Assembly (NCBI GenBank): GCA_043817155.1 | Contig: JBDRHE010000075.1 | Location: 1-60,588, forward strand | Reading direction: 5' to 3' | Length of the DNA stretch: 60,588 nt | From: Candidatus Omnitrophota bacterium | Lineage (GTDB): Bacteria; Omnitrophota; Gorgyraeia; JABMRN01; RBG-13-46-9 | Shown here: positions 1 to 60,588 of the stretch, in pieces | How positions within the stretch are numbered: the stretch's first letter is position 1 | Layout: each line of letters opens with the position of its first letter | Made by a program: the position numbers and the translations under genes | The notes under the pieces: model-generated | Seen by the model: the letters and a program-made list of their open reading frames with translations, nothing else | Database searches by the model: none | What the model was told of the DNA's origin: nothing

Positions 1-57
1 CTTATAGCTTACGGCTTATGGCTTATAGCTCTCTAAGTCCTTCGAATAGTCCTTCGT
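1..57 (-). repeat. Partial periodic-arm element (AGCTATA/AGCCATA 7-mer family) cut by the window edge
   Basis: Reverse complement of 1-57 matches the arm at about 10883-10939 (acgaaggacgattcgaaggacttagagagctataagccataagccgtaagctataag) with 1 mismatch; also related to 4594-4650. Confidence 0.9.
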
Positions 58-59
58 GC

Positions 60-89
60 TTGACAATCTTTTGGCAAATGCTGTATACT
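60..89 (+). promoter_or_regulatory. Sigma70-type promoter upstream of ilvD
   Basis: TTGACA (60-65), 18-nt spacer, TATACT (84-89); AAGGAG RBS at 141-146. Confidence 0.7.
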
Positions 90-151
90 ATATTACTTAT
101 TAAGTATATTATGTCATAACATAATGATATATAGAGCTATAAGGAGTTAAC

Positions 152-1810
152 ATGAGAAGTGACAGAGTGAAGAAAGGTTTAGAGCGGATGCCGAATAGAG
201 CCCTTTTATATGCAACAGGTGTGTCACCATCTGATATGGCGAAACCCTTTATCGGCATTGCTTCGAGTTTCACGGATCTAATCCCCGGCCATGTCGGCAT
301 GAGGAGACTGGAGCGTTTCGCGGAGCGCGGTATTGCTGCAGGTGGAGGAGTGCCATTCATATTTGGGGTGCCCGGTATCTGTGACGGTATCGCGATGGGT
401 CATGTTGGCATGAAGTATTCGCTTGCTTCCAGAGAGCTGATCGCGGACATTATTGAGACAGTCTGCATGGCGCATCAATTGGACGGCCTGCTTTGTATTA
501 CCAACTGCGATAAGATCACTCCGGGAATGCTTATGGGCATCGCAAGGCTCAACATACCGTCGATCGTAGTGACTGCGGGGCCGATGATCTCGGGTAATTA
601 TAACTCCCTGCGCAGGAGTTTAGTAAGAGACACGTTTGAGGCAGTGGGCGCTTTTAAGGCCGAAAAGATCTCGAAGGAGGACATTGAATCCCTGGAACTC
701 TGCGCCTGTCCTGCTCAAGGGTCATGTCAGGGTCTCTATACTGCAAATTCCATGGCGTGCCTTACCGAAGCGCTCGGGATGAGTCTGCCGGGTTGTGGTA
801 CGGCATTAGCCGGATCCGCGAAGAAGGAGAGGATCACTTACGAATCAGGTGAGAAGGTTGTGAATTTGGCAAGAAGAAATGTTACGCCCAGAACGATTCT
901 TACACAGCAATCGTTCGAGAACGCTATAATGGTCGATATGGCGATCGGCGGGTCTACGAATACGGTTCTCCATCTTATGGCTATAGCCCATGAAGCTAAA
1001 GTTGATATAGATCTTAATCTATTTGACGAAATTAGCAGGAGGACTGCGCATATTACAAACTTAAGACCCGGCGGCGAACACTTCATGGAAGATCTCGAGT
1101 ATGCAGGAGGAATACCGGCTGTTATGAAGAGATTGATACAGACTATGAATAATGTCCAAACCTTAACAGGAAAGACTATAAGCCAAATAGCGGCCGGTAC
1201 GAAGATCTTTGACGAAGATGTGGTGCGTAGCATAAAGAACCCATATCATAAAGAGGGTGGCATATTTGTGCTAAAGGGCAACCTTGCCCCGGACGGAGCT
1301 GTTGTGAAGCAGTCCGCTATCGCAAGAGAGAATATGTGTTTTAAGGGAAACGCAAGGGTCTTTGAATCGGAAGAGTCGGCGATGGAGGCCATTCTCGGAA
1401 AGAAGATCAAAAAGGGTGATTGCGTTGTTATTAGATACGAAGGGCCGCGAGGCGGACCGGGTATGAGGGAGATGTTAGGCCCGACATCGGCAATTGCCGG
1501 TATGGGTTTGGGTGAGGACGTCGCGCTTATTACGGACGGAAGATTTTCAGGTGGAACGCGCGGTATAAGCGTGGGACATATTGCGCCTGAGGCAGCCAGC
1601 GGCGGTCCGATAAGCGTAGTGAAGGATGGAGACCAGATCGTTATAGATCTTAATAAAAGAAGCATAGATGTGAAACTTAGCCAGAGTGAATTGAGCGGCA
1701 GACTCGCTTCATGCAAAGAGCACGAACCGAAAATCAAGGAGGGGTATCTGGCAAGGTATGCGAAGCTGGTTGGCTCTGCAAGCAAAGGAGCGGTATTTAA
1801 CAGCGATTAG
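152..1810 (+). CDS. ilvD: Dihydroxy-acid dehydratase
   Basis: 552 aa; [34 protein letters not shown] and ITDGRFSG motifs. Confidence 0.97.
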
Positions 1811-2042
1811 CGGATAGGTTTAGGTTCGAAGAATTAAGTTAAGCGTATAGCGCATAGCGCATAGCGGATAGCGAATAGGTTCGAAGGATAAAGACTAGCG
1901 TTTAGCGATTAGCGTATAGCGGATAGGTTGGAATATTGCTTTTTTGAAACGTTAAGTACTAGCCTACACGCTAAACGCTATATGCTATCTGCTAAGTGTA
2001 AAATACTAACCTATACGCTATGTGCTATACGCTATACGCTAA
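1808..2042. repeat. Doubly nested periodic-arm palindrome (TAGCGTA/TAGCGCA 7-mers versus CTATACG/CGCTATA)
   Basis: Left arms at about 1808-1880 and 1896-1928, reverse-complement right arms at about 1961-1993 and 2009-2042. Confidence 0.9.
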
Positions 2043-2057
2043 AGATGGAGAATTAGT

Positions 2058-3743
2058 ATGACAAAAAAGAATGGTGCGCAGATACTCTTAGATGCTCTAA
2101 AGCACGAAAATGTTAAGGTTATGTTTGGCTATCCGGGGGGATCGGTTTTGCCGCTCTTCGATAAGATCTATGATTGCAAGGAGCCGCACTTTATATTGAC
2201 AAGACACGAACAGGGCGCTGCCCATGCGGCCGATGGTTATGCCCGTGCGACCGGGGATGTAGGTGTTTGTATAGCTACTTCCGGTCCGGGAGCCACAAAT
2301 CTTGTAACAGGAATCGCTACAGCTTTTATGGATTCAGTGCCTATAGTGGCTTTTACAGGACAGGTCAAGACATTTCTTATCGGGAACGATGCGTTCCAGG
2401 AAGCGGATGTTACAGGAATAACAAGGCCCATCACAAAGCACAATTTTTTGGTTAAAGACGTGCGGGAACTTTCACAGACTATTAAGGAAGCTTTTCATAT
2501 TGCAAGGACTGGTAGGCCGGGCCCTGTTGTTATAGACCTACCTTCGGATGTGCAGACTGCAGAGTGCGATTCCCATTACCCGAAGAAGGTATACATTAGA
2601 AGCTATAATCCTACTTACGAGGGCCACACCGGTCAAATAAAGAGGATGGCAAGGAGCATAGAGAAGAGCAAGAGGCCGGTTCTCTACGTGGGTGGCGGTG
2701 TAATAATCTCCGGCGCTACGCGTGAGCTCATGGATCTTGTGAAGAAGACAAGGATACCGGTCACTACTACGCTTATGGCGATGGGAGCATTTCCGGATAC
2801 GCATGATTTGAGCCTTGGTATGCTTGGTATGCATGGAACCGCTTATGCCAATCACGCAGTACAGGATTCAGACCTTCTTATTGCGGTTGGGGCAAGATTC
2901 GATGACAGGGTGACCGGGAAGCTCGATGAGTTCGCGCCTCATGCTAAGGTTATCCATATCGATATAGATCCATCGAGCGTGAGCAAGAACGTGGATGTGG
3001 ATATTCCATGCATAGGGGATGCGAAACGCACCTTAAAGATACTGAACAAGAATTTAAAGAATAAACCCGATCTGGGACCCTGGCTTAAGAAGATAGCGGA
3101 GTGGAAGAGGAAAGCGCCTCTAAGCTACAAGAATGACAGCAAGCTAAGGCCGCAATATGTGGTCGAAGAGATCTACAAAGCGACCAAAGGAGACGCCATT
3201 ATTACAACGGAAGTCGGGCAGAACCAGATGTGGGCGGCGCAGTACTATAAGTACACCAAGCCGAGAACCTTTCTTTCGAGCGGTGGTTTGGGCACTATGG
3301 GATTCGGTTTTCCTGCGGCGATCGGAGCTAAGGTCGCTAAACCGGAAAAGGTGGTTTTTGATATAGCCGGTGACGGATCCATACAGATGAATATCCAGGA
3401 GTTAGCTACTTCGGTGCTTAACAAGATCCACGTTAAGATAGCGATTCTAAACAACAACTATCTGGGCATGGTAAGACAGTGGCAGGAGTTGTTTTTCAAC
3501 AGAAGATACTCCCATACGTTTTTGAATACCAACAATTGTCCCGACTTCGTTAAACTTGCAGAAAGTTATGGCGCTGTTGGAATTCGTGTTACCAAGAAGT
3601 CCGAGGTTAAGAAGGCGCTAGAAAAGGCTATAAAGATACCGAATACGGTATTAATAGATTTCAAGGTTGAAGAGGAGGAGAACGTTATGCCCATGGTCCC
3701 CGCGGGACAGGCGATCAACAGAATGATCGGCGGCATGGCTTAG
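2058..3743 (+). CDS. ilvB: Acetolactate synthase large subunit
   Basis: 561 aa; [32 protein letters not shown] and [15 protein letters not shown] motif. Confidence 0.97.
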
Positions 3744-3962
3744 CTCGAAGGACGCACGTTACGATAGACGAAGGACGATTCGTGATTCCTCGTCTTTGCG
3801 AAGTGCCGTAATATACTAAGCGCACTGAAGCATCTCAAACTAGCTCGAATGAGATTGCCTGCCTGCCCGCCAAAGCTTTTAAATGGCAGGCGGGCCTGCC
3901 AGTATATTTCGGGCAGGCAGGCTTCGGCACGCTCGAATATTCCGGTGCCTCGCAAAGACGAG
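3741..3962. repeat. Composite: GACGAAG-type arm, then F1 inverted repeat (3789-3962) with a 64-bp CCTGCCTGCC...GGCAGGCAGG hairpin at 3858-3921
   Basis: ctcgtctttgcga...gaagca and gagattg[insert]cttcggcacg...tcgcaaagacgag arms; the insert is identical to 7750-7813 and 7869-7932. Confidence 0.95.
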
Positions 3963-3990
3963 GGAAGCATATAAGAAGCAGGAGAAGAAT

Positions 3991-4476
3991 ATGGACAAAT
4001 TTACGCTTTCAGTATTGGTTGAGAATAAGTTTGGAGTTCTGGCTCGGATCGCGGGCCTTTTCAGCGCCCGTGGGTTCAATATCGATTCACTCGCCGTGGC
4101 AGAGACGGAGGATCCTACCATGTCACGGATGATCATGGTCGTTTCTGCGGACGCGAAGACGTTGGAGCAGATAAAGAAGCAGCTGAACAAGGTTATCGAT
4201 GTTATAAAGGTTATAGACCTTACCAAGAAAGATTACATCGATAGGGAGCTGGTTCTTATCAAGGTGAAGATCGATAGCAAGACAAGGGACAAGGTGATTC
4301 AGGTTGTGGACAGTCTGAACGCCAAGGTTGTAGACATGGGAAAGGATTTTCTCACGGTTGAGGAAGTGGGCGACGCCAATAAGACAAGCGCAACGCTGGG
4401 GCTCCTTAGGTCTTTTGGGATAACCGAGATAGTTCGCACAGGAAGGGTTGCTATACAGGCAGCGGAAAAAAAATAG
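3991..4476 (+). CDS. ilvH: Acetolactate synthase small (regulatory) subunit
   Basis: From ATG 3991 (GGAGAAG RBS): LSVLVENKFGVLARIAGLFSARGFNIDSL ACT domain. The ORF-track start at 3883 lies inside repeat DNA. Confidence 0.95.
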   Translation: MDKFTLSVLVENKFGVLARIAGLFSARGFNIDSLAVAETEDPTMSRMIMVVSADAKTLEQIKKQLNKVIDVIKVIDLTKKDYIDRELVLIKVKIDSKTRDKVIQVVDSLNAKVVDMGKDFLTVEEVGDANKTSATLGLLRSFGITEIVRTGRVAIQAAEKK

Positions 4477-4800
4477 ACAAAAGTCTACAGACTATAGACT
4501 AGAGACTAATGTGAGTAAGAAGGTTTCTTAAGGTTTCATAAAGTTTCTTGACGTTGCTTAAGGTTGCAAGACGGAAATGGGATACGTTAATGGACGAAGG
4601 ACGATTCGAAGGACTTAGAGAGCTATAAGTCATAAGCCGTAAGCTATAAGTAATGTGATATGATTTGAGCTTATAGCTTAAGGCTTAGAGCTTAAAGCTG
4701 TTAGTACAAGATATATACTATTGAAATACAGTTGAAAATACTTGGAACATTCCGAAGCTATAAGAGACTATAGTCTTTGGTCTGTAGTCTATGTTCTATG
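4477..4800. repeat. Nested composite: outer AGACTAT/TAGTCT arms (about 4478-4510 and 4766-4795) around a GTTTCTTAAG 10-mer arm, a GACGAAG arm, an AGCTATA palindrome and a TTGAAATAC run
   Basis: Read directly; 4592-4730 is repeated at 10881-11019 with 5 mismatches. Confidence 0.9.
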
Positions 4801-4832
4801 AGGGTTGGTAATTAACAGAGAGGAGAAAAGAG

Positions 4833-5819
4833 ATGGCAAAGGTTTATCGAGACAAAGATGCTAATCTGGAACTGATCAAGAAGAAGGTGGTGGCTATTAT
4901 TGGGTATGGCATACAGGGACGGGGACAGGCTCTAAATCTTAGGGATTCAGGGATAAAGGTTATCGTAAGCGAGCTCGAAGGTACGCAGAATTACAGGAAT
5001 GCGGTAAAAGATAAATTCAAACCCGTTTCAGCAGACATCGCGGCAAAGAGCGCCGACATTATACAGATATTAACACAGGACCATGTACAGGCAAAGGTGT
5101 ACAAGTCAATGATCGAACCGAATCTAAAAACCGGGAAAGCCCTGGTATTTTCGCACGGTTTTAATATCCATTTTAAGCAGATCGTGCCACCAAAATATAT
5201 TGATGTGTTTATGATAGCACCGAAGGGACCGGGAGCTTTAGTCAGACAGCAGTATGAAGAAGGCAAAGGCGTACCGTGTCTGGTGGCTATATATCAAAAT
5301 CCCTCAGGAAAAGCCCTGAAACTGGCGCTGGCTTATGCTAAAGGTATTGGCGGAACAAGGGCAGGAGTAATTAAGACCACCTTCAAAGAGGAGACCGAGA
5401 CTGACCTGTTTGGTGAACAAGCAGTTCTATGCGGTGGGGCATCGGAGCTTATTAAAGCCGGATTCGATACCCTGGTGAATGCCGGATATCAGCCGGAAAT
5501 TGCATATTTTGAGTGTCTTCACGAATTGAAACTGATAACGGATCTTATCTACAGATACGGTATTCAGGGTATGAGAAAGAGGGTTTCGGATACTGCAGAA
5601 TACGGGGATCTCAGCAGAGGAAGAAGGATAATTACACAGGAGACCCGGAAAGCCATGAAGACTATGCTAAGGGAAGTTCAGACAGGGAAATTCGCTAAAG
5701 AGTGGATAAAAGAGAATAGCAAAGGAAGGCCCCGGTTCAACAAATGGTCAAAAGCGGATGACAGGCATCCGGTAGAGGTGGTAGGCAAGAAACTCCGCAA
5801 GATGATGCCGTGGCTCTAA
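4833..5819 (+). CDS. ilvC: Ketol-acid reductoisomerase
   Basis: 328 aa; [20 protein letters not shown] and [16 protein letters not shown] motifs. Confidence 0.97.
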
Positions 5820-5833
5820 CGCTAGATAATTAA

Positions 5834-6121
5834 GCTACGATAGACGAAGGACGTGGGACGATTCGCTCTATCTCGTCTTTGCGAGGTGCCGTAAATAAAT
5901 TAGCGCACCGAAGCAAACTTCTGTCATCCCCGCGCAAGCGGGGATCCAGAGTGAACTCGTTGAGAGTGCATCCATGGATTCCCGCTTCCGCGGGAATGAC
6001 AACTTTAGATTGCTTCGGCACGTTCGAATATTCCGGTGCCTCGCAAAGACGGATAGGAGAAGATCTAATCGTCCATCGTCCAAGCGACCGTAAGGGAGCG
6101 GACGTCCGTCGTCCTTCGTAA
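5834..6121. repeat. Three-layer composite: GACGAAG arms (5834-5862, 6067-6121) around F1 arms (5872-5915, 6007-6050) around an F2 GTCATCCCCGCG...CGGGAATGAC palindrome (5923-6000)
   Basis: Each layer is bounded by its own inverted arms; a small extra hairpin-like insert gcgaccgtaagggagcg sits in the right outer arm. Confidence 0.95.
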
Positions 6122-6134
6122 CGGGGAGAGATGT

Positions 6135-7649
6135 ATGAAAGATAGAATCATAATATTCGATACAACACTAAGAGATGGTGAGCAGTCGCCCGGGGCAAGC
6201 CTCAACAATAAAGAGAAGCTCGAGATCGCAAAACAACTCGAAGCGCTCAATGTAGATATCATTGAAGCAGGATTTCCTATTTCGAGTCCCGGAGATTTCA
6301 ATGCCGTAAGGACCGTTGCCAGGGAGATAAAGAAAGTGGGGGTTTGCGCGCTTGCGCGTGCCGTGAAGGAGGACATAGATGCCGCCTACAGGGCTGTTAA
6401 ATATGCGAGGCGTCCGCGGATACACGTATTCCTGGCTACTTCAGAGATACACATGAAGTACAAACTGAAGAAGGCAAAGGGCGAGATCCTTAAGGCAGCC
6501 GTACAGGCTGTAAAATACGCCAGACGGAAAGTAAGCGATATTGAGTTCTCCCCGGAAGACGCGTCCCGTACTGAGAAGGAATTTCTCTATGAGGTTATCG
6601 AGGCGGTCATAGCTGCAGGCGCCGGAACGGTAAATATTCCGGATACGGTGGGTTATTCGGTACCCTATGAATTTGGTTTACTTATAAAGGGCATAAAGGA
6701 GAACGTGCCGAACATTGACAAGGCTATTATAAGCGTCCATTGTCACAACGACCTTGGTCTTGGAACCAGCAATTCACTCGCGGCCGCTTTGAACGGGGCG
6801 CGTCAGATCGAATGCACGATAAACGGTATTGGCGAAAGAGCCGGCAACGCATCTCTTGAAGAGATAGTCATGTCTATTGCTACAAGAAAGGACATCTTTA
6901 ACTTTGACACAAAGATAAGAGCAAAGAGGATTTATAAAACGTCCAGGCTGGTCAGCAAGCTTACCGGGATCACGGTCCAGCCGAACAAGGCTATCGTGGG
7001 CGCTAATGCCTTTGCTCACGAAGCCGGCATACACCAGGACGGGCTTTTGAAGGAGCGCAGGACCTACGAGATCATAAAGCCGGAGGACGTCGGGTTTCAG
7101 GAGACGAAGCTTGTGCTCGGTAAGCATTCAGGCAGGCACGCCCTAAAGGCGAGATTGAATAGGTTGGGGTATACGCTAAGCGATAAGGAACTACACGGGG
7201 CTTTTTTCAGATTTAAGAAGTTGGCTGATAAGAAGAAGGAGATCTTTGATGATGATCTTGCCACCATCGTGGAGGATGAGATAGGAACTACTCCTGAGAT
7301 CTATAAGATGGTCAGTTTCTATGTACTTAGCGGCAACAAGGTTACTCCAAGCGCAACGGTAACTTTAGAGCACAAGGGTAAGAATTTGATAGTTAACTCG
7401 ACAGGGGATGGTCCGGTTGACGCTTGCTATAAGGCGGTCGAAAAGATGGTGGATGTAAAGCCCAGGCTTCTGGCGTACAATCTGACCGCTGTTACAGCCG
7501 GTAAGGATGCTCTGGGTGAGGTCTCTGTAAGGCTAAAGATCGAAAAGCAAGAGGTAAACGGCAGGGGCGCCAGCACAGATGTCGTAGAAGCGAGCCTTAA
7601 AGCATATCTTAATGCTTTGAACAAGTACAAGCTGCTTAATAAGAGATAG
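6135..7649 (+). CDS. leuA: 2-isopropylmalate synthase
   Basis: 504 aa; DTTLRDGEQ, HCHNDLG, GIGERAGN, AHEAGIHQDG and a C-terminal regulatory domain (GDGPVDA). Confidence 0.96.
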   Translation: MKDRIIIFDTTLRDGEQSPGASLNNKEKLEIAKQLEALNVDIIEAGFPISSPGDFNAVRTVAREIKKVGVCALARAVKEDIDAAYRAVKYARRPRIHVFLATSEIHMKYKLKKAKGEILKAAVQAVKYARRKVSDIEFSPEDASRTEKEFLYEVIEAVIAAGAGTVNIPDTVGYSVPYEFGLLIKGIKENVPNIDKAIISVHCHNDLGLGTSNSLAAALNGARQIECTINGIGERAGNASLEEIVMSIATRKDIFNFDTKIRAKRIYKTSRLVSKLTGITVQPNKAIVGANAFAHEAGIHQDGLLKERRTYEIIKPEDVGFQETKLVLGKHSGRHALKARLNRLGYTLSDKELHGAFFRFKKLADKKKEIFDDDLATIVEDEIGTTPEIYKMVSFYVLSGNKVTPSATVTLEHKGKNLIVNSTGDGPVDACYKAVEKMVDVKPRLLAYNLTAVTAGKDALGEVSVRLKIEKQEVNGRGASTDVVEASLKAYLNALNKYKLLNKR

Positions 7650-7654
7650 GTATA

Positions 7655-7998
7655 AACGCAGATCGGCACAGGCTGTATTTCTCGTCTTTGCGAGGTGCCG
7701 TAAATAGCTGAGCGCACCGAAGCAATCTCAAACTAGCTCGATGAGATTGCCTGCCTGCCCGCCAAAGCTTTTAAATGGCAGGCGGGCCTGCCAGTATATT
7801 TCGGGCAGGCAGGCTTCGGCACGCTCGAATATTCCGGTGCCTCGCAAAGACGAGGAAAGATGAGATTGCCTGCCTGCCCGCCAAAGCTTTTAAATGGCAG
7901 GCGGGCCTGCCAGTATATTTCGGGCAGGCAGGCTTCGGCACGCTCGAATCTTACGGTGCCTCGCAAAGACGAGTTAAGCATCTGCGCTCATCTGTGTT
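7655..7998. repeat. CACAGAT/ATCTGTG outer arms around F1 with a tandemly duplicated right arm, each copy carrying the 64-bp insert
   Basis: F1 left arm 7681-7729; right arms 7743-7854 and 7862-7973. Confidence 0.95.
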
Positions 7999-8011
7999 AT
8001 AGAAGATTATT

Positions 8012-8866
8012 ATGAAGACATACGGGCTTTTAGGGAAGAACATAAGCTATTCTCTCTCTCCATGCATGCATAATGCTGCTTTTAAGGCGCTTGGTATTTA
8101 TGCAAGCTATAAGATATTCGATACGGACGAAAAAGGGCTTGAATCTTTCTTTTTCAGTCTGAAGAAGGGAGACATAGCAGGATGCAACGTGACCATACCC
8201 TACAAGGAGAGGGCGCTCTCGTTTGTTGGATCTAATAGTTCCGCGGTAAAGACCATAGGGGCATTAAATACTATAGTCCGTGAAGACGGCGCTTTAAAAG
8301 GCCACAATACAGACTACCTCGGTTTTATGATGGCGCTTAAAGGAAAGAGGTCAGGCGACCTCAATTTTGATCCGGACGGTAAGAACGTCTTCATGTTTGG
8401 GGCCGGCGGAGCTGCAAAGGCCATCGCTTATGTTCTTTCCAATGTGCTGGGCGCAAAGAGGATCATAATAGCGGATGTTGATACAGAAAAAGCCGATGGT
8501 TTGGCGAGCTATATCGGGGAGAATGCGGCCAGGGATATCACGATCGCGGTTGCGCATGACAAAGAACAATATAACGATTTTATAGCTAATTCAGATCTCC
8601 TTGTAAACGCGACGCCTTGCGGTTTGAAGGATGGCGATCCCGAACTCTTCGATTATAGATACGTTGAGCAGAAGCATTATGTATTTGATCTCATATATTC
8701 TGTTAAAACGCCGCTTATGAAGAGGGCCGAGTACCAGGCGGCTAACGCTATTGACGGTTTAAACATGCTCCTTTATCAGGCAGCAAGGGCATTTGAGTAT
8801 TGGACAGGTTGCGAGGCCCCGATAGACATTATGAGGGAAGCGCTTTTGGAGAAGATGCAAAAATGA
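8012..8866 (+). CDS. aroE: Shikimate dehydrogenase
   Basis: 284 aa; SLSPCMHN, NVTIPYKE, GHNTDY, GAGGAA and GLNMLLYQA motifs. Confidence 0.95.
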   Translation: MKTYGLLGKNISYSLSPCMHNAAFKALGIYASYKIFDTDEKGLESFFFSLKKGDIAGCNVTIPYKERALSFVGSNSSAVKTIGALNTIVREDGALKGHNTDYLGFMMALKGKRSGDLNFDPDGKNVFMFGAGGAAKAIAYVLSNVLGAKRIIIADVDTEKADGLASYIGENAARDITIAVAHDKEQYNDFIANSDLLVNATPCGLKDGDPELFDYRYVEQKHYVFDLIYSVKTPLMKRAEYQAANAIDGLNMLLYQAARAFEYWTGCEAPIDIMREALLEKMQK

Positions 8867-9633
8867 TAATTATAGCTCTATTTATCGCAGGTACAATCAT
8901 AGGCAGCTTCATGAATGTATGTATTTACAGGTTGCCCGGAGGTGAGTCCATAATAAAGCCGCGGTCGCGGTGCATCTCTTGTGGTAAAGCGATAGCATGG
9001 TTTGACAACATTCCCATTTTGAGTTTCCTTGCGCTGCGTGGCAGGTGTAGATCCTGCAAGAAGACGATCTCCATCAGGTATCCGATAGTCGAGATCATAT
9101 CAGGGATTATGTGCGCTTTGCTCTTTACGTACTTTGGATTTACAGCAAAGTCTTTTATACTCCTGGTCTTTTCGTGCGCGCTTGTCGTAGTGTCATTTAT
9201 AGACTTTGCTATCCAGGAGATACCGGATGTTATCACATTGCCCGGCATTGTCATAGGATTGATATCGGCAGCGCTCTTTCCGTCTCTGGTAGGCAGCCCC
9301 GATAATATATCTGCATTCTTCAACTCTTTTCTGGGGGTCCTGGCCGGCGGAGGAACGATATACATACTTGGATTTGTAGGCGAGTTTATATTTAAGAAAG
9401 AGGCAATGGGCGGGGGCGACGTTAAGCTCCTGGCGATGATAGGCGCGTTCATCGGGTGGAAACTGGCCATATTTACCTTCTTTTTGGCACCCTTCTTCGG
9501 CGCTGCAGTGGGGATCACACTGAAGCTAAAAGATGGCAGGGAGATAATACCCTACGGCCCATATCTTTCGCTTGCAGCTATCGTTGCAATATTTTACGGC
9601 GATGCGGTTATTGGGAAACTGTTTATTCTGTAA
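8863..9633 (+). CDS. pilD: Prepilin peptidase
   Basis: GSFMNVCIYRLP, two CxxC pairs, IDFAIQEIPD, MGGGDVKL and IPYGPYL. Start placed at ATG 8863, overlapping the aroE stop. Confidence 0.93.
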   Translation: MIIIALFIAGTIIGSFMNVCIYRLPGGESIIKPRSRCISCGKAIAWFDNIPILSFLALRGRCRSCKKTISIRYPIVEIISGIMCALLFTYFGFTAKSFILLVFSCALVVVSFIDFAIQEIPDVITLPGIVIGLISAALFPSLVGSPDNISAFFNSFLGVLAGGGTIYILGFVGEFIFKKEAMGGGDVKLLAMIGAFIGWKLAIFTFFLAPFFGAAVGITLKLKDGREIIPYGPYLSLAAIVAIFYGDAVIGKLFIL

Positions 9634-9696
9634 GTAGCGAGTAGAGAGTAGCAAGTAGCGAGAATTTCGCTAATCTCTACTTGCTACTCGCTACTT
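9632..9696. repeat. AGTAGCG/AGTAGAG 7-mer periodic palindrome (F5)
   Basis: agtagcgagtagagagtagcaagtagcgaga, loop, ctctacttgctactcgctact; also at 27912, 37289 and 40861. Confidence 0.93.
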
Positions 9697-9728
9697 TCGA
9701 AATCATTTGTTATAGGAAGGAGTCCAGT

Positions 9729-10856
9729 ATGACATTACGTTACCTTACAGCCGGAGAGTCGCATGGAAGAGCGCTTGTGGCGATCGTAGAAGGCATTCCG
9801 AAAGGGCTTAAGCTGGACGCCAAATTTATCGATAAAGAACTTAAGAGGCGCATGAAAGGATTTGGCCGGGGGAAGAGAATGCTTATTGAGAAAGATAATG
9901 TTCAGATCCTGTCCGGTACGCGGAAGGGCAGGACTTTGGGAAGTCCCATCGCGCTCCTCATTTCAAACAGGGATTTCAAAATAGAGACCCTTCCATCCAT
10001 AAGTTGTCCGAGGCCCGGGCACGCTGACCTCGCAGGTGTTCTTAAATTCGGCGATGCCGATGTTAGAGATATACTGGAGAGGGCAAGTGCGCGCCAGACA
10101 GCGTCAAGCGTAGCGACAGGAGCCGTTGCAAAGATATTGCTTAAAGAGTTTGGAGTGGATCTTATGAGCCATGTCAAGGTTATAGGCGGCATCAGATCCA
10201 AGAAGGCTCTATCGTTCGAAAGAATGAAGGATCTCGCGGAAAGGTCGCCTGTTCGGTGCATTGACAAGGATGCGGCCAGGCTCATGTGTTTTGAGATCGA
10301 GAAAGCAAAGAAAGCCGGCGATACCGTTGGCGGGGTATTCGAGGTTATCGCCAAAGGCGTACCGCCCGGACTTGGCACCTATGCGCAGTGGGACAAGAGA
10401 TTGGACGGAAATTTGGCCAAAGCTGTTATGTCAATCCCGGGGGTGAAGGGTGTAGAGATAGGCGCAGGATTCGATGTTGCTCTTTTTTGGGGTTCGGCTG
10501 TACATGACCAGATCCTGTGGAGCGAAAGAGAGAAGAGATTCTACCGGGGGAGCAATAATGCCGGTGGTATAGAAGGTGGTATTTCAAACGGCGAAGATAT
10601 TATACTTAGCGGCGCAATGAAACCCATAGCAACCCTTGTTAAGCCGCTGGATTCGGTCAATCTAAAGACAAAGAAAAAAGTTAAAGCGCAGGTAGAGAGG
10701 GCTGATGTGTGTGTTGTCCCATCCTGCGGGGTTATCGCGGAGAGCGTATGCGCGATAGAGATAGCCTCTGCCATGGGAGAGAAGTTCGGCGGCGACTCGC
10801 TCGCCGAGATGAAACGTAATTACGATAGTTATTTAAAGCAGCTGAAGAAAATATGA
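9729..10856 (+). CDS. aroC: Chorismate synthase
   Basis: From ATG 9729: MTLRYLTAGESHG, PRPGHAD, LERASARQTA and GGIEGGISNG. Confidence 0.96.
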   Translation: MTLRYLTAGESHGRALVAIVEGIPKGLKLDAKFIDKELKRRMKGFGRGKRMLIEKDNVQILSGTRKGRTLGSPIALLISNRDFKIETLPSISCPRPGHADLAGVLKFGDADVRDILERASARQTASSVATGAVAKILLKEFGVDLMSHVKVIGGIRSKKALSFERMKDLAERSPVRCIDKDAARLMCFEIEKAKKAGDTVGGVFEVIAKGVPPGLGTYAQWDKRLDGNLAKAVMSIPGVKGVEIGAGFDVALFWGSAVHDQILWSEREKRFYRGSNNAGGIEGGISNGEDIILSGAMKPIATLVKPLDSVNLKTKKKVKAQVERADVCVVPSCGVIAESVCAIEIASAMGEKFGGDSLAEMKRNYDSYLKQLKKI

Positions 10857-10865
10857 CTTTTCCAA

Positions 10866-11361
10866 GCTACGTAAGACGTGGGACGAAGGACGATTCGAAG
10901 GACTTAGAGAGCTATAAGCCATAAGCCGTAAGCTATAAGCAATGTGATATGATTTGAGCTTATAGCTTAAGGCTTAAAGCTTAAAGCTGTTAGCACAAGA
11001 TATATACCATTGAAATACATTGATATGCAATTGAGATACATTGAAATACGGTGGATGATATGTACTACTCGTCTTTGCGAAGTGCCGTAAATAAGTTAGC
11101 GTACCGAAGCAATGCTCCACTCGTCTTTGCGAGGTGCCGTAATATACTAAGCGCACTGAAGCATAATTTGTCATTCCCGCGCAAGCGGGAATCCATGGAT
11201 GCACTCTCGATGAGTCAACTCTGGATCCCCGCTTTCGCGGGGATGACATGTGAGAAATAAGGGAATGACACGATATGAAGGTATCCACGGCGATTATTTA
11301 CATGGAAATAAATGGAAGATCTAATCGTCCATCGTCGGCACGTCCGTCGTCCTTTGTAACG
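10866..11361. repeat. About 500-bp composite: GACGAAG arms around an AGCTATA palindrome, a 10-mer TTGAAATAC run, two F1 left arms (11068-11113, 11120-11163) and an inverted F2 (11170-11247)
   Basis: Read directly; each module recurs elsewhere in the window. Confidence 0.93.
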
Positions 11362-11379
11362 AGGTAATGAATTGAATTT

Positions 11380-11883
11380 ATGAAAAACATCGCATTAGTT
11401 GGCTTCATGGGAACCGGAAAGACAGCTGCCGCGAGAATGCTCTCCGGGAGACTTAACATGAAATACATAAGCACTGACGATCTCATCGAAGGGAGAGTCG
11501 GTATGTCCATCCCTGATATATTTTCCAAGAAGGGCGAGAAGTATTTCAGGTCGGTTGAACGAGAGGTTATAAAAGATACCTCGACGATGAAAAATGTCAT
11601 AATCGATACCGGCGGGGGCGCCTTGATCGATCCGAATAATTTAAAGGATCTTAAGGCCGGAGGCACGGTCATATGTTTATGGGCCACACCCGAGAACATT
11701 TTAGAGAGAACAAAGAAGTACGCCCATAGGCCGCTTTTGAATGTCGATGACCCTTTAAAGAAGATTCGGGATTTGCTTGCCGAGAGAAGACCTTTTTACC
11801 AGGGGGCAGATCATCATATACATACCAGTCCTATTGCGCTGGAGAAGGTTGTTCTGGCTATCGAAAGAATTGCAAAAGAGTAA
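11380..11883 (+). CDS. aroK: Shikimate kinase
   Basis: GFMGTGKT P-loop, GEKYFRSVE, TGGG and RPLL. Confidence 0.95.
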   Translation: MKNIALVGFMGTGKTAAARMLSGRLNMKYISTDDLIEGRVGMSIPDIFSKKGEKYFRSVEREVIKDTSTMKNVIIDTGGGALIDPNNLKDLKAGGTVICLWATPENILERTKKYAHRPLLNVDDPLKKIRDLLAERRPFYQGADHHIHTSPIALEKVVLAIERIAKE

Positions 11884-11917
11884 ATAGTTTAAAACGCGCC
11901 GGTAGATAGGATCACAG

Positions 11918-12805
11918 ATGGCAATAAGAAGAATAGAAAGAGATTCAAAAGATTACCCGGTAAATCTTAATTCAATATCCGGCGCTCCCAAAGAACTCTT
12001 TGTGAACGGGAATATTCTTGCCTGCGATGAAAACGCTGTTGCTATAGTCGGAACACGGACGCCTACACACTATGGCATAGAGCAGTGCGAAAAGCTTTCC
12101 TACGATCTTGCGATGATGGGAATAACTATAATAAGCGGGATGGCAAGGGGTATAGACTCTTGCGCTCACAGGGCAGCCCTGAAGGCCGGCGGCAGGACGA
12201 TAGCTATTCTGGGAAGCGGCCACAACCACATATATCCCCCTGAAAACAGAAAACTTTATGAAGAGATTGTATCTAGAGCCGCCGTTATCTCAGAATTTCC
12301 ATCGGATACGCGTCCTTTTAAGGCAAATTTTCCAAGACGCAACAGGATCATAAGCGGCCTGTCTAAAGGTGTCATTGTTGTGGAAGCGGCTGCCAGGAGC
12401 GGCACTTTAATAACGGTCGATTTTGCTCTCGAACAAGGCAGAGAGGTCTTTGCGGTTCCCGGTAATGTGAGCTCCCCAAAAAGTAGCGGTACAAACCTTT
12501 TAATAAAGGAAGGGGCCAGGCTTGTTCAGGATGCATCCGATATAACAGATGAGCTAAAGAATGTACTGGATGTAAAAGGCGCCAGCGATGAGACCGGGTA
12601 CGCAAGCCGTCCGGCACCGGAGGCGTCTCTCTCCGAGCTTGAAAGGGCGGTATTTGAAGCTACGGGCCAGATACCTAAGTCGATCGATGAAATTTCGGCG
12701 ATAGCGAATCTTCCGGTTCACAGGACATCCGATAGCCTGCTCAAATTGGAGCTTAAGAGGCTGGTCAAAGCGCTTCCCGGAGAGAATTATATAAAATGTC
12801 AATGA
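11918..12805 (+). CDS. dprA: DNA-processing protein DprA
   Basis: AIVGTR, SGMARGID, FPRRNRIISGLS, SGTLIT and a C-terminal winged helix. Confidence 0.95.
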   Translation: MAIRRIERDSKDYPVNLNSISGAPKELFVNGNILACDENAVAIVGTRTPTHYGIEQCEKLSYDLAMMGITIISGMARGIDSCAHRAALKAGGRTIAILGSGHNHIYPPENRKLYEEIVSRAAVISEFPSDTRPFKANFPRRNRIISGLSKGVIVVEAAARSGTLITVDFALEQGREVFAVPGNVSSPKSSGTNLLIKEGARLVQDASDITDELKNVLDVKGASDETGYASRPAPEASLSELERAVFEATGQIPKSIDEISAIANLPVHRTSDSLLKLELKRLVKALPGENYIKCQ

Positions 12806-12825
12806 TGAGATAGGAGAGAATCCAT

Positions 12826-14844
12826 ATGTCTATAAAAGCAGCCGTTATAGTGGAGTCACCTGCCAAGTCAAGAACGATAAATAAGATCCTGGGTCCCAAT
12901 TATATCGTTCTTTCGAGTATGGGGCACATTATAGATTTGCCAAAGACCAAGATGGGTATAGACGTAGAGAAGGATTTTAAGCCCGATTTCACGGTTATCC
13001 CCGAGAGGAGAAAGTACCTCGCGAAACTTAAGAAGGATACAAAGAAGATCAAGACTATCTACCTGGCAGCCGACCCCGACAGGGAAGGGGAGGCGATCAG
13101 CTGGCACCTCAAGAACCAGCTTGGCAAAGGTAAAGAAGTTTTTAGGGTTACATTCGATGAGATCACAGCTACCGCAATAAAGAAAGCTTTCGAGAACCCG
13201 CACGCAATCGATACGAAACTTGTCAACGCGCAGCACGCCCGCAGGATCCTTGACAGGATCGTGGGCTATAGTATAAGTCCCATCCTCTGGAGAAAGGTTA
13301 CAAGGGGTCTTAGCGCGGGCAGGGTTCAATCTGTAGCGGTAAAGCTTGTAGTGGAGAGAGAGAAAGAGATAAGAAAATTCATTCCAAAAGAGTACTGGGA
13401 CATAGAGGCTACCTTAAAGAAGACGGAAGAAGAGCGCAGGACTTTCGGGGCGAAACTCGATAAGATCGGCAATAAGCCCTTCCACATCAAGAGCGAAAAA
13501 GAGATTAATGGCATACTATCTGATATAAAGAAGAGCGAATTTATTGTATCAAAGATAAAGGAACAGGGTAGAAAAAAATCCGCGCAGGCGCCATTTACAA
13601 CATCTAAGCTTCAGCAGGACTCTTTTAATAAGCTCCGTTTTCCTGTTTTCAAGACAATGAGGGTTGCGCAGCAATTATATGAAGGCGTGGAATTGGAGAA
13701 TAAGGAGAGCGTGGGTCTGATAACATACATGCGAACGGATTCGGTTCGGGTATCCCAGGACGCGGTGGACGCCGCAAAAAAATATATACTTGAAACATAC
13801 GGGGATAAGTATTACCCGGAAAAGCCCAATATCTACAAGTCGAAGAAGAGAGCCCAGGAAGCCCATGAGTCCATACGGCCCACGTTACCTTTAAGGGAGC
13901 CGCATAAATTAAAGAGCTTCCTCACACTCGAGCAATTCAAGCTCTATGAGCTTATATGGAAAAGGTTCGTTTCAAGCCAGATGAGCCAGGCGACCTACTC
14001 GGTTACGACAGTTGAGATAGAAGCGGGCGTTTACCTTTTTAAGACAAGCGGTACAAATGTTGTCTTTGACGGTTTTACGGCTCTTTACATTGATTCGGAA
14101 GTACAGAAAGAGGACGAGAGAAGGCAGGTGCTGTGGAAGATGCCGACATTGGTTGTGGGAGAGAAGCTCAATCTTGTAAAACTTGACCCGTCGCAGCACT
14201 TTACCAAGCCTCCCGCCAGGTACTCTGACGCAACGCTGGTCAAGGCCCTGGAAGAGAACGGGATAGGCAGGCCTTCAACTTACGCGCCGATCCTCTACAC
14301 GATAATGATGCGTAACTATGTTAAGAGGACAAGCGGGTATTTAAGCCCGACGGAACTCGGTGAGATAATAAACGAGTTACTGATAAAACATTTTCCCCAG
14401 ATAATGGATATTGCTTTTACCGCGAAGATGGAAGACGAGCTTGACGGTGTTGAAGAAGGCAAGGTTGATTGGCTGGTTGTCCTCAAAGAATTTTATACGC
14501 CTTTCATGGAGAGTATCGAGCAGGCGAAAAAGCATATGAAGAGCATAAAGAAAGAGGGCGTGAAGACCGATGAGATCTGCGAGCTTTGCAAGAAACCAAT
14601 GATAATAAAATGGGGCAGGCGCGGAAAATTCTTAAGCTGCTGCGATTTCCCGAAGTGCAAGTTCTCTAAATCTATAACGACAGGGGTTAAGTGTCCCGGC
14701 CAGGACTGCGAAGGAGAGCTCATAGAGAGGCGGTCGCGCAGGGGTAATTTCTACGGATGCACCAAATACCCTCATTGTAAATATACTTCAAGGTCCCTAC
14801 CTACCGAGGAGAAAGAGGTCGACGCGAGTAAGGGTGGAGATTGA
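12826..14844 (+). CDS. topA: DNA topoisomerase I
   Basis: VESPAK, ADPDREGEAI, SAGRVQS, ITYMRTDS and C-terminal zinc ribbons. Confidence 0.97.
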   Translation: MSIKAAVIVESPAKSRTINKILGPNYIVLSSMGHIIDLPKTKMGIDVEKDFKPDFTVIPERRKYLAKLKKDTKKIKTIYLAADPDREGEAISWHLKNQLGKGKEVFRVTFDEITATAIKKAFENPHAIDTKLVNAQHARRILDRIVGYSISPILWRKVTRGLSAGRVQSVAVKLVVEREKEIRKFIPKEYWDIEATLKKTEEERRTFGAKLDKIGNKPFHIKSEKEINGILSDIKKSEFIVSKIKEQGRKKSAQAPFTTSKLQQDSFNKLRFPVFKTMRVAQQLYEGVELENKESVGLITYMRTDSVRVSQDAVDAAKKYILETYGDKYYPEKPNIYKSKKRAQEAHESIRPTLPLREPHKLKSFLTLEQFKLYELIWKRFVSSQMSQATYSVTTVEIEAGVYLFKTSGTNVVFDGFTALYIDSEVQKEDERRQVLWKMPTLVVGEKLNLVKLDPSQHFTKPPARYSDATLVKALEENGIGRPSTYAPILYTIMMRNYVKRTSGYLSPTELGEIINELLIKHFPQIMDIAFTAKMEDELDGVEEGKVDWLVVLKEFYTPFMESIEQAKKHMKSIKKEGVKTDEICELCKKPMIIKWGRRGKFLSCCDFPKCKFSKSITTGVKCPGQDCEGELIERRSRRGNFYGCTKYPHCKYTSRSLPTEEKEVDASKGGD

Positions 14845-14922
14845 TGTTTAGCGATCTTCGTCTAGTCTATGGCGTTAGAGGGAACCTTATTCGCGATCCG
14901 CGATCCGCAATACGAAAATGCT

Positions 14923-15795
14923 ATGCAGCGATTTATAGATAAATTTAGAAACTATTTAAGCGTAGAAAAGAACTATTCTGCCCACACGATAATGAACTAT
15001 ACCGCGGACCTGCATGAATTTTCACAATTTTTAGCGGACACGGATATTGCCAAAGTAGATTATCTTAGCGTGAGAAAGTATCTTGCTCATCTAAGGTCAA
15101 AAGCGATCACCAAGCGTACGGTTGGAAGAAAGCTATCAACCCTGCGGACATTCTTCAGGTTTCTTCAGAGGGACGGTTATGTAAAGAGCAATCCCGTTGT
15201 AAGCATATCCACGCCCAAAATGGATAAGAAATTACCCATATTTCTCGACGAGAAGAGTGTATTAAGGCTCATAACAGCGCCTGCGGGGAAGACATTTCAG
15301 GCTGCCAGAGATAGAGCGATACTGGAGACTTTGTACAGTTCGGGTATACGGGTGGGGGAACTAGTTGGTATAGGTACCAAGGATGTCGACTTCATAAGCG
15401 GGATCGTGAAAGTCCTTGGAAAGGGAAGAAGGGAGCGTTTGGCACCCATAGGTGAAGCAGCTATAAATGCTATTAGAGAGTATATGGAATACAGAAACAT
15501 GAAAGGATGGGGTAGCAGTAAGGCTCTCTTTTTGAACAAATCCGGGATCGGGCTAACGGACAGGAGCGTAAGGCGTGTCGTGGATAGATATATCAACGTT
15601 TTAAGTACCCGGGAACATATTTCGCCGCATACCCTGCGCCACTCGTTCGCTACACACCTTTTGAATAAGGGCGCGGATCTAAGGAGCGTTCAGGAACTGT
15701 TGGGACATAAGAATCTTTCGACCACGCAAATCTACACGCATGTTACAATGGAGCGCCTAAAGTCGGTATACGACAAGGCCCATCCGCGAGCCTAG
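14923..15795 (+). CDS. xerC: Chromosomal tyrosine recombinase XerC
   Basis: From ATG 14923; LYSSGIRVGEL, HTLRHSFATHLL and LLGHKNLSTTQIYTHV; dprA-topA-xerC is a conserved synteny. The upstream ATG 14869 would read through a CGCGATC repeat arm. Confidence 0.9.
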   Translation: MQRFIDKFRNYLSVEKNYSAHTIMNYTADLHEFSQFLADTDIAKVDYLSVRKYLAHLRSKAITKRTVGRKLSTLRTFFRFLQRDGYVKSNPVVSISTPKMDKKLPIFLDEKSVLRLITAPAGKTFQAARDRAILETLYSSGIRVGELVGIGTKDVDFISGIVKVLGKGRRERLAPIGEAAINAIREYMEYRNMKGWGSSKALFLNKSGIGLTDRSVRRVVDRYINVLSTREHISPHTLRHSFATHLLNKGADLRSVQELLGHKNLSTTQIYTHVTMERLKSVYDKAHPRA

Positions 15796-16146
15796 CTCGA
15801 AGGAGTAACGTTACGACGGACGTAAGACCCTCCTTCGCTTGGCAGGAAGAATCTCATGGAAGTGGGCTACGGAGGGCAAGTGTGGGAAGAAGGACGATTA
15901 GCGCTATCTCGTCTTTGCGAGGTGCCGTTAATAGGTAAGCGTACCGAAGCAATTTGTCATTCCCGCGGAAGCGGGAATCCAGGCGGAAATGACAAATACA
16001 TTAGAAAGATACACTTCTGGATCCCCGCTTCCGCGGGGATGACAGAATAGTGGAGATTGCTTCCTCCTTCGCCACATTGCTTCTGCGTGTGGCTTGGGAG
16101 AGACAAGCCGGCACGTTCGAATTTTCCGGTGCCTCGCAAAGACGAG
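15793..16146. repeat. Composite: GACG-type arm with a REP-like insert (15829-15881), F1 left arm (15908), F2 (15956-16043) and F1 right arm with a second REP-like insert (16064-16109)
   Basis: The interrupted host motifs can be rebuilt from intact copies (cgtaagacgtgggacg at 10870; gagattgcttcggcacg at 17619/44222). Confidence 0.92.
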
Positions 16147-16183
16147 GGAAATACGATCGTTTAAGGCAACCAGGACAACAAAG

Positions 16184-17461
16184 ATGATAATATACGACAT
16201 ATTTTTCTTCGCCTTTTCGATCGTTTACCTTCCGTACATGATCATAAAAGGGAAGGCGCACAAGGATCTTGGCCAGAGGTTCGGAAAGCTGCCGGAAGCG
16301 TTTAAAGCTCTAGGCAAGACGAACCCTGTGTGGATACACGCTGTAAGCGTGGGGGAAGTCATCGCGGTAAAGAACTTCATAGGAGCTATACAGCGAAAAT
16401 TTCACGGAAAAAAGATCATCCTTTCAACTACGACGAGAACCGGTAATGAGATCGCGCGAAAAATACTGGGCGACGAGATATTAAAGTTCTATTTTCCGCT
16501 GGATTTCAGCTTCATTGTGAAACGCGCATTGGACTGTCTTAACCCTAGGTGCTTTATCATGATGGAGACCGAGATCTGGCCGAATCTCATTTTAGAATTG
16601 GCCGAAAGAAAGATACCCATTATTCTTATTAACGGCCGGATATCCAGGAGATCATTTGGTGGATATAGCAGGATAAAAATATTTTTTGAAAAGATCTTAA
16701 AAAAGGTGGATCTATTTTGTATGCAGACTGAAAGCGACGCTCGACGCATACAAGCCCTGGGTGCGCGCGAAGAGAATATAAGGGTATCCGGTAATATGAA
16801 ATTTGATATTCCTCTAACGGGCGAAAAATACGAGAAGACAAAAGCGGCTCTCGGGATAGACGAAGAGAGCCAGCTTCTTATAGCCGGAAGCACCCATAAA
16901 GGCGAAGATGAGATCATTCTTGAGGCATATAAGAGGGTCGCACGTAAATTTAATAATTTAAGGCTGCTTCTTGCTCCAAGGCACATAGACCGGTCACGCG
17001 CCATCAAAAGGCTCGTTACACGATATGGATTTCACGGCGAATTCTTCTCGGATGTTGTCTCATCTTCCGCAGTGTCGGAAAATAAGGAAGCTGTCCTGAT
17101 CTTAGATACGCTGGGAGAACTTAGCAAGCTTTATAGCCTGGCAACTATCGTATTTATGGGAGGCACCTTTGTGAAGAGAGGAGGGCACAATATCATAGAG
17201 CCCGCGGTATTTGGTAAGCCTATCCTCTTCGGGCCGCATATGTTCAATTTCAGGGATATGGCGAAGTCCTTCCTGGAAGGGGATGCGGCCATTAGGGTTA
17301 GGGATGGCCATGAATTATCGGAAGTAATAGAAGGGCTCTTAAAGGATAAAGATAGGAGATCGGCCTTAGGAGAGAACGCATTAAGGCTACTTAGGAGATC
17401 GCGGGGCGCTACCGAGAGGAACATAGCGGCGGTCGGACCGTATATAACGAAGATTTTGTGA
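16184..17461 (+). CDS. waaA: Kdo transferase
   Basis: WIHAVSVGE, METEIWPN, IAGSTH, LAPRH and GGHNIIEPA. Start placed at ATG 16184 because the ORF-track N-terminus is repeat-derived. Confidence 0.95.
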   Translation: MIIYDIFFFAFSIVYLPYMIIKGKAHKDLGQRFGKLPEAFKALGKTNPVWIHAVSVGEVIAVKNFIGAIQRKFHGKKIILSTTTRTGNEIARKILGDEILKFYFPLDFSFIVKRALDCLNPRCFIMMETEIWPNLILELAERKIPIILINGRISRRSFGGYSRIKIFFEKILKKVDLFCMQTESDARRIQALGAREENIRVSGNMKFDIPLTGEKYEKTKAALGIDEESQLLIAGSTHKGEDEIILEAYKRVARKFNNLRLLLAPRHIDRSRAIKRLVTRYGFHGEFFSDVVSSSAVSENKEAVLILDTLGELSKLYSLATIVFMGGTFVKRGGHNIIEPAVFGKPILFGPHMFNFRDMAKSFLEGDAAIRVRDGHELSEVIEGLLKDKDRRSALGENALRLLRRSRGATERNIAAVGPYITKIL

Positions 17462-17514
17462 GATATACTTTCTGTACAGTCACCACGTTACCCGTTAACG
17501 GAAGATTCACACGT

Positions 17515-17757
17515 TATGACGGACGATGGACGAAAGACGATGGACGATTCAATTCCCTCGTCTTTGCGAGGCACCGTAAAATTCGAGCGTGCCGAAGCAA
17601 TCTCATTCGAGCTAGTTTGAGATTGCTTCGGTGCGCTAACCTGTTTACGGCACCTCGCAAAGACGAGATAGCGCGAATCACCCTTTGTCCCTCTTCCATC
17701 ATCCATCTTAAGTTTACTATTAAATTCACGTCTCATGTGTCTTGTGTCCTTGTGTCG
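17515..17757. repeat. GACGATG arms around an F1 in the opposite orientation (17557-17667), plus a CTTGTGTC arm
   Basis: The ggcac/gtgcc arm comes first and the ggtgc/gcacc arm second; empty loop. Confidence 0.92.
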
Positions 17758-17780
17758 TAGATAAAAATAGGGTTTGCATT

Positions 17781-18242
17781 ATGAAGATCAGAGAGGCAAT
17801 GACAAAAAACGTCGTGAAGGTCGCGCCGTCAACAGGTATACGCAATATATACGATCTCTTTTGCGAGAAACAGATCGGCTGTGTTCCCGTTGTGAATGGC
17901 GACAATAAGATCGTCGGCATGGTAACCAAGACCGAGATCCTGGATGTCCTGATACCGGACTACTTTGGCATGGTCAGCGATTTTCTATTTATTGATGATT
18001 TCGGAGCGCTGGAAAAGAAACTGGAATCTCTTCCCGTTCTAGAACTCTTCCTGGCTGAGGATCTTATGGAGAGAGACGTCATTACTATAAACGAGAACGC
18101 GTCTTTAGTTAAGGCGCCCGTTCTAATGAATAAACACAATTTGAGAAGACTTCCGGTTATAGATAAAGATGGCACGCTCGTCGGTATAATATCAAAGATG
18201 GATGTCTGCAGGGCGCTTTTTAAAGACAGGGGCACAGAGTAA
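17781..18242 (+). CDS. CBS-pair domain protein
   Basis: From ATG 17781; two CBS repeats (VPVVNGDNKIVGMVT, LPVIDKDGTLVGII). Confidence 0.88.
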   Translation: MKIREAMTKNVVKVAPSTGIRNIYDLFCEKQIGCVPVVNGDNKIVGMVTKTEILDVLIPDYFGMVSDFLFIDDFGALEKKLESLPVLELFLAEDLMERDVITINENASLVKAPVLMNKHNLRRLPVIDKDGTLVGIISKMDVCRALFKDRGTE

Positions 18243-19513
18243 TGATGCCACTCATATTCGCGCTTTCAATATTCACTCTAACATTCTATCTTATAATCTC
18301 CGGTAAACTCGATAAGACGATAGCGAGTCTTTCAGGCGCTCTGGCTATGGTTGTATGCGGGCTATGCCTTGGATTCTATTCACAGGAAGAGGCTTTCAGC
18401 GCGATAGATTTTAACATGATGGGCCTCCTTACAGGCATGATGGTGATAGTCAGTGTCTGCAAGAAGACAGGGTTCTTCTCGTTCGTGGCAATAAAAGCTG
18501 CTAAGGCTTCGGGCGGATCACCACTGAGGCTCCTTGTGATGATGGGCGGTATTACAGCAGTTCTTTCAATGTTTCTGGATAATGTCACAACTATAATCCT
18601 CATAATACCCATAACCATACTGATATGCGATATACTTGGGATAAGTCCGCTTCCTATAGTCTTGTCCGAGATCGTCTTATCGAATATAGGAGGGGCGGGT
18701 ACGATGATCGGTGATCCGCCGAATATGATGATAGCCTCAAGCGCGGATCTCTCCTTCGGCGATTTTATAATTCACTTAATGCCGATAGTGCTTGTATCGA
18801 TAGTATTGGCCTTGATAGTACTGGTTATACTATTTAGAAAAGAGATCGCTAAGCCTCCCAGAGATTTTCGCCCCATATCCGAGATAGATGAAAGAGCGGC
18901 TGTTCGCGATATAAAGAGCCTGCAGAAAGTCGCGCTGTCGCTTGTCGTTGTCTTTGCATTATTCGCTGTGCAGAAGAGATTTCATCTACACCATTCTTTT
19001 ATATCTCTTTTAGGCGCCGGCATAGTCATTATCCTTGTGAGGCCGAATGTCAGCGAGATCATGAAGGATATAGAGTGGACGATACTTATATTTTTCGCGT
19101 CACTGTTCATATTAATAGGCGGACTTGAAAAGACGGGTCTTTTGGATATGATAGCAGAAAGGATGGTCACGTTAGCTACAATTAATTTAAGCCTGGCGAA
19201 GATCACGCTTCTTTGGGTGTCGGCTGTGGGCGCGTCCTTGATAGATCGCATACCTTTCACTACGGCCATGATCCCTGTCATAAGGCACGTCGGTGAATTG
19301 GGCATAGAGACCGGATCATTATGGTGGATACTTGCTCTGGGGGTGGGTTTTGGCGGTAATGGGACGCCCATCGGTTCGATCGTTGGGATCGTGGGGCTGG
19401 CAATGAGCGAAAAGACCCACGCCCCGATAAATTTTAAGATCTGGTTTAAAACGGCAACGATCGTAATGCTGGTTACGATAATATTCGTGAGCCTGCTGAT
19501 ACGTTTTATATAG
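18242..19513 (+). CDS. ArsB/NhaD (ion transporter superfamily) permease
   Basis: 423-aa polytopic membrane protein; LDNVTT, SNIGGAGTMIGDPPNMMI and GFGGNGTPIGS. Confidence 0.88.
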   Translation: MMPLIFALSIFTLTFYLIISGKLDKTIASLSGALAMVVCGLCLGFYSQEEAFSAIDFNMMGLLTGMMVIVSVCKKTGFFSFVAIKAAKASGGSPLRLLVMMGGITAVLSMFLDNVTTIILIIPITILICDILGISPLPIVLSEIVLSNIGGAGTMIGDPPNMMIASSADLSFGDFIIHLMPIVLVSIVLALIVLVILFRKEIAKPPRDFRPISEIDERAAVRDIKSLQKVALSLVVVFALFAVQKRFHLHHSFISLLGAGIVIILVRPNVSEIMKDIEWTILIFFASLFILIGGLEKTGLLDMIAERMVTLATINLSLAKITLLWVSAVGASLIDRIPFTTAMIPVIRHVGELGIETGSLWWILALGVGFGGNGTPIGSIVGIVGLAMSEKTHAPINFKIWFKTATIVMLVTIIFVSLLIRFI

Positions 19514-19546
19514 TTACGCAACCGCAACCGAAAAACGAGTTAGAAT

Positions 19547-20599
19547 ATGTATAGTGCAAAGCAATATATAACCGACCTGATGCGTGATAGAAAGAACGAT
19601 CCCATATCGAAAGTCATAAAATATCTTCTGTTATTGGTCTCCCATTGCTATAACCTGATCGTAAAAGCGAATCTCTTCCTTTATAGCTCCAAAATGCTTA
19701 AGACCTATAAAGCGGATGCCGGCGTTGTCAGCATCGGTAATATTACATTGGGCGGCACAGGCAAGACTCCTTTTGTGATAATGCTGTCCAAGCTGCTTGC
19801 CGAAAACAAGAGACGTCCCGCTGTACTTATAAGGGGATATGGAGAAGATGAATGGAAATTGCTTGAGGAGAGATTGGGTAGGCTCGGTACAAAGATCTTC
19901 GTGGGAAGGGACCGTATAAGGAATGCAAAGGAGGCCCGGAAACAGGGCGCTGATACCCTTATTATGGATGACGGGTTTCAGCACATTCGCTTGGAAAGGG
20001 ATCTAAATATAGCGCTGATCGACACCACAGATCCGTTCGGTAACAGGCATCTCTTCCCAAGGGGTATCTTAAGAGAGCCAATCGCTAATCTGAAGAGGGC
20101 TGATCTTATAGCTTTAACCAAAGTTGATAACGCCCGGTCTCTAAACACTATAGAGGAAGAGATAAGGCGTATCGTTCCGGATAAGCCCGTTATTAAGACC
20201 TCTCACAGGGTAAGGGAGATAATCGATCTCGAAGACCGTAGCGTAAAAAAAAGTGATTTTATAAAAGGAAGAAAGGTATGCATCCTTTCGGCAATATGCG
20301 ATCCATCTTATTTTAAATACACTGTAGAGCGCCTCGGGGCCTTAGTAGGACACGAGGGCATCTTCCCCGATCACTTCGTATACAGGGTCACGGACATTAT
20401 TGATATCCGGAAAATATGCAAAAAAGAGAACATTAGGTACATAGTTACAACAGAGAAGGACGCTGTAAAGCTTAAAGGATTAACATTGCCCGGGGACGGA
20501 TGTAGAATTCTTGTATTGTCGATAGACCTTGAGATAATCGAAGGGGGAGAAGCGCTGAATGATGCACTACGTAGACTATATATGCGCAATTCTGGTTAA
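19547..20599 (+). CDS. lpxK: Tetraacyldisaccharide 4'-kinase
   Basis: SIGNITLGGTGKTP, DDGFQH, GILREP, FPDH and VTTEKDAVK. Confidence 0.95.
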   Translation: MYSAKQYITDLMRDRKNDPISKVIKYLLLLVSHCYNLIVKANLFLYSSKMLKTYKADAGVVSIGNITLGGTGKTPFVIMLSKLLAENKRRPAVLIRGYGEDEWKLLEERLGRLGTKIFVGRDRIRNAKEARKQGADTLIMDDGFQHIRLERDLNIALIDTTDPFGNRHLFPRGILREPIANLKRADLIALTKVDNARSLNTIEEEIRRIVPDKPVIKTSHRVREIIDLEDRSVKKSDFIKGRKVCILSAICDPSYFKYTVERLGALVGHEGIFPDHFVYRVTDIIDIRKICKKENIRYIVTTEKDAVKLKGLTLPGDGCRILVLSIDLEIIEGGEALNDALRRLYMRNSG

Positions 20600-22502
20600 G
20601 ATATTCAGTTTGGTCTTCTATGCCGTGCCCCTGAGGTTAACGCTCTGGCTGGCCGGGATGATCTCTCGGCTTGTGTACACAGTTAATGTGAGCAGACGGG
20701 TGATCTGCTATGCCAATCTTCGCGCGGCTTATTTTAAAGATAAGTCACCACGCCAGTTAAAGAGACTGACCAGAAAGACTTATAAAAGCCTGGTCCGGAC
20801 CTTCTTTGAAATACTATCACTTCGTAAAGTAAATGCGGATTACGTGAGTAAATATGTCGAAATAGTGAACCTGGATAATATGATGAAGATAAAAGATCAT
20901 CCAAACGGGGTGATACTTTTGACCGCGCATTTTGGCAACTGGGAGCTCTCCGGAATGGTAAGCGCGATAAAAGGATTTCCGCTCTATGTGCTTGCCAGGG
21001 AACAGAAGATGAAGAAGCTTAATGAGCTGATAAACAGATTAAGGCAGTCCAAGGGCCTTACGGTTGTGACTAAGGGCGCGACGACAAAATATATTGTCAA
21101 GGCACTCCATCAGGGGAAGATGATAGGTATGGTGGGTGATCAGGATGCCGGCAAAGCAGGAATCCTCGTTCCGTTTTTCGGTAGGCTCGTATCAACCGCG
21201 CCGGGTTCGATGAGGATCGCGGCAAGAACCGGGGCGTATGTGCTGCCGGCGTTCATAGCAAGGGTGAAAGGCCCCTACCACAGATTGATACTGGAAAGCC
21301 CCATGAAGATCGAAAGAGGGGATGAAATAAAGCCGTATCTCGAAAGATATAATAGATTGCTTGAGAAGTATGTAACGATCTATCCCGACCAGTGGCTGTG
21401 GTTGCACAAGAGATGGAAATCGACGCCACTTAAGAGAGTTATTATCTTAAGTGACGGGAAACCGGGCCACTTAAATCAGGCAAAGGCTTTTTGCAAAGAA
21501 CTTACGCGATATAGAGTAGATTTCGGGTATGAGGCGCGGGATACCGAAGTAAGCATCATAGATGTAAAATTCAGAAATGTATTTGCAAAGGCGCTGGTCA
21601 ATTTTTTAAGCATCTTTGCGTGCAAGAGCTGCCAGGGGTGCATGCGCTGTCTTAAGTTTTGCATGACAAAAGAGTCATATGAGGATCTCGTGGGCAGACA
21701 CGCCAACATTGTTGTAAGCTGTGGATCGGGAGTAGCGGGCGTCAACAGAATATTTTCGATAGAGAATAGTGCAAAGAGCGCAGTGGTCATGAAACCCCCG
21801 ATGATCGGTCTTGGCAAGTTTGATATGGTGGTACTGCCGTGGCATGACGCCAGGGGCAACGAGGGCGAGAATGTGATCGTTACAGATACTGTACCCAATT
21901 TAATAGACGAAGAATATCTTGCCCTGTCCCGGCAGCGGATCCTGGGGCAAGTGAGCTCGGATAGACCAAAGAGGCTCGGGGTTCTTTTAGGCGGAGATAA
22001 CTCTGATTTTAAGTTGACCCACGAGATAGTGGACCGGCTACTTAGCAACGTTATAAGCGCGGCAAATAAGCTGGACGCCGACCTCTTGTTTACAACCTCG
22101 CGCAGAACCCCGAAATGGGCTGAGAAGATGGTTAAAGAGACCCTGAGATCGGAGAAGAGGTGTAAATTTTTGGTATTATCGAATGAAAATAATGTTCCCC
22201 ACGCCGTAGGGGGGATACTGGGACTTTCCGACATAGTGGTCGTCTCCGGTGAGAGCGCATCGATGGTTTCGGAAGCCATCTTTAGCGGAAAGCCGGTCGT
22301 CACATTTGCATTAAAGAGGGCCAGGCGTGGAGGGTCCAAACTGGAGAGGATGCTGACCCGCTTGAAGGAGAAAGGTTATGTCTCTATAGCGAATACTGAA
22401 AAATTGTCCGATGCGATATGCGAGAGTTATCAAAACACAGCCGACAGGAAGATACCACAGGACAGGCACGATGTCTATAAGTATATGTGGCGGGTTTTGT
22501 AA
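20559..22502 (+). CDS. Fusion: LpxL/HtrB-family acyltransferase plus ELM1/GtrOC1-family domain
   Basis: N-terminal half has TAHFGNWE, GDQDAG and PDQWLWLHKRWK; C-terminal half has LSDGKPGHLNQ, LLGG, TTSRRTP and ESASMVSEA. Confidence 0.85.
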   Translation: MMHYVDYICAILVKIFSLVFYAVPLRLTLWLAGMISRLVYTVNVSRRVICYANLRAAYFKDKSPRQLKRLTRKTYKSLVRTFFEILSLRKVNADYVSKYVEIVNLDNMMKIKDHPNGVILLTAHFGNWELSGMVSAIKGFPLYVLAREQKMKKLNELINRLRQSKGLTVVTKGATTKYIVKALHQGKMIGMVGDQDAGKAGILVPFFGRLVSTAPGSMRIAARTGAYVLPAFIARVKGPYHRLILESPMKIERGDEIKPYLERYNRLLEKYVTIYPDQWLWLHKRWKSTPLKRVIILSDGKPGHLNQAKAFCKELTRYRVDFGYEARDTEVSIIDVKFRNVFAKALVNFLSIFACKSCQGCMRCLKFCMTKESYEDLVGRHANIVVSCGSGVAGVNRIFSIENSAKSAVVMKPPMIGLGKFDMVVLPWHDARGNEGENVIVTDTVPNLIDEEYLALSRQRILGQVSSDRPKRLGVLLGGDNSDFKLTHEIVDRLLSNVISAANKLDADLLFTTSRRTPKWAEKMVKETLRSEKRCKFLVLSNENNVPHAVGGILGLSDIVVVSGESASMVSEAIFSGKPVVTFALKRARRGGSKLERMLTRLKEKGYVSIANTEKLSDAICESYQNTADRKIPQDRHDVYKYMWRVL

Positions 22503-22700
22503 ACTAAAGACTAAAAACTATAGACCATCGTTCGTGTCCAAATGAGTTGTACCATATCGACGGAAATAGCGTTTTGACATTCGAAACTTTGTCATGACTG
22601 CTTTTCTCACATGTCATCCCCGCGCAAGCGGGGATCCAGGCGAGAGTTTTGTCTGGATTCCCGCTTCCGCGGGAATGACAAAAAGCTAATTTGGACAGCA
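22502..22700. repeat. AGACTA-type arm and a free-standing F2 palindrome (22613-22679) inside a short gtccaaat/atttggac inverted repeat
   Basis: gtcatccccgcgcaagcggggatcc ... ggattcccgcttccgcgggaatgac. Confidence 0.9.
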
Positions 22701-22726
22701 ATGATAGAACATAGTAAACTAAAAAG

Positions 22727-24847
22727 ATGAATATACTGCAAGTTGTTTCGAAATTGGATACGAGCGATAGCGCGCAGGATGTAATAGCTGCTACTAGATT
22801 CCTTACACTTAACGGGCATAAGGTAGTTGTAGCGGCGCAGTGGAGCACGTTAGTTAAGCAGATAGATGAGGTTGGGGCGCGCTACTATGGGATGCCTGCA
22901 ACGCAGAACATATTATTTGTGCCTTTTGCGATATACAGGTTGTATAAGATCATTCTAAGGGAGAATGTGCAAATCGTACATTCGAGGGATCCCATATCCG
23001 CTTTTATATCTTTCTTTGCTTCACGATTGTCGGAGAAGACTTTCGTCGCTACGATATATGACTATCACAAAAGGAATTTTTCTAGAAGGGCGCAGTTCTG
23101 GGCAAAACGTATAATATGTTTCAGTGAGAGTGACGCGCATATCCTGGTAAAGAGGGGCCTGGCGCTTCAGGATAAGATCCGGGTAATACCGCCGTTTGTC
23201 GAAGATGGGACCTCGACAGGGCAACACCGCTCCTACAATAAAGCCGGTACACCTGAAGGAACGCGTGAATATCGGAGCCGCTTCGTAGTGGAAGCGGCAC
23301 TTCCGCTCTCTTCCCAGGAAGCAACGCAGAGTTTTATTAAAGCCGTTTCAATACTGTCCAGGACCATCCACAAGATGAAGGTCTTTGTGATAAACAGCGC
23401 ATCTTTGCATGAAAAAGATTCCGTAGAAAAGATGAAGCTTCTTATTACAAGGCATTCCCTGAATAACGTTGTAACCTATTTGCCTTACGGGAAAGATGAT
23501 CTGCTTGCCCCGGAGATCAATCTATTTGTTCAGGTCAACACCGAAGAGAACCTGTCGGTGCGCTATCTACTTTTGGCCCAGGCTCGCGGTATACCCGTGG
23601 TAACTACTCATGTTGATAGGATAAAGGATTTTACAGGGGGCAATAGAACAGCGGTCGTGTGCAATAGGGATAACCCGCAAGAGATGGCTTCCAAGATGCT
23701 CGATCTCTACAGGAACGAAGAATTGCAAAGAGCGATAGTAGGAGAGGCGAAGAGTTTTGTGAGCGAGAATTTCAATATAAAAAAGGTAATGAAGACTACT
23801 TTGGATCTTTACGAAGATGTTGTCGCAAGCAGGAACATACTTGTGATAAAGATAGGCGCGCTGGGGGATGTGATCCTCGCGGCACCCTCCATAAAAGCCT
23901 TGAGAAAGAAATTCACCGGGGCAACGATAAAACTTCTTGTCGGGATGGAACACAGAGATATCTACTCAAACTCACCCTATATTGACGAAATAATAGTCTA
24001 TGATTTCAAGCAGCGCGATAGTGGCATATCCGGGATCTTGCGTATTGCCAGGAGACTGCGCGGGGAGAATTTTGACATGGTAGTGGACTTCCAGAATAAT
24101 AAGAAGAGTCACCTGCTTTCGTTCCTTTCCTGCTGCCCCAAGAGATACGGTTATGACAATGGTAAGCTGAGTTTTCTCCTCAATAGAAAGATCAAGGATA
24201 AAAAGATCCCCACAGGTCCGATAGAACACCAGGAGAAGGTTCTGGCCCTTTTGGGAATATATAACATAGATAAGAAACTGGAATTATGGCCATCTAAAAA
24301 GGATGAGGAATGGGCAGATAGCTTCCTTAAGTCTCACTGGGTGACGGAGGGCACGAAGCTGGTGGCTTTCAATATCGGCTCCAGTCCCAGATGGATGACC
24401 AAGCTTTGGCCGCTTGAATACTTTGCGGACGTATCTAACAGGCTTACCAGGAACCTCGGTATCAGGGTGATGCTTATAGGTAGCGAGTCCCGCGATCCCA
24501 GGGCAGAAGAATTCATGGATAAAGTAAAATGTAGGCCCATTATGGCGATGGGTAAGACCAGCATATCGAAGCTCGTCTCTCTTATCAAAAGGTGTGACCT
24601 TTTGCTAAGCTCGGACTCGGCTCCCATGCATATCGCGGCAGGGACGGGCACGCCTTTTGTAGCTCTCTTTGGCCCCACAGATCCCGCAAGGCACGTGCCG
24701 CCGGCGATGAATTACAGAGTGATCAAAAAGGACATACCGTGCGCACCGTGTTACAGCGCATCCTGTGATAAAGGGATTGTATGCATGAGCGAAATCAGAC
24801 CCGAAAAGGTTTATAGGTCCATCTTAAAGTTACTGGAAATAAAATGA
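22727..24847 (+). CDS. Fusion: degenerate GT4-like glycosyltransferase plus GT9 heptosyltransferase-like domain
   Basis: N-terminal half has a GT-B layout with AQARGIPVVTT; C-terminal half has IKIGALGDVI, DSAPMHIA and LFGPT. Confidence 0.85.
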   Translation: MNILQVVSKLDTSDSAQDVIAATRFLTLNGHKVVVAAQWSTLVKQIDEVGARYYGMPATQNILFVPFAIYRLYKIILRENVQIVHSRDPISAFISFFASRLSEKTFVATIYDYHKRNFSRRAQFWAKRIICFSESDAHILVKRGLALQDKIRVIPPFVEDGTSTGQHRSYNKAGTPEGTREYRSRFVVEAALPLSSQEATQSFIKAVSILSRTIHKMKVFVINSASLHEKDSVEKMKLLITRHSLNNVVTYLPYGKDDLLAPEINLFVQVNTEENLSVRYLLLAQARGIPVVTTHVDRIKDFTGGNRTAVVCNRDNPQEMASKMLDLYRNEELQRAIVGEAKSFVSENFNIKKVMKTTLDLYEDVVASRNILVIKIGALGDVILAAPSIKALRKKFTGATIKLLVGMEHRDIYSNSPYIDEIIVYDFKQRDSGISGILRIARRLRGENFDMVVDFQNNKKSHLLSFLSCCPKRYGYDNGKLSFLLNRKIKDKKIPTGPIEHQEKVLALLGIYNIDKKLELWPSKKDEEWADSFLKSHWVTEGTKLVAFNIGSSPRWMTKLWPLEYFADVSNRLTRNLGIRVMLIGSESRDPRAEEFMDKVKCRPIMAMGKTSISKLVSLIKRCDLLLSSDSAPMHIAAGTGTPFVALFGPTDPARHVPPAMNYRVIKKDIPCAPCYSASCDKGIVCMSEIRPEKVYRSILKLLEIK

Positions 24848-25947
24848 AAGTACTACTTTTAACGACACATCTCAACATAGGCGGGGTGGCAAGGTATACC
24901 GTTAATCTTGCGCAGGGTCTTAAAGAGAGGGGCATAGAGGTCTACGTCGCGTCTTCAGGCGGAGATCTCGTTGATACACTGAATAAACATTCCATACAGC
25001 ATATCCCGGTGAGCGTTAATACAAAATTTGAATTTAATCCAAAACTCATCCTTACACTCTTCAAACTGCTTGCATTTGTAAAGAAGAAAGATATTACCCT
25101 GGTACATTCGCAGACACGTGTCACCCAGGTCCTGGCCTGCTTTCTATCGCGTTTTAGCGGGATCGCATACGTCAGCACCTGCCACGGTTTTTTCAAAAAG
25201 AAGAGACTGGGGAGAAGGCTGTTAGGCGCATGGGGCAGATTTGCGATCGCCATAAGCGATGTGGTCAGGGAGCACTTAATAAAGGATCTTGGCGTGAAGA
25301 AGGAGAACGTGTTCTTGATATATAATGGCATAGATACGAAGACATTTGATGCCGCCAGGGTCAGGGACGCCGGCAGGCTATTAAAGGATAACCTGGGTTT
25401 TACCAAATTCCCTGTCATCGGTTCAGTCTCCAGGTTATCGCCGGTAAAGGGGTTGCGCTATCTTCTCTTCGCCATGAAAGATCTGCTAAAAGATATGCCT
25501 GAGGCGCAACTCCTGCTTGTAGGAGACGGGCCGTCGAAGGAATCCCTATTGGGACTTGCGCGTAAACTGGGTATCGAAAGCAATGTCTTCTTCGCGCAGA
25601 GTACTATGCAAACAGAGAAATTCCTGTCGATCATGGATATATTTGTATTCTATTCGCTGGAAGAGGGACTCGGGCTTTCACTCCTGGAGGCTCTTGCGGC
25701 GGAAAAGCCTTGTGTGGCTTCTGATGTGGGAGGCGTCTCTTCCATTATAGAAAATAATGTAACGGGTATTCTCGTCCCCCCGCGCGACGCCCACTTGCTG
25801 AAAGAGGGAATCGTAAAGCTCCTCAAAGATCCCAAGCTCGCTTCCGGGATGGCCAGGAATGGGCGGGAATTGGTACAGAGGAAATTCTCTCTGGAGGGAA
25901 TGGTAGCGAGGGTTGTAGAAGTTTATGAAAGAGCGATCAATGAATAA
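24844..25947 (+). CDS. GT4 family glycosyltransferase
   Basis: GGVARY, IYNGID and EGLGLSLLEALAAEKPCVASDVGG (EX7E motif). Confidence 0.92.
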   Translation: MKVLLLTTHLNIGGVARYTVNLAQGLKERGIEVYVASSGGDLVDTLNKHSIQHIPVSVNTKFEFNPKLILTLFKLLAFVKKKDITLVHSQTRVTQVLACFLSRFSGIAYVSTCHGFFKKKRLGRRLLGAWGRFAIAISDVVREHLIKDLGVKKENVFLIYNGIDTKTFDAARVRDAGRLLKDNLGFTKFPVIGSVSRLSPVKGLRYLLFAMKDLLKDMPEAQLLLVGDGPSKESLLGLARKLGIESNVFFAQSTMQTEKFLSIMDIFVFYSLEEGLGLSLLEALAAEKPCVASDVGGVSSIIENNVTGILVPPRDAHLLKEGIVKLLKDPKLASGMARNGRELVQRKFSLEGMVARVVEVYERAINE

Positions 25948-26736
25948 AAGATCAATTGCTCTTATTGCAGCTGTAGCGGTGATTGCCGCGCTTTTTTTTG
26001 CGGGAAGCAGCTTCCTTTCTAATATATATGTCCCGGCTATTCTCATGTACCACTCTGTGGGAGAAGAAGGCACGGCGCTCGATGGATACGGGCCAAAACT
26101 TAACGTACGCACCAAAACATTCGCAAAACAGATGAAGTTTCTGCATGAGTCGGGTTACGATGTTATACCGCTATCCGATCTTGTCGAAAGGATAAAGAGC
26201 GGAAAGAGGATACCGCGCAAGACAGTGGCGATCACATTTGACGACGGCCTTAAGAATAATTTTTATAATGCCTATCCGGCGCTAAGAAGATATGGTTTTC
26301 CCGCTACGATATTTGTCGTAACCGATTTTATAGGTACCGAAAAATTCCTTACGAGAGATGATATTATCACCATGCAGGAAGATAACGTTATAGTTGGAAG
26401 CCATACTGCATCGCACAAGTGGCTCCCGTCCCTACCGGAGGAACTTGTAAAGAGAGAACTCGGCGAGTCGAAGAGGAGCCTGGAGTATATAACAGGACGC
26501 GAAGTAAAAATACTATCGTATCCCCTGGGCGGATTTGATGAGAGGTCAAAAGATACGCCAAAGAGGCCGGATATAAAGGCGCGGTAGCGACAAATCCAGG
26601 CAAGGCAAAGAGACCCTATGATCCGTATGCCCTTAAGAGGGTACGCATATCAATGACGTCAGATAATCTCTTTACATTCTGGTTCGAGACGAGCGGTTAT
26701 TATACTTTTATCAAGGAGTGGAGAGACGAGGACTAG
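25940..26736 (+). pseudogene. Polysaccharide deacetylase (NodB family) with a one-base frameshift near 26544
   Basis: LMYH, ITFDDG, GSHT and SYPLG motifs; the family-typical tail (AGYKGAVAT...LKRVRI) continues in another frame to TAG 26734-26736. Could be a sequencing error. Confidence 0.8.
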
Positions 26737-26753
26737 CAACAGCTTAATCATAG

Positions 26754-26866
26754 AAAAACCAAAGACCAAAAGGTAAAAACCAAAAACACATATTAAATAT
26801 GAAAAAATATTTTTTTTGCATTTTTGGTTTGTATTTTTGGTATTTGGTATTTAATTTTTAATTTTT
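26754..26866. repeat. AT-rich AAAACCA/TTTTGGT periodic palindrome (F7)
   Basis: Second copy at 31775-31905; shared core aaaacacatattaaatatg. Confidence 0.88.
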
Positions 26867-26879
26867 CGATAATTCGATC

Positions 26880-27917
26880 ATGAAAGACTATAAGCGTATA
26901 TTAATAGTCGAGGTAAACTGGCTGGGGGACGTTCTATTCTCCACCCCGCTCGTAAAGGCGATCCGCAAAAAATATAAAAACGCCTATATAGCCTGCATGG
27001 TTGTTCCCCGTTGCAGGCAGATCCTGGAATACAGCCCGTACATCGACGAGATCATAACCTATGACGAAAAAAAAACGCACAGAAGCTTGTTCGGTAAAAT
27101 ACGTTTGATCGCTATTCTGAGAAGAAGAGATTTCGATCTTGCTATACTGCTGCACAGGTCCTTTACAAGGGCCCTTATTGCGATGCTTGCGGGTATAAGG
27201 GAGCGTATCGGCTACATAACGGAGAAGGGACACAGGATGCTTACGCGCCCGATAGAGCCGCCCGAATCCCCGGTTCACAAGGTGGAGTATTTTTTGAAAC
27301 TGGCCGAGTCACTGGGATGCGATATATCTAATAAGGATTATGATTTTTTTATTAGCGACAGAGAGAGAGATCACATAAATAAGGAACTCTCTTTGGCCGG
27401 GATCGAAAAAGAGGACCTTCTGGTTGTAGTGAACCCGGGCGGCAATTGGCGATCAAAGAGGTGGAGCGAAGACAATTTCGCAAAGCTCTGCAAGGCGCTG
27501 TTTGAAAAATTTAATATAAAGATCGTGATATCGGGAGCGAAGAAGGATGTAGAGCTTGCTTCGCGAATAAAGGAGAAAGCAGGTCCTGATATATCGGTCT
27601 TTGCCGGCAAAACGGACCTAAAAGAACTGGGCGCTCTTATGGGGAGGGCCAATTTTGTTATTTCAGCCGATTCAGGACCTATGCATATAGCTGTAAGTAT
27701 GGGGTCGAATGTAATAGCTCTCTTTGGACCGACTTCTCCCGAGCTTACCGGTCCTTACGGGAACGGTAACTACAGGGTGATCCGGAAGAATACGGAGTGC
27801 GAAACCCCGTGTTACGACGTAACGTGTAATGACCATAGGTGCATGGATTCTATAACTGTAGAAGATGTGCTGGAGACGTTTGAAGAGATGTACTGTGCAC
27901 AGATGGGAAAGAAGTAG
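26880..27917 (+). CDS. waaF: GT9 lipopolysaccharide heptosyltransferase II-like protein
   Basis: VNWLGDV, HKVEYF, NPGG, KRW, DSGPMHIA and LFGPT. Confidence 0.85.
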   Translation: MKDYKRILIVEVNWLGDVLFSTPLVKAIRKKYKNAYIACMVVPRCRQILEYSPYIDEIITYDEKKTHRSLFGKIRLIAILRRRDFDLAILLHRSFTRALIAMLAGIRERIGYITEKGHRMLTRPIEPPESPVHKVEYFLKLAESLGCDISNKDYDFFISDRERDHINKELSLAGIEKEDLLVVVNPGGNWRSKRWSEDNFAKLCKALFEKFNIKIVISGAKKDVELASRIKEKAGPDISVFAGKTDLKELGALMGRANFVISADSGPMHIAVSMGSNVIALFGPTSPELTGPYGNGNYRVIRKNTECETPCYDVTCNDHRCMDSITVEDVLETFEEMYCAQMGKK

Positions 27918-27980
27918 AGAGTAGCAAGTAGCAAGTAGCGAGAAGGACTCTCTCTACTCTCTACTTGCTACTCGCTACTT
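27912..27980. repeat. F5 AGTAGCG periodic palindrome
   Basis: Matches 9632-9696; contains the stop codon of the upstream gene. Confidence 0.93.
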
Positions 27981-27989
27981 AAAGAAAAT

Positions 27990-28979
27990 ATGGCTAATAT
28001 TAACAAGTCTAAAGTTAACCGTATACTTGTCATAACCCTTTCGAACATAGGGGATATCATCCTGACCACCCCGGTCGTGGAAACTCTACTCCGGGAATTC
28101 CCGGGAGTAAGACTCGATGTTATGGTTGGCCCTAACGGAAAGGATCTCTTCGGTCCTCACAAGGGAATAGGGGAGATAATTATTTATGACAAGAGATCGT
28201 CTTCCCTGGATAAATTCAAGCTCTTTATCATGCTTAGAAAGAAGCGATATAATCTTGTCGCGGATCTGCGCAATACTATTTTACCTTTAGTGCTGGGCGC
28301 CAGGTTCAATACCAGCGCCATCAGGCGCGATTCCAAGAATGGGATGCATAGAAAAGATGTTCACCTTTCAAGATTAAGAGACTTGTCCATAGACACATCG
28401 CGCGGCAAATTTTATATCCCGGTCAGAGAAAAGGACAAAGAACGGGTGGGTGCTTTGCTCGGCGAACTTAAAGAGAGACCATATGTAGTGGTAAGTCCGG
28501 GCGCAAAGAGCCATGTTAAAAGATGGCCCTTGAAACACTTTGCAAAACTCTGCGATATGATAAAGATAAAACTCAGAGTTGATGTCGTTCTTATAGGAGA
28601 CGAGAGCGACAGGGTCGTTATAGAAAGAATTCTCTTTAATGCCGAGACGAAGCCGCTTAACCTTATAGATAAAACAAATATAGGCGAGCTCGCTTACATG
28701 ATCAAAAGGTCGAAACTATTGATCACTAATGACAGCGCTCCTTTGCATGTGGGTAGCGCAGTCAATGCGCCGACGGTCGTCTTTTTTGGCCCTACCGATG
28801 ACCGGAAATACGGCCCTTTGACAGAATCCGGAAGCAGAGTGCTTAAGAAGAAGCTGAAGTGCTCGCCCTGCGAAGTACCGCAATGCATAAACTACGATAA
28901 CAAATACGAATGCCTGAAGACGATTACTGTTGAAGAGGCCTTTGAAGCTGTTAAGGAGCTATTGGATAGCGCTACATAG
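27990..28979 (+). CDS. GT9 family glycosyltransferase
   Basis: LSNIGDIIL, SPGAK, KRWP, NDSAPLH and FFGPT. Confidence 0.9.
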   Translation: MANINKSKVNRILVITLSNIGDIILTTPVVETLLREFPGVRLDVMVGPNGKDLFGPHKGIGEIIIYDKRSSSLDKFKLFIMLRKKRYNLVADLRNTILPLVLGARFNTSAIRRDSKNGMHRKDVHLSRLRDLSIDTSRGKFYIPVREKDKERVGALLGELKERPYVVVSPGAKSHVKRWPLKHFAKLCDMIKIKLRVDVVLIGDESDRVVIERILFNAETKPLNLIDKTNIGELAYMIKRSKLLITNDSAPLHVGSAVNAPTVVFFGPTDDRKYGPLTESGSRVLKKKLKCSPCEVPQCINYDNKYECLKTITVEEAFEAVKELLDSAT

Positions 28980-29370
28980 GACGAAGGATGATTTGACGAT
29001 ACCGGAAATACGATTGATATACAATTGAAATACATTGAAATGCGATGGAGATACGATTGAAATATGGTGGAAATGCAATCGAAGCTACATTACTCGTCTT
29101 TGCGAGGCACCGTAAATAGCTGAGCGCATTAAAACGACTTCTCTTCGTCTTTGCGAGGAACCTATGAAAGCTTTATGTTCCGAAGCAATCTCAGACTTCT
29201 GTCATCCCCGCGCAAGCGGGGATCCAGAGTGAACTCGTTGAGAGTACATCCATGGATTCCCGCTTCCGCGGGAATGACAACTTTAGATTGCTTCGGCACG
29301 CTCGAATCTTACGGTGCCTCGCAAAGACGAGGGAAAATCTAATCGTCCATCGTCCGTCATCCATTGTAAC
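28975..29370. repeat. Composite: GACGAAG arms around a 10-mer TTGAAATAC run, two F1 left arms (29093, 29145), F2 (29201-29278) and an F1 right arm ending at 29331
   Basis: The F2 plus right arm is nearly identical to 5923-6050. Confidence 0.93.
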
Positions 29371-29379
29371 GAGTTAACT

Positions 29380-30408
29380 ATGCGTATACTTTTAACCAGA
29401 ACCGATCGTATCGGAGATGTCGTACTATCCACACCGGCGATAAAGGCTGTCCGGGATAAATACCCGGATGCGTACATTGCATTTATGGTAAGGCCGTACG
29501 CGCGGGATGTCGTTGAAGGTAACCCGTATATCGACGAGGTTATTATCTACGATAAATACGGCGAGCACAAGAATCTGCTAAACACTGTCCTGTTCGCCAT
29601 ATCCTTAAGGAAGAAGAGATTTGATCTGGCCATAATGCTCCATCCTACGAATCGGGCGCACATGATAGCTTTTGCTGCCGGCATTTCAAGGAGAGTGGGT
29701 TACGACAAGAAGCTGTCGTTCTTGCTTACCGAAAGGGTTCCCCACCTTAAACAGGAAGGCAAGAAACATGAATCGGAATACACGCTGGATCTCTTAGAAA
29801 CCATTGGCATAAGGGCAAAAGGAAGAGAGCTCTTTCTACCCTTGAATGACAGGGATATTAAGAATATCGAGAATACCTTAAGCGAATACCATTTGGGCCG
29901 TGAGGCCCTGCTTATCGCGGTAAACCCAGGGGCCAGTTGTCCTTCAAAGCGATGGCGCCCTGAAAGCTTTGCTAAGGTTTGCGATGGCCTTGCTGAAAAG
30001 TATAAAGCGAGGATAATAATTGCTGCCGATGCCTCAAATAGTAGATTTGCGGATATCCTGGCCGGCAAAATGAGATACGAACCTGTCAACCTGGCCGGGA
30101 AGACGACGGTTGGAGAACTGGCCGCTTTGCTTTCAAAATGCGATCTCTTTATATCCAATGATTCCGGGCCCGTTCACATTGCCTGTGCAATAGGCACCCC
30201 GACAATCTCTATTTTCGGGCGTGGGGATCCCGGGCTTTCTTCGGAGCGATGGGGGCCCATCGGGAAGGAAACCAGGGTTTTTCATAAAGATGTCGGTTGC
30301 GATCCCTGCCTTGCCCACAACTGCAAGATCGGCTTTAAATGCCTGGAAGCTATTACCCCTGAAGAGGTGCTCTCCGCCGCCGAAGAACTACTATTTCCGG
30401 CAGTATAA
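29380..30408 (+). CDS. GT9 family glycosyltransferase
   Basis: From ATG 29380: RTDRIGDVVLS, NPGASCPSKRW and NDSGPVHIA. Confidence 0.9.
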   Translation: MRILLTRTDRIGDVVLSTPAIKAVRDKYPDAYIAFMVRPYARDVVEGNPYIDEVIIYDKYGEHKNLLNTVLFAISLRKKRFDLAIMLHPTNRAHMIAFAAGISRRVGYDKKLSFLLTERVPHLKQEGKKHESEYTLDLLETIGIRAKGRELFLPLNDRDIKNIENTLSEYHLGREALLIAVNPGASCPSKRWRPESFAKVCDGLAEKYKARIIIAADASNSRFADILAGKMRYEPVNLAGKTTVGELAALLSKCDLFISNDSGPVHIACAIGTPTISIFGRGDPGLSSERWGPIGKETRVFHKDVGCDPCLAHNCKIGFKCLEAITPEEVLSAAEELLFPAV

Positions 30409-30445
30409 AAAGCATTTCTAACAGAGTCAGAATGAAAATATACCT

Positions 30446-30652
30446 GGCGAAAGAGAAGGAGAGTCTTCTTCAGGCTTAGGCATAAAAGATTATGCTAAGA
30501 TTCTCTCTTCTTGCCTCTTTAATAAGGCGATCGTCGGTTTTTAAGGAAATGCCGTAAGCCAAGACATACGTATACCTGGAATACCGACTCTCACCTTGTA
30601 AAGAGACAAAGAGAGAATATGCGCCTGAAGAAGACTCTCCTTCTCTTTCGCC
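30446..30652. repeat. 207-bp long hairpin element, copy 1 (perfect 30-bp terminal inverted repeat)
   Basis: 30446-30475 is the exact reverse complement of 30623-30652; the inner arms also pair; homologous to 56796-56995. Confidence 0.9.
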
Positions 30653-30725
30653 TAATTTCCAAATAGCAGGATACAAAAGTGTAACGCAACCCTTCTAATG
30701 GTATAACGGGAGCGATTTATAGTAA

Positions 30726-30755
30726 TTGACAATGTAAGATTATATATGCTAAAAT
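30726..30755 (+). promoter_or_regulatory. Sigma70-type promoter with extended -10 upstream of rfaE1
   Basis: TTGACA (30726-30731), 18-nt spacer, TGc-TAAAAT (30750-30755). Confidence 0.7.
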
Positions 30756-30763
30756 CATCGCCT

Positions 30764-31777
30764 ATGAAAGGACAAAATTTCAAGAAGCTGAAGAGCGTTA
30801 TTTCCAACTTTAATGACAAGAAGATACTTGTCATAGGGGACCTTATCCTGGATGAGTTTATATGGGGAAAGGTCTCTCGCATATCGCCCGAGGCGCCCGT
30901 CCCGATTGTCTGGGCGCAGAGCGAGAGCTTCATGCCGGGCGGAGCTTCTAACGTTGCAAACAATATAAATTCGCTTGGCGGCAAGGCTTATATGGTAGGT
31001 GTGGTTGGCAATGATGACCGTGCAGGCATCTTAAAAGGGGAGCTTGAGCGCAGGGGTGTTAATGTGGATGGTATATTTTCGGATGCCCAAAGGCCCACGA
31101 TCCTTAAAACACGGGTAATAGCCCATCAGCAGCAGGTTGTCCGTATTGACCGGGAAAAGACAGAGCCTGTAAGCGACCGGATATTAAGGAAACTTACGGA
31201 CTACATAGAGAACATAATAGACAGCATGGATGCGCTGATCGTGGAAGACTACGGGAAAGGGTTAATTACCCCGAAGCTTCTCGATAAGATAGTACCCCTG
31301 GCGAAGAGAAAGAAGAAGATCATAGCTGTCGATCCCAAGGAAGAGCACTTCTCTTTTTACAAGGGAGTTACGCTCTTAACCCCGAATAACGCGGAGGCTT
31401 CCCGCGCTGTAGGATTCGAAATAAAAGACAAAGCAACGCTAAAGAGAGCCGGCAGTGAACTTCTGAAAAAGCTAAAAGCGCGCATAGTTCTGATCACACT
31501 CGGTGAAGATGGGATGATGCTGTTTGATGACGGGAAGCCGGCCAGGAAGATAGAGACCATTGCCCAGGAAGTCTTCGATGTCTCAGGAGCCGGCGATACC
31601 GTTATAAGCAGCTATACTCTTTCACTGATTTCAGGCGCCAGTACGATCCAGGCAGCTCATATTGCCAATTGCGCTGCGGGGATAGTCGTAGGCAAGGTCG
31701 GTATAGCCGTCGTGACTCAGGACGAGGTCATTATGAGGATTAAAGAGGAGATCGAAAAGCCGAGGGAACGAACTTAA
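30764..31777 (+). CDS. rfaE1: D-glycero-beta-D-manno-heptose-7-phosphate kinase (RfaE domain I)
   Basis: GDLILDEF, RISPEAPVP, PGGASNVA, TPNNAEA and DVSGAGDTV. Confidence 0.93.
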   Translation: MKGQNFKKLKSVISNFNDKKILVIGDLILDEFIWGKVSRISPEAPVPIVWAQSESFMPGGASNVANNINSLGGKAYMVGVVGNDDRAGILKGELERRGVNVDGIFSDAQRPTILKTRVIAHQQQVVRIDREKTEPVSDRILRKLTDYIENIIDSMDALIVEDYGKGLITPKLLDKIVPLAKRKKKIIAVDPKEEHFSFYKGVTLLTPNNAEASRAVGFEIKDKATLKRAGSELLKKLKARIVLITLGEDGMMLFDDGKPARKIETIAQEVFDVSGAGDTVISSYTLSLISGASTIQAAHIANCAAGIVVGKVGIAVVTQDEVIMRIKEEIEKPRERT

Positions 31778-31905
31778 AACCAAAAACCAAATACTAAAAA
31801 CAAAAAACACATATTAAATATGTAAAAACTTGGTAAATTACAAATTAAAGATTTTAAAATTTTTGGTTTGTGTTTTTAACTTTTGGTATTTAATTTTTAA
31901 TATTT
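31775..31905. repeat. F7 AT-rich periodic palindrome, copy 2
   Basis: Homologous to 26754-26866. Confidence 0.88.
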
Positions 31906-31943
31906 CATTAAAGCTACACAAGCTGTAAAGAAAGGTTAGAGCA

Positions 31944-32735
31944 ATGAGAGCTATAGGAATTATTCCCGCCAGATGGAAGTCATCGAGATTTGAAGGAAAG
32001 ATACTCGCAAACCTGCTCGGCAAGCCCATGATACAGCATGTTTGGGAAAGGTCTAAAGAGTCCAGGATGCTGGATGACTTGATAGTTGCAACGGACTCAG
32101 AGGAGGTAATAAAGGTAGTAGAGAGTTTTGGGGGCAAGGCTCTTTATACCTCCAAGGATCAGCCGTCAGGTACAGACAGGATAGCAGAAGTTGTAAACCC
32201 GATAGATACCGAGATCATCATTAATATACAAGGTGATGAACCGCTCATTCACCATACAATGATCGATAGCCTGGCGGAGTCTCTTTTGGAAGATAAGACA
32301 ATACCGATGGCAACGGTAATAAAGAGAATAACCGATAAGAAAGAGATATTGAATCCAAATGTGGTCAAAGCCGTTATTGACAAGGATGGGTACGCGCTCT
32401 ATTTTTCGAGAAGCCCGATACCTTATCTCCGCAAGGACGAAGATCACCATTCTATTTTAGATGTACAGTCCTGGCTCTCGCATCACCAGCCCGTAGATGC
32501 GTTTCAGAATTACTATAAGCACATAGGCATATACGCTTATACCAAGGACTTCATCTATACCTATACCAATTTGCCGAAATCCAAACTTGAGGAGATGGAA
32601 AAGCTTGAGCAACTGAGAGCGCTCGAGGGCGGGTTCAGGATAAAGACGGTTTTAACCGAGTTCGATACCGTAGGCGTTGATACCCCGGAAGATCTAAAGA
32701 AGGTGGAAGATATGTTAAGAAGGGGGCCTAGATGA
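31944..32735 (+). CDS. kdsB: 3-deoxy-manno-octulosonate cytidylyltransferase
   Basis: IPARWKSSRFEGK, SGTDRI, NIQGDEP, HIGIYAY and KLEQLRAL. Confidence 0.96.
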   Translation: MRAIGIIPARWKSSRFEGKILANLLGKPMIQHVWERSKESRMLDDLIVATDSEEVIKVVESFGGKALYTSKDQPSGTDRIAEVVNPIDTEIIINIQGDEPLIHHTMIDSLAESLLEDKTIPMATVIKRITDKKEILNPNVVKAVIDKDGYALYFSRSPIPYLRKDEDHHSILDVQSWLSHHQPVDAFQNYYKHIGIYAYTKDFIYTYTNLPKSKLEEMEKLEQLRALEGGFRIKTVLTEFDTVGVDTPEDLKKVEDMLRRGPR

Positions 32736-33544
32736 GGGAAGTGAGAGTAGGCAAGATCAGGATAGGTGGCAAGAATCCCGTAGTTCTAATTGCCGGGCCG
32801 TGCGTTATCGAATCTGAAAAGAGTACCTTGCGCCATGCAAGAGCCATAAAAGAGATAGCCGATAAATTAAATTTTCCATTCATCTTTAAATCCAGCTATG
32901 ATAAGGCAAACAGGTCATCCATCAAGTCCTATAGGGGTCCGGGCCTTAAAAAGGGATTGGCTGTGCTTGCTAAGGTAAGAAGCCTACTCGACATCCCCGT
33001 TATTAGCGACATTCACTCGATCGAAGAGGTGAGATCAGTTAGGAGGGTCCTGGATATTATTCAAATACCGGCATTTCTTTGCAGGCAGACAGACCTTATA
33101 TTAGCGGCCGCAAGGACGAAGAAGCCCATAAACATAAAGAAGGGACAGTTTCTCTCTCCGATGGAAGTAGGGAATATCATAGCGAAGGCTGAGCATGCAG
33201 GGAACAGGAATATATTGATCACTGAAAGGGGTACGAGCTTTGGGTATAATATGCTAGTAAGCGATTTCCGCTCTATCCTCATCATGAAGAGATTTGGCTA
33301 TCCTATTTCATATGATGCAACGCACTCCGTGCAGCTTCCGGGCGGATTGGGAACTAAGAGTGGTGGCCAAGCTGAGTTTGTGCAGCCGCTTGCAACGTGC
33401 GCGGTTCTATGCGGAGCGAGCGCGATCTTTGTGGAGGTGCATGAAGACCCTCGCGAAGCCTTAAGCGACGGACCAAATATGATCAAACTGAGCTCGCTTG
33501 AGAAATTCTTAAAGAAGATAAAGGAAGCCGAGAGCATAAGGTGA
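32732..33544 (+). CDS. kdsA: Kdo-8-phosphate synthase
   Basis: AGPCVIE, KSSYDKANRSS, QIPAFLCRQTD, KKGQF and DATHSVQLPG. Confidence 0.96.
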   Translation: MREVRVGKIRIGGKNPVVLIAGPCVIESEKSTLRHARAIKEIADKLNFPFIFKSSYDKANRSSIKSYRGPGLKKGLAVLAKVRSLLDIPVISDIHSIEEVRSVRRVLDIIQIPAFLCRQTDLILAAARTKKPINIKKGQFLSPMEVGNIIAKAEHAGNRNILITERGTSFGYNMLVSDFRSILIMKRFGYPISYDATHSVQLPGGLGTKSGGQAEFVQPLATCAVLCGASAIFVEVHEDPREALSDGPNMIKLSSLEKFLKKIKEAESIR

Positions 33545-34512
33545 AGAGATCAAAGAGCATAGAAGGGGCAAAGAGGGTTCTGAATATTGAAGGCAACGCC
33601 ATCCTGGATCTTGCCAAGAGGATCGATAAGAGCTTCGATGCAATTATAGAGTTCCTGTTTAAGATCAAGGGCAGGGTTATTGTCACGGGCATGGGAAAAC
33701 CCGGTTTTATCGCGCAGAAGATATCAGCGACTCTTTCGTCTACCGGTACGCCGTCTCTCTATCTGCATCCTGCGGAGGCATTACATGGGGATCTGGGCAG
33801 GGTGACGAAAGATGACTGTCTTTTGGCTTTCTCCAACAGCGGCCAGACCGAGGAGATAGTGAAGTTACTACCCATCATAAAGAAGATCGGGGCCCGCCTC
33901 ATAGCCGTTGTTGGCAATACGGGCTCAACATTGGCAAAGAACGCGGATTATGTACTGGATGTCTCAGTTAAAAGGGAGGCCTGTTCGCTGGGCCTGGCCC
34001 CAACCACATCTACGACAGCCATGCTTGCGGTCGGGGACGCTCTTTGCGTTAGCCTGCTGGACAAGAAAGGATTTAAGGAGAAAGATTTCGCATTTTATCA
34101 CCCGGGCGGTACGCTTGGCAAGAGAATGCTGCTGAAGGTAGAGGATATTATGAGGTCCGGACGCGATAACCCAATTGTTAAGGAGAACTCTAAGGTCAAG
34201 GATGTGCTTTTAAAGATCACGAGGGCAAGGGCGGGGTCTGCGAGCGTAGTGAACAAAAGCGGCGCCCTGACAGGCATATTTACTGATGGCGATCTAAGAA
34301 GGCATTTAAGCGAGAAGGTGAATATCGCCGCTAAGAGAATAAAGGATGTAATGACAAGAGCTCCCATCACGATCACGAAAGACCGGCTTGCCGCAGAGGT
34401 GTTCCAGATCCTCCGCTCAAAGAAGATAGACGAGATCCCTGTAGTGGATAAGAGAGGAAGACCCATTGGTCTTATAGATGTACAGGATATTCTAAAAGCC
34501 GGGCTTGTCTAA
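33541..34512 (+). CDS. kdsD: Arabinose-5-phosphate isomerase (KpsF/GutQ family, SIS plus CBS)
   Basis: GMGKPG, HPAEALHGDLG, APTTST, HPGG and two CBS domains. Confidence 0.95.
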   Translation: MKRSKSIEGAKRVLNIEGNAILDLAKRIDKSFDAIIEFLFKIKGRVIVTGMGKPGFIAQKISATLSSTGTPSLYLHPAEALHGDLGRVTKDDCLLAFSNSGQTEEIVKLLPIIKKIGARLIAVVGNTGSTLAKNADYVLDVSVKREACSLGLAPTTSTTAMLAVGDALCVSLLDKKGFKEKDFAFYHPGGTLGKRMLLKVEDIMRSGRDNPIVKENSKVKDVLLKITRARAGSASVVNKSGALTGIFTDGDLRRHLSEKVNIAAKRIKDVMTRAPITITKDRLAAEVFQILRSKKIDEIPVVDKRGRPIGLIDVQDILKAGLV

Positions 34513-34535
34513 CAAGGACACAGGGATTGGTAGTT

Positions 34536-34850
34536 AAGCTACGAAGGGCGTGGGATGATTAGCACTATCTCGTCTTTGCGAGGTGCCGTAAATAAATTAG
34601 CGCACCGAAGCCCCGCCGCATGTTTCGCATAGCGGGATCCCGCCATACGAGAGTAACGGCGGGACAATCTCAAACTTCTGTCATCCCCGCGAAAGCGGGG
34701 ATCCAGAATAGGCGCGTAGAGAGTCCATCCATGGATTCCCGCTTACGCGGGAATGACAAGATGCATTAACCTGAGAATACTTCGGCACGCTCGAATCTTA
34801 CGGTGCCTCGCAAAGACAGTTAGGTTAATATCTAGTCGTCCATCGTATCG
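34536..34850. repeat. Composite: GACG-type arms around F1 (34569-34817), with a 54-bp double hairpin in the left arm (34611-34664) and F2 (34680-34757) in the loop
   Basis: cgaag[cccgc...gcggg a tcccgcc...ggcggga]caatctc. Confidence 0.92.
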
Positions 34851-34936
34851 AGCATCTCTCACATGCGATGTGGTTACATAGCTCTTAAGAATGCAAACTC
34901 GTATTAGATAAATAACTATCAGAGGATTATAGAGCA

Positions 34937-35455
34937 ATGGATATACAAGAACGCGCAAGAAAGATAAAGCTCCTGCTTCTCGATGTTGACGGGGTTCTTA
35001 CCGACGGCAGGGTCAGCATCGGCAGCTACGGCGACGAGATCAAGAATTTCAGCATTAGGGACGGCCTCGGGATAATGCTATTAAAGGCCGCAAAGATAAG
35101 ATGCGCCATTATAACCGCTAAGAGTTCCAAGATGGTGAAGATCAGGGCCAGGCAGCTTAAGATCGATAAAGTTTACGAGAATCATTATAAGATAAAGTCC
35201 CTGCGGCATATTCTGCGGAGATTCAGGGTAAAGGAAGATGAGATATGCTTTATGGGGGATGATCTTGTAGATATCCCGATACTTAAAAGGGTGGGTTTTG
35301 CCGTCGCGGTGACGGATGCTATCGAAGAGGTCAAGAGAACGGCCCATTACGTCACAAAAAAGTATGGCGGAAAGGGCGCCGTTAGGGAAGTGTGCGAATT
35401 GATCCTTAAATCGAAAGGCAAGTGGGAATCGGTAACTCGAAGGTACTTTGAATAG
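34937..35455 (+). CDS. kdsC: Kdo-8-phosphate phosphatase (HAD IIIA)
   Basis: DVDGVLTDG, DGLGI, GDDLVD and GGKGAVRE. Confidence 0.94.
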   Translation: MDIQERARKIKLLLLDVDGVLTDGRVSIGSYGDEIKNFSIRDGLGIMLLKAAKIRCAIITAKSSKMVKIRARQLKIDKVYENHYKIKSLRHILRRFRVKEDEICFMGDDLVDIPILKRVGFAVAVTDAIEEVKRTAHYVTKKYGGKGAVREVCELILKSKGKWESVTRRYFE

Positions 35456-35457
35456 AT

Positions 35458-35814
35458 ATGTACGAAATAAAAGTTAAGAGCGAATTCAGCGGCGCGCATA
35501 ATCTGCGGAATTATAAAGGAAAATGTGAGGAGTTGCACGGGCATAACTGGACGATCGAAGTTACGGTATGCGGCAGGAGACTCAATAAAAAGGGCATGGT
35601 AATGGATTTCAATGATCTGAAGACTCTGCTTGAAAGAACTCTTCAAAAATTGGATCATAAATACCTCAACGATCTATCCTTCTTCAAGGTTACTCACCCC
35701 ACGTCAGAGAATATAGCGCATTTTATTTACACAAGTCTATCCGGGACCATCAAGAAGAAGCTCAAAGTATCCGTCTGGGAGACATCCAATTCCTGCGCAA
35801 GTTTCGAAGAGTAA
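35458..35814 (+). CDS. queD: 6-carboxy-5,6,7,8-tetrahydropterin synthase
   Basis: FSGAHNL, CEELHGHNW, DHKYLN, PTSENIA and VWET. Confidence 0.95.
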   Translation: MYEIKVKSEFSGAHNLRNYKGKCEELHGHNWTIEVTVCGRRLNKKGMVMDFNDLKTLLERTLQKLDHKYLNDLSFFKVTHPTSENIAHFIYTSLSGTIKKKLKVSVWETSNSCASFEE

Positions 35815-35824
35815 GAGTGCAGCT

Positions 35825-36490
35825 ATGAAGAAAGCCATCATTCTCCTTTCCGGAGGGATCGACTCAACTACAACGCTTTACCTGGCAAGAGAGAATGGAT
35901 TCTTTCCGATAGCGCTCATATTCGATTATGGACAGAGGCATCGAAGGGAGATCGAAGCGGCAAAGAGGATCGCAGGGCAAGCAGGCTGCAAATATAAAAT
36001 ATTGAAACTGGATCTTCCCTGGAAGGGTAGCTCCCTGACAGACAAGAGAAGGGCTATACCGGTAAAACGCTCCTTAAGAAGAATAAAGAGCTCTATCCCT
36101 TCGACCTATGTCCCCGCGCGCAACATGATCTTCCTGAGCATGGCAGCATCCTTTGCCGAAAGCGTAAATGCATTCGCGATATTTATAGGTGCTCACTCCG
36201 AGGACTATTCGGGTTATCCCGACTGCAGGAAAGAATTCTTCAAAGCCTTTGGGAGCGCTATGGGAAAGGGGACAAAGGCAGGGCGGAAGCTAAAGATCCA
36301 TGCGCCGCTTCTTGGAAAAAGGAAAAGAGATATTATTAAGACCGCCGTCAGATTGAATGTGCCTCTCGGGATGACATGGTCATGCTACAAGGGCGGCAAG
36401 AGACCTTGCGGGGTATGCGACAGTTGCTTCTTCCGCTCCAGGGCGTTTAAAGAACTCGGTATAGAAGATCCCGGACTTCGAAAAAAGTAA
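35825..36490 (+). CDS. queC: 7-cyano-7-deazaguanine synthase
   Basis: LSGGIDST, FDYGQRH, YVPARN, GYPDCR, TWSCY and CGVCDSC. Confidence 0.96.
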   Translation: MKKAIILLSGGIDSTTTLYLARENGFFPIALIFDYGQRHRREIEAAKRIAGQAGCKYKILKLDLPWKGSSLTDKRRAIPVKRSLRRIKSSIPSTYVPARNMIFLSMAASFAESVNAFAIFIGAHSEDYSGYPDCRKEFFKAFGSAMGKGTKAGRKLKIHAPLLGKRKRDIIKTAVRLNVPLGMTWSCYKGGKRPCGVCDSCFFRSRAFKELGIEDPGLRKK

Positions 36491-36496
36491 CCATAG

Positions 36497-36591
36497 ATAT
36501 CTGTGCAATCAAAACGATAAAAGCTAGCAAAATCTGTGTAATCTCCTTGATATCTGTGTAATCAAATAAACAAAATCTGTGTAATCAGTTT
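36497..36591 (+). repeat. Four direct copies of ATCTGTG(C/T)AATC separated by variable short spacers
   Basis: Read directly; the same unit occurs at 38175-38212, 44431-44450 and 46055-46083. Confidence 0.85.
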
Positions 36592-37275
36592 ATGAGAGAA
36601 GCAAAAATATCCGAAGTATTTATTTCGATTCAGGGCGAGGGGTTGTATGCCGGCGCATCCCAGGTCTTTGTCAGATTCTATTCGTGTAACCTGGACTGTA
36701 CTTTCTGTGATACGAAGCCTGATTCCTATAAGACATTTACGAGATCCTCTCTTATGAGCAGGATACTGGAATTTAAGGAGCCGTATCATTCGATCGCGCT
36801 TACAGGGGGAGAACCCTTGCTCCAGGCGGATTTCATCAATGATCTCCTATCCGAATATAAGCTTTTTCATAAGAAGCCCATCTATCTTGAAACTAACGGT
36901 ACGCTTTACAAGGAGCTTCTAAAGGTCATAGATCATGTAGATATCATAGCAATGGATTTTAAGATGCCTTCGTCCACAAACGCAGGATCTTTTTGGGACG
37001 AACACGAAAAATTTTTGAATATAGCAAAGAAGAAGAGAGTCTTCATTAAAGCGATAGTTACATCCGGCACGATCGGTGAAGATATATTTCGAATGAGGGA
37101 GCTTGTTGAAAAGATCGATCGCAAAATACCCATAATATTGCAGCCGGTTACCCCGGGCCCTAATGTCTATGGACCGAGCGACGTGAAGCTCGCGCGTTTT
37201 GGAAGTCAACTCAAAGAGTCGATCGAGCGCGTCGAGATAATACCGCAGCTCCATCGAATGCTTGGAATTAAATAG
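36592..37275 (+). CDS. queE: 7-carboxy-7-deazaguanine synthase (radical SAM)
   Basis: SIQGEG, CNLDCTFCDT, LTGGEPL, LETNGT and PQLH; context within que genes. Confidence 0.93.
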   Translation: MREAKISEVFISIQGEGLYAGASQVFVRFYSCNLDCTFCDTKPDSYKTFTRSSLMSRILEFKEPYHSIALTGGEPLLQADFINDLLSEYKLFHKKPIYLETNGTLYKELLKVIDHVDIIAMDFKMPSSTNAGSFWDEHEKFLNIAKKKRVFIKAIVTSGTIGEDIFRMRELVEKIDRKIPIILQPVTPGPNVYGPSDVKLARFGSQLKESIERVEIIPQLHRMLGIK

Positions 37276-37288
37276 AGAAATATTGCGA

Positions 37289-37422
37289 AAGTAGCAAGTA
37301 GAAAGTAGCCCTTCGCTTCGCTCAGGATCCCTCGAAGAATTCATCGAAGGATCCCGAGAGAATCGAGGGAGAAGTAGCGAGAATCTCTCTACTCTCTACT
37401 CTCTACTTGCTACTCGCTACTT
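37289..37422. repeat. F5 palindrome interrupted by a CCCTTCGCTTCGCTCAGG...TCGAGGGA hairpin cassette (about 37309-37370)
   Basis: Compared with intact F5 copies at 9632 and 27912. Confidence 0.88.
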
Positions 37423-37437
37423 TCGGAAAGAGATGTT

Positions 37438-37833
37438 ATGGTAAAGAAGCGATCTACATATGAGGGTTTACAAAAGAATATCCACCGGCTAAAGCTGCCG
37501 GTGATCGAAGTTTGGGAGAACCAGTATAAGAACAAGGCCTATAGCATCCATATGGAGACGAGCGAATTTACCTGCATATGTCCCAAAACGGGTCTCCCGG
37601 ATTTCGCAACTATATGCATAGATTATGAGCCGGACAGGTGGTGCGTGGAACTTAAGTCTTTCAAACTATATCTGTACAGATTTCGCGATATAGGCATCTT
37701 CCATGAGCATGTTGCTAACCGGATACTTGACGATTTTGTTGCAGCTTCAAAACCGCGCCTTGCCAGGATAAGAACCGAATTCAACATGCGCGGTGGAATA
37801 AAGACAACGGTGGAACGGACGTATAAGCGATAA
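37438..37833 (+). CDS. queF: PreQ0 reductase (short type I QueF)
   Basis: EFTCICPKTGLPDFA, VELKSFKLY, IFHE and RGGI. Confidence 0.95.
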   Translation: MVKKRSTYEGLQKNIHRLKLPVIEVWENQYKNKAYSIHMETSEFTCICPKTGLPDFATICIDYEPDRWCVELKSFKLYLYRFRDIGIFHEHVANRILDDFVAASKPRLARIRTEFNMRGGIKTTVERTYKR

Positions 37834-37835
37834 GG

Positions 37836-37937
37836 TTACTTAATGTTTCTGGAGGTTTCAGGATGTTTCTTGAGGTTGCATTGTTCGTATTTGCAACCTT
37901 AAGAAACCTTAAGCAACGTCAAGAAACTTAAAGAAAC
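37836..37937. repeat. 10-mer periodic palindrome (GTTTCTTAAG versus CTTAAGAAAC)
   Basis: The right arm is closely related to the reverse complement of 4525-4569. Confidence 0.88.
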
Positions 37938-38076
37938 TTTTATGTATAAGGCCGAAAAGATATTTTATGAGGTCGACCCGCACAACAGGCCGGTCCTAAA
38001 ATCCGGCATTCGCTCCGCGGTCAAGAGATGCCGCTTTAACAAATCCGCTTAAACAGATTTTTTGTCACTAAGCGAT

Positions 38077-38215
38077 GCAATCTGATATTACACAGATCAG
38101 GCTTACCCCAACGCGCTCGGATATTTGTTGCTCGACATCCGTGCAATCAAAGCGCTACTTTCGCTACATAATCTGTGTAATCAAACCATATATACTACAC
38201 ATAATCAGTGTAATC
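38077..38215. repeat. TTACACAGAT/ATCTGTGTAA inverted arms with an internal spacer
   Basis: Read directly. Confidence 0.8.
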
Positions 38216-38275
38216 ACGCTCCGTTTTGTATTGCATACCCGCCGCCTATATGATAATATATGAAGCTATAAACAG

Positions 38276-39187
38276 ATGAAGATAAAGACCAGACGTTATT
38301 ATTTATATTATCTTGCCGCGATAGGGGTATTATTAATTAATCTTTTGCCGCTCAGATTTGCGCTGTATCTGGCAGATCTGGCCGGTAGAATAGCCTTCTT
38401 CGCCGCAAAGAAAGATCGCCAGAGGGCGATCGATAACCTGAGCAGAGCCTTTCCAGAAAAGAAGGATCTTGAGATCGAGCAGATAGCCAAGAGGGTATTC
38501 TCCAATCTGTGTAAGAATGCTATCGAGCTGGTATGCATACGTAAATTTGATAAGAAGAACCTCGAGAGATGGTATAAAGCCGAGGGTTTTGAAAAAGTAT
38601 TGCGTGCTTGCGAAAAAGGCAAAGGCGTCCTTATGTTAACGGCTCACGTCGGTAACTGGGAATTGATGCCTTTCTATTACGTATGGAAGAAGATAATATG
38701 CCACGCGATTGCGCGGCATATATATTTTGACAGATACGATAAATTCATTGCTAATGTCAGATCTTATATAGGGGTGAATGTCATATATCGCGACGAATCG
38801 CCCAAGAAGATATTGAAAACACTTAAGCGAAATGAACTTATAGGAATACTGGCGGACCAGGATGTAGACAGTGTAGATGGTGTATTTGTGGATTTCTTCG
38901 GCAGGCCCGCTTATACGCCTAAAGCGCCTGTTGCCCTTGCGATGGCGAGCGGAGCGAGTTTCATTCCCTGCTTTTTGATCAGGGAGAAGAATTGTCACAA
39001 GCTAATAGTCGATGAACCCATTGTATTTGAGAATAAGTCCAGTAAGGAAGAGACCATAAGGTTTTATACCCAGAAATGGTCGAAAGTATTAGAGTCATAC
39101 ATAAGACGTTATCCCGATCAGTGGGTTTGGATGCATAATAGGTGGAAGACCCAGCCCCAGGGAGAGCTGAGCGCTTCTCCTAAATGA
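38276..39187 (+). CDS. Lipid A biosynthesis acyltransferase (LpxL/HtrB family)
   Basis: TAHVGNWE, ILADQD, VDFFG and PDQWVWMHNRWK. Confidence 0.92.
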   Translation: MKIKTRRYYLYYLAAIGVLLINLLPLRFALYLADLAGRIAFFAAKKDRQRAIDNLSRAFPEKKDLEIEQIAKRVFSNLCKNAIELVCIRKFDKKNLERWYKAEGFEKVLRACEKGKGVLMLTAHVGNWELMPFYYVWKKIICHAIARHIYFDRYDKFIANVRSYIGVNVIYRDESPKKILKTLKRNELIGILADQDVDSVDGVFVDFFGRPAYTPKAPVALAMASGASFIPCFLIREKNCHKLIVDEPIVFENKSSKEETIRFYTQKWSKVLESYIRRYPDQWVWMHNRWKTQPQGELSASPK

Positions 39188-39250
39188 GTAGTGGAAGAGG
39201 TATCTCGGGATACCGGAAAAACCGTAGACCGTAGTTCAGGAGTTTCCAGC

Positions 39251-40069
39251 ATGCGCATTTTCAGGAAGAGATTGTTTGTATATACGATGCTTCTATCCAT
39301 ACCCGTAGTGGCGATCAGCTATTCCAATAAGAGTGTCCCGGCCCCAAATGCGGTCGGACCGGCGGATAGTCTAACGGAGGAGATGTCCGGGATTGAGCGC
39401 TCTTCCGGGCATGAAGGAAAGATCAATGTAAAGCAGGAGGTCCATCTCTTTAAGGTGGAGGCTTTTAACAAGGAAGCGAAGGCGCAGTGGGGCTTAGAGG
39501 GTGAATCGGCCAATGTCGTCCTGGATAAGATAAACATCAAGAACCTTAAAGCTACTTACAATGGTGACGGCATTACATTTACGATCTCAGCGGATAAGGC
39601 GATTTACGACAAAAGCACGCTGGATATCGAGCTTAATAACAATATCATAGCAGTGACGTCCGATGGCGGCGTACTTGTAACGGATTATGCCAGATGGGAC
39701 TCGAAGGCAGAAGAGATACAGACCGACTCCCATGTTATTGTAAGAAGAGAGAATATAACCTGCTTGGGCAGGGGCATGGTTTCAAAGCCGCGTCTTAAGC
39801 TTGTAACTCTCCGCGAAGATATTGAAGTGAAGATAGCTCCGGATAAGGTGATAATATGTGACGGTCCATTCGAGGTAGATCACAAGAAAAGTGTAGCAAT
39901 TTTTAATAACAATGTTAGAATTACGGATAAAGATAGCCAGACTTATACCGATAAGCTCACGGTCTACTTGAATCCCGAAACCAACGAGGTCAGCCGCATC
40001 GTTACGGAAGGCAATGTGAGAGTGGTCCACACAGGGGACGTAACCGGTATGGGGGAGATGGCTTTCTAG
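39251..40069 (+). CDS. lptC: LptC-like protein with an extra C-terminal LptA/OstA-like domain
   Basis: N-terminal membrane anchor, ADKAIYD...NNIIAV and IQTDSHVIV (LptC-like), then FNNNVRI...DKLTVY...EGNVRV (LptA-like); directly upstream of lptB. Start uncertain (GTG 39191 or ATG 39251). Confidence 0.75.
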   Translation: MRIFRKRLFVYTMLLSIPVVAISYSNKSVPAPNAVGPADSLTEEMSGIERSSGHEGKINVKQEVHLFKVEAFNKEAKAQWGLEGESANVVLDKINIKNLKATYNGDGITFTISADKAIYDKSTLDIELNNNIIAVTSDGGVLVTDYARWDSKAEEIQTDSHVIVRRENITCLGRGMVSKPRLKLVTLREDIEVKIAPDKVIICDGPFEVDHKKSVAIFNNNVRITDKDSQTYTDKLTVYLNPETNEVSRIVTEGNVRVVHTGDVTGMGEMAF

Positions 40070-40109
40070 CAACTAGCATTTTACGCTATACGTAAATTAC
40101 GGAGCAACC

Positions 40110-40832
40110 ATGCATTTATTAGAGACTCAAGGGCTGATCAAATCATACGGCGGCAGACGTGTCGTAAACGGCGTTGATATAAACGTAAAACGCGGTGAGG
40201 TGGTTGGGCTTCTCGGTCCGAATGGCGCCGGCAAGACGACTACGTTTTATATGGTTACGGGCATAATCGCTCCTGACAAGGGAAAGATAATATTTGACAG
40301 AAAGAATATTACGAATATATCCATGCATCACAGGGCAAGGAGTGGTATAGGCTATCTTTCGCAGGAGCCATCAATATTCCGGAAGCTGACGGTTGAGGAG
40401 AATATACTGGCAATTCTTGAGACCCTGGCCTTTCCGAGGAAAGAACGTAAGCGCCGGCTCGATGAACTTCTTGAGGAGCTCAGGATATCGCATCTTAGGA
40501 AGAGCAAGGCGTATACGCTTTCAGGCGGAGAGAGAAGGAGGCTTGAGATAACACGCGCGCTTGTAACAAACCCCATGTTTATACTATTGGATGAACCGTT
40601 CAGCGGAATAGACCCTATTGCCGTATATGACTGCCAGGAGGTCATTAAAGAGCTGAGAGAGAAGAATCTGGGGATCCTTTTAACGGACCACAATGTCAGA
40701 GAGACCCTGGCCATAACGGACAGGTCCTACCTCATGTGTGATGGGAAGATATTGATATCGGGCAGTAAAGATGAGCTCATAACGAATCCCAAAGCGCGCG
40801 AGATATATCTTGGAGAACAATTTACGATGTGA
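40110..40832 (+). CDS. lptB: LPS export ABC transporter ATP-binding protein
   Basis: GPNGAGKTT, YLSQEPSIFRKL, LSGGERRR, LDEPFSGIDP and TDHNVRETL. Confidence 0.96.
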   Translation: MHLLETQGLIKSYGGRRVVNGVDINVKRGEVVGLLGPNGAGKTTTFYMVTGIIAPDKGKIIFDRKNITNISMHHRARSGIGYLSQEPSIFRKLTVEENILAILETLAFPRKERKRRLDELLEELRISHLRKSKAYTLSGGERRRLEITRALVTNPMFILLDEPFSGIDPIAVYDCQEVIKELREKNLGILLTDHNVRETLAITDRSYLMCDGKILISGSKDELITNPKAREIYLGEQFTM

Positions 40833-40860
40833 TATAATTTGTCTTCCGATAATACACGTA

Positions 40861-41034
40861 AAGTAGCGAGTAGAGAGTAGCAAGTAGCAAGAAAGACTCA
40901 CTCTACTCTCTGCTTGGCATTTTGAAGGATACGCTAAAAGAGATATATATACACAGATGAACAAGTAAGTAGCGAGAAGAGAGTAGCAAGTAGCAAGAAA
41001 GACTCACTCTACTCTCTGCTTGCTACTCGCTACT
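40861..41034. repeat. Two direct F5 copies separated by a 49-bp diverged copy of the aminotransferase 3' end
   Basis: 40912-40960 matches 44052-44100 at 46 of 49 positions. Confidence 0.92.
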
Positions 41035-41050
41035 TTAAAAAGAATAAAAA

Positions 41051-42322
41051 ATGAAGACGAGAATAAAGAACGTAGAAGATTGTACAAAAATATTGCAGGT
41101 AGAAATACCTGTAAACCTGGTCAAAGAGATGACAGAAGAGGTCTATAAGGAGATCAAGAAAGTCGCGAAGGTGCCCGGGTTCAGGACCGGGTTCGTGCCG
41201 CAGGATCTTCTCGAGAAACACTATTCGAAAGATGCCAGGGAAGATATTCTGAAAAGACTCATTCCCGAAGGCTATAAAAAGGCCTTAGAGAACCACAATG
41301 TTTCGCCTGTGAGTTTCCCGCGCGTCTTCAACATCAATTTTGAATCGGAAAAGCCGCTTACCTTTGAGGCCCAGGTCGACACCAGGCCGAGCTTCAAGTT
41401 GAAGAGCTATAAAGGCATAAAGGTCAAAAAGAAGAGGCTATCAGTTTCGAGCGAAGAACTTGATAGCGCGCTCTCTAGGTTGCAGAATACGAACGCAAAG
41501 TATAATGATGTCAAAAGGCCGATAGGGAAGGGAGATTACTCTGTTTGCGAGGTCGAGGCGTTTATTGATGGAAGATCGATAACCAAGAAGAACAAGAACA
41601 TGTGGATCATGGCGGATAAGGAAGGATCGATGCTCGGGCTTGGCGAAGAGCTTGTGGGCATGGAGAAGGGACAGACTAAAGAGATCGAGGCGAAGCTCCC
41701 GGATGATTATCCGGATAAGAAGTACGCCGGGAAGACCGCAAAGTTCAAGGTGCTTGTAAATGAAGTTAAGGAGAAGGATCTGCCGCCGCTTGACGACAAT
41801 CTAGCAAAGAGTATCAACATAGAGAGCCTGGACCAGCTAAAGAAAGAGATAGAAGCTCAACTTTTCGCGCGTAAGGAGATGAATCTAAAGATAGAGATGG
41901 AGAGTCAGATCATAGACAGACTCCTTAAGGATTATAAATTCTCGGTTCCGGCCAGCATGGCGGATAGGCAGAAGGAGGTTTTATCCAAGAGGATGGAATA
42001 TGAGCTTTCAAGGAGTGGTATTCAAAAAGACGATGTGGAAAAGAGAATCAAAGAATTGGATCCAAGGTTAAAGGAAGACGCCAAAGATAAGGTCAAGATA
42101 TATTTTGTCCTGGATGATATAGCAGCGAAGGAAGATATAAAAGTAGATGAGGCGGATATCGAAAGTCGCCTTACGTCTGTAGCCCAGTCTACGGGACGAT
42201 CTGTCGAAGATGTTAAAGAGCATTATGAGAAAGAGGATCTACTGGGTGGTTTAAGCGAAGAGATCAAGGAGGCCAAGGTCCTGGAATTCCTGCTCAAAGA
42301 AGCGGACGTGACTGAAGAATGA
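41051..42322 (+). CDS. tig: Trigger factor
   Basis: [10 protein letters not shown] ribosome-binding motif, FKBP-like middle domain with [17 protein letters not shown]; tig-clpP synteny. Confidence 0.95.
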
Positions 42323-42327
42323 ACATC

Positions 42328-42392
42328 GGTGTACCAATCACCAGCGCACCTGGATAATCCGGTGCTCCGGTGTTCTGGTGCTCTGGTGCACT
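42328..42392. repeat. 8-mer periodic palindrome (CACCAG versus CTGGTGCT/CCGGTGTT)
   Basis: ccggtgct ccggtgtt ctggtgct ctggtgca facing accaatcaccagcgcacc. Confidence 0.8.
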
Positions 42393-42410
42393 ATTGATAA
42401 GGAGGTAAGC

Positions 42411-43010
42411 ATGAGTATACTGGTACCCATGGTAATTGAACAGACCGGAAGATCGGAACGCGCATATGACATCTACTCAAGACTTTTAAAGGACAGGGTG
42501 GTATTTATCGGCACGCCTATCGATGATAATATCGCCAATATAATAATAGCGCAGTTACTCTTTTTACAGATGGAGAATCCGGAAAAAGATATAGACCTGT
42601 ACATAAACACGCCGGGGGGTCACGTTACGAGCGGCCTGGCCATCTATGATACTATGCAATTCATCAAGCCGGACGTAAACACATATTGTGTCGGACAGGC
42701 TGCCAGCATGGGTGCTGTGCTCCTGGCTGCCGGCGCTAAGGGAAAGCGCTATGCCCTTCCGCACGCGCGCATCATGATCCATCAACCCTGGGGTGGGGTG
42801 CAGGGAGCAGCCTCGGATATAAGCATTCAGGCACAGGAGATACTGAGGCTTAAGGACAGTATCGAGTGCATCATCGCAAAGCACACGGAGCAGCCGATGG
42901 ATAAGATAAAGAAGGATACCGACAGGGACTACTTCATGTCAGGCGAAGAGGCCAAGAAATACAAAATAGTGGACGAAGTCATTGAATCGGTAAAGGAGAA
43001 CAAGAAATAG
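42411..43010 (+). CDS. clpP: ATP-dependent Clp protease proteolytic subunit
   Basis: [25 protein letters not shown] and IMIHQP; RBS AGGAGG, ATG 42411. Confidence 0.97.
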
Positions 43011-43014
43011 AAAA

Positions 43015-44100
43015 ATGAAGAAACATTACCTGCTAACTCCCGGACCTGCGCAGATGCCAGAAGATATTTTGGAGAGCATGGGAAGGCCCATAATACATCA
43101 CAGAACCCAGCAATACAGGGATATTGTTAAGTCCGCGAACGAGAATCTTAAGAAGGTATTTAAGACCACCAGGAACGTGCTGACCTTTACTTCGAGCGGA
43201 ACAGGCGCCATGGAAGCAAGCGTGGTCAACACGCTTTCGAAAGGTGATACGGCAATAGTGGTAAGGGGCGGAAAGTTTGGCGAGAGATTCGATGAGATAT
43301 GCCGGGCTTACGGTGTCGAGGTAGTTGTCGCTGATGTTACGTGGGGCGAAAGGCCTGAAGCGCGGACCATAGACGTTCTACTACAGAAGCATCCTGATAC
43401 GAAGGCCGTGTTTATGCAACTGTGCGAAACCTCAACAGCTACCGTATACGATGTGGAAGCGATCGGTAAGGTTGTAAGCAAGACCCCAGCCATTCTAGTA
43501 GTCGATGCGATAAGCGGCCTGGGATCCGATGAATTCAAGATGGATGAGTGGAACGTGGATGTCGCTATAGGCGGATCGCAGAAAGGATTTATGCTACCAC
43601 CCGGCCTTTCTTTCTGCGCGGTAAGCGAAAAGGCCTGGAACCTGGTTAAGAAGTCGACACTCCCTAAGTACTATTACGATTTTTTATTCTACGAGAAACT
43701 TATGGGTAAATCCGACAGCCCGTTCACGCCCGCCATAACGCTCGTTATCGGTCTGGAGAAAGCAATGTCTGCGATCGTGGCTGAAGGGGTGGACGCTTTT
43801 ATCAGAAGGCACCGGGAAGACGCCCGGTACGTGCGTGAGACTATCAAAGAGATGGGACTTACGCTCTTTTCCAGGTTTCCGTCAGATGCTGTTACGGCCG
43901 CAAATATACCGGGCCCGGTAGATGGCGCTAAACTACTAAGCTCGCTTAAGTCTAAAGGCGTTACGCTGGCAGGCGGACAGGCTGAACTTAAAGGTAAGAT
44001 CTTTAGGATCGCTCAGATGGGCGGTATTACTCGAAAGGATTTAGAATTCGCGCTTGGCATTTTGAAGGATACGCTGAAAGAGATATGGATACACAGATGA
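43015..44100 (+). CDS. Class V PLP aminotransferase (serine-pyruvate/alanine-glyoxylate type; probably the phosphoserine aminotransferase role next to serA)
   Basis: LLTPGP, SSGTGAMEA, CETST, VDAISG, GSQKGFMLPPG and SPFTP. Confidence 0.9.
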   Translation: MKKHYLLTPGPAQMPEDILESMGRPIIHHRTQQYRDIVKSANENLKKVFKTTRNVLTFTSSGTGAMEASVVNTLSKGDTAIVVRGGKFGERFDEICRAYGVEVVVADVTWGERPEARTIDVLLQKHPDTKAVFMQLCETSTATVYDVEAIGKVVSKTPAILVVDAISGLGSDEFKMDEWNVDVAIGGSQKGFMLPPGLSFCAVSEKAWNLVKKSTLPKYYYDFLFYEKLMGKSDSPFTPAITLVIGLEKAMSAIVAEGVDAFIRRHREDARYVRETIKEMGLTLFSRFPSDAVTAANIPGPVDGAKLLSSLKSKGVTLAGGQAELKGKIFRIAQMGGITRKDLEFALGILKDTLKEIWIHR

Positions 44101-44452
44101 GCACAGATGGGTAAGCTACGAAGGACGATGGACGAAGGACGAAGACGAATTGTAATTGCTCGTCTTTGCGAGGAACTTATGAAAGCTTTATGTTCCGAAG
44201 CAATCTCAAACTAGCTCGAATGAGATTGCTTCGGCACACTCGAATTTTACGGTGCCTCGCAAAGACAGGGTTAGATGAGATTGTCCCGTCACACGCAAGT
44301 AGCGTCGGGAAAGAAGAAAGCAAGCCAAAGTCTATAGTCTTCAGTCTGTAGTCTTTAGTCTATAGTCTGGCTTAGAGCTTAAGGCTAAATTTAATTTATT
44401 AGAATTCTGCGTCATTCGTGTTTAAACGTTAGATCTGTGCTAATCTGTAGTT
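44088..44452. repeat. Composite: CACAGAT outer arms around a GACGAAG arm, F1 (44159-44266), an orphan GAGATTG plus TCCCG...CGGGA hairpin (44284-44310), and TAGTCT and GCTTA arms
   Basis: Read directly. Confidence 0.9.
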
Positions 44453-44468
44453 AAGAAGGAGAATCACA

Positions 44469-46052
44469 GTGGCTAAGATATTAATAAGCGATTCTTTGGC
44501 GGAGGAAGGAGTGAATATCCTGAGGAAGCAGAAAGGTATCAGGGTAGATGTAAAGACGAAACTTCCGGTTGAGGAACTGAAGAAGATCATAGGAGAATAT
44601 GATGCCATTATTGTGCGTAGTCAGACGAAGATTACGAAGGATATAATAAAACATGCTAAGAGATTGCGTTATATAGGCAGAGCCGGTGTGGGTCTGGATA
44701 ATGTAGATGTGAACGAAGCCTCGAAGAAGGGCATTATTGTTATGAATGCTCCCGGAGGGAACACGGTTTCGACCGCGGAACATACGTTTTCACTTATATT
44801 GTCACTGTCTCGCAACATTCCTCAGGCCGATGCGTCGGTCAAGAGAGGCCAGTGGGAGAGAAAGAAGTTTATGGGTGTTGAGCTATATGGCAAAACCCTC
44901 GGCATCATAGGCCTTGGCAGGATCGGAGCGGCGGTAGCCGGATACGCGGCCAGCTTCAAAATGAGGGTTATAGCCTGCGACCCCTTCTTATCCCCGCAGC
45001 GCGCCAAAGAGCTCGGGATAGAATCGGTCTCTTTGGATAATCTATTCAAGAAATCCGACTATATAACGGTTCACGCGCCTCTTACCGATGAGACGTACCA
45101 TATAATAGGAGAAAGATCCTTCAAAAAGATGAAGAGAGGCGTCCGGATCATAAACTGCGCAAGGGGAGGAATTGTTGATGAGAAAGCTCTTATCAAGGCC
45201 ATAGAGAGCGGCCGGGCAGCGGGCGCGGCTCTTGACGTATACGAGAAAGAACCGCCGGGACAGGAGAAGATCACAGCTATCGATAAGATAATTACTACGC
45301 CGCATCTGGGCGCGTCGACAGAGGAGGCCCAGGTGAACGTCGCTATCGACATAGCAGGCAGTATACTCGACGCTATCGAGCATAGAGGCATAAGGAACGC
45401 CGTTAATGTACCTTCAATAGAGCCGGGACTCCTTAAGGTGCTCGAGCCTTACCTGAATCTTGCCGAAAAGGTAGGCAGCATGCACGCTCAGCTTATCGAA
45501 GGATATATTAAGAAGGTGAGGATAAAGTATGTGGGCGATATTGTAAATTTTAACCTGAATCATATGACGCGTTCAATCATGAAGGGTATGCTTGCCCACA
45601 CCTTAGAAGAGGGCGTAAACTATGTTAACGCCCTTGTTATCGCCCGCGAAAGAGGTATTAAGATAAATGAAGAGAAGACCAAGGAGATAGAGGATTTCGC
45701 GAACCTCCTTATTGTTGAGGTGGAGACCGATCGCATGAAGAACCTGATCGTGGGAACGCTCTTTACAAAGATCGATCCGCGTATCGTAAAGATAAACCAG
45801 TTTTATGTCGATGCTGTTCCCGATGGGAACATCCTTGTCATATATAATTATGATAGACCCGGTATAGTAGGACAGATCGGGAGTATACTGGGTAGCAATG
45901 GCATCAATATAGCCGGCATGACATTTGGACGCGCTAAGCGCGGTGGGTCGGCCATTACACTTTTGAATGTTGACAGCAAGATCCCGGAGAACGTTCTTCG
46001 GAAGATCATGAAAGCAAAGCATATAAAGGAAGCAAAACTGATCAAACTTTAG
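44469..46052 (+). CDS. serA: D-3-phosphoglycerate dehydrogenase
   Basis: 527 aa; RAGVGLDN, GLGRIG, NCARGG, TPHLGAST and C-terminal ASB and ACT domains. Confidence 0.96.
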   Translation: MAKILISDSLAEEGVNILRKQKGIRVDVKTKLPVEELKKIIGEYDAIIVRSQTKITKDIIKHAKRLRYIGRAGVGLDNVDVNEASKKGIIVMNAPGGNTVSTAEHTFSLILSLSRNIPQADASVKRGQWERKKFMGVELYGKTLGIIGLGRIGAAVAGYAASFKMRVIACDPFLSPQRAKELGIESVSLDNLFKKSDYITVHAPLTDETYHIIGERSFKKMKRGVRIINCARGGIVDEKALIKAIESGRAAGAALDVYEKEPPGQEKITAIDKIITTPHLGASTEEAQVNVAIDIAGSILDAIEHRGIRNAVNVPSIEPGLLKVLEPYLNLAEKVGSMHAQLIEGYIKKVRIKYVGDIVNFNLNHMTRSIMKGMLAHTLEEGVNYVNALVIARERGIKINEEKTKEIEDFANLLIVEVETDRMKNLIVGTLFTKIDPRIVKINQFYVDAVPDGNILVIYNYDRPGIVGQIGSILGSNGINIAGMTFGRAKRGGSAITLLNVDSKIPENVLRKIMKAKHIKEAKLIKL

Positions 46053-46103
46053 CGGCAATTCGTGTAATCAGTTTATGTAATCAAGCAAGAAGAAGGTGTG
46101 CAT

Positions 46104-47351
46104 ATGAAGAAGAGAAAGAATATAATACGCATTATAGATGTAACCAACAGGGACGGCGTGCAGACCTCACGGCTGGGTCTGGCAAAACTGCAGAAGACTA
46201 TGATAAACATCTATCTTAACGAGATGGGTATATATCAGAGCGAGTTTGGCTTTCCCGTTACTAAGCACGAAACAAATTATATCAACGCCAATCTAGAGCT
46301 GGCAAAGAAGAAGGTCTTGAAACCCATCATACTGGAAGGCTGGGTAAGGGCCATCAAGGAAGATGTTATCAAAGCCAGGGAGATGACGGATGTAGAACAT
46401 TTAAATCTATCTATATCTACGTCCGATCAGATGATAAAGGGTAAATTCAAAGGTAAATATTCAAAGAAGGACGTTATTGACAAGATGGTTGAGGCTGCCA
46501 CTACCGCTAAGAAACTCGGTATCAAAACAATGGGCATTAATGCGGAAGATGCCTCCAGAACCGACATGAGTTATCTGATAGAGTTTGCGCTCGCAGCAAA
46601 GAGTTGCGGCGCTGACAGGATAAGGTATTGCGATACGCTCGGATTTGACGATCCTTTCAGCATATATGATAGGGTGGCGGCTCTGGCGTCCAGCGTGGGG
46701 ATACCGATAGAACTGCACTGCCATAATGATCTGGGCATGGTAAATGCTTGCAGTATAGCCGGAGCGAAAGCAGCCATCGATTCAGGCGTGGACGCTTTTA
46801 TAAATACCACTGTAAATGGCATGGGTGAAAGAGCCGGCAACGCGGATCTGGTGAGCGTTATTCTTGCCATAACCCATTCAAGCGGTTTTAGAGGAAAGTA
46901 TAGGCTTGATAGCAGGATCAATCTAAAGAAAGCCTGGAGGATCGCTAAGTACGCATCTTACGCATTCGGGGTAGAGATCCCCGTAAATCAGGTGGCTGTC
47001 GGAGAGAATGCCTTTGCTCATGAATCAGGCATACATGCTGACGGCGCCTTAAAAGACAGGCGAAACTACGAGCTCTATGATTTTGAAGAGCTTGGCAGGG
47101 GCGAGCCCGAGATCATCGAAACGGGGAGACATATAACGGCGGGCGAATATTCCGGGATAAAGGGTTTTAGGAACGTATATGACAAGATGAAGATAGAGTT
47201 CAAGAACGAAAAGGAAGCTGTAAGGATACTGGAGCTTGTCCGATATGCGAACGTGCACACGCAGAAGCCTCTTACGGAAGATGAGCTCATCTTTATTGCC
47301 AAATACCCGAATGTTGCGAAAAAAGTATTTACGATGTCACCTCTGTCATAG
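46104..47351 (+). CDS. LeuA/homocitrate-synthase superfamily enzyme, probably Re-citrate synthase
   Basis: IIDVTNRDGVQT, NAEDASRT, HCHNDLG, GMGERAGN and AHESGIHADG; resembles, from memory, the Dehalococcoides CbdbA1708-type Re-citrate synthase. Confidence 0.75.
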   Translation: MKKRKNIIRIIDVTNRDGVQTSRLGLAKLQKTMINIYLNEMGIYQSEFGFPVTKHETNYINANLELAKKKVLKPIILEGWVRAIKEDVIKAREMTDVEHLNLSISTSDQMIKGKFKGKYSKKDVIDKMVEAATTAKKLGIKTMGINAEDASRTDMSYLIEFALAAKSCGADRIRYCDTLGFDDPFSIYDRVAALASSVGIPIELHCHNDLGMVNACSIAGAKAAIDSGVDAFINTTVNGMGERAGNADLVSVILAITHSSGFRGKYRLDSRINLKKAWRIAKYASYAFGVEIPVNQVAVGENAFAHESGIHADGALKDRRNYELYDFEELGRGEPEIIETGRHITAGEYSGIKGFRNVYDKMKIEFKNEKEAVRILELVRYANVHTQKPLTEDELIFIAKYPNVAKKVFTMSPLS

Positions 47352-47411
47352 ATTTCGGATGGTCGTTTCCAGGTTTTAGGTTGCATTAGATGTTAAGGGT
47401 AAGCTGACAGA

Positions 47412-49362
<1,951 letters not shown>

Positions 49363-49540
49363 GTCACAGATGAGCGCAGATTTTATTACAAGGCACTGTA
49401 ATACTCGAAACGTGACTAAGTAATTCCTGATTCGTCTTTGCGAGGCACCGAAATATTCGAGCGTGCCGAAGCAATCTCTGCGAGCTAGTCTGAGATTGCT
49501 TCGGTGCGCTAAGTGATTTACGGCACCTCGCAAAGACGAA
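49363..49540. repeat. CACAGAT arm plus an empty F1 in the inverted orientation (49431-49540)
   Basis: Same arrangement as 17557-17667. Confidence 0.92.
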
Positions 49541-49584
49541 GTGTAGTATTGATTACGTTTGTGCACAATAAAAAAGGAGAGTAA

Positions 49585-51708
49585 ATGTTAATACTTGCCC
49601 CCATCAGTTCAGTTATCGCGCTCTTATTTGCCGGCTTCCTTGTTTATAAAATAATGACCGTATCGCCCGGCGATGAGAATATGGTGAAGATCCAGAGGGC
49701 GATCCAGGAGGGAGCTGCTTCGTATATAAAGCGTCAATATTCGGTTATCTCTATCTTCTTCGCCGTAGTCTTTGTAATATTATTTATTCTATCTAGAAAT
49801 GGGTACTTACCTATATTTGTTCCGTTCGCTTTCTTAACAGGCGGTTTCTTTAGCGGTCTCGCGGGTTATATCGGCATGAAGGTGGCGACACATGCCAACG
49901 CGAGGACCGCAAATGCGGCAAAAGAGAGTCTTAACAAGGCGCTTGGCGTGGCTTTTTCAAGCGGTACCGTCATGGGCCTTACTGTTGTTGGTTTAGGGCT
50001 GCTCGATCTTTCCGCCTGGTATTTTTTTCTGGAATACTGGTATACGCATGAACATGTTCTATGGTTTACACATGCGGATCTCATAAGGGACGTAGGTCCC
50101 CGGATACAGCAGATAACAGCCACCATGCTTACTTTTGAGATGGGCGCAAGTTTAATGGCTCTATTTGCCCGCGTAGGCGGCGGGATCTATACAAAAGCGG
50201 CCGATGTCGGAGCCGACCTTGTTGGTAAGGTGGAAGCCGGCATACCGGAAGACGACCCCCGCAACCCGGCAGTAATAGCTGATAATGTAGGGGATAATGT
50301 CGGGGATGTCGCGGGTATGGGTGCTGATTTGTATGAATCCTATGTTGGCTCTATAGTAGCTACAATGGTGCTGGCGGTAGCCGGCGGTTTTGGGGTTAAG
50401 GGTGTTATGCTCCCTCTCACCATGGCTTCCGCAGGTGTTCTTGCCAGCATACTGGGAACATTCCTGGTAAGGGCTAAAGAGAAAGCCGATCAAGGAGAGC
50501 TTCTTCTTGCCTTGCGTAAAGGGATATTTGCAAGTTCTATCCTCGTAGCAGCAGGCTCTTTCTTTATAGTTAGGTCGCTATTGCCGGGCAACATGGGCGT
50601 ATATTGGGCGGTTCTTTCAGGACTTATTGCGGGTTTGATCATAGGTTTATCAACGGAATTCTTTACATCAGATAGGTATAAACCGACCCAATCTATCGCC
50701 AATGCCGCTTTAACGGGAGGAGCGACCGTTATAATAAGGGGCCTGTCAGTCGGCATGCTATCTACCGCCGTACCCGTTTTAACAATATGCGCGGCGACTT
50801 TAGCCAGTTATTATTTCGCCAGCCAGGGGGTGGCTTCTGCATTTAAATTCAGCGCGGGTCTATACGGGGTTGGCGTTGCTGCTGTTGGGATGCTAAGCAC
50901 GCTTGGGATTACCCTTGCGACCGATGCATACGGTCCGGTTGCCGACAACGCAGGTGGTATAGCGGAGATGGCACATCTGGGTCCGGAGGTTAGGGAGCGA
51001 ACAGATGCCCTGGATTCACTGGGGAATACAACCGCGGCTACGGGAAAAGGATTCGCTATCGGAAGCGCCGCTCTAACGGCGCTTGCGTTAATAGCAGCGT
51101 TCACCGATGAGATACATCTATTTGGAAAAGATGTGGTAGTGAGCCTGTTAAACCCCTATGTGATTGTAGGGCTTTTTATAGGAGCCATGCTACCTTTCTT
51201 ATTTGCTTCTCTTACCATGAAAGCTGTCGGCAGCGCTGCGCAAAGTATCGTTGAAGAGGTAAGGCGGCAGTTTAAGGAGATAAAGGGTCTTATGGAGGGC
51301 AAGGCGCCTGCTGATTACGCGCGCTGCGTCTCCATATGTACAGGCGCCGCTCAAAGAGAGATGATATTACCCAGCCTTTTAGCCCTGGCCGCTCCAATAG
51401 TAGTGGGGCTTCTCTTAAACGCTGAAGCGGTCATCGGGCTCTTAGCGGGTTGCTTAGCCAGCGGATTCGTTATGGCCATATTTATGGCCAATGCGGGCGG
51501 TGCGTGGGATAACGCGAAAAAATATGTTGAAAAAGGCGCTCATGGGGGGAAGGGTTCCCAGGCTCATAAGATGCTGGTCATGGGAGACACAGTGGGAGAT
51601 CCGTTTAAAGATACCTCGGGCCCGAGCCTTAATATTTTGATTAAACTTATGTCAATGGTTTCGGTGGTCTTTGCGTCATTCATATTGGCAAACTCGCTGA
51701 TAAAGTAA
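49585..51708 (+). CDS. hppA: K+-dependent membrane-integral pyrophosphatase, Na+,H+-PPase-like
   Basis: [35 protein letters not shown] (Ala, K+-dependent type) and [14 protein letters not shown]. Confidence 0.93.
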
Positions 51709-51717
51709 TGCGCTCCA

Positions 51718-51952
51718 TAGTTTAGCTTTCTAGCTTCTTAGCTTTTTAGCTTTTTAGGAAATTGTAGAAGTTTATTATCGATCAGAGCTTTAGCTTCTTA
51801 GCTTACTAGCTTTTTAGGAAATTTAATGTGAACAGAATCTTACCTAATAAGCTAACAAGCTAGGAAGCTAAGAAGCTAAAACGTTAATCAACTCAACCTG
51901 AGAAGCTAAAAAGCTAATGCTCTAAGTAGCTAGAATAGAAGCTAAAGCTCTG
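51718..51952. repeat. Double periodic palindrome (TAGCTTT/TAGCTTC versus AAGCTAA 7-mers)
   Basis: Two left arms (51718-51757, 51783-51817) and two right arms (51843-51880, 51898-51952). Confidence 0.9.
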
Positions 51953-51987
51953 CTTAACAGATTTTTAGTTTTGGTAGTCATAAAGTC

Positions 51988-52016
51988 TTGACTTAAGAAT
52001 ATACAGGTGTTATATT
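51988..52016 (+). promoter_or_regulatory. Sigma70-type promoter with extended -10
   Basis: TTGACT (51988-51993), 17-nt spacer, TGt-TATATT (52011-52016). Confidence 0.65.
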
Positions 52017-52109
52017 TAGCTTAATACTTAATGTATAAACTATCGATAAACCGAACCCACATTAACCAAAAACCTAATAAGCCAGTAAGCTAAAGGAGAA
52101 GGAGGCGTT

Positions 52110-52751
52110 ATGAATAGGTCTATATTAATACTGTTGGTCACATTGCTGTTGACTACGGGATGCGCGTTAAATATATATAAGAAAAGCCCAAAGGATAAGG
52201 CGCAGATAGAGCAGCTATCTAGCGAGGTCAGCAGGCTCAACGCTCTGCGGGCGAATGAAATGAAGGAATTCGAAGATATAAAACGTGAACTCCAGAAAAA
52301 ATTAAAAGGCAAAGTGGGGCTTGAAGTGGTCGAAAGGGGTCTAGTTATTACACTCGGCAATAATATACTGTTTGATTCTGGAAAGGACAAGATCAAGGAT
52401 GATGCCCATGCGATACTCGATCAAATAGTAGATGTCGTAAAGGCGAAGGCGGCAGATAAGAACATAGGGATAGAGGGACACACCGATAATGTCCCTATTA
52501 CGCATTCCGGCTGGAAATCGAACAGAGAACTCTCCACCGCAAGAGCAAATAATGTTTACCACTATCTCGTAGACATAGGCGGTCTGGAGCCTTCCAAGCT
52601 TACAACGATGGGATATGGGGAATTCAGGCCCATAGCGACTAACGGTACAAAGGAAGGACAGGCGAAGAACAGGCGTGTTGAAATAGTGATCCTTCCGCAG
52701 TATCCTAAGAAGACCATAGACGAACTTAAAGAAGAGAATTGGGCAAAATAG
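52110..52751 (+). CDS. OmpA/MotB C-terminal-domain lipoprotein with a coiled coil
   Basis: Lipobox LTTGC, ILFDSGK, IEGHTDN, LSTARA and NRRVEIVI. Confidence 0.9.
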   Translation: MNRSILILLVTLLLTTGCALNIYKKSPKDKAQIEQLSSEVSRLNALRANEMKEFEDIKRELQKKLKGKVGLEVVERGLVITLGNNILFDSGKDKIKDDAHAILDQIVDVVKAKAADKNIGIEGHTDNVPITHSGWKSNRELSTARANNVYHYLVDIGGLEPSKLTTMGYGEFRPIATNGTKEGQAKNRRVEIVILPQYPKKTIDELKEENWAK

Positions 52752-52754
52752 TTG

Positions 52755-52873
52755 ACGCAAAGAACGCGAAAGACCGCGAAGACGCAAAAACGATTTTTGC
52801 GCTTTCGCGGTCTTTTTGCCTGTCCCCCGAAAAGCCTGCTTCGATGAAGTTCTGCCTGTTAGGCGCAGGAGGG
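52755..52873. repeat. 9-mer ACGCAAAGA-type palindrome followed by a reverse-oriented REP-like element (52819-52873)
   Basis: acgcgaaagaccgcgaagacgcaaaaa facing tttttgcgctttcgcggtc; the reverse complement of 52819-52873 aligns with 15828-15881. Confidence 0.85.
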
Positions 52874-52893
52874 CGATTTTGTGATATAAAATT

Positions 52894-53604
52894 ATGCAAA
52901 TAGATAAAACCAAGCTTCCGCGGCACGTAGCGATCATAATGGATGGAAATGGCAGGTGGGCTCGCAAGCGTTATCTCCCCAAGATAGCGGGTCACAAAGA
53001 GGGCGTAAACAGCGTTGAGATGGTAATAAGAGCAGCCAAAGATCTCGGAGTAAGGATCCTAACGCTGTACGCTTTTAGCACAGAGAATTGGAAGAGACCG
53101 GAAAGAGAAGTTAACGGTCTTATGAAGCTCCTGGAAAACTACCTGGACCGCGAAACAGAAAAGATAGCAAAAGAGGACATAAAGATAAGAGCGATCGGCA
53201 GGATAAGTTTGCTCCCGTCGGCTGTCCAGATCAAATTGAGAAAGGCCGAAGACAGGACGATCAATAATAGAGCCGTGCTTGTGAATTTCGCGCTCAGCTA
53301 CGGCAGCAGGGCGGAGATAGTGGACGCCTGTAAGAAGATATGCGACGAAGTAAAAGGAGAGAGGCTGAAGACATGCGATATCACCGAAGAGATCTTCTCC
53401 TCGAATCTATATACAAGCGGCCTGCCGGATCCGGATCTTTTAATACGGACAAGCGGCGAGATGAGGATCAGTAATTTTCTGTTATGGCAGCTATCGTACG
53501 CGGAGATATATGTCACAAAGAAATTGTGGCCCGACTTTAAAAAGAAGGATTTCGAAAAAGCTATTCTGGACTATCAGGACAGGGTTAGAAGGTATGGCAA
53601 GTAG
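52894..53604 (+). CDS. uppS: Undecaprenyl diphosphate synthase
   Basis: HVAIIMDGNGRWA, YAFSTENWKRP and IRTSGEMRISNFLLWQ. Confidence 0.97.
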   Translation: MQIDKTKLPRHVAIIMDGNGRWARKRYLPKIAGHKEGVNSVEMVIRAAKDLGVRILTLYAFSTENWKRPEREVNGLMKLLENYLDRETEKIAKEDIKIRAIGRISLLPSAVQIKLRKAEDRTINNRAVLVNFALSYGSRAEIVDACKKICDEVKGERLKTCDITEEIFSSNLYTSGLPDPDLLIRTSGEMRISNFLLWQLSYAEIYVTKKLWPDFKKKDFEKAILDYQDRVRRYGK

Positions 53605-54418
53605 CATATTAAGACGAGTGACAAGTTCTATAGCCATCATCTTTTTGGTGTGGGTCGTCACCTTTCTCACGCCAAATTGGACCTTCTGTATTTTGACCGC
53701 GATCTTTATCGGGCTCGCTCTTCATGAGTTCTTCTCTATTATGGAGAAGAAGGGCATCTTCGTTTATAAGTACTTCGGGATAGTCGCAGGGATAGCTATA
53801 CCGGTATCGATATACCTCCATGTAGGCGAGGGCTTCGAGAATCTCGAGCCGTTCTTTATAGTGATCGCCTGCCTCTTTACTTTTGTCCTGCAGTTTGCAA
53901 GAAAAGACAAGGCGGATAATCACCTTGTGAGCATCGCCCTTACGCTCTTCGCTCTTTTCTATATAAGCTGGTTCTTGTCTTTTTTTATAAAAATAAAATA
54001 CTTAAATGAAGGCGCAAGCCTCGTAAGTTTCCTTATCATTGTAACGAAAACAGGCGATATTGGCGCTTACTTCATAGGTAAGCGATTCGGGAAGAGACCC
54101 CTTATTCCGCGCATCAGTCCGCGCAAGACTAAAGAAGGAGCGCTCGGCGGTCTGGCTAGCAGCGTCATGGCCGCAGTTCTATGTCAATCCCTGGTGGCGG
54201 GGTTTGGCTTCTTTCACATTATTCTATCCGGCTTTCTACTCGGCATCATAGGTCAGGTCGGGGATCTCGCAGAGAGCCTTTTTAAGAGAGACTTTGAGGT
54301 TAAGGATTCGAGCAGGGCATTACCCGGTCTTGGCGGGATACTGGATGTTATCGATAGCCTCCTCTTTACAACACCCATATTCTATTTTTACATAAAAATA
54401 TTCTTTCCTGCGTTATGA
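53594..54418 (+). CDS. cdsA: Phosphatidate cytidylyltransferase
   Basis: GDIGAYFIG, SPRKTKEG and GDLAESLFKRDFEVKDSSRALPGLGGILD; start ATG 53594. Confidence 0.95.
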   Translation: MASSILRRVTSSIAIIFLVWVVTFLTPNWTFCILTAIFIGLALHEFFSIMEKKGIFVYKYFGIVAGIAIPVSIYLHVGEGFENLEPFFIVIACLFTFVLQFARKDKADNHLVSIALTLFALFYISWFLSFFIKIKYLNEGASLVSFLIIVTKTGDIGAYFIGKRFGKRPLIPRISPRKTKEGALGGLASSVMAAVLCQSLVAGFGFFHIILSGFLLGIIGQVGDLAESLFKRDFEVKDSSRALPGLGGILDVIDSLLFTTPIFYFYIKIFFPAL

Positions 54419-55563
54419 AGAAGATAGCAATATTAGGTTCAACGGGTTCGGTTGGAACGAGCGCCCTTGACGTGATAGCGCGCCATCCAAAGATGTTCAG
54501 GGTTTGCGCTCTTACAGCCAACAGAAACGCGCCTCTTCTCGCCAAACAGGCAAACAGGTTCAAGCCGCGCCTTATAGCCCTGGGAGATGTATCCGGATAC
54601 AATGACCTGAAGCGCGCATTGAAACGTCCCTGCAGGATCCTTAAAGGGATCGAAGGTCTCTCGGAAGTCGCCGGCATGAAAGAAGCTGACGTGGTCCTTG
54701 TTGCGATAAGCGGCACGTCCAGTATTCTTCCTCTCATCGCCGCAATAAAAGCCAAGAAGGTCATTGCGCTGGCCAATAAAGAGTCGATCGTTAGCGCCGG
54801 AAAGATAGTTATCGATATGGCAAGGACACATGGCGCCAGAATAATACCTGTAGACAGCGAACATAATTCCATTTTTCAGTGTATAGGGGAAAGCGATACC
54901 GAAAAGATAGATAAGGTATTTCTTATGGGTAGCGGGGGTCCGCTCAAGAATGTTTCAAAGAATCTATTCGATGCGCTTAGGCCCTCCCGGATACTCGCGC
55001 ACCCTGTATGGAGAATGGGCAAGAAGATATCGGTCGATTCAGCGACAATGATGAACAAAGGGCTCGAAGCCATAGAAGCAAGCCATCTATTTGGCCTGGA
55101 TATTTCCAAGATCAAGGTGTTGCTCCATCCCGAAGCGATCATCCATTCCATGGTAGAGTTTAAAGACGGCAATATAATGGCAAATCTCTTCTCTCCCGAT
55201 ATGAGGTTACCGATATTCTATGCGTTAAGTTACCCGGGAAGAGGGGTTTCGAAGCTCCCGAGAGTCGACTTTTCCAGGATAAAGAACCTTTCGTTCCAGA
55301 GCCCGGACACCGATAAGTTCCCGGCCCTTAACCTCTGCTACGACACAGAAAAGAGGGGCGGTACGTATCCGGCCTGTCTTAATGGCGCCAATGAAGAGGC
55401 GGTTAAGCTCTACCTGGAGAAGCGTCTCAGTTTTACAGGGATCATAAATACTATTGAAAAAGTTTTATCGCGCCACCACAGCACTTTACACCCGTCCCTC
55501 GATGAGGTACTTTCTGTTGACAGGTGGGCCAAAGAGGAGGTTAACAGGTTGTGCACTGGATAG
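54415..55563 (+). CDS. dxr: 1-deoxy-D-xylulose 5-phosphate reductoisomerase
   Basis: LGSTGSVG, ALANKE, PVDSEH, HPVWRMGKKISVDSATMMNKGLE. Confidence 0.96.
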   Translation: MKKIAILGSTGSVGTSALDVIARHPKMFRVCALTANRNAPLLAKQANRFKPRLIALGDVSGYNDLKRALKRPCRILKGIEGLSEVAGMKEADVVLVAISGTSSILPLIAAIKAKKVIALANKESIVSAGKIVIDMARTHGARIIPVDSEHNSIFQCIGESDTEKIDKVFLMGSGGPLKNVSKNLFDALRPSRILAHPVWRMGKKISVDSATMMNKGLEAIEASHLFGLDISKIKVLLHPEAIIHSMVEFKDGNIMANLFSPDMRLPIFYALSYPGRGVSKLPRVDFSRIKNLSFQSPDTDKFPALNLCYDTEKRGGTYPACLNGANEEAVKLYLEKRLSFTGIINTIEKVLSRHHSTLHPSLDEVLSVDRWAKEEVNRLCTG

Positions 55564-56630
55564 TAGTTCTCTTATCATTTTCAGCTATAATTATAATACA
55601 CGAACTGGGCCACTTTCTGACCGCCAGGAAGATCGGTGTTAAGGTCGAGAGGTTCTCTGTAGGTTTCGGACCGGTACTTTTTAAGATCAAGAGATTCGAT
55701 ACCGAGTTCGTCATATCCCTTATTCCGCTCGGAGGATACGTCAAGATGGCGGGTGAAGATATAACCGATAAGGTGACCGGGGCCGCCCACGAATTTGGAT
55801 CAAGAAGCATATTCGAGAGGTTCCTGATCATCGCAAGCGGCGCGATCTTTAATATTATATCCGCGTTCATCGTATTAAGCCTTCTTTTTATGTTAGGCGG
55901 AACATCGATCCCTTCGCAGTCCTGCGCTGTCGGCTATGTTATGGAAGATTACCCGGCCAAAGCAGCCGGGATAAAGAAAGACGATCTTATTATTGCAATA
56001 GATGATAGGAAAGTAACCACCTGGAGCGAGGTTACTTCGATCATACACAAGAATGAGGGCACTCCTCTCTTGCTTCAGATCGAGAGGGAGAGCGAACTCT
56101 TGAGGGTAGAGGTTACACCCAAAACAGAAAGCCGCAAAGATATATTCGGCCGCGATATAAGGATGAGTTTAATAGGAATAGCGCCTCATATGATAGAAAA
56201 GAAGTATAATCCACCAGCCGCTTTTTATATGGGCTTAAAAGAGACCGGCAGATGGATGGGTAAGCTCTATAAAGGATTATGGCTTATCATAACTCATCAG
56301 ATCTCTTTAAAGAATGTGGCAGGTCCGATAGGTATTATTAATATGTCCGGGCAAGCCGCGAAAACAGGCATGGCAGCACTATTCGGGTTGATGGCAGTCA
56401 TCAGCGTTAACCTGGCCGTTGTGAATCTCCTTCCATTTCCGATACTCGACGGAGGGCATATACTCTTCCTGATACTTGAGAAATTTAGAGGAAAGCCTCT
56501 ACGACAAAAGACCCAGGAAATAGTTACGCAGATAGCGTTCTATCTACTGATAACGCTGATCCTCCTGGTCTCCTATAACGATCTGCTAAGAGTGGGAGTG
56601 TTTAAGAAAATTTCGGGCCTCTGGAAGTGA
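55551..56630 (+). CDS. rseP: RseP/RIP zinc metalloprotease
   Basis: HELGH, IPLGGYVKMAGE, one PDZ domain and NLLPFPILDGGH. Confidence 0.95.
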   Translation: MHWIVVLLSFSAIIIIHELGHFLTARKIGVKVERFSVGFGPVLFKIKRFDTEFVISLIPLGGYVKMAGEDITDKVTGAAHEFGSRSIFERFLIIASGAIFNIISAFIVLSLLFMLGGTSIPSQSCAVGYVMEDYPAKAAGIKKDDLIIAIDDRKVTTWSEVTSIIHKNEGTPLLLQIERESELLRVEVTPKTESRKDIFGRDIRMSLIGIAPHMIEKKYNPPAAFYMGLKETGRWMGKLYKGLWLIITHQISLKNVAGPIGIINMSGQAAKTGMAALFGLMAVISVNLAVVNLLPFPILDGGHILFLILEKFRGKPLRQKTQEIVTQIAFYLLITLILLVSYNDLLRVGVFKKISGLWK

Positions 56631-56795
56631 ACCCCGCCTCCCAATAGTCTTATTCTACCAGGCTTAGCTTGTGTCCCAACTTTGAGCGCGCGTTTAAGCC
56701 GGACAGAGATTCTGTCAGCCGAAAGATTTTTGACCGCCTCCGGCAGTCACCGTCTCTTCTCTTTTTGTTTAACCGAGCAAGACATGCTGTTAGTA

Positions 56796-56995
56796 AGAGA
56801 CAATGGGGCATTATTTTAAGGCTCAGCATAAAATGTTATGCCAAGATTCTCCCCTCTTGTCTCTTTATAAGGTGATCGTCGGATTAAAGGAATTGCCGTA
56901 AGCCAAGGCACACGAAAACCTGGAATACCGACTCTCACCTTGTAAAGAGACAAAGAGAGAATATTCGCCTTAAAAGAACGCCCCATTGCCTCTCT
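56796..56995. repeat. Long hairpin element, copy 2
   Basis: 46 identical nt with copy 1 (56919-56964 equals 30575-30620); its own terminal arms match each other at 24 of 27 positions. Confidence 0.88.
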
Positions 56996-57020
56996 CTAGA
57001 GGTCTCTTAATACTCAGAAA

Positions 57021-57250
57021 GAAGAAGAACAGAATTCAAAGGGGCCCCATTTGAAAATGTTAGCCTTTTATTGAGATGAGAAGAGGTTTTATTTGTAAGA
57101 ACATTTTCATACAAAAAGGATGCCGCAATGTTTGAGCCCCACACCTTTGGTGTGGGGCGAGTTCGGCATCCCCTCTTTTTATCTCAATAAAAGGCGTTAC
57201 CTAATCAAGTGAGGTAAACATTTTCTGGGGAATGAATTCTGTTCTTCTTC
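57021..57250. repeat. 230-bp multi-layer inverted repeat
   Basis: Perfect 18-bp (57021-38/57233-50) and 15-bp (57063-77/57181-95) inverted repeats around ggatgccg/cggcatcc and a gccccacacc-ttt-ggtgtggggc hairpin. Confidence 0.9.
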
Positions 57251-57448
57251 GCATAGGAAATAGAATTAATTTATAACAGCTAATTTATATTCCTTGCAAT
57301 CGAGGAGGGCAATTCTTCTTATCAGATTATTATCAGAATGTCTCTCATGAATCCAAGCTGCTCCATGACTGGTTAAGTGACAGGTTATGGGAAAAGGCTT
57401 GAGGATTAACGGCTATTATGCTATATTTAGCCGATAGGGAGATGAGCA

Positions 57449-58525
57449 ATGATAGGAAGGCGTAAGACAAGGGTTGTAAAGGTTGGGGGTGTGAAGATAG
57501 GGGGGAGCAATCCCATCTCTATCCAATCGATGACTACGTCAGATACCAGGGATATAGGAAAGACCGTCTCCGCGATAAAGAGGCTGGAAAAGGCCGGATG
57601 CGAGATTGTAAGGGTAGCGGTTAAAGATCTCGAGGCCGCCCGGGCAATAAAGCGCATAAAACGAAAGATCCGCATTCCGCTCGTGGGAGATATCCATTTT
57701 GATTACAGGCTCGCTCTTGAATCGATAAAGAGCGGCGCCGATAAGATCCGTATAAATCCCGGAAATATTACAAAGCCAGAGCATTTAAAGGAGATAATTG
57801 AAGCGGCAAAGAGACGAAGGATCCCGATCCGAATCGGTTTAAATTCCGGTTCTCTGCCGCACCGAAGCACCGAAGGTGCGAAGGCGGGCCCGCACACTGA
57901 TGTATTTATCAAAACTGCGCTTAAGCATATAAAACTATTTGAAAGCCATCGTTTCGATGATATAATAATTTCACTGAAATCTTCCCGGGTTCCGGAGATG
58001 GTTGATGCGTACAGAAGACTGGCCGGCCTTTGCGATTACCCTTTTCACGTTGGGGTAACGGCGGCAGGCCCTTATGATGTCGGGGTTGTGAAGTCCAGTA
58101 TTGGCATAGGCGCTCTTCTCCTTAACGGAATAGGTGATACGGTGCGTGTCTCTTTAACAGGCGATCCGGTGAATGAAGTAGTATCCGCAAAGTATATTCT
58201 TCAGGCGACCGGAAGACGGGAATTTGGTCCTGATATTATATCCTGCCCGACATGCGGGCGTTGTCAGGTCGACCTGGCTTATATCGTAACGAGAGTGGAA
58301 GAAAAGCTAAACGCAATACGCAATACGCAGAGCGCAAAACGGATAAAAAGTGTAGCTTTAATGGGTTGTGAAGTAAACGGTCCGGGAGAGGCAAAGGAAG
58401 CGGATATCGGGATCGCGTTCGGTAAAGACGCAGGAGTTATATTCATGAAGGGGAAGATAGTCAAAAGGGTGCGTGCAAAGAATGCAGTACGCGAATTATT
58501 ACACCTTGTTTCGAAAGCAATTTAG
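57449..58525 (+). CDS. ispG: 4-hydroxy-3-methylbut-2-en-1-yl diphosphate synthase
   Basis: IQSMT, VGDIHFD, RINPGN, DTVRVSL, SCPTCGR and MGCEVNGPGEA. Confidence 0.96.
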   Translation: MIGRRKTRVVKVGGVKIGGSNPISIQSMTTSDTRDIGKTVSAIKRLEKAGCEIVRVAVKDLEAARAIKRIKRKIRIPLVGDIHFDYRLALESIKSGADKIRINPGNITKPEHLKEIIEAAKRRRIPIRIGLNSGSLPHRSTEGAKAGPHTDVFIKTALKHIKLFESHRFDDIIISLKSSRVPEMVDAYRRLAGLCDYPFHVGVTAAGPYDVGVVKSSIGIGALLLNGIGDTVRVSLTGDPVNEVVSAKYILQATGRREFGPDIISCPTCGRCQVDLAYIVTRVEEKLNAIRNTQSAKRIKSVALMGCEVNGPGEAKEADIGIAFGKDAGVIFMKGKIVKRVRAKNAVRELLHLVSKAI

Positions 58526-58547
58526 CCACCCACTTTAGTGGGTGGTG
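58523..58547. repeat. Hairpin AGCCACCCACTTTAGTGGGTGG resembling an IS200/IS605 subterminal palindrome
   Basis: Perfect 8-bp stem ccacccac/gtgggtgg with a ttta loop; the IS200/IS605 resemblance is from recall. Confidence 0.6.
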
Positions 58548-58573
58548 TTAGCACCAAATTTGGAGCTATAACA

Positions 58574-59848
58574 ATGCGCTGGACACAAACTTTAATACCG
58601 ACACTTCGCGAAGATCCTCAGGATGCCGAGATCGTAAGCCACAAACTTCTTACAAGAGGCGGCTTTATACGCAAACTGACAGCCGGAACATATTCTTACC
58701 TGCCGCTTGGTTTTAGGGTATTGTCTAAAGTCAAAAATATTATACGAGAAGAAATAAAAGCCCAAGGCGCTCTTGAAATTCTCTTGCCCGCCCTTCAGCC
58801 GATAGAGTTGTGGAAAAAAACGGGCAGAGACAAAGATTTAGAAGATGTGATGATAAAGTTTAAAGATAGACACGGTAAAATAACCTGCCTTGGCCCTACG
58901 CATGAAGAAGTTATAACCTCACTTGTGGGCAGCAACATATCTTCTTACAAACAGCTTCCTCTGATACTTTTTCAGATCCAGACAAAATTCAGAGACGAGA
59001 TCCGTCCGAGGTTTGGCATTATAAGAAGCTGCGAGTTTATAATGAAAGACGCCTACAGTTTCGATGCGGATAATGAGTCGCTCGAAAAAAATTATAAAAA
59101 AATGTACGATGCTTATTGCCGCATATTCGAAAGATGCGGCCTGCCTTATGTAGCCGTGGAAGCGGACCCGGGTGTCATGGGCGGAGGCCAGTCGCATGAA
59201 TTTATGGTTCCGGCTCCATCAGGGGAGGATACGATAGGTGTGTGCAGCGCCTGTGGTTGGGCCGCAAGTAAAGACATATTAACCAAAAATGGCGAAGTTG
59301 AGATCAAAAAGATAATCTCTTGCCCTAAATGCAAAGGAGAAATACAGGTAAAGACCGCCATAGAAATTGGACATACCTTCAAATTGGGTACAAAATACTC
59401 AAAGGTTCTTAACGCAACTTACTTGGATGCCTCAGGCGAGGCGCGTGATATTATAATGGGTTGTTACGGAATAGGTATAAATAGAATTCCCGCCTCAGCT
59501 ATTGAAGTAGGCCATGACTCTGACGGGATCATCTGGCCAAAGGCAATAAGCCCGTATGAAATTGTTGTTCTTCCATTAAATATGGCAAGTGAGCCGATCC
59601 GTAAATTTGCAGAAGAACTATACGATAAAGCAAAAAAAATGAACCTTGATGTTTTGCTGGATGATCGGCCTGATCGCGCCGGAGTAAAATTTAAAGATGC
59701 TGATCTGATCGGATTTCCCCTCCAGGTAATAGTGGGTGAGAAGAACCTCAAGAATGGCAAAATAGAGATCAAAACCAGAAAAGATAAAAAATCACAGCTA
59801 GTGGATAAGGATCGAGTTCTGGACGAGCTCAAAAAACTTTGCCTGTAA
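58574..59848 (+). CDS. proS: Prolyl-tRNA synthetase, short form lacking the INS editing domain
   Basis: From ATG 58574 (GGAG RBS): LGPTHEE, FRDEIRPRFG, IEIGHTFKLGTKYS, MGCYGIG and GVKFKDADLIG. Confidence 0.96.
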   Translation: MRWTQTLIPTLREDPQDAEIVSHKLLTRGGFIRKLTAGTYSYLPLGFRVLSKVKNIIREEIKAQGALEILLPALQPIELWKKTGRDKDLEDVMIKFKDRHGKITCLGPTHEEVITSLVGSNISSYKQLPLILFQIQTKFRDEIRPRFGIIRSCEFIMKDAYSFDADNESLEKNYKKMYDAYCRIFERCGLPYVAVEADPGVMGGGQSHEFMVPAPSGEDTIGVCSACGWAASKDILTKNGEVEIKKIISCPKCKGEIQVKTAIEIGHTFKLGTKYSKVLNATYLDASGEARDIIMGCYGIGINRIPASAIEVGHDSDGIIWPKAISPYEIVVLPLNMASEPIRKFAEELYDKAKKMNLDVLLDDRPDRAGVKFKDADLIGFPLQVIVGEKNLKNGKIEIKTRKDKKSQLVDKDRVLDELKKLCL

Positions 59849-59947
59849 AGTGATTGCATAAAAGGTACACTTCTGTTACCACAAAACTCCCGGGTTGTAG
59901 TATACTAATCATACAAGTCCTATATTTTATTTTAAATCAAATTTTTG

Positions 59948-59976
59948 TTGACATTTTCACGCCTCAGTGTTAGAAT
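59948..59976 (+). promoter_or_regulatory. Near-consensus sigma70 promoter
   Basis: TTGACA (59948-59953), 17-nt spacer, TAGAAT (59971-59976); AGGAGG RBS follows. Confidence 0.8.
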
Positions 59977-59998
59977 AAATAAACAATAGGAGGCCGCT

Positions 59999-60588
59999 AT
60001 GAAAAGCCTAATTTTTAAGTCCAAGTTTTTTAAATGTTTTACTCTTCTAGTTTTATTCTCTGCCCTTACTTTCACCTCCGCCCTCGCTAATAGCCTTCCA
60101 CAAGCAGGTACAGTAACTCCAAGCAGCGGTTCATCATTAGAAGGGGAAACTGTAACCTTTGCTACAACATGTACAGACTCAGATGGTTATCAAGACATCA
60201 AGACAACACTATTACTGGTAAATACAAAAGCACAAGCCAAAACCGGAGTCTGTGTATACTACAACAGGCAAAAGAATAAACTCTATCTGCTACAGCTTGG
60301 AAGCGGATATATAGGAGGATATGCGCCAGGTTCAGCTAACACAATTACAAATGGTTACGCCACACTTGACTGCTCCAGGACCACAGTATCAGGATCCGGT
60401 AATACCCTTACCATCAACTGGAACATAACCTTCAAAGATGCCTTCATGGGCAGGAACTACTACACTTATCTCTATGCTACAGACAATACCAACGCAGGCA
60501 CAGGCTGGCAGGCAAAAGGCACCTGGAACCTAAACCATCATAGCCCTCAAACAGGTACAATCACTCCAAACAGTGGAAGCTCCTTCCC
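59999..60588 (+). CDS. 5' part of a secreted protein with repeated beta-rich (Ig-like) domains, truncated by the window end
   Basis: Open frame from ATG 59999 with no stop. Signal peptide MKSLIFK...TSALA, then NSLPQAGTVTPSSGSS..., with a second unit starting NHHSPQTGTITPNSGSS about 148 aa later. Confidence 0.85.
   Translation, partial: MKSLIFKSKFFKCFTLLVLFSALTFTSALANSLPQAGTVTPSSGSSLEGETVTFATTCTDSDGYQDIKTTLLLVNTKAQAKTGVCVYYNRQKNKLYLLQLGSGYIGGYAPGSANTITNGYATLDCSRTTVSGSGNTLTINWNITFKDAFMGRNYYTYLYATDNTNAGTGWQAKGTWNLNHHSPQTGTITPNSGSSF

Follow-up and report, generated by a model that had tools for sequence, protein, structure and literature searches.

Introduction

CGTC-1 REPs, which include Neisseria dRS3 and Rickettsia RPE-6 (Di Nocera, De Gregorio and Rocco 2013, PMC3733652), are extragenic units that form head-to-head dimers. 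The same study describes several REP families per genome, REP dimers within other palindromes and mosaic Neisseria clusters, so that the premise of an earlier sequence-only reading of the present DNA, namely that REP-type repeats usually occur as one or a few families, was too narrow. CGTC REPs are not known to have an enzyme of their own (PMC3733652). Classical REPINs (Bertels and Rainey 2011, PMC3116915; Nunvar et al. 2010, PMC2817692; Quentin et al. 2018, PMC6006769) are inverted REP doublets that form a long hairpin; they are non-autonomous and reach high copy numbers. Their tag is GTAG, and their cognate RAYT, present in single copy, has REPs of the same kind on its flanks. REPINs inserted into REPINs provide a precedent for nesting. 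The BIMEs of E. coli and the NIMEs of Neisseria interleave inverted REP units with short motifs between co-directional or convergent genes, mostly as a linear alternation of few motifs.

Heptameric repeats are known as well, for instance GGGAATC in Xanthomonas and GGGGA(C/T)T in Nostoc (PMC4692102), TAACTGA in Beggiatoaceae (PMC4679880), and the MTYCTGA and GGACCGG sites of Geobacter metallireducens (PMC2700814). Such period-7 tandem repeats are strongly enriched intergenically, some of them as inverted pairs. Mazel (1990) and Elhai (2008) are said to have described cyanobacterial STRR heptamers and small dispersed repeats (SDR) of Nostoc, and in Nostoc very small mobile repeats reportedly reside inside heptamer arrays and inside one another. 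MITEs, finally, are short, gene-less elements with inverted ends, present in many copies in spacers and sometimes nested.

Here we analyzed a 60.6-kb stretch (the window) with about 51 co-directional housekeeping genes from a genome of Candidatus Omnitrophota, a group not among the host phyla listed for CGTC-1 REPs (PMC3733652). The nested palindromes noticed in its spacers were confirmed, and these spacers are a mosaic of the REP/BIME/NIME type. As in REPINs, inverted doublets form long hairpins that are non-autonomous and present in high copy number, but the tag is CGTC. As in BIMEs and NIMEs, inverted REP units are interleaved with short motifs; the arrangement, however, is concentric, with hairpins of short-period tandem repeats outermost, and nesting reaches 4–5 levels with participation of periodic-arm hairpins, in contrast to CGTC-1 REPs. 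Unlike the known heptamer repeats, at least seven heptamer families occur together, nearly all as hairpins with defined ends, which are dispersed as near-identical copies and form an outer shell for REP dimers. The elements share all the MITE features named above, but neither a parent IS with matching ends nor a consistent target-site duplication was found (just 2-nt GC flanking the small hairpin F3), and their arms are internally periodic or REP units rather than transposase-binding terminal repeats.

Results and discussion

All long ORFs of the window lie on the + strand and encode housekeeping products (ilvD/B/N/C, leuA, aroE/C/K, topA, xerC, kdtA, lpx/lpt genes, que genes, tig, clpP, serA, purA, H+-PPase, dxr, rseP and ispG). 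The window ORFs included no transposase of any kind, and none with a Pfam domain lay in a spacer, in agreement with the earlier statement that the elements contain no enzyme gene; a 100-aa ORF (17458-17760) without any match is built of repeat sequence and spurious. The window contains 26 spacers of more than 45 nt, which sum to 7802 nt (12.9% of the window). Palindromic modules occurred in 24–25 of them, slightly fewer than the roughly 30 first reported. They belong to at least 14 hairpin-forming families. The number of "at least a dozen unrelated families" was therefore right, but some families are related: F1 as well as F2 belongs to the CGTC-tagged REPs, and there is overlap between GTAGCNA and TAGCGNA units. 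The module map, in which no element is assigned to a strand, bears out gene-less, palindromic and nested elements of many families:

1..57: AGCY-heptamer hairpin (right half) and GACG-type arm, truncated where the window begins; matches 4592-4650 and 10885-10940 in reverse complement; the conserved ilvD promoter (60-89) lies downstream
1838..2045: two TAGCGNA heptamer hairpins, one within the other, in the ilvD-ilvB spacer; a 508-nt X1 unitig matches the whole spacer
3744..3965: GACGAAG left arm, then F1 dimer (3788-3963) with F3 (3858-3921); no right GACG arm
4480..4800: AGACTAT arms (4480-4511, 4765-4800) around a AAGGTTTCTT tract, GACG left arm, AGCY hairpin (4621-4699) and GAAATAC motif; 4592-4730 is near-identical to 10881-11055
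5834..6121: three-layer composite of GACGAAG arms (5834-5868, 6062-6121) enclosing F1 (5871-6054), which encloses an F2 dimer (5922-6001)
7658..7997: CACAGAT-like arms enclosing F1 (7680-7855) with F3 (7750-7813), then duplicated right F1 unit and second F3 (7858-7974)
9630..9698: simple "empty" hairpin of GTAGCNA heptamers; begins at the stop codon of pilD
10868..11357: GACGAAG arms (10868-10905, 11318-11357) around AGCY hairpin (10909-10988), GAAATAC tract, two F1 left units (11068-11165) and a reverse-oriented F2 dimer (11169-11248)
15810..16147: F1 (15908-16147) following an interrupted GACG left arm and containing F2 (15955-16044), with an extra 60-nt insert in the right unit
17510..17750: GACG arms (right one degenerate) enclosing a basic 107-nt F1 in reverse orientation (17556-17668), inside the spurious ORF
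22500..22726: solo F2 head-to-head dimer (22612-22680), AGACTA-like tract upstream
26755..26870: AAAACCA heptamer hairpin; second copy at 31776-31909
27912..27981: simple GTAGCNA hairpin overlapping the heptosyltransferase stop codon
28980..29372: GACG arms around GAAATAC tract (29005-29085), solo F1 left unit (29092-29128) and F1 (29143-29332) with F2 (29200-29279)
30446..30652: perfect 30-nt inverted arms around a 147-nt stretch; no Rfam match; core recurs at 56826-56970
34535..34850: degenerate GACG arms enclosing F1 (34568-34821) with F4 (~34613-34666) and F2 (34679-34758)
37286..37424: GTAGCNA hairpin, its left arm carrying an inserted 60-nt palindrome (37310-37372)
37843..37940: period-10 hairpin, arms of AAGGTTTCTT; 37863-38117 is matched by an X1 unitig at 0 mismatches
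40860..41036: GTAGCNA hairpin, duplicated in tandem, around a copy (40913-40960) of the aminotransferase gene 3′ end plus CACAGATGA
44088..44452: CACAGAT arms (44088-44110, 44428-44452) around GACG left arm, basic F1 (44158-44270), small hairpin (44283-44312), AGACTAT right-arm tract (44327-44370) and AGCY fragment; the left arm overlaps the upstream gene's last codons and stop
49365..49541: basic F1 (49430-49541, reverse orientation) preceded by a CACAGAT left arm
51718..52095: self-nested hairpins, their period-8 arms made of TAGCTTNN
56791..57250: the 30480-type core again, here between different outer arms (56791-56998); a three-level nested inverted repeat follows (57015-57250)

The outer layers were dispersed hairpin families whose arms consist of tandem 7-, 8- or 10-mers. 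Seven families have period 7 (GACGAAG, GTAGCNA, TAGCGNA, AGCYRTA, AGACTAT, CACAGAT and AAAACCA), one has period 8 (TAGCTTNN) and one period 10 (AAGGTTTCTT); the GAAATAC tract is non-palindromic with a period of ~10.5 nt. The other families are F1, F2, F3, F4, the 60-nt palindrome at 37310-37372, the 30446/56791 pair and the nested inverted repeat at 57015-57250. Compared with a first-order Markov model, periodic tracts were in large excess (period 7, 38 observed vs 1.5 expected; period 8, 9 vs 0.15; period 10, 3 vs 0). Of the 38 period-7 tracts, 36 lie in spacers. The view that the elements are confined to intergenic DNA held. GACGAAG hairpins have defined ends (GTTACGA...TCGTAAC), and an empty one with identical termini was found in another Omnitrophota MAG (contig L023, 5622-5719). 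Likewise, the GTAGCNA family includes empty hairpins (9630 and 27912) as well as filled ones (37286 and 40860).

The F2 unit reads TGTC-ATCCCCGC-GNAA-GCGGGGAT-CCA, that is, a TGTC tag, an 8-bp stem starting with AT, a 4-nt GNAA loop and a CCA tail. In all six dimers the tags point outward (head-to-head) and the paired units differ (ATCCCCGC vs ATTCCCGC). CGTC-1 REPs share the tag (in its TGTC variant), the AT-starting 8-bp stem, the 4-nt loop, the CCA tail, the head-to-head dimers and the extragenic location; at the sequence level, F2 thus has all the characters that define these REPs in their Neisseria dRS3 form, on which NIMEs are built. F1 is a 107-nt head-to-head heterodimer of a longer CGTC-tagged unit, CGTCTTTGCGAGG-[inner hairpin]-CCGAAGCAATCTC. 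CGTC tag and heterodimers with a structured spacer recall CGTC REPs, but the unit is much longer than that of CGTC-1 REPs: its stem has two parts, its internal loop is GA/GAA and its inner hairpin varies (14–20-nt loop in the window). We counted 22 F1 unit heads across 10 spacers, including three basic 107-nt copies. The unit frame recurred in at least 120 metagenome contigs, where it enclosed 72 different inner sequences with pairing kept (closing stem 4.0 bp vs 2.3 shuffled) and, in 53%, an inverted partner lay within 200 nt. As the frame is base-exact across contigs of 34–69% GC, recognition by a conserved protein is suggested. F3, a 64-nt sequence with GC on either side, is a clean insertion in an F1 unit at CCGAAG^CAATCTC, as revealed by basic F1 copies lacking it; F4 occupies the mirror-equivalent position in the other F1 unit. 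Both are small GC-rich hairpins. Identity between copies, taken as a guide to the age of the layers, drops from inside to outside (F2 units 96–97%, F1 units 91–92%, GTAG hairpins 88.5%, GACG arms 83.6%). X1 unitig depth was 430–940 on F1/F2 units vs 3–7 on unique DNA, and copy numbers of F1 and F2 appear to be in the hundreds.

The layer order was {CACAGAT, AGACTAT} > GACGAAG > {AGCY hairpin, GAAATAC} > F1 > {F2, F3, F4}, and no reversed enclosure occurred in the window module map; the proposed "Russian doll" order, with periodic arms outside, F1 in the middle and F2 or small hairpins innermost, is thus constant. Both composites put forward as examples were recovered, and each folds into a single nested hairpin: 5834-6121 (DNA fold −85.6 kcal/mol, z −11.2) and 44088-44452, where CACAGAT arms enclose five other modules (z −7.5). 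Some arms are degenerate or one-sided; the right GACG arm is missing in spacers 3744 and 15796 and the right F1 unit in spacer 10857. F1[F2] composites show two junction types only, and GACG[F1] composites have one main junction in common (GGACGATTxGxxCTAT|CTCGTC). These shared junctions show that composites, once nested, were copied as units, so independent nesting events were few. The idea that the families serve as one another's landing sites consequently survives in part: clean targeted insertion was observed for F3 only, at one F1-unit site, and probably applies to F4 at the same site. At the right F1[F2] junction, the basic F1 loop was not cleanly interrupted by F2; its flank appears "symmetrised" to the left one. 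Moreover, the tandem hairpin duplication at 40860 includes 40 nt of a gene's 3′ end (40913-40960), so some copying was imprecise, and a CACAGAT arm extends over the aminotransferase gene's final codons. Some layers, accordingly, did not arise by insertion.

The best named matches of LeuA and SerA were Omnitrophota MAGs (76–83% identity); no relative closer than ~80% protein identity was found. Gene order throughout the window is retained in five relatives, but their spacers measure −4 to ~140 nt (ilvD-ilvB, −4 to 12 nt) and non-coding DNA amounts to 2.9–3.3% vs 12.9% in the window. The spacers were therefore filled in the window's lineage, which demonstrates the anticipated turnover. Similar heptamer hairpins, alone or with few other repeats, were found in short spacers of relatives, in two cases between leuA and aroE; among these relatives (at most ~80% protein identity) no orthologous pair of empty and filled alleles was found, and no transposition event was directly observed.

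We consider it fairly probable that the window reflects a lineage-specific bloom of non-coding, REPIN-like palindromic repeats of the REP/BIME type. The base layer would be dispersed hairpin elements of 70–100 nt with tandem 7-, 8- or 10-mer arms and defined ends. Head-to-head CGTC-tagged heterodimers (F1, F2) would then come to occupy hairpin centres, F3 and F4 would enter one specific F1-unit site, and finished composites would themselves be copied into more spacers, which would account for the constant order. Spread might proceed in trans via single-stranded hairpin DNA, with the enzyme supplied from another locus. The natural candidate is an HUH-Y1 nuclease of the RAYT or IS200-IS605 type; imprecise recombination or template switching may contribute. 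Insertions would survive only where they are tolerated, downstream of a stop codon and ahead of the following ribosome-binding site. Against this reading, many bacteria have an excess of heptamer tracts, perhaps owing to polymerase slippage (PMC4692102), and the arms could thus grow in place. Neither an HUH nor a DDE enzyme could be tied to the elements through window ORFs or through ORFs beside related units (no transposase in the 25 most frequent of 38 and of 140 matched families).

That absence would suit an origin without transposase, in which arms grow by replication slippage (the proposed cause of the intergenic heptamer excess), palindromes form by fold-back or template-switch synthesis with arm-to-arm conversion, and copies spread by homologous or illegitimate recombination among existing repeats. 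The co-copied gene end, the symmetrised F1[F2] flank and the arm fused with a gene's last codons also point this way, as do further recombination-like products, namely the duplicated F1 right unit with F3 (7858-7974) and tandem F1 left units (11068-11165, 29092-29192). Left and right units of F1 and F2, however, differ identically in all copies and were therefore not remade by fold-back each time; the clean F3 insertion, hairpin termini conserved in another MAG, the base-exact F1 frame and copy numbers apparently in the hundreds likewise render such an origin rather improbable. Far less credible still are assembly chimeras, in which short repeats were collapsed or mis-joined. High-copy 60–110-nt repeats do break Logan unitigs at F1 and F2, but gene order over all 26 spacers is the same in five independently assembled relatives, and unitigs from another assembler and two studies match unique-to-repeat boundaries; run X1 reproduced the entire TAGCG-nested spacer (1592-2099) and parts of the 37834-38275 spacer with 0–1 mismatch. 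The same architectures in unrelated contigs (L023, L096, L051, L060) and the regularity of the nested hairpins (z −11) also argue against random mis-joins.

Alternatively, the hairpins could be host-selected, with nesting as a by-product: mRNA 3′-end stabilisers or processing sites in long co-directional operons, attenuators, translation insulators, or putative binding sites for nucleoid proteins such as IHF or for gyrase, as for BIMEs. Selection might retain them for uncoupling genes whose translation is coupled in relatives. Every element separates the stop codon of one gene from the ribosome-binding site of the next co-directional one, several beginning at or overlapping the stop codon; F3 includes a terminator-like hairpin with a T-rich tail behind it, an arrangement seen three times, and the leuA-aroE hairpins persist in two relatives. 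REP roles in mRNA stability and termination are established (PMC3733652), and the multicopy Geobacter heptanucleotide sites were interpreted as regulator binding sites (PMC2700814). Stop triplets occur in the left arms of 8–9 of 10 periodic families, in all three frames in 6 of 10, a weak excess since 0.41–0.53 is expected by chance. The same junctions nevertheless work in relatives with spacers of −4 to 20 nt, and predicted promoters and terminators show no excess over shuffles. RNA folding of the spacers is about equal on both strands (−2810 kcal/mol on + vs −2755 on −) and thus gives no sign of transcript-strand selection. Function would also leave the near-identical dispersed copies and clean insertions unexplained, and we regard it as an unlikely primary cause.

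Conclusions

The packed spacers of this Candidatus Omnitrophota genome are a very dense, many-layered case of the REP/BIME type and not a novel kind of system; the repeats would have bloomed within this lineage by the stepwise mechanism proposed above.

Gene order and spacers in the window and its relatives

The window (60,588 bp, G+C 46%, GC skew positive throughout) carried about 51 housekeeping genes, all on the + strand:

Amino-acid and aromatic biosynthesis, + strand: ilvD, ilvB, ilvN, ilvC, leuA, aroE, aroC, aroK, serA
DNA and cell function, + strand: pilD, dprA, topA, xerC, tig, clpP, purA, H+-PPase, ompA-like, rseP
Envelope, + strand: kdtA, lpxK, lpxL, heptosyltransferases, kdsB, kdsA, kpsF, lptC, lptB
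Queuosine, + strand: queD, queC, queE, queF
Isoprenoid and lipid, + strand: uppS, cdsA, dxr, ispG

No transposase or other mobile-element enzyme was encoded within these 60 kb. The top named matches of the LeuA and SerA proteins were Candidatus Omnitrophota MAGs (identity 76-83%), and no exact database match for LeuA was on record. The organism was present at low depth in two public studies, of biofilm and groundwater metagenomes; in three public runs (X1-X3), compared as unitigs of 150-500 nt, unique pieces of the window were matched with 0-1 mismatch at a depth of 2-7. Gene order over the whole window was kept by five relatives (L001/L179, L002, L055/L056, L057 and L178), and the following junction lengths were obtained.

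Table. Gene junctions in the window and in relatives
Junction; window; relatives
ilvD-ilvB; 247 nt; -4 to 12 nt
ilvB-ilvN; about 248 nt; -4 to 3 nt
ilvC-leuA; 315 nt; -4 to 19 nt (136 in L001)
aroC-aroK; 523 nt; -4 to 21 nt
kpsF-HAD; 424 nt; -1 nt
aminotransferase-serA; 368 nt; 13 or 42 nt
H+-PPase-ompA; 401 nt; 17 or 62 nt
rseP-ispG; 818 nt; -4 nt

After ORF starts had been corrected by Pfam coordinates, we counted 26 spacers between co-directional genes, which together made up 12.9% of the window (7802 nt), compared with 2.9-3.3% non-coding DNA in L178 and L179. The filling of the window's spacers thus took place in this lineage.

A near-consensus sigma-70 promoter (TTGACA, 18-nt spacer, TATACT) at 60-89, upstream of ilvD, was the only strong promoter match within the first 20 kb; a similar TTGACA...TATACT arrangement was located likewise upstream of ilvD in L002 (4100-4209). 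The 12-mer ATCTGTG[TC]AATC occurred as four direct repeats at 36499-36586, upstream of the radical-SAM gene queE, and in three or four copies (one inverted) at 38086-38215, upstream of lpxL. It looks like a putative operator array rather than a hairpin.

Nested hairpins and their outer shells

The sequence-only reading had counted about 30 palindrome-bearing spacers with at least a dozen unrelated families. Such spacers proved numerous, but a module map placed hairpin-forming repeats in 24-25 of the 26, and the families, although many, were not all unrelated. The underlying observation of nested palindromes in the spacers was confirmed: 5834-6121 folded as one nested hairpin (-85.6 kcal/mol, z -11.2), as did 44088-44452 (z -7.5). 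Arms enclosed inner layers in both of these folds; several arms in the window were one-sided or degenerate. The constant layer order that had been proposed also emerged from the module map, as the partial order {CACAGAT, AGACTAT} > GACGAAG > {AGCY hairpin, GAAATAC tract} > F1 > {F2, F3, F4}, where the outer hairpin families have period-7 arms, GAAATAC is a non-palindromic tract, F1 and F2 are tagged REP dimers, and F3 and F4 are small GC-rich hairpins within F1 units. Reversed enclosure was not seen among the mapped spacers.

Tandem tracts of period 7 numbered 38 against 1.5 expected under a first-order Markov model, 36 of them in spacers; those of period 8 numbered 9 (0.15 expected) and those of period 10 three (0 expected), while the count over the window gave no tracts of periods 6, 9 or 12 in spacers. 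The heptamer tracts are STRR-like, that is, 7-nt tandem units strongly enriched in non-coding DNA. Coding DNA contained period-7 tracts at two places, 14887-14917 (start of xerC) and 58302-58336 (close to the ispG end), perhaps by chance or as old insertions. The periodic arms turned out to be dispersed hairpin elements of 70-100 nt, and we therefore rejected the view of them as loose microsatellites. The GTAGCNA hairpin was found in five copies (identity 84-93%), the AGCY hairpin in at least three and the AAAACCA hairpin in two. The GACGAAG family had conserved termini, GTTACGA...TCGTAAC, which likewise delimited an 'empty' GACGAAG hairpin in L023, from another Omnitrophota MAG, about 850 nt from a BIME-like cluster of F1-type units. 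The entire leuA-aroE spacer of L001 and L055 was a simple TAGCGGA heptamer hairpin; in addition, an AAAAATC hairpin was present 3' of ilvC in L001 and an AGCY-type hairpin 3' of purA in L179. Enrichment of intergenic heptamer repeats, sometimes as inverted pairs, has been described for Xanthomonas, Nostoc (PMC4692102), Beggiatoaceae (PMC4679880) and Geobacter (PMC2700814).

Direct repeats of GAAATAC/TTGAAAT with a phase of about 10.5 nt were observed at 29005-29085, 11005-11060 and 4715-4740, always with a GACGAAG left arm on one side and F1 on the other. This phasing corresponds to the DNA helical repeat, so the tract could, in analogy to BIMEs, represent a putative bent-DNA or nucleoid-protein site. 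Two copies of a 145-173-nt core, at 30446-30652 and 56791-56998, differed in their outer inverted arms, one arm pair being perfect over 30 nt. Rfam yielded nothing credible, either for the whole window at the gathering threshold or for 30300-30800 and 5800-6150 at the E-value threshold.

The inner layers: CGTC-1 REP dimers (F2) and a long CGTC-tagged dimer (F1)

F2 was composed of the unit pair TGTC-ATCCCCGC-GNAA-GCGGGGAT-CCA and TGTC-ATTCCCGC-GNAA-GCGGGAAT-CCA with the tags outward. All six F2 dimers were head-to-head and located inside spacers; the tag was TGTC in 12 of 12 units, the stems were ATCCCCGC/GCGGGGAT or ATTCCCGC/GCGGGAAT, the loops GCAA, GGAA, GAAA or GTAA, and every unit ended in CCAG or CCAT. 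CGTC-1 REPs, which include Neisseria dRS3, consist of an unpaired terminal tetranucleotide (CGTC, TGTC or CCTC permitted), an 8-bp stem with A-T complementary first two positions, a 4-nt loop and a short unpaired CCA-type tail; they are extragenic, present in many copies per genome and mostly arranged as head-to-head dimers with the tags outside (PMC3733652). F2 agreed with this family throughout, in tag, 8-bp AT-starting stem, 4-nt loop, CCA tail, head-to-head dimers and copy number.

F1 was a head-to-head heterodimer of a long CGTC-tagged unit, CGTCTTTGCGAGG-[inner hairpin]-CCGAAGCAATCTC. Its unit heads numbered 22 across 10 spacers, and the difference between left and right units was identical in all copies. 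The basic element of 107 nt was found as follows:

17556-17668: basic F1 element
44158-44270: basic F1 element
49430-49541: basic F1 element

The F1 unit, a possible member of the CGTC-tagged REP superfamily (small dimeric stem-loops of 20-40 bp with CGTC at one end), had the tag, head-to-head dimers and a pairing inner stem; its length of 45-50 nt in the window (34-56 nt elsewhere) and its internal loop depart from that description, and it corresponded to no CGTC family among the four described. Within the composite fold, both F1 and F2 dimers formed single hairpins, as expected of a REPIN, an inverted REP doublet that makes one long hairpin. F2 is thus a REPIN-like REP dimer, F1 most probably another, and neither represents a novel type of element.

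A 19-nt F1 head pattern was unspecific when searched against genome contigs (at least 31 matches, mostly chance; only L023 and L032 were useful), and a 24-nt window-specific pattern gave no matches in the first metagenome scan. The frame of the F1 unit was detected in at least 120 JGI metagenome contigs with a G+C content of 34-69%. Among the matches listed, 83 distinct units contained 72 different inner sequences, still closing as a stem (4.0 bp vs 2.3 when shuffled), and 53% of F1-type units had an inverted partner at most 200 nt away. That this frame is conserved to the single base in very different genomes while the inner stem covaries freely speaks for a conserved protein partner.

A variant of the F1 unit (GTCATTGCGAGG...GCAATC) also occurred within phage contigs. 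CGTC-type REP units and dimers (GTCATTGCGAG...GCAATC) were observed in IMG/VR phage contigs encoding capsid and portal proteins (L034, L038, L040, L042, L044, L047, L052), where the units come after conserved coding-like sequence ending ...GTTACTTTCAC. In the window, a 100-aa GTG-start ORF at 17458-17760 consisted entirely of repeat sequence (GACG arms and F1) without a Pfam hit; such an ORF is likely to be miscalled as a gene when genomes of this kind are annotated.

Insertion, copying and recombination

The families had been proposed to serve as one another's landing sites. Targeted nesting does exist: F3 was a clean 64-nt insertion, with GC on both flanks, into the F1 right unit, where it separated GAGATT from GCTTCGG (three copies, one a tandem duplicate), and F4 occupied the mirror-equivalent site CCGAAG^CAATCTC of an F1 left unit. 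In either orientation, F2 was centrally placed within F1; F1 in turn occupied the middle of GACGAAG hairpins and, in other composites, that of CACAGAT arms. Identity between copies dropped from the inside out (F2 96-97%, F1 91-92%, GTAG hairpins 88.5%, GACG arms 83.6%), a gradient that fits older shells and younger cores. Targeted nesting is, however, rarer than it looks because composites were copied as units. Where F1 enclosed a forward F2, the junction ACTTCTGTCAT was common to all three copies and ATGACAACTTTAGATTGC to two of them; with reversed F2, both copies had the junction AATTTGTCATT. Five composites of GACG arms around F1 shared the junction GGACGATTxGxxCTAT|CTCGTC, and 4592-4730 was near-identical to 10881-11055. 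These shared junctions and near-identical composites therefore reduce the independent nesting events to perhaps ten, not dozens, and the repetition of the layer order would mostly reflect the copying of ready-made composites.

Some other structures are recombination products and not insertions. The segment 40913-40960 repeated the final ~40 nt of the aminotransferase gene (44052-44100) together with its stop codon and CACAGATGA; it was enclosed by a tandemly duplicated GTAGCNA hairpin three genes upstream of the source gene, and flanking gene sequence was therefore co-copied with the hairpin. F1 units were duplicated at 7858-7974 and 11068-11165. At 44083-44110, the CACAGAT arm supplied the last five residues (IWIHR) and the stop codon of the aminotransferase, which had the length of its orthologues and a C-terminus departing from those of relatives (KNLKV, EDVKL) exactly at the arm. 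Taken as a whole, the landing-site interpretation is partly supported.

In every F3 copy, GTATATTT came directly after a hairpin resembling a terminator, TGGCAGGCGGGCCTGCCA (3884-3901, 7776-7793, 7895-7912), and the GC-rich segments of F3 allow alternative pairings.

Mobilisation, copy number and function

Two Pfam tallies of 150 ORFs each near related REP units revealed phage structural genes in one and housekeeping genes in the other, and Y1_Tnp was not among the 25 commonest families listed in either, out of 38 and 140 matched. Within this scope, the elements were not tied to any enzyme. For CGTC REPs, no dedicated transposase is known (PMC3733652). By analogy with REP/RAYT and IS200/IS605, mobilisation would occur in trans via single-stranded hairpin DNA. 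The accessible targets would then be the centres of hairpins and particular sites in their stems. Unitig depth in X1 was 430-940 (maximum 944) on F1/F2 units vs 3-7 on unique DNA, which suggests a copy number in the hundreds, with a share of this depth possibly coming from other members of the community.

RNA-level selection was not evident because the + and - strand folds of the spacers were equally stable. A promoter/terminator scan found no excess of promoters or canonical terminators over chance in the elements, and transcripts of the gene runs probably read through the repeats. Three-frame stop triplets in the periodic arms showed a weak excess that was not significant.

In other contigs, the density of heptamer tracts close to REP units was 0.60 vs 0.16 per kb; this enrichment was not significant, and the comparison is confounded, both being intergenic. 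CGTC/GTAG tetranucleotides in the heptamer units of 2 of 9 families, vs about 0.11 expected per family by our own estimate, were likewise not significant. In the unrelated contig L051 (65% GC), CCGTCCT heptamers came immediately after a head-to-head dimer of CGTC REPs (5540-5660), and in L096, likewise unrelated (69% GC), a dimer was enclosed by AGCAACA heptamer arms (2224-2389). There are thus hints that heptamer hairpins and CGTC-tagged dimers are mechanistically linked. A far-reaching version, which we regard as improbable, would see in the short-period hairpins a distinct mobile class coupled to tagged-REP enzymes, their arms being iterated cleavage or guide sites (CGTCC every 7 nt, here and in L051) and self-renewing 'safe-harbour' landing pads that, together with REP dimers and GC hairpins, would form a hierarchical cross-phylum targeting that spares genes.

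Relation to known systems

Of the systems already described, those nearest to the window are CGTC-tagged REPs with their dimers, REPINs, E. coli BIMEs, Neisseria NIMEs and cyanobacterial heptamer arrays. In REPIN/RAYT systems, the 5' foot of the hairpin bears a GTAG (GT[AG]G) tag, whereas the F1 and F2 tags were CGTC or TGTC and GTAG appeared in the window only as part of GTAGCNA heptamer arms; nor did these 60 kb of the genome include a REPtron, in which a cognate single-copy RAYT (HUH-Y1) gene has the same REPs on its flanks. BIMEs and NIMEs are clusters of alternately oriented REP units and other conserved short motifs in intergenic DNA, as are the window spacers, but their layout is mostly linear and that of the window concentric. 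BIMEs bind IHF, gyrase or Pol I, and dRS3 is a target of IS or phage integration. MITEs have the terminal inverted repeats of an autonomous IS and a target-site duplication of fixed length; no IS was found in the window or among the 25 commonest Pfam families listed beside related units, and no consistent duplication flanked GACG, GTAG or F1 elements, with only GC flanking F3. For cyanobacteria, heptamer arrays in which small dispersed repeats are nested were reportedly described by Elhai et al. in 2008. REP dimers nested within other palindromes are known from Anabaena variabilis, Halothiobacillus neapolitanus and Thermomicrobium roseum (PMC3733652). New are Omnitrophota as a host phylum of CGTC-tagged REPs, the F1 family with its long unit, the presence side by side of at least seven heptamer-hairpin families as shells, and nesting of such depth (4-5 levels) and density.

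Short-read assemblies break at spacers of this kind, and spurious ORFs such as 17458-17760 arise there, which is relevant to MAG annotation. That heptamer-arm hairpins and REP dimers are regularly paired offers a handle on the commonness of period-7 repeats in bacterial intergenic DNA. The frame of the F1 unit and its covarying inner stem point to a conserved protein partner of CGTC REPs. REP-type repeats have reshaped a small, otherwise compact genome, in which genes that relatives keep tightly packed were pulled apart and non-coding DNA rose fourfold.

Follow-up and report, generated by a model that had tools for sequence, protein, structure and literature searches.

Small hairpin units at one bond of a nested intergenic palindrome in Candidatus Omnitrophota

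Omnitrophota operons can carry three to four layers of nested palindromes between conserved, tightly linked genes. In one of these palindromes, the repeat F1, small hairpins of more than one family occupy the same bond of the repeat arm, GATTG^CTTCG. How did they come to lie at this position? A first-pass annotation, made from the sequence alone, had described them as unrelated hairpins inserted without target-site duplication, and had proposed that a site-specific enzyme, or several related ones, targets the repeat. We followed these hairpins through the window (the whole stretch of 60.6 kb that was analysed, itself a complete contig of 60,588 bases) and beyond it.

The long open reading frames of the window lie on the plus strand throughout, and the ∼50 genes are housekeeping genes only (Pfam on 40 open reading frames; synteny for the others). 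The gene set comprises ilv, leu and aro genes, dprA, topA, xerC, LPS and Kdo genes, que genes, tig-clpP, serA, purA, an H+-PPase, and isoprenoid genes. GC skew is uniform along the whole window (+0.10 to +0.16), which, together with the common strand of all genes, indicates that the contig lies on one replichore with its genes co-oriented with replication. A search against Rfam gave nothing at the gathering threshold and nothing at E ≤ 5, and a tRNA scan of the window was empty. A palindromic repeat of some kind is found in nearly every intergenic gap of the contig.

The nearest sequence to IlvC (4833–5819) is 84% identical, and the best named matches of IlvC are in Candidatus Omnitrophota. 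Two relatives with an IlvC of 83–84% identity (L108 and L109) keep the same gene order, ilvD-ilvB-ilvN-ilvC-leuA-aroE-pppA-aroC-aroK-dprA-topA-xerC-waaA, with gaps of 2–20 bp from which F1 is absent. In a further relative (L206), which also keeps the gene order, other palindromes built of heptamers fill the equivalent gaps, and there is no F1. F1 is specific to its lineage and, judged from these comparisons of gene order, is an invader of otherwise conserved operons.

F1 is an intergenic palindrome of ∼110 bp that reads, in order, CTCGTCTTTGCGAGG, an arm hairpin, CGAAGCAATCTC, a loop (AAACTAGCTCGAAT), GAGATTGCTTCG, an arm hairpin, and CCTCGCAAAGACGAG. The outer stem is made by CTCGTCTTTGCGAGG, the inner stem of 12 bp by CGAAGCAATCTC and GAGATTGCTTCG, and each arm carries one small hairpin. 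Folded as a single strand, the repeat reaches −45 kcal/mol (z = −11.6). The window contains 22 F1 arms; eight F1 copies are in orientation A and two in orientation B. The motif GAGATTG occurs 25 times in the window (10.6 expected), and GAGATTGCTTCGG, with up to two mismatches, 15 times (1.8 expected). F1 copies in the window include the following.

3789–3962: F1 (A) between ilvB and ilvN, with a cassette in the right arm
5872–6053: F1 (A), with an F2 dimer in place of the loop and part of the inner stem
7681–7854: F1 (A) after leuA, with a cassette at 7750–7813
7859–7973, plus strand: tandem second copy of the F1 right half (family D5), starting with GATGAGATTG and carrying a cassette at 7869–7932
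15908–16146: F1 (A), its loop occupied by F2, carrying a 46-nt insert (16064–16109) at CTTC^GG
17557–17667: F1 (B), intact, both arms empty
29144–29331: F1 (A, variant left arm), its loop occupied by an F2 dimer; a degenerate left arm precedes it at 29093–29137
34569–34817: F1 (A), with a 54-bp double hairpin in the left arm and a loop occupied by an F2 dimer
44159–44266: F1, intact, both arms empty, with the variant left-arm hairpin GGAAC...GTTCC
49431–49540: F1 (B), intact, both arms empty

The 5-bp arm hairpin exists in three compensating versions (GGCAC/GTGCC, GGTGC/GCACC, and GGAAC/GTTCC). In an alignment of the 22 arms (A1), 94.7% of cells are paired and three of the five pairs show double changes, whereas pairing falls to 30–54% in a control with slid partners, indicating that the local arm hairpins are real and under constraint. 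The compensatory changes (CG/UA/AU at pair 3 and AU/GC at pair 4) further indicate that the two arms of an element are more than inverted copies of one another, each arm keeping its own hairpin. Arms are also shuffled among F1 copies: the left arm at 3789 matches that at 11120 at 98%.

In the window, F1 is centred in an outer palindrome, ACGAAGGACGTGGGACGATT...AATCGTCCATCGTCC. This outer palindrome consists of degenerate heptamers (ACGAAGG ACGTGGG ACGATT...), for example at 5836–5871 with 6054–6091 and at 17530–17556 with 17668–17690. Since heptamer palindromes, unrelated in sequence, are also present in the equivalent gaps of L206 (4516–4655, 6139–6244, and 9477–9606), such palindromes appear to characterise these operons in general; they may have served as landing sites of F1. 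Other heptamer palindromes of the window (GTAGCGA/GTAGCAA/GTAGAGA; D7, D11, D13) lie just 5′ of start codons at 9628–9721, 27912–28005, 37356–37447, and 40861–41060. Further intergenic families are simple-periodic, namely AAAACCAAAGACC/TTTTTGGTTTG, ATATACCATTGAAATACATTGA, TAGCTTnTTAGCTT, and GTCTATAGTCTTCAGTC, with sites at 26755–26880 and 31756–31911; 4592–4750, 10881–11060, and 29006–29054; 51723–51823; and 44330–44360 and 4765–4790.

Evidence beyond the window came from a biofilm metagenome (X1), the sole public run with the window sequence (depth ∼3–6×), of which we compared Logan unitigs with intact and filled F1 copies. There, type-1 F1 arms reach a depth of ∼500–1000 against a genome depth of ∼3–6, pointing to hundreds of arms. 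Among the 22 arms of the window, ∼10 hold the intact sequence (G)AGATTG^CTTCGG, three carry a cassette, and one carries a double hairpin; a stub is one more case. The inserts at the bond are of at least two types.

3858–3921, plus strand: 64-bp cassette at GAGATTG^CTTCGG, composed of a 31-nt CCTGCC hairpin and a nested 33-nt unit (about 3862–3894)
34611–34664, minus strand: two tandem 27-nt TCCCG...CGGGA hairpins at CGAAG^CAATCTC, which is the G^C bond on the minus strand
44274–44310, plus strand: stub GATGAGATTG followed by the 27-nt hairpin TCCCGTCACACGCAAGTAGCGTCGGGA (44284–44310), placed after a complete F1, with no right arm

The coordinates and sequences of the inserts given in the first-pass annotation proved correct. 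The three cassettes (3858–3921, 7750–7813, and 7869–7932) read CCTGCCTGCC...GGCAGGCAGG, are identical at 64 of 64 positions, and each lie between GAGATTG and CTTCGG. They had been counted as separate cases; however, two of them belong to a tandem duplication (7741–7859 and 7860–7978) of a 119-bp unit made of half an F1 and the cassette. The two copies of this unit are identical at 118 of 119 positions, the single differing base being outside the element, and the three cassettes therefore do not represent three independent insertions. The cassette is uniform in the window while the arms that flank it vary.

In X1, the full cassette is contained in one unbranched unitig (3849–3923; depth 43, corresponding to ∼10 copies; 100% identity), which implies that all ∼10 copies are flanked by ATGAGATTG at one end and by CT at the opposite end. 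X1 also contains a simple 31-nt form, GAGATTG^CCTGCCTGCC-AGTATATTTCG-GGCAGGCAGG^CTTCGG, and a further form with the loop TTACTGCAGGT. The existence of the simple form indicates that the 64-bp cassette is the 31-nt hairpin plus a 33-nt unit, CCTGCCCGCC-N13-GGCAGGCGGG. The latter, located at 3862–3894, 7754–7786, and 7873–7905, can form two mutually exclusive stems, CCTGCC/GGCAGG or CCCGCC/GGCGGG, and a 30-nt look-alike adjoins a related repeat on an unrelated metagenome contig (L119:7227–7256). On the coding strand, the cassette holds a site that resembles an intrinsic terminator, TGGCAGGCGGGCCTGCCA followed by GTATATTT (3884–3911, 7776–7803, and 7895–7922).

A protein search with the cassette open reading frame gave no match, and a composite six-frame query gave a sole match, a protein of another Omnitrophota MAG contig (P0121; MFH1593491.1), a case known from the protein alone. 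This protein contains a translated F1 in which the 22-residue cassette peptide, unchanged, again lies at the G^C bond, in an arm that differs from that of the window (GTGKFGRAE versus GTVRFERAE). Its residues 1–65, annotated as the N terminus of a prepilin-type protein, are read-through of F1 and cassette, and the true start is probably near KGFTFLELL.

The nested layout could in principle stem from wrong paths through a repeat-rich assembly graph. With X1 coverage of ∼3–6× and hundreds of F1 copies, the content of single loci, such as the tandem copy at 7859–7973, may indeed be affected. As an explanation of the layout as a whole, an assembly artefact is nevertheless hardly credible: independent Logan unitigs hold the junctions at 100% identity (the unitig 3849–3923), the MAG protein deposited at NCBI translates the same junction, and the gene order agrees with that of relatives.

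The second type of insert is represented by the 54-bp double hairpin, which, as had been noted, occupies the G^C bond on the opposite strand. Read on the strand that carries GATTG, it consists of TCCCGCCGTTACTCTCGTATGGCGGGA and TCCCGCTATGCGAAACATGCGGCGGGG, of 27 nt each; both halves begin with TCCCGC, and they end with GGCGGGA (first) and GGCGGGG (second). The hairpin at 44284–44310 (TCCCGTC...GTCGGGA) directly follows a GAGATTG at 44277–44283, as originally described, but it belongs to a stub behind a complete F1 and no CTTCGG comes after it. The equal length and stem design of the 54-bp halves and of this hairpin indicate that these inserts are related. The description of all inserts as unrelated thus has to be narrowed: two are of one design, although at least two hairpin families do share the bond.

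The double TCCCG hairpin reaches a depth of 105–185 in X1 (roughly 20–30 copies). Upstream of it are at least three different arm hairpins, which diverge within 6–10 nt of the junction, and downstream there are two contexts, the F1 loop or the stub arrangement. The latter (about 44268–44310) recurs in X1 as a unit, and X1 variants such as CCGAAG^CCCCACCGCATGCTTC share the G^C bond.

At least two hairpin families of the window thus use the GATTG^CTTCG bond, on either arm, and both do so in a fixed orientation on the GATTG strand (GATTG^CCTGCCTGC... and GATTG^TCCCGCCG...). GATTG^ is constant across the junctions of the window and X1. In X1, both families amount to tens of copies; they are placed at the G^C bond throughout, keep one orientation, and recur in several arm backgrounds. 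Among the best-supported unitig ends listed for X1, GAGATTG is followed only by CTTCGG, CCTGCC..., TCCCGCC... or, once, unrelated DNA, and a hairpin of the opposite orientation does not occur at the bond. In the one case of unrelated DNA, an F1 is broken exactly at the bond, GAGATTG being joined directly to ATATTATGAAAA.... No filled and empty versions of one locus were seen in X1 at its ∼3–6× depth and with its short unitigs. Approximately 11 other intergenic GATTG sites of the window are all unoccupied, so the target seems to need the F1 context. Four of the five hairpin inserts lie 3′ of GATTG on the plus strand.

Each junction is ambiguous by one base and can be read as G^C or C^T. An equally good reading of the CCTGCC type is a 62-bp element flanked by a 2-bp duplication of GC, GATT-GC-[CTGCC...GGCAG]-GC-TTCGG, in which the duplication would be a 2-bp copy of a palindromic target. 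For the TCCCG type, a target duplication of at least 2 bp is excluded. The proposed lack of a target-site duplication therefore holds for the TCCCG type at this resolution, whereas the CCTGCC type fits a GC duplication equally well. Pairing within each insert starts at the first base and ends at the last, so that the ends of the insert are perfect inverted repeats. In folds of the composites, the inserts form hairpins of their own that join the F1 stem at a three-way junction and leave it otherwise intact.

Three other descriptions of the site were tried and dropped. A TG^C target rule that would also cover the nested 33-nt unit was abandoned because that junction is ambiguous over seven positions, and foldback or templated synthesis because inserts and flanks have no sequence in common. 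Integron attC and Xer/dif-like sites were rejected because a G^TT box is missing and the arm hairpin does not correspond to a dif of 28 bp.

Other inserts use other positions of F1. The 46-nt insert at 16064–16109 (CTCCTTCGCCACATTGCTTCTGCGTGTGGC...) occupies the CTTC^GG position of a right arm, 4 nt beyond the G^C bond in the 3′ direction; a second ATTGCTTC is found within it, and the insert recurs elsewhere in X1 with one change. F2 elements lie in F1 loops, and their edges are variable.

F2 is an inverted dimer of TGTC-ATTCCCGC-GCAA-GCGGGAAT-CCA units. Its arms show the features of CGTC-tagged REPs: a TGTC tag, an 8-bp stem starting with AT, a 4-nt loop, and a CCA tail. REPs of the CGTC-1/dRS3 type occur in Neisseria, Rickettsia, and Alphaproteobacteria.

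5918–6007, 11165–11254, 15951–16050, 22608–22686, 29196–29285, and 34675–34764: F2 copies, five of them in F1 loops
22608–22686: the F2 copy standing alone, an inverted dimer of CGTC-1/dRS3-type REPs

F2 translates to the spurious peptides VIPAKAGIQ, SSPRKRGSR, and WIPASAGMT. Because of spurious open reading frames and false N termini such as that of MFH1593491.1, repeats of the F1 type matter for gene calling; nested as they are, they also matter for MAG assembly.

F1 has relatives in a wider family built as GTC(A/T)TTGCGAG...CGAAGCAATC...GATTGCTTCG...CTCGCAA(A/T)GAC, with the core GCAATC(C/T)...(A/G)GATTGC. Members (loci L010, L014, L016, L026, L066, L073, L081, L098, L103, and L110–L182) come from Alphaproteobacteria, Chloroflexi, Bacteroidota, Rhodothermales, and Omnitrophota and from soil, sediment, and freshwater metagenomes, and the bases that flank the core covary (CGAAG/CTTCG, CGCGG/CCGCG, and CGTGG/CCACG). 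A scan of genome contigs with the 15-mer CTCGTCTTTGCGAGG returned mostly scattered single matches; among the matches listed were repeat relatives in L103, several Alphaproteobacteria, Chloroflexi, and Bacteroidota, and no F1 of this species. In metagenomes, a right-arm pattern specific to 31 bases gave no match, and a looser pattern gave 73 wider-family loci without F1 proper. All 23 matches of a viral-contig scan for GAGATTGCCTGCCTGC were unrelated coding sequence, which corresponds to chance level, and a literature search by sequence motif returned primers only. Screens of the wider family for inserts by regular expression and stem continuity were too noisy to yield a rate. One unrelated metagenome contig (L113) carries a CCTGCC hairpin at the equivalent bond, CGAAG^CCTGCCTACCGCAGGCAGG^CAATC.

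We propose that very small non-autonomous hairpin units are inserted in trans into F1. The units would be of the CCTGCC...GGCAGG type (about 27–31 nt) and the TCCCG(C)C...GGCGGGA type (27 nt), and they would enter at one phosphodiester bond of the inner stem, 5′-GATTG^CTTCG-3′, in a single orientation relative to the strand carrying GATTG. They could stack in tandem or nest in one another, as the 64-bp cassette may exemplify, and we infer an enzyme that cleaves and rejoins DNA at this bond. After insertion, local duplication and recombination among F1 copies would multiply the composite halves further.

The use of one bond by at least two families, the fixed orientation, the several arm backgrounds, the abundance of empty sites, and the one truncation together favour site-specific cleavage and joining, and we consider it somewhat more probable than not that such a process fits the pattern better than chance or simple descent does. 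Of the earlier proposal of site-specific targeting, what stands as observation is the site-specific, strand-oriented association of hairpins with the GATTG^CTTCG bond in the window and in X1. Several findings count against our proposal: no gene for such an enzyme lies in the window, filled and empty versions of one locus were not seen at the low depth of X1, the 46-nt insert and F2 use other positions of F1, and the ∼70 wider-family elements from other metagenomes yielded one case at this bond.

A shared bond might alternatively reflect descent. Each hairpin could have been acquired once or a few times, by any mechanism, and the F1 halves carrying it could have spread as composite subfamilies through duplication, amplification, and recombination or gene conversion. 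The tandem 119-bp duplication, which includes the arm, the shuffling of arms between copies, and the recurrence of the stub arrangement as a unit in X1 all agree with such a history. Because the copied unit is visibly half an F1 with its cassette, common descent and recombination could explain part of the pattern, and part of it certainly arose by later duplication and recombination of composite halves. As an account of the whole, however, descent is possible but improbable in our estimate. With at least two families, and L113 in another lineage, at one bond, it needs several independent hits on one of ∼56 symmetric positions. Moreover, the double hairpin is found in at least three arm backgrounds that diverge close to the junction, the cassette is identical where the arms differ, and one F1 is truncated exactly at the bond.

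Selection for the F1 fold may also filter the positions at which inserts are seen. If F1 were a folded RNA or DNA signal (e.g. a terminator, an mRNA stabiliser, or a protein-binding cruciform), random helices would survive only where they leave the fold intact. The covariation of the arm hairpins, the integrity of all F1 helices despite the inserts, the single strand of the genes with the predominance of orientation A, and the terminator-like hairpin within the cassette are in line with this idea. Nevertheless, we regard selection as the source of the pattern as quite unlikely. The bond is midway along a 12-bp helix, whereas the places that usually tolerate additions are loops and junctions; the hairpins have no nearby sequence source; identical hairpins recur in many copies and in fixed orientation; and Rfam holds no match.

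If insertion by cleavage and joining is the preferred reading, which enzyme could perform it? Neither a transposase of any kind nor, specifically, a Y1 HUH or RAYT gene was found in the window (Pfam on 40 open reading frames and synteny). An enzyme specific for single strands, similar to the HUH enzymes (IS200/IS605, RAYT) to whose chemistry the first-pass annotation had likened the insertions, is one candidate, unlikely if taken on its own. IS110-type insertion leaves a repeated 2-bp core, and by analogy a recombinase of this type may fit the CCTGCC type. In its broadest form, our proposal is that hairpin units of 27–33 nt home strand-specifically to GATTG^CTTCG in the stem of a host palindrome, stack and nest there, and are moved by an undiscovered enzyme acting on folded single strands, which possibly also mobilises untagged or CGTC-type REP-like repeats of many phyla; this we offer tentatively, as a rather doubtful idea. 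How REP-like hairpins spread without a RAYT is a long-standing question; it concerns CGTC repeats, dRS3, cyanobacterial small dispersed repeats (SDRs; Elhai et al. 2008, Genome Res 18:1484, cited in PMC3116915), and many untagged stem-loops. Here, the event can be stated at the resolution of a single bond, which makes for a concrete search for a gene whose product cuts GATTG^C in folded F1 DNA.

REP-like hairpins are small, G+C-rich, intergenic, present in high copy number, and often arranged as inverted dimers (Di Nocera, De Gregorio & Rocco 2013, BMC Genomics 14:522, PMC3733652). REP units sit at a fixed point of a larger palindrome in the A. variabilis GTAG-15, T. roseum GTAG-23, and H. neapolitanus CGTC-1 repeats, and CGTC repeats lack a dedicated transposase (PMC3733652). 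The Omnitrophota elements resemble these in that small intergenic hairpins are nested in a larger palindrome, and F2 fits the CGTC-1/dRS3 type. In contrast, the hairpins at the G^C bond have neither a GTAG nor a CGTC tag, lie inside a helix of the host repeat and not at its centre, share one bond among at least two families, and leave abundant host repeats empty; Omnitrophota are not among the phyla covered in PMC3733652. F1 itself has an outer tag like that of CGTC REPs (CTCGTC) but a different build.

The SDR4–6 repeats of Nostoc/Anabaena are reportedly hairpin units of 21–27 nt that appear to be mobile; they are said to be nested in longer repeats, with no obvious target duplication, in heptamer-rich genomes. 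Size (27 nt), hairpin shape, and nesting are similar here. SDRs reportedly also vary in presence among orthologous loci of close strains; here, the nearest relatives (IlvC 83–84% identical) are devoid of F1. The sequences and the phylum differ, the target is a single bond with fixed strand orientation, and the Omnitrophota units stack in tandem and nest, up to 64 bp.

Insertion by a short motif (GATTG^), strand-specific orientation, and hairpins are shared with IS200/IS605, PATE, and REP/RAYT systems. A target duplication of at least 2 bp is absent from the TCCCG type, and the CCTGCC type is equally compatible with a 2-bp duplication of GC. Unlike the asymmetric, subterminal-hairpin ends of IS200/IS605, however, the inserts are complete hairpins, and they differ from RAYT substrates in beginning with CCTGCC or TCCCG directly after GATTG, without a GTAG tag. 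Compared with MITEs, inverted termini are present, a parent IS was not seen in the window, and a target duplication is lacking in the TCCCG type (none of at least 2 bp) and would not exceed 2 bp in the CCTGCC type.

IS1397 and ISKpn1 are reported to insert in PU loops and the IS110-family elements ISPpu9/10 in REPs (Tobes & Pareja 2006; PMC12288879). Homing to a defined position of a palindrome is common to these insertion sequences and the hairpins described here, and the 2-bp core of IS110 would match the GC...GC around the CCTGCC type. However, those elements measure 1–1.5 kb and encode their own recombinase, whereas the units at the G^C bond are 27–64 nt long and non-coding. The closest known elements are REP-like hairpins in larger palindromes and the cyanobacterial SDRs, so that the kind of element is known and its mechanism unsolved; new here are the phylum, the sequences, the position within a helix, the sharing of one bond by several families, and the many empty sites.

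Follow-up and report, generated by a model that had tools for sequence, protein, structure and literature searches.

Repeat arms with a covarying distal hairpin in an Omnitrophota genome are probable single-stranded DNA sites of an Ssn-type GIY-YIG nuclease

The F1 repeat arms of this Candidatus Omnitrophota genome are conserved letter by letter in their flanks, and within them only the pairing of the inner helix is conserved. The covariation of this inner stem survives correction for the relatedness of the copies, and we consider it probable that the arms are bipartite hairpin sites of Ssn type in single-stranded DNA (ssDNA), with a sequence-free distal helix, for a 95-aa GIY-YIG nuclease encoded in the genome. 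In Neisseria, the repeat NTS (CGTCATTCCCGCGMAVGCGGGAATCYRG) and related SRM hairpins border genes for single-domain GIY-YIG (Ssn) proteins of about 94 aa, which bind the motif as ssDNA only, not as RNA or dsDNA (Chenal et al. 2025, Nat Commun, PMC11893778). The suggestion made in the initial annotation, of a hairpin bound by protein as ssDNA, has now a concrete candidate partner, an Ssn-type GIY-YIG nuclease whose gene is flanked by the arms. The genome comprises 1.93 Mb in 92 contigs (45.5% G+C), and the window, that is the whole stretch of 60,588 nucleotides analysed here, is contig C75.

In general, an arm consists of GTCTTTGCGA, a 5-bp stem, a loop, the complementary stem strand and GAAGCAATC. 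A single arm folded as DNA is predicted to pair TTGC with GCAA and, beyond a GA/GAA internal loop, to form the 5-bp stem with its loop, at -6.7 kcal/mol. The canonical unit, a doublet, reads GTCTTTGCGA, GGTGC-loop-GCACC and GAAGCAATCTC, then a spacer, then GAGATTGCTTC, GGCAC-loop-GTGCC and TCGCAAAGAC. Genome-wide, there are 391 exact copies of GTCTTTGCGA, 242 recognisable arms and 124 convergent arm pairs, with a modal length of 104-105 bp. Four stem haplotypes, each perfectly paired, were counted 84 (GGCAC/GTGCC, A-type), 79 (GGTGC/GCACC, B-type), 16 (AGTGC/GCACT, C-type) and 8 times (GGAAC/GTTCC, D-type), while mismatched variants reach at most three copies apiece. Since the loops of the four types have the letters CG(T/G)AA...AGC in common, the stem types are homologous, and point changes, not exchanged modules, set them apart. 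Among the copies, the stems are nearly invariant; variation is found in the spacer, in the A loop and at the centre of the B-arm loop (40 distinct B loops among 56 copies). The centre of the B-arm loop (6-8 nt; for example at 7699-7713 and 17626-17640 of the window) is far more variable than the remaining, near-identical element.

The focal element is a complete F1 doublet at 3789-3962 (+ strand), made of a terminal inverted repeat, two inward arms, a spacer and one nested insert, and it lies in the ilvB-ilvN gap, within the ilvBN operon. Its 13-bp terminal inverted repeat is CTCGTCTTTGCGA/TCGCAAAGACGAG, its arms measure about 43 nt each and its spacer 14 nt. The left arm is C-type (3792-3836, SRM-sense on the + strand) and reads, after CTC, GTCTTTGCGA (3792-3801), AGTGC (3802-3806), the loop CGTAATATACTAAGC (3807-3821), GCACT (3822-3826) and GAAGCATCTC (3827-3836); its distal hairpin (3802-3826, +) has a 5-bp stem and a 15-nt loop. 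The spacer AAACTAGCTCGAAT (3837-3850) occupies the position held by the GIY-YIG gene in a full cassette. Between the spacer and a nested palindrome stands GAGATTGC (3851-3858). The palindrome itself, CTGCCTGCCCGCC...GGCAGGCAGG, covers 63 bp (3859-3921), belongs to another repeat family and interrupts the right arm between GATTGC and CTTCGG. This right arm is A-type (3922-3959, SRM-sense on the - strand) and reads on its own strand GTCTTTGCGA-GGCAC-loop-GTGCC-GAAG, with its GCAATCTC end left at 3851-3858, on the far side of the insert. By ascending position its letters are CTTC, GGCAC (3926-3930), the loop, GTGCC (3945-3949), TCGCAAAGAC (3950-3959) and GAG, and its distal hairpin (3926-3949, -) has a GGCAC/GTGCC stem and a 14-nt loop.

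The nested palindrome (CTGCCTGCC...GGCAGGCAG) holds a further palindrome inside it, and a 2-bp GC duplication may border it. The same composite is found in about 15 other doublets (for example at 7684-7851), at the same arm bond GATTGC^CTTCGG and with many different left-arm loops, so that the composite is either propagated as a whole or has arisen by repeated hits at one site. Ahead of the focal doublet, positions 3744-3788 form an outer shell of heptamer-like repeats (GACGAAGGACGATT...), of which there are 92 sites genome-wide. This shell precedes many F1 doublets and also houses unrelated inner modules; the repeat families are layered by nesting.

The exact string GTCTTTGCGA occurs 22 times in the window, on both strands, as nine convergent pairs and four unpaired arm ends. 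Besides the focal element, the doublets are a B arm followed by an A arm at 5875-6050 (+), with an NTS-like doublet nested in the spacer; a 168-bp doublet at 7684-7851 (+), with the same nested palindrome as the focal one; doublets with inserts at 15911-16143 (+; nested inserts) and 34572-34817 (+); a D-type arm with an A arm at 29147-29328 (+); and canonical doublets at 17560-17664 (105 bp, -; B arm on -, A arm on +), 44162-44266 (105 bp, +; D-type arm and A arm) and 49434-49537 (104 bp, -; B arm on -). The stems quoted in the initial annotation do differ between copies while staying paired, namely ggtgc/gcacc at 7694, agtgc/gcact at 3802, ggcac/gtgcc at 17570 and 49444, and ggaac/gttcc at 29157 and 44172. 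Its description of one uniform arm layout applies to the ten window matches of the exact arm pattern, which had 0 matches in 100 shuffles, but the focal copy departs from it: the left arm ends in GAAGCATC, with a deletion of one nucleotide, instead of GAAGCAATC, and the right arm is split by the insert.

Covariation was scored on an alignment of 129 distinct arms, in which the helix takes columns 11-15 and 31-35. Three of the five stem pairs vary on both sides (GC 105 / AU 15; UA 80 / CG 37 / AU 7; GC 80 / AU 44). None of 500 shuffles reached the observed covariation score, and controls with slid columns collapsed. Substitutions were then mapped by Fitch parsimony onto a FastTree tree. With a tree of all columns, same-branch changes of partner columns numbered 5 where 0.30 were expected, and the average for non-partner stem columns was 0.25; when the stem columns were left out of tree building, 21 were counted and 1.55 expected. 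The covariation, which might have been lost once the phylogeny of the copies was counted, therefore survives. The broader proposal that structure and not sequence is conserved has to be narrowed: it describes the distal stem, which covaries and is paired in 97.7% of cells, but the letters themselves are kept in GTC, in the outer stem of 4-5 bp, in the GA/GAA internal loop and in the 3' C.

Matched changes of this kind might also be a mutational by-product. Intrastrand template switching at replication can perfect imperfect palindromes by copying one side to the other (quasipalindrome correction), a process said to have been established in E. coli by Ripley in 1982 and by the Lovett laboratory. 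Indeed, all co-changes end in a Watson-Crick pair, intermediates are rare (13 G.T and 7 A.C among 1090 cells), and the loops, which template switching could not correct, are the variable parts. However, the longer arm-to-arm palindrome should be equally favoured for perfecting, yet the two arms of a doublet carry the same distal stem in 0/52 pairs of this genome and in 0/36 metagenomic cassettes. The restriction of high copy number to paired haplotypes, and the presence of arms beside nuclease genes, would also be left without explanation. We therefore regard it as unlikely that the process accounts for the pattern by itself; as it would still need a hairpin in ssDNA in vivo, it complements the nuclease-site explanation more than it replaces it.

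The difference between the A and B arms concerns two adjacent base pairs, changed on both strands, such that the own stem of each arm stays perfect whereas pairing of arm to arm would contain two G.T and two A.C oppositions. Among the matches listed for loci of multiple phyla, only 4/40 doublets have the same distal stem in both arms. Local pairing within each arm is thus what is kept, not pairing between arms. Since long perfect palindromes are unstable in bacteria, their avoidance is another possible reason for the heterology. For the whole doublet as ssDNA, the predicted energies are -44.8 kcal/mol for the arm-to-arm foldback, -29.5 kcal/mol for a four-way junction and -11.3 kcal/mol for two arm hairpins. 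This predicted preference for the foldback counts against the reading as local hairpin sites; given this preference, local hairpins, if they matter, would form when one arm at a time is exposed or when protein is bound. A cloverleaf, that is the doublet as a perfect four-way junction, was considered and set aside, being possible but less stable than the foldback, and unneeded once the arms are taken as SRM hairpins.

The arms extend well beyond this genome. The pattern GTC(A/T)TTGCGA ... GAAGCAATC is present in 18 of 31 related genomes, with highly varied inner hairpins, and an exact scan with one genome per species returned at least 120 contigs with arms; Chloroflexota, Pseudomonadota, Bacteroidota isolates, Patescibacteria, Planctomycetota and many more are represented among the matches listed. 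The same 23 conserved letters thus recur in many bacterial phyla around inner hairpins of hundreds of kinds: constancy of sequence is seen in GTC, the proximal stem, the internal loop and the 3' C, and the distal helix may be as small as the mini-hairpin GCGAAGC or have a stem of 11 bp or more. Pairing of the inner inserts was scored by in-register pair counts, as z-scores of minimum free energy are uninformative when many inserts are mini-hairpins such as GCGAAGC. For the 169 distinct inserts of the multi-phylum loci, again among the matches listed, 66% of positions paired in register against 28% after shuffling, and runs of at least four pairs were found in 37% against 1.8%. The 175 distinct inserts of metagenomic cassettes were likewise far more self-complementary than their shuffles.

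A further line of evidence is the gene found between the arms. The genome contains about a dozen small GIY-YIG frames. One of them (C12:23279-23563) encodes a single-domain protein of 95 aa that matches PF01541 at 64 bits, and it stands between two B-type arms upstream and three inward A-type arms downstream. A paralogue 71% identical to it (C8:847-1125) has an F1 arm downstream. The arm-gene-arm layout was also found in the related genomes G028 (73% identity) and G004, and on a Planctomycetota contig (62%). Among 80 metagenomic loci coding for proteins of 51-73% identity, a sense GTC(A/T)TTGCGA arm stands no more than 160 nt upstream of the gene in 46, and in 45 an inward arm follows within the first 170 nt downstream. 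Next to the gene there are 4.7 arms per kb, a density that falls to 0.2-0.6 per kb at greater distance, and a reversed control motif occurred 0-1 times. Co-occurrence at the level of genomes is partial, in that several metagenome-assembled genomes (MAGs) of relatives have arms but no close homologue of the gene. This counts against the proposed pairing of arms and nuclease, although assembly gaps at repeats may be the reason. Searches against NCBIfam and PDB sequences gave generic GIY-YIG similarity only (the UvrC N-terminal domain and UPF0213 BH0048), and the 95-aa C12-type protein is here termed a putative nuclease of the Ssn clade (CDD cd10448). An indirect pointer to this clade is its 52% identity to a paralogue on C37, whose flanking repeats have the stem and flanks of the Neisseria NTS.

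Two side observations concern the surroundings of these genes. At C8:847-1125 and in G004 (locus L140), the GIY-YIG gene lies directly 3' of the same conserved open frame, which may be the C-terminal end of an IS66-family transposase. In the Planctomycetota contig CAYWBA010000025.1 (L017), the cassette (5022-5419) stands between two direct copies of a segment of more than 100 bp from the 5' region of the adjacent host gene, and represents an insertion accompanied by a long duplication of the target.

The GIY-YIG gene is the only gene found between F1 arms, which does not suit the reading of F1 as an ordinary miniature inverted-repeat transposable element (MITE), whose 43-bp terminal inverted repeats would be mobilised by a DDE transposase and whose inner stems would be incidental. 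With its inverted terminal repeats, small size, high copy number and intergenic position, F1 would agree with a MITE. Incidental stems would not covary, however, and the two 'terminal repeats' differ systematically inside. Moreover, no target-site duplication is evident in the flanks, where the boundaries are obscured by the nesting of many copies in other repeats and by the GACGAAGGACGATT shell. We hold such an origin to be highly improbable.

Very little probability is likewise given to F1 being a REP/REPIN family moved by a RAYT (Y1 HUH) transposase. Two inverted hairpin units with a short spacer do resemble a REPIN, and the genome has five frames similar to PF01797 Y1 transposases (C88:365-700, C22:26442-26663, C52:7-201, C6:20719-20886 and C24:8297-8494; IS200-like or RAYT-like). 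Yet the 3 kb around each of the five is free of F1 arms, and on this ground the candidate was rejected; the arm head is GTC and not the GTAG/GTGG of REP; and letters common to many phyla with a varying hairpin are the reverse of lineage-specific REP-RAYT pairs. Both systems have inverted hairpin doublets in very high copy number, and the gene of a presumed single-strand-specific enzyme flanked by its own repeats, but they differ in the fold of this enzyme (GIY-YIG instead of HUH-Y1), in the head and in the sharing of letters across phyla.

The relation of F1 to the Neisseria repeats is closer. In the system of Chenal et al., the Ssn cut falls a few bases upstream of the motif, cutting depends on the three bases 5' of the NTS palindrome, and binding on the C that directly follows it (PMC11893778). 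F1 and NTS have a common frame, GTC-(A/T)TTGC...GCAAT-C in the former and CGTC-ATTCCCGCG...CGCGGGAAT-CYRG in the latter. As in SRM, the F1 hairpin is oriented, with GTC(W)(Y) on the 5' side and a C immediately 3' of the palindrome, and inward repeats are found on both sides of an approximately 95-aa single-domain GIY-YIG gene (on C12, in G028, on the Planctomycetota contig and in metagenomic loci). When the published SRM search string, HGTCWYN(0-2)YYVSBRH...RNCYNB, was run as a regular expression over the whole genome, it matched 177 sites (96 GTCATCCC and 72 GTCATTCC), and neither an F1 arm nor a GTCATTGCGAG arm fitted it. This string is an operational search tool and not a definition of the class. 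The strings ATTGCGA and AGCAATC are absent from the main text of PMC11893778, and a literature search with the literal repeat strings returned unrelated primer matches only.

The genome itself also contains repeats of the classical type. On C37, a paralogue with 52% identity has GTCATTCCCGCGGAAGCGGGAATC upstream, which differs from the Neisseria NTS core in the loop alone, and an inward-facing GTCATCCCCGCGGAAGCGGGGATC downstream; a further 53 genomic copies, with CAA or AAA loops, match the NTS core exactly. Other relatives of the protein are accompanied by the proximal stems ATTAC/GTAAT, ATTCT/AGAAT, ATCCT/AGGAT and ATTCCCGC/GCGGGAAT, each with its matching partner. As judged by these sequences, F1 appears to be one specificity class among several, outside the published SRM pattern, and for this reason we rate it as a variant of the SRM kind and not as a plain member. 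It resembles the NTS/dRS3 repeats and SRM of the SsnA-family systems in having hundreds of copies, mostly intergenic, and its host genome also has classical NTS-like repeats beside the 52%-identical paralogue. It differs from them in its bipartite hairpin, where a short stem of conserved sequence and a GA/GAA internal loop are followed by a distal helix that is free in sequence and variable in length, and in its dominant form here, a gene-less 104-bp doublet with heterologous arms. In the window, the doublet at 5875-6050 contains at 5919-6007 a nested NTS-like doublet whose arms, GTCATCCCCGCGCAAGCGGGGATC and GTCATTCCCGCGGAAGCGGGAATC, differ by a compensated change of a T-A to a C-G pair, which extends the rule of heterologous arms to a second family.

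When the palindrome of the Neisseria site was altered with the hairpin kept, the activity of SsnA was abolished (PMC11893778). A fully sequence-free helix would thus be without precedent in that family; a conserved proximal part with a free distal part is compatible with this result. We favour, as probable, a two-part site for the cognate nuclease. The proximal module (5' GTC, the 4-5 bp stem (A/T)TTGC/GCAA(T), the purine GA/GAA internal loop and the 3' C) would be sequence-specific and would be read by a 95-aa single-domain GIY-YIG nuclease, for which C12:23279-23563 and C8:847-1125 are the candidates. By analogy with Neisseria SsnA, the enzyme would bind the folded strand and place its nick on the 5' side of GTC, at a distance of a few bases. 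For the distal helix, a 5-bp stem capped by a loop of 14-15 nt, it would be enough to close the hairpin and act as a clasp; its letters would then be free while paired, so that copies with matched changes could persist and multiply. The 104-bp doublets would represent gene-less miniatures of the arm-gene-arm cassette.

Two other known systems offer partial parallels. Integron attC sites are recognised as folded single strands, as is proposed here for F1, and in both, much of the stem is kept as pairing and not as sequence, with short conserved end motifs; F1, unlike attC, has no R''/R' GTTRRRY core sites, no integrase and no cassette array at attI. The Neisseria intergenic mosaic elements (NIME) similarly have short spacers between inverted hairpins of dRS3/NTS type, and are nested and arrayed intergenically. 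They differ from F1 in repeat sequence and organism, and their spacer is a variable RS unit, whereas that of F1 is fixed at 13-14 nt.

A more far-reaching version of this model can be put forward only tentatively, and we would sooner doubt it than rely on it. F1 might be a second, bipartite class of Ssn site, made of an invariant clamp of about 23 letters (GTC-ATTGC-GA...GAA-GCAAT-C), near-identical across phyla, and an exchangeable distal hairpin; the gene-less doublets might be non-autonomous mobile elements, copied in a strand-specific and replication-coupled manner by the 95-aa GIY-YIG nuclease acting in trans. If true, mobility would proceed on a single strand by 'nick and copy', a pathway separate from those of HUH and DDE enzymes, and the free distal helix would be a natural handle to reprogram GIY-YIG enzymes. 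Ssn nucleases were first described in 2025, and their recognition rules were stated to be an open problem (PMC11893778). The natural variation of the repeats tells the letters to be kept (GTC, the 4-5 bp stem, the GA/GAA loop, the 3' C) apart from a helix for which pairing is enough, and gives a testable model of recognition and a possible design handle for ssDNA tools. Moreover, a very widespread repeat, missed by the SRM string and a source of recurrent pseudo-peptides in hypothetical proteins, can be placed with a specific nuclease clade. In this MAG, F1 accounts for a large share of the intergenic DNA, of the false ORFs and of the contig breaks.

The doublets show a strong orientation with respect to neighbouring genes. 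Where both neighbours were called, 97 of 105 doublets lie between co-directional genes, and the B-to-A polarity of the doublet matches that of the neighbouring genes in 81 of 91 cases (81:10). A arms are antisense to local genes (68:10) and B arms sense (61:11); when all types are considered, arms of B, C and D type are sense and those of A type antisense. This orientation bias would also fit selection at the RNA level, that is, elements acting as RNA, co-transcribed in operons, with hairpins serving as signals for processing, stability or translational coupling and stems kept by selection on the RNA fold. The focal copy, being inside the ilvBN operon, would agree with this. The bias, however, may reflect the replication strand: 91% of neighbouring gene pairs are co-directional and the strand skew tracks the gene strand with r = 0.94, so that effects of replication strand and of transcription are inseparable in this genome. 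G.T intermediates (13) are not clearly above A.C ones (7), and Rfam 15 at the gathering score gave 0 matches in the 60.6-kb window, its E-value mode on one element returning only chance-level miRNA hits. Selection on RNA would also leave unexplained the tie to a nuclease family that ignores RNA (PMC11893778). Taken together, these points make a role as RNA quite unlikely as the main explanation, and the reading as ssDNA sites is preferred.

With regard to the focal copy, 247 bp separate ilvB from ilvN here, against 2-109 bp among seven genomes of the same family in which the distance was measured; in at least two more genomes of the family, ilvB and ilvN abut or overlap. F1 is absent from every ilvB-ilvN gap printed for same-family genomes. 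Given the longer gap here and the F1-free gaps in the family, the focal element is DNA that was inserted inside the operon.

Finally, shorter GIY-YIG genes are present at C88:16269-16541, C24:7503-7718 and C24:11328-11564, beside sequences like tRNA 3' ends and hairpins of the form TCCCGCCG...CGGCGGGA; these represent a type of cassette different from F1.

Follow-up and report, generated by a model that had tools for sequence, protein, structure and literature searches.

The window, the whole 60,588-nt contig analysed here, is core chromosome of a Candidatus Omnitrophota bacterium, and open reading frames together with Pfam annotation place every real gene across its 60 kb on the + strand. It carries two copies of an intergenic hairpin, each oriented like the genes around it. 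Copy 1 (30446-30652) sits between a GT9 heptosyltransferase gene that ends at 30408 and a gene for a PfkB-family sugar kinase, and copy 2 sits between rseP, which ends at 56630, and ispG (GcpE/IspG), which starts at 57449; all four neighbours are + strand genes recognised by Pfam. The kinase fits the kinase domain of RfaE, in keeping with an earlier note that, from the sequence alone, had placed rfaE1 and ispG downstream of the two copies. IspG finds its best matches, at 66-69% identity, in MAGs of Omnitrophota, while the protein of the window itself stands alone on the 60,588-nt contig. The interval 16094-34512 is a large LPS inner-core cluster on this Omnitrophota contig, with a Kdo transferase, LpxK, LpxL-like acyltransferases, four genes of the GT9 heptosyltransferase family, the RfaE-type kinase, KdsB, KdsA and a KdsD-like SIS-CBS protein. 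No transposase, RAYT or parent IS was found among the 49 open reading frames of the window scanned with Pfam, the sole recombinase being a XerC/D-like protein.

A near-consensus promoter-like site (TTGACA-18-TAAAAT, 30726-30755) lies 75 nt 3' of copy 1 and a weaker one (57399-57427) lies ahead of ispG; given these two sites, the genes 3' of the hairpins are probably independent of read-through. The former, which over 30726-30765 reads as a sigma-70-type site with a TG extension and an 11/12 match, overlaps the first ATG of the kinase frame (30746), and the true kinase start is probably the ATG at 30765. An exact-protein look-up of this downstream frame returned no record, probably because its start codon had been called differently. 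The association of the hairpins with envelope and isoprenoid genes looks incidental; in five related genomes rseP and ispG are not separated by any spacer.

That the window holds a genuine repeated hairpin of about 200 nt, as the earlier note proposed, is confirmed in both copies. In copy 1 the arms (30446-30475 and 30623-30652) are complementary at 30 of 30 positions with 147 nt between them, which agrees with the perfect 30-bp terminal inverted repeat described before and makes them the longest perfect inverted repeat in the window. In copy 2, 24 of the 27 positions of the arms (56796-56822 with 56967-56993) are paired by manual count, the mismatches being two A.C and one A.G; weaker pairing carries them to 56791-56822 and 56967-56998 (32 nt, 84%), with a further A.C and a T.T mismatch in the full alignment to 56791/56998. 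The two copies align by blastn at 87% (30469-30634 against 56816-56977). Inside the arms of each lies a core that is itself an imperfect hairpin, bounded by GGC and GCC (30473..30625 in copy 1 and 56820..56969 in copy 2, both on the + strand). The core stem common to the copies runs GGC-GCAT-ATTCTCTC... on the left and ...GAGAGAAT-ATGC-GCC on the right; the core ends read GGCTYAG... and ...CGCC, the sole CGTC being internal (30531-30534), and a centre TTnAGGC/GCCTnAA is common to both window copies. A cognate IS would be expected to share the ends GGCTYAGGCATAAAA... and ...GAGAGAATATKCGCC.

Only the left half of the core carries a side hairpin, GCATAA-AAGA-TTATGC in copy 1 (GCATAAAAGATTATGC, 30480-30495, + strand) and GCATAAAATGTTATGC in copy 2 (56826-56841, + strand), with identical stems and a difference in the loop alone. 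The apical motif GCCGTAAGCCAAG recurs on the + strand at 30551-30563 and 56895-56907, so that the side hairpin and central loop are kept in both copies, as had been noticed. The right inner arm of the core is a block with the same letters in each (30574-30620 and 56918-56964, + strand); the identical stretch had been given as 46 nt and is in fact 47 nt long. Folding is far more stable than that of shuffled sequence, with z-scores for copies 1 and 2 of -14.2 and -10.7 on the + strand and of -14.0 and -11.3 on the - strand. Open reading frames in the core are inconsistent in frame and without a match in the protein database, and neither six-frame translations of the element nor, separately, those of the CTCGTC... 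repeat matched that database. Searches of the window by short-word blastn and by a covariance model with its filters switched off gave no third copy.

What is repeated is the core of about 150 bp (GGC...GCC), and the outer arms of 27-29 nt lie outside it. Homology between the copies stops in blastn about 7 nt into the arms. When the arms are aligned semi-globally, left against left is matched or beaten by 4039 of 5000 shuffles and right against right by 3748 of 5000, and 75% of random 25-mers from the window align as well as the outer arms of the two copies do. The outer arms (30446..30472 and 30626..30652 in copy 1, the right being the exact reverse complement of the left; 56791..56819 and 56970..56998 in copy 2) are unrelated, locus-specific sequences, each paired only within its own copy. 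They cannot then be products of stepwise compensatory evolution, and the earlier description of them as diverged versions of each other does not hold, there being no detectable homology beyond the 7 nt or so next to the core. A likeness of the arms to the basal stem of the core, as if by tandem junction or targeting of the element's own end, was considered and is not counted as established: the left arm of copy 2 stands out (28 of 3000 dinucleotide shuffles), and the other three arms give 401-534 of 3000.

How the arms meet the core is the same in both copies. The flanks are inverted, extend 27 and 29 nt beyond GGC/GCC and abut the core exactly, without a junction loop, so that the arms have their dyad exactly at the core ends. 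No consistent direct target-site duplication was found around either the whole hairpin or the core when the boundaries were moved by +/-4 nt; the check for target duplications proposed in the earlier note thus yields inverted flanks instead of direct repeats.

Further copies of the core are present in run X1, a biofilm metagenome taken as contigs, in which the organism is about 3x deep; only X1 (word share 0.30-0.51) and X3 (0.05) hold the organism among the runs checked. Among the X1 contigs are five or more additional left halves of the core and two right halves, no two with the same flank; the contigs break inside the core, so that no contig spans a whole copy and only halves can be read. 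On the left these contigs part from the window at 30472-30480 (copy 1) and 56819-56822 (copy 2), on the right at 30625/30626, and X1 shows no repetition of the arm sequences as such. The depth summed over contigs is 11-27 over the core, at most 1 over the arms and about 3.5 over neighbouring single-copy DNA (0.24 for the left arm of copy 1 against 11-22 for its core; 0.23 for the left arm of copy 2). The contrast in depth and the departures at fixed boundaries identify the core as the repeated unit and the arms as specific to each locus. The element is therefore short, non-coding and multi-copy, with two copies in the window and halves with other flanks in X1, and its copy number appears to be low, around ten. 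Within the 47-nt block no difference is listed at 30587-30595 in either right-half contig, and the one of these contigs that was also aligned to copy 2 has at most three unlisted differences across its two end zones, the 3' part of the block being one such zone. In one X1 contig the left end of the core is fused to an inverted end of the neighbouring hairpin repeat (57018-57250), a second family; the junction corresponds to window position 57209, within the 9-nt loop of a 7-bp hairpin, GTTACCT-AATCAAGTG-AGGTAAC.

It is conceivable that the palindromic flanks were created by metagenome assembly through the repeat. At the two native loci the arms are known from the assembled contig and are essentially uncovered in the only DNA run that contains the organism (depth 0.23-0.87 in X1), and the 30 nt of each copy 1 arm correspond to k-1 in a graph of 31-mers. 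However, the mismatches in copy 2 mean that its arms are not exact k-mer copies, and the contig runs on past each right arm in the correct orientation into syntenic genes, a continuation that a graph fold-back would not give. Moreover, the organism has a depth of only about 3x in X1, where long unique stretches in the vicinity are likewise uncovered. Such an artefact is, in our view, highly unlikely.

Comparison with related genomes places the element in DNA that other Omnitrophota do not have. We used six loci from five related Omnitrophota (L004-L009, 89 kb), which share the order serA...purA-hppA-ompA-uppS-cdsA-dxr-rseP-ispG-proS or the part of it that their contigs reach, L006 lacking ompA. 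The rseP and ispG frames overlap by 4 nt in five of the six loci and are separated by 31 nt in the remaining one; at this junction the window has an 818-nt spacer that holds the copy 2 element and one or more other repeats. Further spacers within this block measure 222, 401 and 142 nt in the window against 6-20 nt in the relatives and hold repeats too (the expanded spacers relative to L004-L009 are 49362-49585, 51708-52110, 52751-52894 and 56630-57449). By these comparisons, the window's lineage has undergone marked intergenic expansion by repeats. The element is not found at the orthologous rseP/ispG junction in any of the six loci, and the covariance-model search for homologues suggested earlier, which gave nothing further in the window, also found no match in the 89 kb from the five relatives. 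Exact scans of GTDB representative genomes for ACCGACTCTCACCTTGTAAAG and CACCTTGTAAAGAGACAAAG and of viral contigs for ACCGACTCTCACCTTGTAAAG found none, and since these scans need exact 20-21-mers they could miss diverged relatives; three matches of CACCTTGTAAAGAGACAAAG in JGI metagenomes were rejected as chance, and plasmids gave no match in the distant mode of blastn. The nearest IspG is 69% identical, so that no close relative offers an empty site. The element is absent from the relatives and sits in lineage-specific spacer DNA. As the window shows neither a transposase nor a target-site duplication, it is copy number, varied flanks and absence from relatives that suggest a mobile element. 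That it is a selfish dispersed repeat at all is, in our view, likely.

The earlier note took the paired divergence of the arms to imply selection on the fold, and one may still ask whether the element is a structured non-coding or cis-regulatory RNA whose long stem is under selection while its outer stem may vary in sequence provided that pairing is kept. Both copies have a very stable fold, the stem of the side hairpin is conserved with a changed loop, the 47-nt block is invariant and both copies follow the orientation of the surrounding genes. However, a large z-score is expected of any long palindrome, and the covariation that can be seen does not appear to favour selection on the fold. RNAalifold on the two copies reports seven pairs changed on both sides, of which four lie in the outer arms, in columns that align non-homologous sequence, two (columns 24/189 and 27/186) lie in the roughly 7 nt of the arms that still align next to the core, and one is a real exchange of A-U to U-A in the apical stem of the core. 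These last three speak for an RNA, in a test that is weak because it has two sequences only; the remaining differences in the core fall in loops or change one side of the stem while the partner arm is invariant. With unrelated arms and core differences that are mostly one-sided or in loops, the inference of selection on the fold is not supported. Nor is the strand evident: the - strand folds 7-13 kcal/mol better than the + strand, and mismatches of the G.U type number 5 on the + strand and 7 on the - strand, which leaves the strand undecided.

Other features expected of an RNA gene are similarly scarce. Rfam gives 0 matches over the whole window at gathering thresholds and, at E up to 10, only noise from miRNA-type hairpin models (12-20 bits against thresholds of 70-95), so the earlier statement that the element resembles no recognised RNA family stands even under permissive settings. 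The scanned regions contain no promoter-like site conserved inside both copies and no terminator-like site, and the conserved 47-nt block holds no outward promoter with acceptable spacing. In the groundwater metatranscriptome run X2, a single 162-nt contig is 100% identical to 30654-30815, its start lying 2 nt beyond the hairpin base of copy 1; the position could reflect a stop of reverse transcriptase where the hairpin is transcribed, or a processed end, or it could be due to chance. This one contig is the RNA evidence, and none of the other RNA runs checked holds the region. Finally, the element is missing from the translationally coupled rseP/ispG junction and the 89 kb of the relatives, and it is multi-copy with unrelated flanks. 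A structured RNA under selection for its fold is, on this balance, distinctly unlikely.

The window contains several other palindromic repeats. An abundant composite family, more REP/BIME-like than the hairpin element, has at least ten copies (3761-3985, 5844-6070, 7653-7990, 11040-11270, 15880-16163, 17553-17700, 29093-29340, 34541-34837, 44160-44290 and 49423-49540). It is a REPIN/BIME-like doublet of inverted modules, CTCGTCTTTGCGAGG - small hairpin - GAAGCAATCTCA, in which the stem of the inner hairpin varies (GGCAC/GTGCC, GGTGC/GCACC, GGAAC/GTTCC); changed on both sides between copies, these inner hairpins are a better case of covariation than the two-copy element. The outer CGTC of the doublet recalls the CGTC-tagged REP superfamily (PMC3733652). 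A GC-rich palindrome, TGTCATYCCCGCGnAAGCGGGRATCCAG...CTGGATYCCCGCTTnCGCGGGRATGACA, occurs at 5918-6007, 11165-11254, 15951-16050, 22608-22686, 29196-29285 and 34675-34764; in five copies it lies exactly at the dyad of a doublet, at 22608-22686 it stands alone, and three doublets are without it. Long intergenic palindromes with arms of tandem heptamers or octamers, the unit differing by locus (AGTAGCG, ATAGCGN, ATAAGCY, TAGCTTNT, AAAACCA), lie at 1-57, 1800-2043, 4594-4699, 9625-9703, 10883-10988, 26755-26880, 27912-27980, 31756-31911, 37283-37428, 40859-41037 and 51718-51937 and often stop a few bases before a start codon. Directly 3' of copy 2 is a second hairpin repeat (57018-57250) with terminal repeats AGAAGAAGAACAGAATTCA, inner arms of 24 bp, a GC-rich tip hairpin and a z-score of -11.9; it is multi-copy in X1 with conserved terminal repeats, the classical MITE layout, unlike the two-copy element. 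Sequence about 87% identical to 56693-56762 is present again in X1. In this genome, it seems to be a rule that palindromes are nested at the tips of hairpins.

It is possible that the core inserted into existing palindromes, at their tip or dyad, so that the arms are the halves of an older local palindrome. A transposase or single-stranded DNA intermediate that targets hairpins would resemble the IS elements that insert into REP sequences, and several IS families have been documented to use REP palindromes as hot spots (PMC1525189; PMC12288879). This genome is full of long, locus-specific palindromes and of modules placed exactly at the dyads of others, as with the GTCATYCCCGCG... module inside CTCGTCTTTGCGAGG... 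doublets, present in five copies and absent from three doublets; the core boundary joined to 57209 in X1 falls inside a hairpin loop; and the shared centre TTnAGGC/GCCTnAA could be the consensus of a target. However, the spacer-less targets with arms of 27-29 bp that this requires have no counterpart in the window, whose heptamer palindromes are 74-88% complementary and of a different sequence character. The insertion must also hit the exact axis of symmetry twice, and as the rseP/ispG junction of the relatives holds no palindrome, one must first have arrived there. Although possible, insertion into older palindromes is on the whole doubtful.

A more appealing scenario is that the palindrome grew outward after the core had arrived. 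We infer that a core hairpin would land first, after which the nascent DNA strand would fold back on itself, copy about 27-30 nt of the adjoining flank and return to its template, such that intrastrand template switching extends the palindrome outward in one step. The arms at each locus would then be a local inverted duplicate, perfectly paired where the event is recent (copy 1, 30/30) and carrying a few transitions where it is older (copy 2), and any effect at the RNA level, such as a long stem in an operon transcript, would be a by-product. It is reported that template switching homogenises and expands the arms of inverted repeats and makes perfect stems in a single event (PMC13100816, PMC8794818, PMC7202029). 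In favour of copying, the 60 kb contain no perfect palindrome with arms of at least 12 nt and a spacer of at most 6 nt, and the window has no empty palindrome centred on AGGCCT or GGCGCC. Fold-back copying would explain perfect complementarity, the exact dyad and the specificity of the arms to their locus together, and it is the explanation we prefer. The earlier note had offered arm-to-arm copying as an alternative to selection, and as an origin of the outer arms that idea is viable and the one adopted here; as a continuing process across the core it is not, for the core arms are not being continually homogenised against each other, given that mismatches, bulges and the side hairpin are the same in both copies. 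Without ongoing homogenisation, the perfect outer arms reflect discrete events.

Several observations temper this proposal. Both arm pairs come from the only two complete copies that can be read, two independent extensions of nearly equal length (27-30 nt) are a coincidence if the process is purely mutational, and the many palindromes nested at each other's dyads in this genome suit targeting of hairpin tips. The copy 1 right arm ends in CGCC, like the end of the core; microhomology at the point of return from the template switch was considered and dropped, the copy 2 palindrome running past the corresponding point. For the combined statement, that the element is a lineage-specific selfish hairpin repeat of the MITE/REPIN/ERIC kind whose arms arose by fold-back copying, we estimate a probability of roughly 0.45.

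Perhaps transposition itself duplicates some 27-30 bp of the target in inverted form, for example when a hairpin-shaped single-stranded DNA intermediate primes fold-back synthesis on the target, and every copy would then have inverted flanks specific to its locus. Both readable copies do have near-equal inverted flanks (27 and 29 nt) with no junction loop and no direct duplication of the target. The right inner arm, with its 47 identical nucleotides, is far better conserved than its pairing partner, most of the listed differences between the copies falling in the left arm and the apical region, an asymmetry that may point to recognition of one strand, in the manner of single-stranded DNA transposons. 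Against this, there are two observations only. The four or five left flanks in X1 match neither of the two right flanks as reverse complements, a result that is uninformative at this sampling, as the estimated chance of no overlap is about one in three even if all copies are palindromic. We know of no bacterial element in which an inverted target duplication leaves such a signature, and both the general proposal and the particular route by fold-back priming are unlikely. The broader proposition that a mobile hairpin regularly makes a 27-30-bp inverted duplication of its insertion site, be it in transposition or in fold-back replication, is rather unlikely as well. If it were true, the palindrome would extend itself into host DNA and every copy would have a perfect outer stem specific to its locus, and strand-specific recognition of the single-stranded form would account for why one inner arm is so much better conserved. 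Inverted flanks as a rule of the element family would amount to a new mechanism of insertion or palindrome extension; if they are not the rule, the element is one more lineage-specific hairpin repeat.

Under fold-back copying or otherwise, these copies carry a caution for RNA discovery, since stems that differ between two copies and yet pair in each can arise without selection on the fold, here because the arms are unrelated local palindromes. In the genome of the window, compact and translationally coupled operons have been split by hundreds of bases of nested hairpin repeats, which makes it a good natural system in which to follow the spread and growth of palindromic selfish DNA.

Among known systems, hairpin MITEs such as Correia/NEMIS of Neisseria, ERIC/IRU of enterobacteria and RUP/SPRITE of pneumococci are an obvious comparison. 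The element resembles them in being about 150-200 bp long, non-coding, intergenic and multi-copy, with the whole unit an imperfect palindrome, and in lying inside operons along the direction of transcription, restricted to one lineage and missing in relatives. Reviews are available of bacterial MITEs with a long hairpin fold that are transcribed together with the operons they lie in (PMC3184786, PMC10969869). Unlike these, the element has no direct target-site duplication of fixed length, its outermost inverted repeats are not common to the copies, which share the imperfect stem of the core alone, and no parent IS or transposase was found in the window. The earlier proposal of a non-coding RNA or a MITE was thus broadly right in its second half, in that the element is MITE-like, and did not bear out in the strict sense of shared ends and direct duplication.

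REP, BIME and REPIN elements are mobilised by RAYT transposases of the Y1 HUH type (PMC3116915, PMC3333891, PMC2817692, PMC3733652). The element is like them a hairpin-forming intergenic repeat, these repeats acting as single-stranded DNA and forming mosaics with other palindromic modules, and the unequal conservation of its two arms would fit strand-specific recognition. It differs in being longer than a REPIN, in lacking a GTAG or CGTC tag at its ends, in the absence of a RAYT gene from the 60.6-kb window, and in outer arms that are not homologous between copies, as those of REPINs are. IS elements that insert specifically into REP palindromes, such as ISPpu9, ISPpu10, ISPa11, ISPsy8 and IS1397 (PMC1525189, PMC12288879), offer another parallel, in that a host palindrome ends up with one half on either side of a mobile element. 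Those, however, are full elements with transposase genes and a conserved, repeated target palindrome, whereas the palindromes that flank the hairpin copies are unique sequences.

The likeness to template-switch mutation at quasi-palindromes and to inverted-repeat expansion (PMC7202029, PMC8794818, PMC13100816) is that both sides of a stem change in one event and that a stem can be lengthened perfectly without selection at the RNA level. To our knowledge, bacterial cases of template switching involve a few nucleotides, and none is known with an extension of 27-30 nt seeded by a mobile hairpin. By analogy, the element groups with the small palindromic intergenic repeats (Correia, ERIC, RUP and REPIN) and may be said to work like them.

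Follow-up and report, generated by a model that had tools for sequence, protein, structure and literature searches.

An aminotransferase gene end inside an intergenic hairpin of an uncultured Omnitrophota bacterium: a candidate templated insertion between lptB and tig

Introduction

How did the 3' end of an aminotransferase gene come to lie between two copies of a heptamer-repeat hairpin, in the spacer that separates lptB from tig? The question is raised by a contig of 60,588 nucleotides from a Candidatus Omnitrophota bacterium (JBDRHE010000075.1, assembly GCA_043817155.1), which was analysed over its whole length, is called the window here and supplies all coordinates unless a related locus is named. 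A previous interpretation from the letters of the contig (the sequence-only reading) had proposed that template switching or repeat-mediated capture moves flanking host DNA between loci and thereby produces repeat-spacer-repeat units. Here, we show that the fragment was copied from the aminotransferase gene into the spacer, that it lies inside what is best read as a single original hairpin and that it is the only fragment of its kind in the window, and we weigh the processes that could have placed it there.

The window represents core chromosome of this uncultured bacterium. All 49 likely genes scanned with Pfam are housekeeping genes, among them ilv/leu, aro, dprA-topA-xerC, LPS and Kdo, que, lptC/A-lptB, tig and clpP, as well as the aminotransferase, serA, purA, H+-pyrophosphatase, dxr, rseP and ispG genes, and none of the 49 is a cas, transposase, RAYT or reverse-transcriptase gene.

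Results

A composite locus between lptB and tig

In the window the spacer between lptB and tig measures 218 nt and contains a truncated copy of the F5 hairpin (F5a), the gene fragment (the scrap) and a complete copy of the hairpin (F5b). The features on which the argument turns are the following.

40110-40832, forward strand: lptB-like ABC ATPase gene, upstream neighbour (Pfam ABC_tran, 1e-37)
40833-40860, forward strand: 28-nt spacer from the lptB stop to F5a, with a TATAAT inside that is part of a promoter-like match
40859-41037, forward strand: whole composite, with an outer stem formed by 40859-40887 and 41009-41037
40861-40916, forward strand: F5a, truncated F5 hairpin copy with left arm, loop and a right arm that reaches only to ...CTCTGCTTG
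40912-40916, forward strand: GCTTG microhomology at junction J1, common to the F5 right arm and the aminotransferase gene
40912-40963, forward strand: the scrap, an orphan, non-coding aminotransferase 3' end of 15 codons, a stop and 3 nt
40961-40966, forward strand: zone of junction J2, ACAAGT, at which the donor-derived sequence gives way to the F5 flank
40967-41035, forward strand: F5b, complete F5 hairpin (RNA MFE -30.9 kcal/mol for 40961-41040)
41051-42322, forward strand: tig (trigger factor), downstream neighbour (Pfam Trigger_N, Trigger_C)
42378-43010, forward strand: clpP (Pfam CLP_protease, 3e-84)
43015-44100, forward strand: class-V aminotransferase gene, the donor (serC-like, followed by serA; Pfam Aminotran_5), at the same position in six relatives
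44052-44103, forward strand: donor segment, matching 40912-40963
44092-44108, forward strand: hairpin arm CACAGATGAGCACAGAT, which gives the aminotransferase its last codons and stop and within which the copy ends

The scrap was copied from gene to spacer

BLAST within the window finds the match between scrap and donor at an E value of 7e-16. As the sequence-only reading had described, an F5 copy breaks off and 49 nt (40912-40960) follow that equal the end of the aminotransferase gene (44052-44100) at 46 positions; with the match extended to 40963 and 44103, 48 of 52 positions are identical. The "last 16 codons" of that description holds if the stop is counted, the strict content being 15 sense codons and a stop. 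Scrap and gene differ at 40936 (A in the scrap, G in the gene), 40947 (A/G) and 40948 (T/G) and, beyond the stop codon, at 40961 (A/G). Up to the stop, the scrap translates as LGILKDTLKEIYIHR and the gene end as LGILKDTLKEIWIHR, and the two segments are spaced 3140 nt apart. A coding role for the scrap was considered and rejected: its frame is open for only 28 codons, it has no start codon upstream, and TTG, the sole start-type codon, is internal to the scrap.

The orthologous aminotransferases of related loci (numbered L001 to L008) terminate in ...LEFALGKLKETLEEL (L001 and L005), ...LDKLKETLGEEK (L006) and ...LEFALGKLKEALKEQNLKV (L007), each followed by a stop, and the conserved C-terminus that the scrap encodes reads LGKLKETLEEL before the stop in L001 and L005 and LGKLKEALKEQ... 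in L007. Because the orthologues end in ...LEFALGKLKETLEEL at the same place, the scrap is genuine aminotransferase coding sequence; GCGCTTGG, which also occurs in the L007 orthologue, is thus native to this gene. The six relatives have no aminotransferase paralog between lptB and tig, so the intact gene is the donor. Its last four codons (WIHR, then the stop) are absent from the orthologues and coincide with the CACAGAT arm, which pairs with 44433-44448 as inverted repeat I12 and in which, as had also been recognised correctly, the donor match ends. The orphan holds the WIHR part; it was therefore copied after the arm had become part of the gene, and the direction of copying is from gene to spacer. 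The arm belongs to an over-represented motif family, its motif CACAGATG having 8 occurrences against 0.98 expected.

The flanking hairpins are twins within one outer stem

The left arm of F5a is built of four tandem heptamers of GTAG type (AGTAGCG/AGTAGAG/AGTAGCA), the heptamer array covering 40861-40891. With a start-to-start spacing of 106, F5a (40861-40916) and F5b (40967-41022) are identical at 55 of 56 positions, the sole difference being a T at 40871 against an A at 40977. Past ...CTCTGCTTG, where F5a ends, F5b goes on with CTACTCGCTACTT and completes the hairpin. The loops of the two copies are identical, and their mutual identity of 98% compares with 85-93% to other F5 copies; moreover, both carry the GCTTG that is peculiar to this F5 locus, the other copies reading ACTTG. 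This near-identity, the common loop and the locus-specific GCTTG therefore identify F5a and F5b as local duplicates and not as two independent insertions.

TAAAGTAGCGAG, the left flank of F5a, and CTCGCTACTTTA, the right flank of F5b, are perfectly complementary, and the best long inverted repeat (I1) joins 40859-40887 to 41009-41037 over 29 nt with 83% complementarity. Folded as DNA, the composite reaches -29.1 kcal/mol (z -3.4). Since this outer stem spans from the F5a left flank to the F5b right flank, it defines an original single hairpin, and on these sequences the locus is best read as one such hairpin with a 106-nt internal insert, which would comprise the gene scrap and a re-copied left part of F5 up to GCTTG. 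The sequence-only reading was right that a complete F5 copy follows the scrap, but its repeat-spacer-repeat capture misread the anatomy, as the twins belong to one stem and the insert sits within it. With the scrap lying between close twins and the outer stem preserved, the second repeat would have been made by the very event that brought the scrap.

Upstream of F5a and F5b, the flanks CCGATAATACACGTAAAG and CAGATGAACAAGTAAG look alike, but too weakly and with too much dependence on gaps for the resemblance to be used. Rfam returned nothing at gathering level for the whole window and, for 40800-41080, only miRNA-precursor matches far below threshold, which are generic hairpin noise. A promoter-like site at 40811-40838 (TGGAGA-16-TATAAT with an upstream TG, 10 of 12 matches), a consensus match only, overlaps the lptB stop; if this promoter is real, the composite of F5a, scrap and F5b would be part of the 5' leader of the tig mRNA.

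Both junctions fall in hairpin arms

At J1 the F5 right arm and the aminotransferase gene share the 5 nt GCTTG. This microhomology, already pointed out in the sequence-only reading, is real, and a length of at least 5 nt arises at only 0.57% of 200,000 random junctions drawn from the window; the sequences support a left junction that was probably microhomology-mediated. At J2, by-eye comparison of the F5a flank ACACGTAAAGTAGCG, the F5b flank ACAAGTAA-GTAGCG and the donor GAGCACAGATG gives a microhomology of at most 2-3 nt (CA/ACA) and an ambiguous breakpoint. Both switch points lie inside hairpin arms.

The inserted sequence has templates in the same region, the gene end (48/52) and F5a (55/56). 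Against these two templates the inserted block shows about 7 differences in 106 nt, roughly 6%, and the divergence of its two halves (1/56 and 4/52) does not differ significantly (Fisher p = 0.19). Differences at this rate imply error-prone synthesis or considerable age, so that the event cannot be dated.

lptB and tig are neighbours in the relatives

Six related loci (L001, L002, L003, L005, L006 and L007) share the order lptB-tig-clpP-aminotransferase-serA, within a fuller order of acyltransferase-(lptC/A)-lptB-tig-clpP-aminotransferase-serA-HMGL synthase. Their lptB-tig spacers measure 12 nt (L001, L005 and L006), 15 nt (L007), 64 nt (L002) and at most 69 nt (L003), and the short locus L008 also has 15 nt; the lptB C-terminus ...EIYLGEQFTM, followed by the stop, is conserved in all relatives. 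Judged by this synteny, the comparison shows the adjacency of lptB and tig to be ancestral and the 218-nt spacer to be specific to the lineage of the window. Trigger-factor relatives in genome and metagenome collections are 41-64% identical, and the best hit of a protein search reaches 68%; the named closest relatives are labelled Candidatus Omnitrophota, bar one MAG deposited as 'uncultured Planctomycetia'. With 68% as the best identity, the relatives are too distant to polarise the differences or to reveal an intermediate.

The scrap is the only gene end among the spacers

If gene 3' ends were captured repeatedly, as the sequence-only reading had envisaged, further examples should be found among the spacers. 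We compared all intergenic spacers of at least 25 nt (about 35) with all ORFs of the window by BLAST, and the scrap is the only genuine match to coding sequence; the other matches are of repeat families to repeat-derived pseudo-ORFs (10974-11288 and 17458-17760) or to over-extended gene starts. The same test on eight related loci yielded no gene-end scrap. Repeated capture thus found no second case, and the event is isolated within the available sequence, of which the 60 kb are a small sample; that it belongs to a recurrent, element-linked mechanism is doubtful.

Repeat families elsewhere in the window

Further copies of F5 occur at three sites.

9628-9702, forward strand: solitary F5 copy
27912-27986, forward strand: solitary F5 copy, preceded by GCACAGATGGGAAAG and containing the stop codon of the upstream heptosyltransferase gene
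37289-37423, forward strand: F5 copy split by a 62-nt palindromic insert

In the third copy, the palindrome (GGATCCCTCGAAGAATTCATCGAAGGATCC core) sets off the left arm (37289-37309) and the outer stem is kept. This nesting has the same architecture as 40861-41035, but the insert is another repeat and not gene DNA. An F5 remnant 3' of the aminotransferase gene, as for a recombination between two F5 copies, was also considered and rejected; only one AAGTAGCG unit lies near 44300, which is too short.

Many intergenic spacers hold hairpins with arms of 3-6 tandem heptamers (or 8-10-mers), often nested, and the arm units differ by family (AGTAGCG, GGACGAT, AGCCATA, AGCTTAA, AAAACCA/TTTGGTA, AGTCTAT and others). 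Examples are 1-30, 1808-2041, 4473-4699, 9633-9696, 17521-17548, 26754-26866, 27912-27980, 31776-31909, 37289-37421, 44118-44368 and 51721-51879. The closest relatives (tig 66-68% identical) have 12-15-nt spacers or overlapping genes at such places, for instance at queE/queF and lptB/tig, and given these near-zero spacers the expansion of hairpins is lineage-specific. Hairpin arms also provide genes with stop codons and short C-terminal tails (44089-44100; 27898-27917; L001 5770-5800): the CACAGAT arm encodes the final WIHR and the stop of the aminotransferase, F5 contains the TAG that terminates the heptosyltransferase gene (26880-27917), and the stop of the L001 orthologue lies in a GAGCTAT-repeat arm.

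A 119-nt palindromic element is present at 3849-3967, 7741-7859 and 7860-7978, that is, at two loci 3.9 kb apart and in tandem at the second; the 97-99% identity of its copies points to what would be very recent repeat activity. Two non-coding segments of ~150 nt (30482-30640 and 56826-56984), about 85-87% identical, precede a PfkB-family kinase gene (30746) and ispG/gcpE (57449) in unusually long spacers of 337 and 818 nt, respectively. Neither has an Rfam match even at E<=1, and the pair may represent an undescribed RNA or regulatory element or simply one more repeat. Long palindromic elements TCGTCTTTGCGAGG...CCTCGCAAAGACGA, which start with CGTC, number 8-10 copies and occur together with GTCATTCCCGCG.AAGCGGGAATCCA hairpins (6+6 copies); such sites are 3789-3833, 5872-5916, 7681-7725, 11068-11164, 15908-15952, 17557-17667, 29093-29348, 34569-34837, 44160-44286 and 49431-49539. 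ORFs of 100-197 aa that have no Pfam match lie at 10974-11288 and 8925-9518 (both reverse strand), 17458-17760 (forward strand) and 47423-47830 (reverse strand). Those at 10974-11288 and 17458-17760 are for the most part composed of intergenic repeats and probably do not represent genes, and automatic annotation is likely to over-call such repeat-built ORFs in this genome.

Discussion

What process placed a gene end inside a hairpin? We favour a one-off templated insertion by two microhomology-guided template switches during replication or repair, and hold the chances of this account to be about even. A single F5 hairpin would once have stood between lptB and tig, and a growing strand would have copied its left arm, loop and right arm up to ...CTCTGCTTG before leaving the template, probably stalled or broken at the hairpin. 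Through GCTTG it may next have paired with the 3' end of the aminotransferase gene, which lies on the same strand 3.1 kb downstream, and been extended there by some 50 nt, up to the base of the next hairpin, the CACAGAT arm. A switch back with 2-3 nt of microhomology would have led to a point just upstream of F5, from which the whole hairpin would have been copied again. The product would be truncated F5, gene scrap and complete F5, a 106-nt insert within the original hairpin. We infer that both junctions stem from one event and that stalling at the hairpin triggered the switches. Of the template switching or capture proposed in the sequence-only reading, the switching stands as a good candidate mechanism; of a process that moves flanking host DNA between loci there is no sign. 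To us the scrap looks like a non-functional product of a single copying accident.

The same product can arise in two steps, an explanation that is a real possibility though a lesser one than template switching. A 3.14-kb tandem duplication of F5-tig-clpP-aminotransferase would have created the junction of gene end and F5. A later deletion, from the GCTTG of the first F5 to that of the first aminotransferase copy, would have taken away nearly all of the redundant copy, so that just the truncated F5 and the final 49 nt of the gene stayed behind. Bacteria frequently form tandem duplications, and this sequence of events predicts the exact order of F5a, gene end and F5b and the 3140-nt spacing, which the one-step model does equally. 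It also predicts the 5-nt microhomology, at its deletion junction, and the roughly 6% divergence of the duplicated block fits an old, decayed duplication. The orphan 3' fragment of a neighbouring gene and the duplicated flanks are likewise what a duplication scar would leave, but no intermediate is seen, and neither tig nor clpP has left a remnant in the spacer. As a rule, homologous recombination between the long copies collapses a tandem duplication precisely, without a scar. One-step switching and duplication with deletion give the same product, and one sequence does not separate them; template switching is preferred because the duplication scar needs two independent, rare illegitimate events and because of this usual precise collapse.

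Could the hairpins themselves be responsible? We give only a small chance to the idea that heptamer hairpins spread by replicative template switching from one hairpin to another, with no transposase, and that the scrap is a fossil of such a step that carried along the flank of its template. An element-mediated or copy-choice spread that regularly carries adjacent gene 3' ends, and so yields repeat-spacer-repeat units, we consider unlikely. The intergenic repeats are clearly active, as seen in the 119-nt copies that are 97-99% identical at two loci and in nested insertions; hairpin arms abut or overlap stop codons, so that gene ends are their natural flanks; and at two places, 27898 and 40952, an F5 array follows CACAGATG. 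However, regular capture sits poorly with the yield of the spacer comparison, a single coding scrap among about 35 spacers in 60 kb and no scrap in the eight related loci; the junction falls within an F5 arm at a locus-specific microhomology and not at an element boundary; and transposase, RAYT and reverse-transcriptase genes are absent from the window.

A chimeric join of F5 and aminotransferase sequence in the assembly or library of a metagenome, possibly with a second strain involved, appears improbable. The region is rich in repeats, and the only public run that holds the organism, from a biofilm metagenome, does so at about 4x: its contigs of 200-390 nt match the window at 100%, and none of them lies over 39869-41203. 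Exact-protein look-ups with tig, the aminotransferase and lptB returned no other contig, leaving this one as the only record of its proteins. Yet the join shares just 5 nt, far below assembler k-mers, so reads that bear the junction must exist, and the structure is coherent, with an intact outer stem. The three differences between scrap and gene, or four with the one beyond the stop, mean that the same reads were not used twice, and from the sequence they speak with reasonable force against a mis-assembly.

A remnant of an ancestral aminotransferase paralog, or the att duplication of an integrated element, is very improbable: a second copy of a gene 3' end within a few kb is a classic sign of gene-end integration, but six relatives have lptB and tig adjacent, with spacers of 12 to about 69 nt and no paralog, the interval between the copies is occupied by core genes in synteny (tig, clpP and the aminotransferase gene itself), none of them an integrase gene, the orphan lies upstream and not downstream of the intact gene, and the only integrase-family gene, xerC-like, is 25 kb off.

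The preferred template switching resembles a known process. Insertions templated from elsewhere and flanked by microhomology are a described signature of MMBIR (PMC8421209), and the locus shares with MMBIR/FoSTeS a short copy of a nearby template at a breakpoint, the 5-nt microhomology at J1, repeated switching and additional base changes close to the junctions. MMBIR/FoSTeS has been described mainly in yeast and human cells, with insertions that are often inverted and mostly templated within about 100 bp (PMC8421209); here, by contrast, the host is a bacterium, the orientation is direct, the template lies 3.1 kb away and the switch points, as read from the sequence, would fall in hairpin arms.

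F5 itself recalls REP/REPIN elements in being an intergenic hairpin 3' of genes, in several copies, whose arm heptamers all start with GTAG, and other families of the window carry CGTC; REP super-families bear GTAG or CGTC tags (PMC3733652). REPs, however, are 20-40 bp with one unpaired tag (PMC3733652), whereas F5 has about 70-75 nt with four tandem heptamers per arm, and the scrap junction is not at an element end. A REP/RAYT assignment of F5 was therefore rejected on the size of the hairpin and on a 60-kb window that has no Y1 transposase/RAYT gene. Two direct repeats around a unique segment of ~50 nt also bring CRISPR to mind, but the repeat is a 56-69-nt heptamer hairpin that occurs singly as well, and the 'spacer' comes from the organism's own DNA, 3 kb away. 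With just two copies (56 and 69 nt, the first truncated) and no cas gene among the 49 genes scanned with Pfam, a CRISPR array was rejected.

In conclusion, the locus is an ordinary mutational scar of an already known kind, in an unusually repeat-rich genome. In an uncultured bacterium, the scrap offers a clean natural case of either a duplication scar or a templated insertion flanked by microhomology; taken alone it matters little. The position of both breakpoints in hairpin arms is in keeping with the view that replication tends to go wrong at long intergenic hairpins. The scrap is chiefly of value for the context to which it points, in which spacers that measure 12-15 nt in the closest relatives have grown to 150-440 nt of nested heptamer-array hairpins, and if more gene-end scraps were to be found across the genome, they would have a bearing on how these hairpin elements multiply.
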